From: Diadema antillarum
Lineage: Eukaryota
Direction of reading: 5' to 3'
NCBI RefSeq assembly: GCF_040938485.1
Contig: NW_027270954.1
Coordinates: forward strand, 1,178,001 to 1,242,000
Length of the DNA: 64,000 nt
The notes under the pieces were generated by a model. The model saw only the letters and a list, made by a program, of their open reading frames with translations, was not told where the DNA came from and ran no database searches. A program made the translations under genes and the position numbers. Shown here piece after piece: positions 1 to 64,000 of this stretch (positions within the stretch are counted from its first letter, which is position 1; each line of letters starts with the position of its first letter).

Positions 1-1731
1 CCCCCCCCCCCCAGCGGGACCATTCATCGCAGTTATGACTATCTGAAACAGCGCGCAGGGCACGCCCCAATAGGGGGCAGACTCAAAGTTTTTGCCCATC
101 AATGGTCACAAATAGCAACTAACAAATTGGTCCTCTCAATAATCCAGAAGGGATATGTACCCAAACTGATTCTCTCAGAATTGCTTCCGGACATAAGCAA
201 GAAAACCAACCTGCCAACAAACCCAGAAAAAAGAAGGGCTTTGTTACAAGAGATAGATTCCCTATTAACCAAACGAGTGATCGTTCGGGTCCACACAAGA
301 AGGCATCTTGTGATATCCCCAGTTTTTCTCATCCCCAAGCGGAAAGGCGGATTCCGCATGGTAAATGTAAAAAAAGCTAAATCGATACATCGCGAACTCG
401 ACTTTCAACACGGAAAATCTCCGAAAAATACTGCCTCTCATCAAAGCAAACGATTGGGCGTCTCCATAGATTTAGTAGACGTCTATCTTCATGTTCCCAT
501 TGCTCATGCTGCACAGCATTTTTTCGGTTTCGCAGTGGCAAGTGTACCAATATCGGGCTCTGCCATTTGGTCTCAACACTGCTCCACGCATCTTGACTCG
601 AATATTGCACAGGCAATCGCAGCCCACTTACGAGAAAGGGGCATTCGAATTTGTGTCTATCTAGACGACTGGCTTGTAATAGCAGACTCTGCAGACACAC
701 TACGCCGTCACTTAAACATTGCGTTAGACCTAGTCTCCAAGCTGGGTTTTCTCGTAAACTACGAAAAGTCCCATCTCGAACCCACTCAGAGTCCGGAGTT
801 CTTGGGCGCCAAACTAGACCTAAAACTAAGGCTTGCCCATCCCCTCCCTCACAGAATAGACAAGGTACACCTAGTAGGGGAGTTCCTGCTCCGCACGTCT
901 CACGCACAAACCAAGCACTGGCTCCGATTTTTGGGCCTCCTTGCAAGTCTCTTGGACACAGTCCCAGATTGCAGAAGGAGAATAAGGCAAATCCAAATGG
1001 CTTTTCTCAGTCAGTATCGCCCGCAAACAGACCCGATGACAAAAATTATCTGTCTTACGAGGACTATGTCCCAGGTGGTTCGCTGGTGGATGCCCCCAAA
1101 TACTCTACAAGTGGGGAAATCATTCACAACCCCAGCCCCTTCCCTGACCATTCTCACAGACGCATCGATCATTTGGTGGGGTACAGTGCTAAACTCGGAC
1201 CAGGTTCAAGGAACTTGGGGAGAAAAAGAAAGAGGTCAGCACATAAATGTGCTGGAAATGCTGGCGATACAGAATGCTCTATATGCCTTCAAAGACAGAG
1301 TTCGGAGGAAAACGGTTCTGATAAAGTCAGACAACCTCACGGTAGTATCCTATGTAAACAAACAAGGGGGCACAAGATCGAAACTTTTGTGCAACCTCAC
1401 TCTAGACATTCTAGATTGGTGCGATTCGGTGGAGATGAACCTAATAGCCTCTCACATACCAGGAAAAGACAACTATGTGGCAGATTTCTTGTCGAGGGGA
1501 AGTTATCTCCCCACAGAGTGGCAACTCAATCCAAGCATTGCCAAACAGATCTTCAACAAGTACGGGACTCCCCAGGTCGACCTGTTCGCGTCGACATTGA
1601 ACAAGCAGCTGCCAGTTTATTGCACAAAACACAACGATCCAGCAGCTCTGATGACGGACGCATTCACAATGCAGTGGAACGGTTTTCTGGGGTATGCGTT
1701 CTCTCCCTTTGCATTGATACCAAGGGCATGA
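1..1731 (+). pseudogene. DIRS pol (RT, RNase H, Dam-like methyltransferase domain)
   Basis: PIGGRL..F...W start, VYLDDWL, RNase H motifs, DLFAS...DAF..W...YAFSPF; two internal segments are frameshifted and there is a premature TGA at 1729-1731. Confidence 0.9.
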
Positions 1732-1750
1732 CAGAAAGTGCTAGCACATT

Positions 1751-2763
1751 ATGGACCATTTCAGGAAAATTGCGTCCCAGGCAGGCTTTTCGGGGAGGGC
1801 TGCAGAGCTATCTTACTCCTTCCTTAGATCGTCTACACGAGCCACTTATGACTCTAGACTACAGTACTACTTCAAGTGGTGCCACGATAAGAAAGTGGAT
1901 CCTTCCACAGCACCTGTAGGTGAGATTGCTGAATTCCTCCTGCATCTATTTGACAAGAGCTTAACCTTCTCAACTATCAGGTGCTACAGATCTGCTATTT
2001 TAGCCTTACATAAAGGCTTCAGAGGGGGAGAAACGACTATAGACTAGTGAAATCTCTCTTTTTGTCTAGGCCTCCTCAGAAGAAACTGAGTCCCTCTTGG
2101 AGTTTATCAAGAATTTTGCGTGCTCTGTCCAGGGCTTCCTTTGAGCCTATGCACAGCAGTTCTCGTGCTAATCTAACCATCAAAACCATCCTCCTCGTAG
2201 CAGTCGCTTGTGGGAGAAGACGCAGTTTTTTGCATGCTCTCTCTACCAAACCTGGTCATATTCGTTGGGAGACTAACGGGGTTAGACTTATCCCTCATGC
2301 CAAATTCTTGGCTAAGAACCAAACCATGAATTCTACGCCAGGTGAGGTCTTCATCCCCTCCCTTAAGACTCTGTCCTCCATTTCCCAAGACAAATTGTGA
2401 TGCCCAGTGCGGGCCCTTAAATGGTATCTTCACAAAACCGAGGAATTGCATACTTCAGACAATCTATTTGTCAGTATCAATTCTCCCCATGGACCGGTAT
2501 CCCCTGATACTATTTCTCGCTGGATAGTACAGGCTATTAAAGCTGGGGTTACGACTTCGATCCTCTCTCAGAAGGTGCGGGCCCATGACACTAGGGGTAT
2601 GGCTTCCTCCTGGGCCCTATTTCAGGGAGTCCCCTTGAAAGATATTCTCAAGGCTGCCTACTGGCATAATCCCAACACATTTACATCCTGCTACTTGTTA
2701 GATGTGATTTCCAATGAGGCCTCCTTTGCCTCTACAGTTCTCTCCTGTCCTAGCAGGAAGTAG
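1751..2763 (+). pseudogene. DIRS tyrosine recombinase (YR)
   Basis: LRSSTRATY, GRRRSFLHAL, FLAKN, CPVRALKWY, AHDTRG, TFTSCYL; broken near 2040-2047 and by a TGA at 2398-2400. Confidence 0.9.
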
Positions 2764-2895
2764 TTTTCCGTCTTGACTGAACCTCCTGCCTCGGCGAGCA
2801 TACAGCTCGTTAGCCATGATCAATAAGAGACGAAGGTTCTTTACCTATGAGGCTTCTTCCGCAGTCCCTCCATCCTCGGATCTGTTTGAATCTGG

Positions 2896-2990
2896 CAATT
2901 GTTATATCGATAGGTAAGTAAAGCGTAATGAAGTAGATATGTATGTTCGGTATCGAACATTTTATCTACGAGAGAGCTTTACTTACCTAT
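2896..2990 (+). repeat. DIRS internal complementary region (ICR)
   Basis: 2939-2990 is the reverse complement of about 3189-3241 (1 mismatch, 1 indel); 2896-2924 is repeated directly at 3175-3203. Confidence 0.85.
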
Positions 2991-2999
2991 AGGTCCCTC

Positions 3000-3241
3000 C
3001 CTCCTCCCCGATCTGCGGCTCAGCCGGTTCATCGGCATCGAAAGAGGACGAGATCGCCCGCGCGCGGGCTTATATAGTGGAGTGTGTGAGGGGTTTCCCT
3101 GTCGTTGCCGGGGCAACGGGGGGTTCAAAGAAACTTTAGCTACCGGGGGGCAATTCTAATCGGCATTAGAATGACAATTGTTATATCGATATGTAAGTAA
3201 AGCTCTCTCGTAGATAAAAATGTTCGATACCGAACATACAT
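3000..3241 (+). repeat. DIRS right inverted terminal repeat (left boundary approximate)
   Basis: Ends in the ICR-complementary segment; minus-strand TATA-like CTATATAA near 3070-3077. Confidence 0.65.
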
Positions 3242-3696
3242 GTCTGCAGGTAATACAGGTACTATTAAAGTATGTAAAGCAAGTCGCTTCAGAGCCAGAA
3301 GTGATGAAACTCTCAGAGCAAAGTCGTTGGGTACTTTGACTACTTCGTAATATCTGTTGCTTATATAATTCCCTCTAACCATTATTGAATATTCTGTTAC
3401 TATCTCCAAACCAGGGCTATATACCTGTGAGTTCTAGGTCCTTCCACACACCCTAGCTCATTGTCTAGTTATGTGTATGGCATCATCCCTAAAATAACGA
3501 GCTACAGAAAACGGGCCTACACACTACAATTAAGTATGTTCTGTATAGTGTATGCATTGACTCACAGTGTGTATTAATACACACACATGACACACTAAGG
3601 AATTCTTAATACACAATTACATACACGGGTGAAGGGAACGATCTGTATTGTGTGAGCTCTATTCTTTCACATGCATGCACTGGTAGCTTTACAAAT

Positions 3697-4135
3697 CAGG
3701 GGTCGTGGCGCTAAGTTTTTCACAGTGACAGGACCGACTTTATGGGAGCATGGCTTTCGATTCATTTTTTATGATGGGGGGGAATTTGCTGCAACATTTT
3801 CTGGTTCCTCTTCCGGGGTTAATCGGCGGACAAGCATTACAAACAAAGGCTTAACATTTTCAAGTGCCATTTTCGGGATTAATCGGCTAACTGGCAAAAA
3901 CAAGGGGGGACTTGACATTTTCTGGTGACACTATGGATGACTGTTTCCTGACATCGCCTGACAAGCAGCAGCAACAACAACAAAAAATGAAACTAATAGA
4001 TAAAATAAGAGAAAATGTTTAACCCTATATTTCGTGCAAAAAAAAAAGTGGGGGTCTAAAAAGTGAGACCCCATATCTTTTGCAAAAATGGGCACGCCCC
4101 CCCCCCCCCCTCCCTCCCTCGTTGCGCCGGCCCTG
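3697..4135. mobile_element. hAT-like MITE with 5-bp TSD
   Basis: Ends CAGGGGTCGTGGCGC and GCGCCGGCCCTG; CAAAT lies directly on both flanks; internal ~65-bp degenerate repeats. Confidence 0.5.
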
Positions 4136-4858
4136 CAAATAGAAACTTCTTCACAATTTTGGTCAGGCCAGTATGTGTACATGTATGCCCACATTTAGAT
4201 AACCATAAAATACATACATTCATGACAAGAGAAAGGAAGCTGTGAAGTATAGGGTCTTCGTAATTCTATCTCACCCAGTATAGTGCTCTGTGCATTGAGT
4301 GGGGCAGAAAAATAAAACCAGGATATGAAACTCCGAAGAAACCATTGTAAAGGAATTATTGGGTTATGCTGAAAGTTTGCATACATATTAAGCACATTCT
4401 ATTGATAACTGATACCTGTTTTCCACACAATTACATGTCCTTTTAAAGGTTACAATAGAGTTGAAAGTGAAAAGTGAGTAATGTCTTTTTCTATGAATGA
4501 CAGGTTACCTCTAAGATATATCTAAGCACACAATTCGAGAAAAAAGAAAGACAGTTAGTGTTCTAGAAAAGCTGCAAAACAGACAGAAGAAGAGTTCTTT
4601 CAGAAAATATGAGAACGTAAAAGCTGAGTAGGTTGACCTATTTCATCTATTTTGAGTACTAACAGAAAAGATAGTGTTTTTCCGTTGGTTTTGTTATACA
4701 CGGTCACAAAAGAATGCTAAATTAGGCATATAAAAGTTATAAGAATGAATGATATCATCTCTACGTTCCCCACTCTTGTACTTTCATTATCCTTCCCACA
4801 TCTCCACTGAAAATTTAGTTACTTTTATTCCGCTTCCTTTTTTGTCTCTACGCCGCAG

Positions 4859-4977
4859 GTTATTGATCCCCTTACCGGAGAAATTCGGCGAAGGACTCCA
4901 CGCGGTCTCGTACATTGCCCAGGACTCTGCTCCTGTGCCGAATCGAGCCATCTGTGTCTTGGTGTTTGAAGTAGAAA
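4859..4977 (+). CDS. Exon 1: 3' half of HYR domain
   Basis: [26 protein letters not shown]; phase 2 to 1. Confidence 0.8.
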
Positions 4978-7900
4978 GTTAGTAGGCCTACATTTTCATC
5001 CACTTCTGTTTCATAATGAGCCTTACATTTGCATTCTCCCCTTGAAAGTCATAGGATTAAGTGGAGTCGGTTGTGGTCATTTCTATATTCCTCTACTGAT
5101 TCACACGTTAATTAATTTTTCGCAAACAGTGACACATTTTTTACCATTGCAAATTATTACAGTATCAACATCATTCTATTTCTTGTGTGTGAGAGCAAAG
5201 AGACGACCAATAGACAAAATGAAATTTAACGGGACAAAGGATTTCTGATACGTTGAACGAACGAGTCCGACACTAGGCAAAAAGAAAGGCCCACGAGATC
5301 AACACAGTGTACATTAAGCCCGTGATGTAATCAGTGTCGGACTCATGGTACTTGTTTGGCTGGTAACACGCTCATGAGCCTTTTTTGCCTATCTGCCTAT
5401 AGTGTCGGACACATGGGCTTATTTGCTTAGTGTCGAACTCGTGGGCTGTATGACTCATGGGCTGTGTGTCTCGTGGGCTGCATGTCTGGTAGACTGTATG
5501 ACTCGTGGCCTGTGTGTCTCCTGGGTATTGAGCTGTGACGTGCAGTCCTTCGAACCTACCTCGTGGTGATCATGTGTGTGAAGAAATTACAATTTCAAGC
5601 ACTAAACAGCGAGACGTAAAACGCAGGCGACGTTACAATCGCATGTTTTGTTTGGAGATGGACAGAGAGCACTACATAGTCCATGGGCCAGGCCAGATAT
5701 TGGTACCATCTGAGGTGGCAAAACCTTTTTGGTGTCATTTTGTTTGTCGGGCATAGATATGCTTATCAAGCTATGATAGCATTTCCAAATGAGTAGCTTA
5801 GTCATAATAAATGAATTTTTAACCAATTTGGTCTCGTTGTTATATCCCTATACTTCTGAATCGAAACTAACCGCTGTACAAAGAAGAGCACTGTCTTCTG
5901 TATGTTCCATAGAGCTGTAAAATGCAGCTCTGTGGTATGTCCACAGGTGTTCTGTTGTAAACGCGGTGCGCTTAGTCTTTATTCAAGGCAGCGAAGGGAA
6001 TATCCAAAGGTTATGATGTCCACAGCGCTTAGTGTTTATTCTAGACAGCGAAGGGAATATCCAAAGCGTATGGTACAGTGTATATCCTTTTATCTAAAAA
6101 CAACAACAACAAAAAAAGCAATTCATCATGAATTTTACTGTATTTTTCAATTATTTATCATTTTCCGGCGAAAAACGCTCCGGTGAAAACGCTAATACCA
6201 CGCCAATGTCGCTTTATTCCATCCAAAAATATAACATAATGCAAAAACAATGTACCGGTAGACTACGATACATTATAATGAATAATATTATAAATGAACA
6301 GAGTGATTTTTGTTTAAAAATTAATGTATTCGTTGATAGGGTTGTATAAAAACAGTATAGATAATCCCTTTTATGAAGAACTTTAGATATAATAACGGTA
6401 CATTGGTCTAGATAAAGGCTAAGCGCACCGCGTGACAGCTGTGGACCTCATAACCCTTTGGATATTACCTTCGCTGCCTTGAATAAAGACTAAGCGCACC
6501 GCGTTTACAACAGAACACCTGTGGACATACGGAAGACAGTGCTCTTCTTTGTATAGCGGTTAGTTTCGATTCAAAAGTATAGGGATATAAAAATGAGACC
6601 AAATTGGTTAAAAATTCATTTATTATGACTAAGCTACTCATTTGGAAATGCTATCATAGCTTGATAAGCATATCTATGCCCGACAAACAAACTGACACCA
6701 AAAAGGTTGTGCCACCTCAGGTGGTACCAACAACCCATTTTTCGGGTCTTGGCCCATGGACTAACATGTTGGATGGCGCGGTCTCCACATCCTCAGTATT
6801 TTGTCAGGAGGCCCAAACTGTTCCTGACCCGCTGCTTTTATCTCGTTTGGTTTATATAGAATAAATCTCCACTGATTGTCTATTGTAATTTCAAAAGGCA
6901 CGTTAATACACATTTCGGAAAAGTGTCATCATTTAGTGCGAACAAATGAGTTGAACTTTACTTTACAAAACGTGATCGAACGGTGTTCACTGCACAGGTC
7001 TTCTTCTTTTCCTTTTTTTTCATATTCTTTCTCTGCCTTTCTGCCATTTTCTTTTGCTACATCTCTTATTTTGTGTTTGCCTTTGCATGCCTACACTATC
7101 CGTGGCCATGTTTTGCATGTTAATCGTTACAGTTCTGAAATGTCCTGCTCGTCCACACCCACCAAATGGCTACCATGATTGTTCCTCTACATACGACGCT
7201 ACGGTAGACACTGTTTGCCATTACAGCTGTAGACAGGGTTTCATCCTAGAGGGCTTGAGAGATCAAGTGTGCGCTGAATTTGGGACGTCCAACACTGTTG
7301 ACTGGGTCTCCAATCCCCCGACATGCCAAGGTATTGCTGATCGCTGTTGATAGGAACGGGTATCGCGAGATGATGGTTTTCATCCAGTATTTTTAGTTAT
7401 TCTTCATTTTGTCTGAATGTTATTTTCATGAATACTGATATTAGTGATAATAACGGAAATGATAATGATGATCATTATAATGATAATATCAATAATGATG
7501 TTGATGATATACAATGATAATGATAATAATGATAATGATGATGAATGAATGATAAGAAGATAATAATATCACTATAAGTTTGATGAATTTTTCGTTCTTC
7601 CCCAGAAATATCGTGCCCTTCTCTTGCGGCGCCATTGAATGGTCATTTGACATGCACGAATTCAAATGGCTATAACAGCATCTGTTCCACTCTGTGCAAT
7701 GACGGCTACTCGCTCCCGCCGACTGCTTCCAGAGATCGGGTGTGTCTGGCGAACGGATGGACAGGTGACAGTGTGCCTAAATGTGCAGGTGAGGATTCAC
7801 TGGATTGTTTGTTGTCGTAGTTTCTTGTTTGGAGAAGCACTGACGAAAAGCAATTAGGCAAACAAATTATATCATAACATGACCCCAACAAAAACATTCA

Positions 7901-8199
7901 ACTCACCTATTGCACTCACACAGCACTCATTCACATCTTCATTTCCCTCTAAAGCATACTATTGTAATTTAGAAACGTTTGTGCTGCTTCTTTGTCATTT
8001 GGTTATGTTTGGCTTAAATTTGTCACATTGATGTTATTCATTTTTTATTTGATTTGATTTGAGAAGCAAAATAAATACGAACGAACAAACGAGCACTGGC
8101 CTGGTCTCTTTAGGATGGTCATTATTGAATAAGTTAAATAATTTTCAAGCTTATAACATAGCAGGCCCCACTTTTAACACAAGTATATAGGCCCTATGC

Positions 8200-8260
<61 letters not shown>

Positions 8261-11200
8261 GACCTAGTTCCACTTTTGTGGTGTTTGAGTTGGGCGGTCA
8301 CATTTAAAGCGAGCTAAACGATGCACTCTGTATAGATGTAATGGCAACTATCAGAAATCCCTCAAATGAAAATGACTTCTGAAAAGAACGCGAAAGAAAA
8401 CATAGTTTTCTCTACTTCTTCTTTTTCCTAGTTACAGTTGGCAGAATATCCACTTCCTTCTGCTTTGCTTCCTTCATTTGGGACTTGAAAATGCTGATAT
8501 TTACCTTTTCCTCCATCAAATGAAGAGAGGTTTGGTTGTGGGGGATGCATGGGGACCTCGCCTCCCTTATTGGTCTTTTTGCGTTTCATTGACATAATGC
8601 TGCATTGATCTATTTTTTCAACTTTCAAAATCATTTCGTTCATGGAACGTGTTGAATCGACTCTTTCATGTCTTGATCACAAAATGTCCGCATCGGCTCC
8701 GGACACTTGCATATTCCGCATCGGCTCCTCGCTGTCCTAAAACATTCCTGGTGTCTTCCGCTTTCATTCACGAAGCTTCCCCACACCGCGGGATTCTTTC
8801 AGGAGCGTTTGCGGAAGGAGCGGAAGGGTTCCGGACAGGCGGGATGTCCTCAGGACATCGTCAGGACAAGTTTCCGAATGTGTCAGGAAGTTTATTTCCG
8901 CGTCCAAATTTAAGTCCCCAGTCACATGATGCTCTGCGTCAGGCGTTACGTCCATACAAGTCTTTTTTTTTCTGTGGATTCCCTCGGATCCTTTGCCGTC
9001 ACTAGAAAATTTTTACAAAACATACGGGAAAAAATGCGGGCGATACGGACAGATACGACCAAATGAGAATACTTGCGTCCACTTGCGGATATTCTTACGA
9101 ATCGGCACGTAATTTCTTCTTTCAACTTGCGTAAACTTCCGAATTGTTCTGAACACTTGCGGAGAGTTGCGAATATTTACAGAGAGTTGCGGATATTTTC
9201 GGAATATAACGGATAGTTACAGATTGTTATAAATGATTATGGACAATATGGTTTTCTCTGACGATCCCTGCCAAGTCAGTGTATTACGACAGCAAGTTTA
9301 TCACATATTGGACTGTCTTATATTGTACATTGGGGAAAACTGAAATTGAATTACGTACAAGTTGTGAAAATTTTTCCTATTCCTTTACTTTGCTTTACAG
9401 TAATAAAAAATGAAATTTTGAACCTGAAGTTTCAATTTTATTTGTGCAACTCAAAGATGAATAAACATCGTAAATGTAAAGAATACATTAACAGAATTAT
9501 ACCACATATAAAATACAACATAAATCGATGTTAAACATTAGAAAAAGAAAATTTTACTTACAGTCATGGAATAGACAAACTGTGGTTACGTTGTCATTGT
9601 GCACTGATATTCATGACTTGCTGGGTTATGTTAAGGAGATTGTTATGATAAAGCAATGCTTATTACATTTCCAGAAAAAGACTTTGGGACTTTCGAACAC
9701 TCCTCCCACACCCAAATACAATATAAAAAAGTAATACACATTCCATGGAGCGTAAAGTGGGTAAGACTATAGAGAAATATTAAATTTGTTCTCATTCTGT
9801 ATAGTTTATCGCTGTCCAACACCTTCCCTGGCTAGAAAAGGGAATAAAATGCAGTCATCCCATCCCCGACAAAAAAGAAAAAAAAATATTGCCTTTTCCG
9901 AAAAATATACGTTCAAAGAGTGCAAGAAAAAAAAATGTTCAGCACCACGGGTCAACCGATGTCATGGGTATATGGGTGCCACCTAAAATGACCATTTGTG
10001 GGAGAGGTTTCATAACTTGACCATGCGGTTCTGCCTCTCCAGTAGTGCGGAATACCAAATTTGCTTTCCGGGTCTTGTCCGCGTCTTGTCCGCGCCCTAA
10101 TGGACGCCTGGTCTTAGCGGTTTTAAGGGAAATAATATGAATGCAGCCTGAACACTAATCAATGTCAGTTAATAGTTTTCTTTTCCCAGTCGCATGAGAT
10201 TGCAAATTTAAGCAAATACTGTTCTGGAATTTTAATTTAAGCCTGCTGCCATCCCATACCCCACTTTCTTTTGTCCTCATCGACAGACACAACCGGGCCA
10301 TCGTTTAACAACTGTCCCGGAAGCGAACCCCCCATTTACGCGCCGCCAGGACAGACCCGAGCTGTTGTTGACTGGATAGTGCCCTCAGCGACTGACAATT
10401 CAGTGGCGACAGTTGATGTCAACCGAGTCAAAGGTCCGCCACCAGGAACGGAGCTCGATCCGGGCATCTATACGATTCGATACAGGGCCAAAGACGGAGA
10501 GGAGAACGTTGCCGAGTGTGCCTTTACTAGGATTGTTCAGCGTAGGTCAACCTCTTGCTTTGAAACGGTTACGGTAACAGTAATAGAAACGTTGATTATG
10601 AGAATGCCTAAGGCAAAATGATAGAAACCATAATAAACCGTTAACGATAATGCTACTAATCACTGCTTACAATCATACATTAGCCACAACAACGGTACTA
10701 ATGTGATATTTTCCAATGAGATAATAATGATAACTACTTATAATCATAAATCACAGATACAGTCATAGCAATGATGACAACAGTCGCATTTCAAATAGTA
10801 TCATATTCATAGCAACGATTATGAGATACTTCATATTTTGATGATTACAAATTACGCACTTGTTTACTCTATAGAGGAGCATAATCGTAATCAGCAGTTG
10901 CTACGCTATTACAACTGGCAAATAAAAACAATAAAGAGTAATACTGGTTTTGAAATAACTTGACTTCAGACAAAAATACTAACGATCTACGAAACATTTC
11001 GTCAGCTATTTCGTCAGTTATGAAATGTTAAAGGTTCGCTATTTTTTGATAAACAGTTCTCGAACAAATCGGAATATTCGTATGCAAATGAGTGAGCCGA
11101 TAATGTCATCATCACCTCACAACTTTCCATTGATCATGTACAAAAAACTGACGAATCTTCAATTTTCTACCATTAAAGTTTAAAGCATTGTGTTATTCCT

Positions 11201-12588
11201 AGCTGAATAAGGTCAAAATAATGGTCAGTCAGGCACAAGTTTTGAAACTGTGGTTTAACCAAACAAACAAATAAAACACTGGAAATTTCAAGGTTTTCAG
11301 TACAAACTGCATTGAAAGTCTTGAGGTGGTGACACCATCAACTCCGTTGCTTTTGTTGTTGTTGTTGTTGTTGTTGGATTTTTTTTTTTTACCAAACTGT
11401 GTTTGGAACATAACGTTAAGATTAAGAGTTTTATGTGTAGGTTAATTGTTTTGTAATATATTCGTATATTTAAGATAGGGCCTCATCCACATCAAGCTCT
11501 GCTTCTGATATTGGTCCTCTGTAAAGATTTCTCCTTTGGTCATATATATAAATACAGTTATGCCTTAACATGTTGCTTTGATTCACATGTTTTTACAGAC
11601 TGACGTAGTTACGAAATAGACATTTCTTATATTGATTTGTATGTTGTACTGTCCTTTTTTTCCATACTCTGTATCACTTTGTTTTTATTTGGTATTGTAA
11701 TTGGAGAAAAAAAATCCAGAAATAAACCAAACCAAACCAAACCAAACCAAACCAATTCACTCATTTAAAAGTCATAATTGTATTGACCGTCTAATGTTAA
11801 AACTGTTTTGTGAAAATTAGCAAAACTTGCAACTTTCCTAATTTTTATCTGTGTTTGATCAAATTTTCACTCCGGTGCTTTTAAATTATTGCTCTTTCTT
11901 TTCAGACTAGCTTTTAAATGGTGAGAAAATAACTGTCCTTTAAAAACACTTCTCTGCACACTGTAAATATAACTTGTCTCGCCGTGTTTCTTCTTTATGT
12001 GGCTATTACCAAGCAGTAATCCAGTGCAGTCCATTACCGATTCGACCTGGACTAGAAACATACTGTAGCGCCAGTACTTACCGCGGCTCACAGTGCACAT
12101 TCTCCTGCAGTACTGGCTTCAGACTTGAGGGTCACAACTCGACCACATGCGAGAAGCGAAACATACGAGGGGAGTGGACACACCAACCTCCCCAGTGCCT
12201 TGGTAAGTCAGACTCGAACAACAAAACTGCCTAAATGGGGTTTTGAAAAAATATGCCCTGCATAAGCATAACTGACGTGTATGATGCGTACGGAATTGTA
12301 TTTTTTTTTTGCTTTCTTTGTTATTATTAATCACCATCATCACTTGCATTTTAGTATGAAATTCTCCAAAAAGGCTTTGTAAAGTATTATTCAAGGTTGT
12401 TGGTGATTAAATTATGGTACAGATAATATTCATTATTCTATTCATTTATTCATTTTTTCATTTATTCATTTATTCATTACTTTATTCATTTATTCATCCA
12501 TTTCTTTTTAATCTCATTTCCATACAACATGTATGTACATTACTAATGTCAAAATTGTAGCAAACACTATTCTAAGTAACATATAGTA

Positions 12589-12621
<33 letters not shown>

Positions 12622-54300: not shown

Positions 54301-57300
54301 CGATCAGTGCATAATACATACTCCACTTATGCATCCATATGTTTATTCAGATATCGATGACTGCCTGTCTTCGCCCTGCCTTAATGGAGGGACCTGTCTT
54401 GACAAACTCCATGCCTACCAGTGCATCTGCCCGCGGGGTTTTAACGGTTCGCTCTGCGAGACTCACGCTGATCTTTGCGATGACCATTCTTGTCAAAATG
54501 GCGGGACGTGTTCCTCAGTCAATGGCACGGTCGTCTGTTCTTGTTTTGAAGACTACGTCGGTACCTTCTGTGAAATCCCCATAGGTAATTTATGTATTCT
54601 ATAATTTATTGAGATTTTCAGTTCGATTATGTGTCGGTCCGTGTATGACATTGATTTCATGCTTTTATACAAAGCAAGTCCTAAAGCATAGAATGTAAAT
54701 TGGGCAGAACAATGCGTAATACCCGAATCAAATCATGCCATCAAGTGCATTTAATTGCCTTGGATCTATAAATATAAATAAATGTAAGCATGAATAAACA
54801 TCAAAGTATGATGTTTATTTCAATTGACTCTGATTATCCAAATTTTCCTGAGAAATTACTGAGATAGGCCTAGGTGTGTTTGCAATTATTTTACACTGGA
54901 GGTTCAGTTAATTAATTAGATAATTCACGTTGTACTAAGTTCTTCATTGATTATTGATTTTCGGCATGCAGTGCACGGTGGTTGGGGAAACTGGTCAACG
55001 TGGGGAGTTTGTTCGGCAAGCTGTGCGGGAGGGACGCGTCAGAGGAGCCGGGAGTGTATCAACCCTCCACCAAACGAGTTCGGCAGGTCATGTTCAGGAT
55101 CAAACATCTCCATTGAGGAATGCAACACCAATGAATGTCCAGGTGAAATAATCAGTTCTTGATATATAAAATCTCCCAGATAAACTCAAGTATCAAAAAT
55201 AACTAAAAGTATTAACATGTCCAAATTCAAGAAAATCTTCCGTCGAGATGTTTTCAATTTGCAATTCAATTCGCGTTTATTTCATTCAAACAGATAAAAA
55301 CATTCAGACAAGGTATATAAATAAATTCAAATTGACAATACAAATGTAACAGAATGTGGAGACAGCAAGAAAAACAAAGTTTCATAAGCAGCTGCCACCA
55401 TAACAAAAGCATTTATAATAAAAGTCATACTAAGTCGTACAAATAAATGTGCATAGATATTAAAGCCAAAGTAATTGAAAATACATGTTCTACAACAGAC
55501 ACATAAAGAGACAAAAAAACAAAACAACAAAAATACAAAGACAGAGTAGTACCCGAATGCGTAGATTACTTTTCTTTTTCCAATAAGAATAATTTAAATT
55601 TTCGTTTAAAAAACATTTATAGATGGAACTCATTTTAATTGGCTGTGGCAAGTTATTCCAAATTAAAGGTCCTCTATACAAAACAGAATATAAACCAACA
55701 TTGTTTTATTAAGAGATAAATGAACATTCAGAAGATTTCTCAAACAATACGATAAATAACACTATTTAACTGAAAAAAAAGGAAGGGAGACTTGGGGGAA
55801 TGCAGTTTGTAAAACATAAACACATAAATACACCAATATTGTAATTGTTCAATTCAAAAATATCTAAAACCTTACATTTCATTTTAAAAAAAGGTTTAGT
55901 GGAGGCAAGATTATTGGCGTGACATATAATTCTTACTGCTTTCTTCTGCAGACGGAAAAGTCTGACCATAGAATAATTTGATGTATTTGCCCAAGCAATG
56001 TTACCATATTGAAGTTGACTTAATACAATAGCGTTATAAATCATACATTAAATATTGTGAGGAAAATTTCGTAATTTGTATACCGATACATTAAGAAATC
56101 TTGTTACAGACTGAATCAATATGTTTATGCTAAGATAATTTATTATCAATAATGACGCCAAGAAATGACAATGAACTCGTAATTATAAGATTGTTATTCA
56201 TATGAATTGCTGAATTCAGTATATCAATTTTCTTATTAGTACAAATCATACATTGAGTTTTCTTCACATTCAAAACTAATGTATTTTTTTATTCAAAACT
56301 AATTCATATTTATATTTTCATTGCAACTGATTGACAAATTGCCCTACATCGACGTGAATAAGCACTGAATTGATTATTGATATGTGTTGATCATCTAAAA
56401 CAGGAAAGTCTGGTTGCTGTAATATGAACGATGCGATTTCTTTCATGACTTAATTTCTCCTTTTGAGATAACTGCGTTTCTCTCTTTGTTGATGTAAGAA
56501 TAACGTTGGAGCGCATGTTTGCTTTTCAACGGCTGTTACAATGCAATGATCCTACGCGTGTTATATGATTAATTTGATTCTTTCTTCATTGCTGTAAAGC
56601 AGCGATCACAGGGAGAATATAATAAAAATGTTGTACTTTGTCATCACTAGTTTGTATTATGCTACAGGCTCCTCGGAAGTGAATACTTGATGATCATTAT
56701 CAACTATCTAATTCTTTACTCACCATATAGGATGTCCGCCTCTGATCGCTCCTGTTAATGGCAGCGTTCACTGCATCAAAAATAACAATACACACAACTG
56801 TACGATTCGATGCGACGATTCAGAACATGATTTTGTTCAGCCTGTCAAGCCATTCTACACGTGCGGCCCCGCCACCAACTTTGCCTGGAGTCACCAGAGT
56901 CTCTTCAACCGTCTTGGCACCCTGCCGGCCTGCAGGAGTACGTTATGAGTAGCAGCAGTAGTAGCAGTAGTAGTAGTAGTAGTAGTGGTAGTAGTAGTCG
57001 AAGTAGTCGTAGCAGTAGTAGTAGTAGTAGTAGTATAAAGGCGGTGGGATTAGTAGTAATTTCTGGTGCAGAAGTAGTACTACTAACGACTATTAGGCCT
57101 AATCATGAAAATAATACTGATGATAATGATGGTAATGACTGCTCCCCAGACATACTCAAAATACTTTACGCAGGCGTCCAAAGCACATCTAGGATGAGGG
57201 TAACATTCAACCAAGTGAGTTCTGTACGGGCTTGTAACTAGGTTTGGAACAAAACGCCATGATCACATCACAAAGTGCTTCACTAATGTACTGAAACACT

Positions 57301-59076
57301 TCGCATCATTCGCCATGTGTATTGTCTTGAGATAAGGAATGGCTTGTTTCATCTCCGGAAGCAAGGCATTGCAGGTGTTTTCTTATAGTTTCATTGAAAC
57401 CTGTCAGTATTTTAAGCTTATAATTATGTTCTAACGAATGCGGTGGATAGCATAAATTATCGTCATCACAGATTTATTATGACTGAAGGATTCCCTATAC
57501 GGGAAAAACCTGCACGAAATGTGCGCGGGGTGGGGGGATTGGGATTTGCGTCCCAATGCCGACTACTGCAGCTCTTGTCGCTCCTACATAAATTCCACAA
57601 CAACGTAACTTTTAGCAGGGAACTACAGTGTTGCATTTAAATGTCACTTCGGTCTGTCGGAGTATGACCGCATAATAACCGAAGCATAACCGAACTAGGA
57701 ACGAAGTATAACCGAAGTGTCATGGATGACCCGTGTCGCAACCTCGCAACAGTTCAAGAACTCTCCTTGATTTTAGTTCCTCTGAAGTGGGATATTTCCA
57801 TATTCAACAAGTGCTGTACCTCAAGTTTACTTTGTGTTGTGTTTGAAACTCGTGCAGAGATCGAGTCTCCGAACTCTCTGGAAGCATCGGTTGTTTTCAC
57901 CTACCCCGACACCTCGTGTACCTCGGATGCCGCCAGGGACGAACTGCAACAGACTTTCACATCCACTCTCCGCAATGTGTCGCACCTTCTCAGTTGTGAC
58001 CTTAACTTGGACTGTGACATTGAAGATATAGAGGTAAATAAAAAAAGAGCACTCTCCATATTCTAATGGATTGGTAAATAAAGTAAGTTATTCATTTTAG
58101 ATTAATGCCTCATTTTAATGTTTGTTTAATCCTATAACCAGGCCTGGCTTTTTTGTCTGTTCTGTGGCCGGGGGAGGGTTGATTCAACCCCCCCCCCCCC
58201 CCGAGATCTCGGCCGTCGATCGCGAAATCGCCCTGAAATTTGGCACATACAGTACATTACTTGTCGCGTAATCTACCAAACTATAAAAGAAAAAATATGA
58301 TTTTTTTTTAATCGTTTATATTTCATATTAACTAATATGCGTTAAATCATAAATTTTGCTCTAATTAAGAAATTAAATCTAATGGCATCCTAAGTTTTTG
58401 GTGACATTATTCCTTGTAGCATTCCTAACAGTGTACTTGAAAAAAAATCTGGTATCAAAGTTAGTTTCTTATGTATTCTATTGTTTTATGAATTTGTTAT
58501 GTATTTCATTGTTTTTGGACCTTTTGTTATTGTTTTTTTCGTTTCTTGTTCACAAAACTTATTACAGAACCTATTTTAAGCATAATTATGCTAAAATTAA
58601 TTGATTTCAGCCATTGAAAGTGAAAATAATAATATCTTTATGAATAAGGTGAGAAAACTCTATTTGCATAGACTTTGTACACAAAATCACGTTTTTGAGC
58701 CATTTTCGGTCTGACAAGCATGAATAATAGGTCGTGCAGCGTCGTAACGTTATGTCCAATTTTCGCGAAGTAAGATGAAGACAAGATGTGCGAGACTTGA
58801 GACTCAGCGAGCGGCGCAGTCAAAAAAATTTCGCGCGGCAGAATAGTCGCAGAAAACGTCGAGGGGGGGGGGGGTTGATTCAACCCCCGGCCCTTTAAGG
58901 GTTAAGGTGTCAAGCGAACTGATTATCGATGCAAATATCACTATAAGAGTATAATATATGTATTTACATAATCATATGATACATTATATATGTATGTATA
59001 TAATATATAATCATATGTGATACAAAAATATGTGTAAATGTATATTTGCGTATTAAAGCCAACATGACAATACTCC

Positions 59077-59118
<42 letters not shown>

Positions 59119-59338
59119 ACCTCATCTCCCTCTTTCCCTCACACACACTCATTAGATAAGCAACTGTGCCAATCGCAGAAAACGAGCAGTGGTAGATGAA
59201 CCCGTCAGGATTTCTGTCGTCGCCAAGAAGAATTTCTCGTCAACATCCGGGGAATCTGGTATGGGTTAAAAGCATCTCCGAAATAAGAGAAGTTTGTGGG
59301 CAGACTTTAAAAAAAAACTTTGTACTTTGTTTTTCCCC

Positions 59339-59370
<32 letters not shown>

Positions 59371-62300
59371 GTGTTGCGGGGGGAGGGGGGGTATTAAGCA
59401 TTGCATGCTGGGTTTTTTTTCTCTGATTCACCCAGACGAAGCAATCAAAATACACCGTAGTCACAGTATTGTTCGTTAAAAAAAAGCAAACTATCAAAAT
59501 AAGATATATCAAAATATTGCTCAAATTCAGGAAATTATGTTACAGAATCAAACTCCAATTACTAGAAGTGCTTTTATACTTGGTTCTACAGAAAACCTGA
59601 AGTGTTACAACGTGCTTTATTTGTTTGCAAAATACTTAAAATCATATTTTCTATCCGAAATAAAAAGAAATCATTACGTTTCAGCCAATTTTGTCCAGTT
59701 TTAAGCAAGTGAAGAAAGTAGACAAATATGTCTGAGAAAACTAAAGGTTTTGTATTTTAAAATTAATCGGAATCGTATTCATATTATTTAGATGTTCCGT
59801 AGCTGCCTGTCAAATTTGTATTATTTGTCTTTATCGTCTTTATCATATGTGACATTTATTTTGTACATGAATGTTTCAGTAAACAAAATTTCAAGGTAAA
59901 ACAAAACAGATATCATGTCAATAATTTGAGAAGAATGGTGTTGAATCGTCTTGCACTGCGATGTAATTTCCGTCAACAGGTGCGCAGACATACGACAAAA
60001 TGCGCTCAAGTCTGCTCACGCTCATGGCTAACGGATCGTTAACATTGACAATCAATGGGCGACAGCATGCCCTTGATCCAGACGCCGTCACGGGACAAGT
60101 CAAGCTCGTCTGCCCCGAGGGCTTCGGCGAGACTGCTACTGGTGGCTGCTGTAAATATCTCGCTGAAACTGCATTGTATAGACATCCTTGGCAACGTGTT
60201 CTGATTTTGGGCCTACGCAGACTTTTTTTGACAATTTCATCGCAAAACCTATGTCGAAGTTTTTAATTAAGTTGTCTCCCAGATAGTTGCACTCTGATCG
60301 TAAAGACTGTAAGGTCTGCAACAAAGTTTGTCTCATTTCTTACACAGTATCGATTATACAAATCCAATGTAAGCACATTAAACAGTGCAAGGAGTGACAC
60401 AAATCGAAGATATTCTCATACGGCGTAGACATTTCCCTAGGTATGAGATAAGCGTTACATTGATTATTTCAGTTTAGTCTGCACACCCACTCTCAGTAAG
60501 AAAGCCACTTTTCCTACACATTCATAGCTCTGCCTTGAGGAATTCATGATCTATTAAATTGTTGAAAGGAGATAAATTTCATACATAATGTCAAAATACT
60601 CCCATACCTATATTATGATTCTTTGTGTTCTACTTTATTATTACCACTTTCCTAGTATTGATTGTTATCATTGCTATCCTTGCTGCCTCATACCAGTTGA
60701 ACCTGAATTAATCCTTTGTGTAATATAACAAAATAACCATACTAAAATCCTGAAAAAAGCAAAATTTGTCTTCAGGAATGTATTTTTTATCTATCGCAAG
60801 TGTGCCCATTCCCTCCTCTCCCCCAAATAGTGTGCAAATGTTGTGTATTATAATCAACATCCTCTCTTTCTCTCTCAGCACTGTGCCCCATTGGAACGTT
60901 TCAGTATGTGCTGAATGAGACGCGGAGCTACTGTGTTCCTTGCCTACCAAACTCTTATCAGGATGAAGAGGGACGGACGGAATGTTCTCCCTGCCCAGAC
61001 GGCATGATTACCATCGATTTCTCGTCCACAAAGTCATCCGATTGTATTAGTACGAATATTTCATAACTATTCAATACATGCTACCTCTCACTTTGTCTTT
61101 AAAAGTATCTTAAGATAATACCTTATGCATCGAAGATTGGTAACAAACTGTATATTAACAGAAGCAGATGACAAATTGTATAATCACGACAGTAATGATG
61201 AAAATGACAGTTACGATTATCTGACAGGAAGAATAATTCGAAAAAGGACAAGCATAATAAAAAGAAGAAGAAAATTTGACCGATGATATTTTGACATAAA
61301 TTCAAATACATTTTTTTTTCTAAAAAGAAAGAACTACGCTAAGTATACAATATCAGTACTATAATTGAGGTCGTCCTCATTTTTTTTCTTGATTTTCTTT
61401 TTCATTTTCCCTGTTGTATTCACCAAAAAGTGGCTTGCCCTGAGGGAATGTATCATGATATAAAGAATCCGACGGTAGAGGACGCTGCACCTTGCCGACC
61501 CTGTCCCAGGAACACGTACCAGAACGAGACGGGGCAAGCGCGTTGCACCGGTTGTCCTGAGGGTTACGTCACTCTTCAATCTGGTTCGGAAGACGTCACT
61601 GACTGTGTTGGTGAGACAAGTCACTTTACTTTTTGTGTTTTACTGATCTGACCATTTCATTTGTCAGAGGGTTTTTTTTGGGGGGGGGGAGGTTTGGTTT
61701 TTTGACTCCAGACTAAATGCAGAGATAGGTATACACCGAATCGACTTATATCTTTTAAATTCAAGATAACAAAAAGTTGACTACCGCCTGCGAATTTCCA
61801 ACAGCGGCTAACGTTTCTAGTCATCAACCCTTAGGGAATATACGAGTCAAATATTCAGTGGTTTTCGTATTCTTTAAATTTACTGCAATTGAAAGTATTT
61901 CGATCAATTAGTTTAAAAAATTTCTGGTCTTTCATCTTCCAGTTTAAAATGTCGGATTTTTTTTTATTTTTAATGTTTTGGTTTTCCTGAGCGTAAGAGA
62001 GATCCAGAGTGCACAACAGCATGTTAACATAAAGATATTAACAGAATCAATGAAAAGATAGGTAGTACATAAATATTGACACTTTGGATCAGTGTAACAG
62101 CTTTATAATTGCATATTACAGTACAGTATAGTTACTTTAAGATCTTAAGCGAAATATTATTCAGACTGTGCGCTCTATACAACCTCTCAACAAGTTTTAT
62201 TCTTTACTTTCTCGAAAAATAATTTCTGGGGACTTTTTTTGCCGTGATCGTGGTAGTACTATAATTTATCTCGGTTTGTTGTTCTTTTCATGATTTCGAG

Positions 62301-63539
62301 ATATTTACATATAAACACCAGGAGTTCAATGTCTTTCATTTAGTTAGCGGTATCTACATATTTTGGTATTGTGTTTTGTATGAAAAAGTGAAATTGAAGT
62401 TTTGATTCAAACCAAATCTAGGTCAGTTCCACTGTGTTGTCAGTTTTGAAGTGACCTACATTAAACTCAAAGAGGGTTGCGTTCAGAACCGATCGTAGGA
62501 CAGGTGAATACTGAGGACAGCAAAAAATACTTCCACGATTTAACAAATAAATTGTATATCAATAATGCCTTAACCCTAACCAGGCCGGGCTTTTTTGGGT
62601 GTTCTGTGGCCGGGGAGGGGTTGATTCAACCCCCCCCCCCCCCCCCCCGAGATCTCGGCCGTCGATCGCGCAATCGCCATGAAATTTGGCACGTGCATTA
62701 CCTGTGGCGTAATCTACCAAGCTATACATAAAAAAATGGAAATTTTTGTCATTCTAATTAATTATGCTAATATATGCATAAAATCATACATTTTGCTCTA
62801 AATCAGAAATTAAAGCTCCTAGAATCCTAATTTTTGGTGAAAACATTCTTTGTAGCATTCCTAACGATGTACTTGAAAAAAAAAATGGTATCAAAATCAA
62901 TTTCTTATGTATTGTTTTATGAATTTCTTATGTATTTCTTTGTTTTTTCGACCTTTTGTTTTATCATTTTTTTCTCGCAAAATTTATAACAGAACCTATT
63001 TCAAGCATAATTATGCTAAAATTAATTAGTTTCAGCCTATGAAAGTGAAAATAATCATATCTTTATGAATAAGAAGAGAAAACTCCATTTGCATAGACTT
63101 TATACACAAAATCACGTTTTTGAGCAATTTTCGGTCTAACAGGCATGTATAAAACGTTATGCAGCGTCGTAACGGTATGCGCGATTGTCGCGAAAATGGT
63201 GTCAGAAGATGCGCGAGACTTGAAAGTAGAAAGTCGGCGAGCGGCGCGGTCAAAAAATTTCGCGCGGCGGAGTAGTCGCGAAATTACCACTACGATTTAA
63301 CAAATGAATTGTATATCATGAATGATATGGTGCTTTAATGTGCTTTCTGTGCAAAAATTTAGTTGCATGCAGTCAAGGAATGTACCTACACCCCACGGAT
63401 TCACCCCGCCCATCCTGCCAGGCGTGTCCGCTCCACACCTACCAGGACAGACTGCTTCACCAAGAGGAAGAGTGTATTGCTTGTCCGCCCGGTCACATTA
63501 CCCTGACTGAAGGCTCACAGAATTCCACGGACTGTCAGA
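4859..63539 (+). CDS. Giant SVEP1/Uninflatable-related CCP-HYR-GCC-EGF-pentraxin/LamG-TSP1 protein, partial gene (52 exons)
   Basis: 52 exons with AG/GT boundaries and matching phases at every visible junction; recognisable Cys spacing in each domain; no start codon/signal peptide or stop/TM segment in the window. Confidence 0.93.
5706..6724. mobile_element. Non-autonomous DNA transposon with ~300-bp terminal inverted repeats
   Basis: About 5700-6030 is the reverse complement of about 6430-6730; TA on both flanks within ttggTA/TAccaa. Confidence 0.75.
7133..7330 (+). CDS. Exon 2: CCP/Sushi
   Basis: [16 protein letters not shown]; phase 1-1. Confidence 0.92.
7606..7788 (+). CDS. Exon 3: CCP/Sushi
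   Basis: [17 protein letters not shown]; phase 1-1. Confidence 0.92.
8206..8258. repeat. (TA)n microsatellite
   Basis: Direct reading. Confidence 0.95.
8680..9240. repeat. TCCG/CGGA-motif-rich element, probable MITE remnant
   Basis: Dense ttccg and gcgga motifs; no matching TIR pair found. Confidence 0.4.
10287..10541 (+). CDS. Exon 4: HYR
   Basis: [27 protein letters not shown]; phase 1-1. Confidence 0.9.
11400..11755 (+). mobile_element. LINE 3' end fragment with (AAACC)n tail
   Basis: T-rich 3' UTR-like stretch, a gggcctc..gtcctc hairpin-like motif, AAATAAA and (AAACC)n near 11725-11753. Confidence 0.45.
12017..12202 (+). CDS. Exon 5: CCP/Sushi
   Basis: [22 protein letters not shown]; phase 1-1. 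Confidence 0.92.
12963..13781. mobile_element. TGT...ACA element with ~17-bp inverted termini (solo LTR or Ginger-like)
   Basis: TGTGAGGATGTCTCGC versus GCGAGACATCCTTTACA; purine-skewed internal repeats; TSD degenerate. Confidence 0.45.
14719..15306. mobile_element. Harbinger-type MITE, copy 1 (nested)
   Basis: TIR AGCCGGGTTCACACGTAC; ATT TSD; internal TTAGCGGGAT motif arrays. Confidence 0.85.
15448..16074. mobile_element. Harbinger-type MITE, copy 2 (nested)
   Basis: Near-identical to copy 1; imperfect TSD AGT/ATG. Confidence 0.85.
15707..15734. mobile_element. 28-bp perfect palindrome with 8-bp TSD (hAT-like micro-element)
   Basis: CAGTGCCGTATATT|AATATACGGCACTG flanked by ACAACAGC on both sides; copy 1 has a single ACAACAGC. 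Confidence 0.7.
16298..16501 (+). CDS. Exon 6: CCP/Sushi
   Basis: [20 protein letters not shown]; phase 1-1. Confidence 0.9.
16504..17291. mobile_element. Degenerate foldback/MITE element
   Basis: Termini GATAA..GTTTTCCCATTCATTTTC / GAAAATGGATGGGAAAAC..TTATC; TTCA-rich left arm, TGAA-rich right arm, central (CA)n. Confidence 0.55.
17486..17734. mobile_element. MITE with TA TSD
   Basis: ~35-bp TIR TGAAGAGTTTGTTCGCAAAAAC(C/T)GATAAGTCCAT. Confidence 0.8.
18194..18391 (+). CDS. Exon 7: CCP/Sushi
   Basis: [20 protein letters not shown]; phase 1-1. Confidence 0.92.
18423..18800. mobile_element. Kolobok-like MITE fragment (right end uncertain)
   Basis: TTAA followed by AGG terminus; related sequence near 26150-26400. 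Confidence 0.4.
19098..19298 (+). CDS. Exon 8: CCP/Sushi
   Basis: [32 protein letters not shown]; phase 1-1; not captured whole in the ORF track. Confidence 0.9.
19326..20043. mobile_element. PIF/Harbinger-type MITE
   Basis: TIR AGCC(AG/TC)GGTTACACC..AGCCGAAT; TTA TSD at 19323-19325 and 20044-20046; CCGAAT/ATTCGG arrays. Confidence 0.85.
20667..20873 (+). CDS. Exon 9: CCP/Sushi
   Basis: [23 protein letters not shown]; phase 1-1. Confidence 0.92.
21791..21877. repeat. 44-bp tandem duplication
   Basis: aaactctgctgcacagtaatg..atcgatc.tattccat occurs twice. Confidence 0.85.
21938..22041 (+). CDS. Exon 10: HYR 5' half
   Basis: [15 protein letters not shown]; phase 1 to 0. Confidence 0.85.
22506..22674 (+). 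CDS. Exon 11: HYR 3' half
   Basis: [27 protein letters not shown]; phase 0 to 1. Confidence 0.88.
22900..23300 (-). mobile_element. RTE-clade LINE 3' ORF2 fragment
   Basis: [24 protein letters not shown] and DRTKWR motifs spread across shifted frames. Confidence 0.8.
23373..23503. other. Assembly gap (131 N)
   Basis: Direct reading. Confidence 1.
23504..23721 (+). CDS. Exon 12: CCP/Sushi, 5' end inside N gap
   Basis: [25 protein letters not shown]; donor at 23722. Confidence 0.88.
24455..24643 (+). CDS. Exon 13: CCP/Sushi
   Basis: [31 protein letters not shown]; phase 1-1. Confidence 0.88.
25139..25336 (+). CDS. Exon 14: CCP/Sushi
   Basis: [22 protein letters not shown]; phase 1-1. Confidence 0.92.
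25947..26082 (+). CDS. Exon 15: HYR 5' half
   Basis: [20 protein letters not shown]; phase 1 to 2; absent from the ORF track in this frame. Confidence 0.88.
27089..27204 (+). CDS. Exon 16: HYR 3' half
   Basis: [28 protein letters not shown]; phase 2 to 1. Confidence 0.88.
27616..27807 (+). CDS. Exon 17: CCP/Sushi
   Basis: [25 protein letters not shown]; phase 1-1. Confidence 0.92.
28012..28390. mobile_element. Kolobok-type MITE
   Basis: TTAA TSD on both sides; TIR AGGGATGGTACAGTATTGGT / ACCAAAACTATACGATCCCT. Confidence 0.8.
29010..29201 (+). CDS. Exon 18: CCP/Sushi
   Basis: [23 protein letters not shown]; phase 1-1. Confidence 0.92.
30159..30362 (+). CDS. Exon 19: CCP/Sushi
   Basis: [22 protein letters not shown]; phase 1-1. 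Confidence 0.9.
31343..31582 (+). CDS. Exon 20: HYR
   Basis: [34 protein letters not shown]; phase 1-1. Confidence 0.92.
32422..32610 (+). CDS. Exon 21: CCP/Sushi
   Basis: [22 protein letters not shown]; phase 1-1. Confidence 0.92.
33250..33459 (+). CDS. Exon 22: CCP/Sushi
   Basis: [22 protein letters not shown]; phase 1-1. Confidence 0.9.
33586..33916. mobile_element. Empty copy of the AGGGAGCTTTAG host MITE
   Basis: Same TIRs and internal sequence as 14668-16212 without the nested inserts. Confidence 0.85.
34126..35530 (-). mobile_element. 5'-truncated L2/CR1-group LINE
   Basis: [23 protein letters not shown] and HSYSTRSA motifs; gggccc/taccctgggtaa 3' motif and (AAAT)n tail. Confidence 0.9.
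35724..35972 (+). CDS. Exon 23: HYR
   Basis: [30 protein letters not shown]; phase 1-1. Confidence 0.92.
36377..36640. mobile_element. MITE with ~45-bp TIR and TA TSD
   Basis: TGTGACCCG..GGATCCT.AAGTCGCTGACGGG with its inverse; TA on both flanks. Confidence 0.75.
37100..37345 (+). CDS. Exon 24: HYR
   Basis: [33 protein letters not shown]; phase 1-1. Confidence 0.9.
38165..38362 (+). CDS. Exon 25: CCP/Sushi preceding linker 1
   Basis: [25 protein letters not shown]; phase 1-1. Confidence 0.92.
39028..39340 (+). CDS. Exon 26: linker 1a with polybasic sites
   Basis: [34 protein letters not shown]; phase 1 to 2. Confidence 0.88.
39678..39922 (+). CDS. Exon 27: linker 1b
   Basis: [16 protein letters not shown]; phase 2 to 1. 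Confidence 0.88.
41134..41295 (+). CDS. Exon 28: GCC2/GCC3 (ephrin-receptor-like) repeat
   Basis: [23 protein letters not shown]; phase 1-1. Confidence 0.93.
41699..41860 (+). CDS. Exon 29: GCC2/GCC3 repeat
   Basis: [25 protein letters not shown]; phase 1-1. Confidence 0.93.
42105..42266 (+). CDS. Exon 30: GCC2/GCC3 repeat
   Basis: [20 protein letters not shown]; phase 1-1. Confidence 0.93.
42509..42718 (+). CDS. Exon 31: EGF-like x2
   Basis: [21 protein letters not shown]; phase 1-1. Confidence 0.93.
43272..43967 (+). CDS. Exon 32: EGF-like x6
   Basis: Six 6-Cys EGF units, several with Ca-binding DIDEC/DINEC starts; phase 1-1. Confidence 0.95.
44474..44704 (+). CDS. Exon 33: EGF-like x2
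   Basis: [22 protein letters not shown]; phase 1-1. Confidence 0.92.
45085..45238 (+). CDS. Exon 34: EGF-like
   Basis: [23 protein letters not shown]; phase 1 to 2; absent from the ORF track. Confidence 0.9.
45631..45786 (+). CDS. Exon 35: EGF-like
   Basis: PCTHGDC..CEAGYTG..QIDFC..TY; phase 2-2. Confidence 0.9.
46125..46407 (+). CDS. Exon 36: EGF-like
   Basis: [26 protein letters not shown]; phase 2 to 0. Confidence 0.92.
46452..46902. mobile_element. CACTA/EnSpm-like MITE
   Basis: TACTGTAAAAA / TTTTTACTGTG (each one mismatch from CACTGTAAAAA); CA 2-bp TSD; AACACC/GGTGTT subterminal repeats. Confidence 0.7.
47129..47330 (+). mobile_element. Degenerate tRNA-derived SINE
   Basis: A-box-like tagtatagtg head, then a core ccctcttgaccc..gtataaatgg..gctggggtaat. 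Confidence 0.5.
47755..48045 (+). CDS. Exon 37: EGF-like
   Basis: IDTDDC..CQNGG..DIDDC..VCEDQ; phase 0-0. Confidence 0.92.
48622..48766 (+). CDS. Exon 38: EGF-like
   Basis: [22 protein letters not shown]; phase 0 to 1. Confidence 0.92.
49882..50002 (+). CDS. Exon 39: EGF-like
   Basis: [22 protein letters not shown]; phase 1 to 2. Confidence 0.9.
50245..50880 (-). mobile_element. Highly decayed LINE 3' end
   Basis: (TTGAA)n tail on the minus strand, as at 55255; coding motifs barely legible. Confidence 0.3.
51490..51623 (+). CDS. Exon 40: EGF-like
   Basis: [25 protein letters not shown]; phase 2 to 1; absent from the ORF track. Confidence 0.9.
52004..52217 (+). CDS. Exon 41: pentraxin/LamG-like domain, part 1
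   Basis: [14 protein letters not shown]; phase 1 to 2. Confidence 0.82.
52566..52765 (+). CDS. Exon 42: pentraxin/LamG-like domain, part 2
   Basis: [25 protein letters not shown]; phase 2 to 1. Confidence 0.85.
53618..53791 (+). CDS. Exon 43: pentraxin/LamG-like domain, part 3
   Basis: [20 protein letters not shown]; phase 1-1; absent from the ORF track. Confidence 0.85.
54351..54584 (+). CDS. Exon 44: EGF-like x2
   Basis: [23 protein letters not shown]; phase 1-1. Confidence 0.93.
   Translation: MSMTACLRPALMEGPVLTNSMPTSASARGVLTVRSARLTLIFAMTILVKMAGRVPQSMARSSVLVLKTTSVPSVKSP
54972..55142 (+). CDS. Exon 45: thrombospondin type-1 repeat
   Basis: [29 protein letters not shown]; phase 1-1. Confidence 0.95.
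55255..56045 (-). mobile_element. L2/CR1-group LINE 3' fragment
   Basis: [26 protein letters not shown] and [11 protein letters not shown]; (TTGAA)-type tail. Confidence 0.85.
56731..56937 (+). CDS. Exon 46: CCP/Sushi preceding linker 2
   Basis: [29 protein letters not shown]; phase 1-1; absent from the ORF track in this frame. Confidence 0.9.
56948..57035. repeat. (AGT)n microsatellite
   Basis: Direct reading; intronic, just after the exon 46 donor. Confidence 0.9.
57858..58033 (+). CDS. Exon 47: linker 2a
   Basis: [22 protein letters not shown]; phase 1 to 0. Confidence 0.82.
58130..58901. mobile_element. piggyBac-like MITE, complete
   Basis: TTAA TSD at 58126-58129 and 58902-58905; (T)CCT...AGGG ends; GGGTTGATTCAACCC near both ends. 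Confidence 0.82.
59156..59258 (+). CDS. Exon 48: linker 2b with RRKR site
   Basis: [22 protein letters not shown]; the phase 0 to 1 exon needed to join exons 47 and 49. Confidence 0.8.
59980..60150 (+). CDS. Exon 49: linker 2c
   Basis: [27 protein letters not shown]; phase 1-1. Confidence 0.82.
60879..61049 (+). CDS. Exon 50: GCC2/GCC3 repeat
   Basis: [23 protein letters not shown]; phase 1-1; absent from the ORF track. Confidence 0.9.
61431..61610 (+). CDS. Exon 51: GCC2/GCC3 repeat
   Basis: [22 protein letters not shown]; phase 1-1. Confidence 0.92.
62574..63283. mobile_element. piggyBac-like MITE, second copy lacking its right end
   Basis: TTAA then CCCT start; colinear with 58130-58860; the right terminal segment is absent. 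Confidence 0.82.
63363..63539 (+). CDS. Exon 52: GCC2/GCC3 repeat (gene continues downstream)
   Basis: [25 protein letters not shown]; phase 1-1. Confidence 0.9.
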
Positions 63540-64000
63540 GTTAGTAAAATGGTTGCTGGGATATCTGACATCTTCGATTTTCGTTTATTGTTGTTAAAGC
63601 AAGATACTGATACTGCTCCGGTGTAAACTGTTTTAGTAGTTGTAGTGATGATAATAGTAGCAGTAGTAGTAGTAGTAGTAGTAGATGATGCACATTCATT
63701 TGGCAATGGAATTTCATAGGACCAGATTTTAATGTGAGGGGCTGGAAGTATAACTGTATAGCTTCTACGCGTATTCGAAATAAATGATACAAACTAAATG
63801 GTAAAACCTTTTTTCTTTTTTATTACATGTACTTGAAATCTAGGAGAAAAGTTATGGAATTTGAATCTCTAAGATCTTTTCACGAGTGATATTGGCCCCC
63901 ACCATGTGTTAAAATTAACTGAGGTGGTAATGTCAGCCAGTCTTAAGACTTTAGTGCCCCAGTGGTATGTGGAAAGAAAAGGAAATGATAGGCATACTGT

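What the first reader, a model, noticed from the sequence alone, without database searches (positions are those of the whole stretch)
4859..63539. Giant (over 3,480 aa) SVEP1/Uninflatable-related protein with an unusual domain order
Seen: the 52 exons splice into one frame giving (CCP/HYR array)-linker-GCC x3-EGF x21-PTX/LamG-EGF x2-TSP1-CCP-linker-GCC x3, open at both ends. Established: SVEP1 has the core HYR-HYR-CCP-linker-GCC x3-EGF-pentraxin but only about 6 EGF before the pentraxin and its long CCP array after it. Drosophila Uninflatable shares the GCC-EGF-LamG core. Inference: this is a distinct family member, with a long CCP/HYR array before the core, a Notch-scale EGF run and a TSP1. 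It could be a giant apical-matrix, adhesion or immune-recognition protein.
Basis: partly seen in the sequence, partly recalled or inferred. Interest (0 to 1): 0.8.

Follow-up and report, generated by a model that had tools for sequence, protein, structure and literature searches.

The report
Sea-urchin Uninflatable-like giant membrane protein
The window holds 52 exons of a real 3,744-residue sea-urchin cell-surface protein that public annotation already predicts; its domain order is shared from sea stars to amphioxus and resembles the fly protein Uninflatable, so it is genuine but not a new kind of gene.

Summary
Observation confirmed almost to the base. Fifty-two plus-strand exons (4859-63539) splice into one frame. 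All visible splice sites are AG/GT. The 674 + 2,806 residues are identical to residues 132-805 and 811-3616 of a RefSeq model of Diadema antillarum (P0005, 3,744 aa, "uncharacterized protein"). The N gap hides only the acceptor and about five codons of one CCP exon.

The model adds a signal peptide upstream, and a transmembrane helix and short tail downstream. The second CCP-linker-GCCx3 module therefore sits next to the membrane and is not a second gene.

The "unusual" order is not unusual. The same architecture, including 21 EGFs, recurs in urchins, sea stars, a hemichordate and amphioxus. Insect Uninflatable also has two such modules and a transmembrane helix; vertebrate SVEP1 has one module and no helix.

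- Both "linkers" fold as SEA-like domains with furin-type motifs in the beta2-beta3 loop.
- The PTX/LamG domain is homologous to the SVEP1 pentraxin domain.

No RNA run was listed. An earlier first-reader note (s1-208809, unchecked) reports a membrane receptor with SVEP1/Uninflatable modules about 308 kb before this window on the same genome.

Verdict: an uncharacterised member of the known SVEP1/Uninflatable superfamily. Interest is modest.

The parts
4859..4977 (+). exon 1 in window: second half of an HYR domain (P0005 aa 131-171); its first half lies upstream of the window
7133..7330 (+). CCP exon
   Evidence: Pfam Sushi
7606..7788 (+). CCP exon
10287..10541 (+). HYR exon
   Evidence: Pfam HYR 6.6e-10
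12017..12202 (+). CCP exon (acceptor corrected from 12014)
16298..16501 (+). CCP exon
18194..18391 (+). CCP exon
19098..19298 (+). CCP exon
20667..20873 (+). CCP exon
21938..22041 (+). HYR first half
22506..22674 (+). HYR second half, ends in phase 1
23373..23503 (.). N run (131): hides the acceptor and about 5 codons of the next CCP exon; not filled
23504..23721 (+). visible part of a CCP exon cut at its 5' end by the gap
   Evidence: one stop-free frame only
24455..24643 (+). CCP exon
25139..25336 (+). CCP exon
25947..26082 (+). HYR first half
27089..27204 (+). HYR second half
27616..27807 (+). CCP exon
29010..29201 (+). CCP exon
30159..30362 (+). CCP exon
31343..31582 (+). HYR exon
32422..32610 (+). 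CCP exon
33250..33459 (+). CCP exon (acceptor corrected from 33247)
35724..35972 (+). HYR exon
37100..37345 (+). HYR exon
38165..38362 (+). divergent CCP that opens module 1
   Evidence: CCP cysteine pattern; no Pfam hit; CCP fold in model
39028..39340 (+). module 1 SEA-like domain, first half (beta-alpha-beta) plus basic loop
39228..39326 (+). three furin-type R-x-K/R-R motifs in the disordered beta2-beta3 loop (P0005 aa 1803, 1818, 1832)
39678..39922 (+). module 1 SEA-like domain, second half
41134..41295 (+). GCC / Ephrin_rec_like exon
   Evidence: 3.5e-14
41699..41860 (+). GCC / Ephrin_rec_like exon
   Evidence: 5.6e-13
42105..42266 (+). GCC / Ephrin_rec_like exon
   Evidence: 6.1e-14
42509..42718 (+). 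EGF 1-2
43272..43967 (+). EGF 3-8 (largest exon)
44474..44704 (+). EGF 9-10
45085..45238 (+). EGF exon
45631..45786 (+). EGF exon
46125..46407 (+). EGF exon
47755..48045 (+). EGF exon
48622..48766 (+). EGF exon
49882..50002 (+). EGF exon
51490..51623 (+). EGF exon (ends EGF 21)
52004..52217 (+). pentraxin/LamG-type domain, exon 1 of 3
52566..52765 (+). pentraxin/LamG-type domain, exon 2 of 3
53618..53791 (+). pentraxin/LamG-type domain, exon 3 of 3
54351..54584 (+). EGF 22-23
54972..55142 (+). TSP1 exon
   Evidence: Pfam TSP_1 1.6e-9
56731..56937 (+). divergent CCP that opens module 2
57858..58033 (+). module 2 SEA-like domain, first half
59156..59258 (+). mini-exon: end of beta2, beta2-beta3 loop and start of beta3 of the module 2 SEA-like domain
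59174..59185 (+). furin-type RRKR motif (P0005 aa 3356-3359)
59980..60150 (+). module 2 SEA-like domain, second half (acceptor corrected from 59988)
60879..61049 (+). GCC / Ephrin_rec_like exon
   Evidence: 3.5e-13
61431..61610 (+). GCC / Ephrin_rec_like exon
   Evidence: 1.9e-13
63363..63539 (+). GCC / Ephrin_rec_like exon, last in window; the model continues downstream with a TM helix and tail (aa 3618-3744)
   Evidence: 6.9e-10

Best explanation
The window carries residues 131-3617 of one gene of the sea urchin Diadema antillarum. The gene encodes a 3,744-residue type I membrane glycoprotein. From N to C it has: a signal peptide; a fixed array of HYR and CCP domains; module 1 (divergent CCP, SEA-like domain, three ephrin-receptor-like GCC domains); 21 Notch-type EGF domains; one pentraxin/LamG-type lectin-fold domain; two EGFs; a TSP1 repeat; module 2 (CCP, SEA-like domain, three GCC domains); a transmembrane helix; and a tail of about 100 residues. 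It belongs to a family with this same architecture in echinoderms, hemichordates and amphioxus. That family is the deuterostome counterpart in layout, and possibly the orthologue, of insect Uninflatable, and a paralogue of secreted SVEP1/Polydom. Shown here: the exon structure, domain composition, conservation of the architecture, purifying selection, the predicted SEA-like fold of both linkers, and positionally conserved furin-type motifs in their beta2-beta3 loops. Inferred: proprotein convertases cut both loops in the secretory pathway, as reported for the SVEP1 linker. The halves of each SEA-like domain would then stay together non-covalently, as in the Notch heterodimerisation domain or mucin SEA domains. 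The giant ectodomain would thus be held on a short membrane stub and could be shed. At the cell surface the CCP/HYR array and the O-fucose/O-glucose-type EGF run would mediate adhesion or modulate Notch-type signalling, as Uninflatable does.
For: - Identity with the RefSeq model: the spliced exons are exact substrings of P0005. P0005 is named 'uncharacterized protein [Diadema antillarum]'.
- Signal peptide and TM plus tail are visible in P0005 outside the window.
- Pfam on exons.
- Same architecture in 14 or more relatives from urchins, sea stars, Glandiceps and amphioxus, with 21 EGFs in most. Insect, nematode and mollusc Uninflatable-type proteins also have two CCP-GCC modules plus a TM. SVEP1 has one module and no TM.
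- The CCP-linker-GCC block aligns over 97-100% of its length with mosquito Uninflatable-type proteins (E 4e-44, 2e-38) and with vertebrate SVEP1 (about 1e-25).
- In the module tree the window gene sits in an urchin clade with Lytechinus and S. purpuratus LOC754362 (SH-aLRT 97). All second modules form one side of a branch, support 75.
- The PTX/LamG domain is linked by an iterated profile to the SVEP1 pentraxin and the Uninflatable LamG domain. Pfam Pentaxin is significant in the amphioxus, hemichordate and sea-star relatives.
- dN/dS is 0.30 over 1,556 codons against D. setosum.
- AlphaFold models of both modules reach pLDDT 87 and 91. Their best structural matches are SEA domains: MUC16, TMPRSS6, ADGRG6, Z 8.4-9.6.
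- Furin-type motifs occur in the linker of module 1 in all 15 deuterostome members, in about half of second modules, and in SVEP1. Density is 14.5 per 1,000 residues in the loops against 0.40 elsewhere.
- A furin site in human SVEP1 just before R997 is mentioned in bioRxiv 10.1101/2025.03.17.643633.
- 15 of 23 EGFs carry the O-fucose consensus and 7 the O-glucose consensus.
- Uninflatable is a transmembrane protein that antagonises Notch (PMC3340373).
Against: - No transcript evidence could be obtained; no RNA run was listed.
- The RefSeq models are computational and may have been built partly from each other, so their agreement is not fully independent.
- An AU test does not reject independent duplication of the module in protostomes (p 0.33). 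One-to-one orthology with Uninflatable is therefore not shown.
- This protein lacks the CUB, C-type lectin, FA58C and LDLa domains of Uninflatable and has a TSP1 where Uninflatable has an HYR.
- Insect Uninflatable linkers carry no furin-type motif.
- Pfam SEA does not match any of the 47 modules, so the SEA assignment rests on predicted structure alone.
- Cleavage, membrane location and any link to Notch are untested.
- The Gly-rich hydrophobic stretch after the signal peptide of P0005 may be a modelling error at the 5' end.
Confidence: 0.8

Rival explanations
1. It is simply one of many lineage-specific SVEP1-like mosaic genes of ambulacrarians. The likeness to Uninflatable (second module, TM helix) arose by independent duplication and domain shuffling, so there is no orthology and no shared function.
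For: The AU test cannot reject a tree in which protostome modules 1 and 2 are sisters (p 0.33). Support for one clade of all second modules is only 75. The accessory domains differ: TSP1 here against CUB, C-type lectin, FA58C and LDLa in Uninflatable. All domain exons are phase 1-1 cassettes that shuffle easily.
Against: The order HYRx2-CCP-SEA-like-GCCx3-EGF run-PTX/LamG-...-CCP-SEA-like-GCCxn-TM is shared by deuterostome and protostome proteins. The free tree groups second modules across phyla. Module 2 of mosquito Uninflatable-type proteins aligns over the full length with this family.
Confidence: 0.3
2. The 52 exons belong to two genes. One would end after the TSP1 exon. A second would start at the CCP at 56731 and carry the linker, the GCC domains and the TM helix. 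The RefSeq model would then be a read-through fusion.
For: Reading through the donor at 55142 meets a stop after five codons, and AATAAA signals follow from 55320. The model for a second D. antillarum copy (P0003) ends in the mini-exon equivalent. A D. setosum model (P0008) does look like a fusion of two tandem genes.
Against: No ATG-led hydrophobic first exon with a phase-1 donor lies between 55143 and 56730. P0003 itself joins TSP1 to the CCP and the linker. In every relative, module 2 follows EGFx2 (with or without a detected TSP1) and precedes the TM in one model. A stop soon after a donor is what any intron shows.
Confidence: 0.05
3. The locus is a decaying or unexpressed copy, a pseudogene in a cluster of paralogues.
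For: Paralogues and a second near-identical copy exist. Transposon fragments fill several introns. No RNA run was listed.
Against: There are 3,480 codons without a stop or frameshift across 52 exons, with canonical splice sites throughout. dN/dS is 0.30 against D. setosum. The cysteine framework of the CCP exons is kept, all 23 EGF units fit the six-cysteine pattern, and all six GCC exons match Pfam.
Confidence: 0.03

Closest known systems
Uninflatable (Uif) of Drosophila and other insects; mosquito Uninflatable-type proteins P0152 and P0159 were compared here
   Same: Single-pass membrane protein of about 3,500 residues with a short tail. It has an N-terminal CCP/HYR region, then HYRx2-CCP-linker-GCCx3, a long EGF run, a LamG/pentraxin-type domain, a second CCP-linker-GCC module and the TM. 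The module aligns over its full length.
   Different: Uninflatable carries CUB, C-type lectin, FA58C and LDLa domains (PMC3340373). It has about 14 EGFs detected here instead of 21, an HYR instead of TSP1 before module 2, four GCC domains plus an EGF before the TM, and no furin-type motif in its linkers. Orthology is not proven.
SVEP1 / Polydom of vertebrates
   Same: It shares the core HYRx2-CCP-linker-GCCx3-EGF-pentraxin. The linker and the pentraxin-type domain are homologous. The linker has a furin-type site.
   Different: SVEP1 has an N-terminal VWA domain, only about 6 EGFs before the pentraxin, a tail of about 28-30 CCPs, no second module, no TSP1 and no TM; it is secreted (PMC12549020).
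RefSeq 'SVEP1-like' or 'uncharacterized' models of echinoderms, Glandiceps and amphioxus (for example S. purpuratus LOC754362, Lytechinus P0128, Asterias P0047, amphioxus P0141)
   Same: Same architecture almost domain for domain, including the CCP/HYR pattern, 21 EGFs, PTX-EGFx2, module 2 and the TM. The window gene clusters with P0127, P0128 and P0008.
   Different: Only 29-44% identical. GCC number in module 2 varies from 1 to 4. Pfam recognises Pentaxin in the non-urchin members only.
Cnidarian polydom and polydom-like proteins (Nematostella, Hydractinia)
   Same: Diversified family built round a Sushi-HYR-ephrin-receptor-like core, some members with added TSR domains (PMC12549020).
   Different: Those are described as secreted matrix proteins with PAN/Apple, FA58C or CUB domains. 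They were not compared at sequence level here.
SEA domains with a cleaved beta2-beta3 loop (mucin SEA domains; the furin-cut SEA of ADGRG6/GPR126; the Notch heterodimerisation domain)
   Same: Predicted beta-alpha-beta-beta-alpha-beta sandwich with the cleavable loop between strands 2 and 3. Best structural matches: 1ivz Z 9.6, 9nrc Z 9.5, 6v55 Z 8.5.
   Different: No sequence match to Pfam SEA. Cleavage would be by a convertase, not autoproteolysis. That the ADGRG6 SEA and the Notch domain are furin-cut is from my own knowledge and was not checked here.

Membership tests
SVEP1/Polydom (vertebrate type) | N-terminal von Willebrand factor A domain | tested here: not met
   The precomputed Pfam list of P0005 has no PF00092, whereas the SVEP1 hits have it.
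SVEP1/Polydom (vertebrate type) | Core HYRx2-CCP-linker-three ephrin-receptor-like domains-EGF | tested here: met
   Full-length alignment of the block to SVEP1, 27-28% identity, E about 1e-25.
SVEP1/Polydom (vertebrate type) | Pentraxin domain after the EGF run | tested here: inconclusive
   The spliced domain reaches only Laminin_G_3 (27.3 bits against a cut-off of 27.6) and no Pentaxin hit. An iterated profile joins it to the SVEP1 pentraxin, and the amphioxus, hemichordate and sea-star relatives score as Pentaxin.
SVEP1/Polydom (vertebrate type) | Long C-terminal CCP array; secreted, no membrane anchor | tested here: not met
   After the pentraxin-type domain come EGFx2-TSP1-CCP-linker-GCCx3 and a TM helix.
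Uninflatable type | Single-pass type I membrane protein with a short cytoplasmic tail | tested here: met
   P0005 aa 3618-3744 hold a hydrophobic helix of about 25 residues and a tail of about 100. This part lies outside the window.
Uninflatable type | Two CCP-linker-GCC modules flanking the EGF run and LamG/pentraxin-type domain, the second next to the membrane | tested here: met
   architecture strings; module coordinates in P0152, P0159, nematode and molluscs.
Uninflatable type | CUB, C-type lectin, FA58C (and LDLa) domains | tested here: not met
   These are absent from the Pfam list of P0005 and present in P0152 and P0159. Uninflatable domain list from PMC3340373.
Uninflatable type | Orthology: second modules of protostomes and deuterostomes form one clade | tested here: inconclusive
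   The free tree has them on one side of a branch, SH-aLRT 75. The AU test does not reject the alternative, p 0.33.
Uninflatable type | Binds or antagonises Notch; apical localisation | not testable with these tools
   The only relevant observation is the Notch-type O-fucose (15 of 23) and O-glucose (7 of 23) consensus sites in the EGFs.
Ambulacrarian/cephalochordate 'SVEP1-like' transmembrane family (database models) | Architecture HYR-CCP2-HYR-CCP5-HYR-CCP3-HYR-CCP3-HYR-CCP2-HYR2-CCP-linker-GCC3-EGF21-PTX-EGF2-(TSP1)-CCP-linker-GCCn-TM | tested here: met
Ambulacrarian/cephalochordate 'SVEP1-like' transmembrane family (database models) | Falls inside the family's clade for both modules | tested here: met
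   Module 1 lies in a 17-row clade (97) and module 2 in a 15-row clade (98).
SEA-like domain (fold level) | beta-alpha-beta-beta-alpha-beta sandwich with a cleavable beta2-beta3 loop | tested here: met
   Predicted only: models with pLDDT 87 and 91; SEA domains are the top hits at Z 8.4-9.6; the motifs lie in the loop.
SEA-like domain (fold level) | Sequence match to Pfam SEA (PF01390) | tested here: not met
   None of the 47 modules matches, and the linkers alone have no Pfam hit.
SEA-like domain (fold level) | Actual proteolytic cleavage with non-covalent association of the halves | not testable with these tools
   Needs protein work.

The most novel reading that the evidence does not exclude
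This family would be the true deuterostome orthologue of Drosophila Uninflatable. That implies an ancient bilaterian apical membrane protein with two convertase-cut SEA-like modules and a Notch-type EGF run. It would be retained in echinoderms, hemichordates and amphioxus and lost in vertebrates, where only the secreted paralogue SVEP1 remains. Uninflatable's Notch-modulating and apical-matrix roles could then be studied in sea-urchin embryos. The 'linker' of SVEP1, which carries a glaucoma-associated variant near its furin site, would be a cleaved SEA-like domain.
Probability: 0.35. Interest if true: 0.55.

Novelty: new member of a known kind. Interest (0 to 1): 0.3.

Why it matters
As a gene, it is an ordinary and already predicted member of the SVEP1/Uninflatable superfamily. 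The value lies in the comparison.

- It shows that the papers I searched treat Uninflatable as an insect protein and SVEP1 only as its "potential orthologue". Yet invertebrate deuterostomes keep a membrane-bound protein much closer to Uninflatable in layout.
- It shows that the unannotated "linker" shared by SVEP1, Uninflatable and this family is predicted to be a SEA-like domain with a conserved convertase site.
- That gives a testable processing model for all three proteins.
- It also offers an experimentally tractable animal, the sea-urchin embryo, in which to ask what the family does.

Tried and rejected
- RNA evidence: the look-up of sequencing runs on 51400-61399 listed no RNA run, so read laying was not used and the junctions remain unverified by transcripts.
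- The one representative-library search, made with linker exon 39574-39966, returned only two short proteins. It was still useful, because a cluster look-up then led to the long Diadema models.
- The two linkers do not align with each other by BLASTP. Their kinship appeared only through profiles and predicted structure.
- My splice finder invented exons at 1160, 2865, 5403, 5913 and 60283. It also missed or truncated several real ones. These were removed or repaired by hand and by comparison with P0005.
- Pfam on the separate PTX exons gave almost nothing. PDB sequence searches gave only weak neuronal-pentraxin and laminin/neurexin hints.
- I first read P0003 as an isoform with an alternative 3' end. 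It lies on a different contig and is about 93% identical, so it is a second copy or haplotig. Its start codon is in the wrong frame of a CCP exon.
- I looked for a signal-peptide exon between the TSP1 exon and the second CCP and found none.
- The AU test for an ancient against an independent duplication of the module was inconclusive.
- Literature searches for a described deuterostome Uninflatable, or for a SEA assignment of the SVEP1 linker, found nothing.
Full report
**What is in the window.** The window is 64 kb at about 39% G+C, with a single run of 131 N at 23373-23503. Cysteine-rich stop-free segments on the + strand showed CCP, HYR, GCC, EGF and TSP1-like translations from about 4.8 kb to 63.5 kb. 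I built a gene model with a codon-usage and splice-site dynamic programme. I then curated it by hand.

The final model has 52 exons between 4859 and 63539. Every visible junction is AG/GT, phases are consistent and there are no stops. Most domain exons are phase 1-1 cassettes.

**Domain evidence.**
- Pfam finds Sushi in 14 of 17 CCP exons.
- HYR is found in 6 of 9 HYR pieces.
- Ephrin_rec_like, the former GCC2_GCC3, is found in all six GCC exons at 7e-10 to 4e-14.
- TSP_1 scores 1.6e-9.
- The cysteine pattern gives 21 EGFs before and 2 after the lectin-fold domain.
- 15 of the 23 EGFs carry the C2-x4-S/T-C3 O-fucose consensus and 7 the O-glucose consensus, as in Notch-type EGFs.

**The gap.** The exon before the gap ends at 22674 in phase 1, and 22675-23372 looks intronic. 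Directly after the N run the sequence is already inside a CCP exon. That exon is stop-free in one frame only and ends at 23721 in phase 1. The acceptor and about five codons are therefore hidden, as counted from the coordinates of the protein model (positions 806-810). I did not look up or fill any letters. Continuity cannot be proven from the window. It is supported by the cassette phases and by the RefSeq model. An extra exon inside a gap of unknown true length cannot be excluded from the window alone.

**Whose gene it is.** A search of the representative library with linker exon 39574-39966 found only two short proteins. One is a 377-residue Diadema setosum RefSeq fragment, misleadingly named SCUBE1. 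Its 90% cluster also holds a 2,761-residue D. antillarum protein, P0003. Searching with part of P0003 found P0005, a 3,744-residue "uncharacterized protein" of D. antillarum.

After I moved four splice sites by 2-8 nt, my spliced exons are exact substrings of P0005: aa 132-805 and 811-3616. The window therefore comes from D. antillarum (Echinoidea, Diadematoida), and the gene is already modelled. Earlier notes of this scan call the genome a sea urchin, which agrees.

P0005 adds what the window lacks. Upstream is a signal peptide and the first half of the first HYR. Downstream of 63539 is a hydrophobic helix of about 25 residues and a tail of about 100. The protein is thus a type I membrane protein, and the second CCP-linker-GCCx3 module is its membrane-proximal part.

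**One gene or two.**
- No RNA run was listed, so there is no transcript proof.
- No ATG-led hydrophobic exon with a phase-1 donor lies between the TSP1 exon and the CCP at 56731.
- Both D. antillarum models join these exons.
- In every relative the second module follows EGFx2 (with or without a detected TSP1) and precedes the TM helix.
- P0003 lies on another contig and is about 93% identical. It is a second copy or haplotig, not an isoform. Its model starts in the wrong frame of a CCP exon and stops by reading through the donor of the mini-exon.

I give the two-gene reading about 5%.

**Is the gene alive.** The orthologous D. setosum locus (L001) is 87-98% identical in DNA. Over 1,556 aligned codons dS is 0.097 and dN 0.029, so dN/dS is 0.30. 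That indicates purifying selection.

**Is the architecture unusual.** It is not. I built HMMs from this protein's own domains and scanned the relatives returned. The string HYR-CCP2-HYR-CCP5-HYR-CCP3-HYR-CCP3-HYR-CCP2-HYR2-CCP-linker-GCC3-EGF21-PTX-EGF2-(TSP1)-CCP-linker-GCCn-TM recurs, in whole or with a shorter N-terminal array, in:
- Diadema paralogues;
- three Lytechinus proteins;
- two S. purpuratus proteins;
- Patiria, Asterias and Acanthaster;
- the hemichordate Glandiceps;
- an amphioxus protein.

NCBI names many of these "SVEP1-like". The precomputed Pfam lists show TSP_1 in most of them.

Mosquito Uninflatable-type proteins, a nematode protein and mollusc proteins read ...HYR2-CCP-GCC3-EGF14-[LamG]-HYR-CCP-GCC4-EGF-TM. 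They too have two modules and a membrane anchor. Vertebrate SVEP1 reads GCC-CCP3-HYR2-CCP-GCC3-EGF6-[PTX]-CCP2-EGF-CCP27-30-EGF2, without a second module or a TM.

The CCP-linker-GCC3 block of this protein aligns over 97-100% of its length with the insect proteins (E 4e-44 and 2e-38) and with SVEP1 (about 1e-25).

**Phylogeny of the modules.** A tree of 26 first and 21 second modules puts the window gene with a D. setosum paralogue, Lytechinus P0128 and S. purpuratus LOC754362 for both modules (SH-aLRT 97). All second modules lie on one side of a branch, with support of only 75. An AU test does not reject independent duplication in protostomes (p 0.33). The shared layout with Uninflatable is clear. 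Strict orthology is not proven.

**The PTX/LamG domain.**
- The three separate exons give only weak Laminin_G hits.
- They also give a weak neuronal-pentraxin alignment.
- The spliced domain scores Laminin_G_3 at 27.3 bits, just under the cut-off, and shows no Pentaxin hit.
- An iterated profile links it to the SVEP1 pentraxin domain and to the LamG domain of Uninflatable-type proteins.
- The corresponding domains of amphioxus (2e-23), Glandiceps (6e-14) and Asterias (2e-12) score as Pfam Pentaxin.

It is therefore the family's pentraxin-type domain, diverged in sea urchins.

**The linkers.** Neither linker has a Pfam family. AlphaFold models of CCP-linker-GCC1, built with an alignment of 47 modules, are confident: pLDDT 87.4 and 91.3. 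Each linker folds as beta-alpha-beta, loop, beta-alpha-beta.

An all-against-representatives structural search puts SEA domains first for both:
- MUC16 SEA: Z 9.6 and 9.3;
- TMPRSS6 SEA: Z 8.6 and 9.5;
- a transmembrane-protease SEA: Z 8.7;
- the zebrafish ADGRG6 ectodomain over its residues 375-525: Z 8.5.

These values are only a little above the tool's stated background of 7-8. However, they cover the whole domain and are reproduced by both modules.

The loop between strands 2 and 3 carries furin-type R-x-K/R-R motifs. There are three in module 1 (from 39228) and one, RRKR, in the mini-exon of module 2 (59174-59185). Such a motif occurs in the module 1 linker, at or near the same position, in all 15 deuterostome family members, in about half of second modules, and in SVEP1, but not in the insect proteins. 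Motif density is 14.5 per 1,000 residues in the loops against 0.40 elsewhere. A furin cleavage site in the human SVEP1 linker is mentioned in bioRxiv 10.1101/2025.03.17.643633.

My inference, untested, is that both SEA-like domains are cut in the secretory pathway and hold together non-covalently. Mucin SEA domains and the Notch heterodimerisation domain behave this way, as far as I know. The ectodomain would then be tethered to a short stub and could be shed.

**Literature.**
- PMC12549020 describes a diversified Polydom family in Nematostella with a Sushi-HYR-ephrin-receptor-like core and occasional TSR domains.
- bioRxiv 10.1101/2020.06.15.151027 calls Uninflatable a potential SVEP1 orthologue. 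Its reason is the three ephrin-receptor-like domains, EGF repeats and LamG.
- PMC3340373 lists the domains of Uninflatable and shows that it antagonises Notch.
- PMC13178913 calls it a conserved insect protein.
- I found no paper on the deuterostome membrane-bound family or on a SEA-like fold of the linker. The searched library is incomplete.

**Verdict.** The gene is an uncharacterised, already predicted member of a conserved family within the SVEP1/Uninflatable superfamily. The modest interest lies in its Uninflatable-like membrane topology and in the predicted cleaved SEA-like modules.

Noticed in passing
window 1-2760, + strand: A DIRS-type retroelement lies in the intron upstream of the first exon in the window. 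A 576-codon open frame holds reverse transcriptase (RVT_1, 3e-12) and an RNase H-like part. It is followed by a tyrosine recombinase split over three frames (Phage_int_SAM_4, Phage_integrase).
   Followed up: partly
window 55269-56047, - strand: Open frames inside the intron between the TSP1 exon and the second CCP look like the tail of a non-LTR retrotransposon protein. Pfam gave no hit for 55769-56047.
   Followed up: partly
window about 14700-16200: Duplicated, nested repeat copies show near-identical translated segments at about 14.7-15.1 kb and 15.4-15.9 kb. They fill the 4.1-kb intron between 12202 and 16298. An earlier first-reader note (s1-225760) places a small TIR insert at 15699-15742.
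   Followed up: no
P0003 (XP_071496311.1), maps to window 7651-59266: A second D. antillarum copy on another contig is about 93% identical at protein level. Its model starts at an ATG in the wrong frame of the CCP exon at 7606-7788, skips several exons, and ends by reading through the donor of the mini-exon. It is probably a haplotig with a poor model.
   Followed up: partly
L001 (D. setosum OZ188205.1), gene at 10001-19550: The D. setosum orthologue is annotated only as a 377-residue fragment named 'signal peptide, CUB and EGF-like domain-containing protein 1'. The name is misleading, and the surrounding locus holds the other exons without a model.
   Followed up: partly
P0008 (D. setosum, same chromosome as L001): Its domain string continues after the TM helix with EGFx2-TSP1-linker-GCCx4. 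The model therefore seems to fuse two tandem paralogues, which points to a local cluster. An unchecked note of this scan (s1-208809) reports a membrane receptor with SVEP1/Uninflatable modules 308 kb before this window.
   Followed up: no
model m447ced947975 (window 38165-41295 spliced): The best Foldseek PDB match of the CCP-SEA-like-GCC unit is thyroglobulin: bovine 7n4y E 5e-13 and human 6scj E 9e-8, over about 340-355 columns with TM-score 0.47-0.51 on the query. Thyroglobulin may hold a related module before its type 2 (GCC) repeats.
   Followed up: no
P0005 aa 36-70 (upstream of the window): A Gly/Val-rich hydrophobic 'glycine-zipper'-like stretch follows directly after the predicted signal peptide. 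It is either a modelling error at the 5' end or an odd N-terminal feature.
   Followed up: no
window 16860-17010, 36030-36140, 45960-46030, 51340-51400, 59330-59370: (CA/TG)n microsatellites in several introns, and a trinucleotide repeat giving a poly-Ser translation at about 56950-57090.
   Followed up: no
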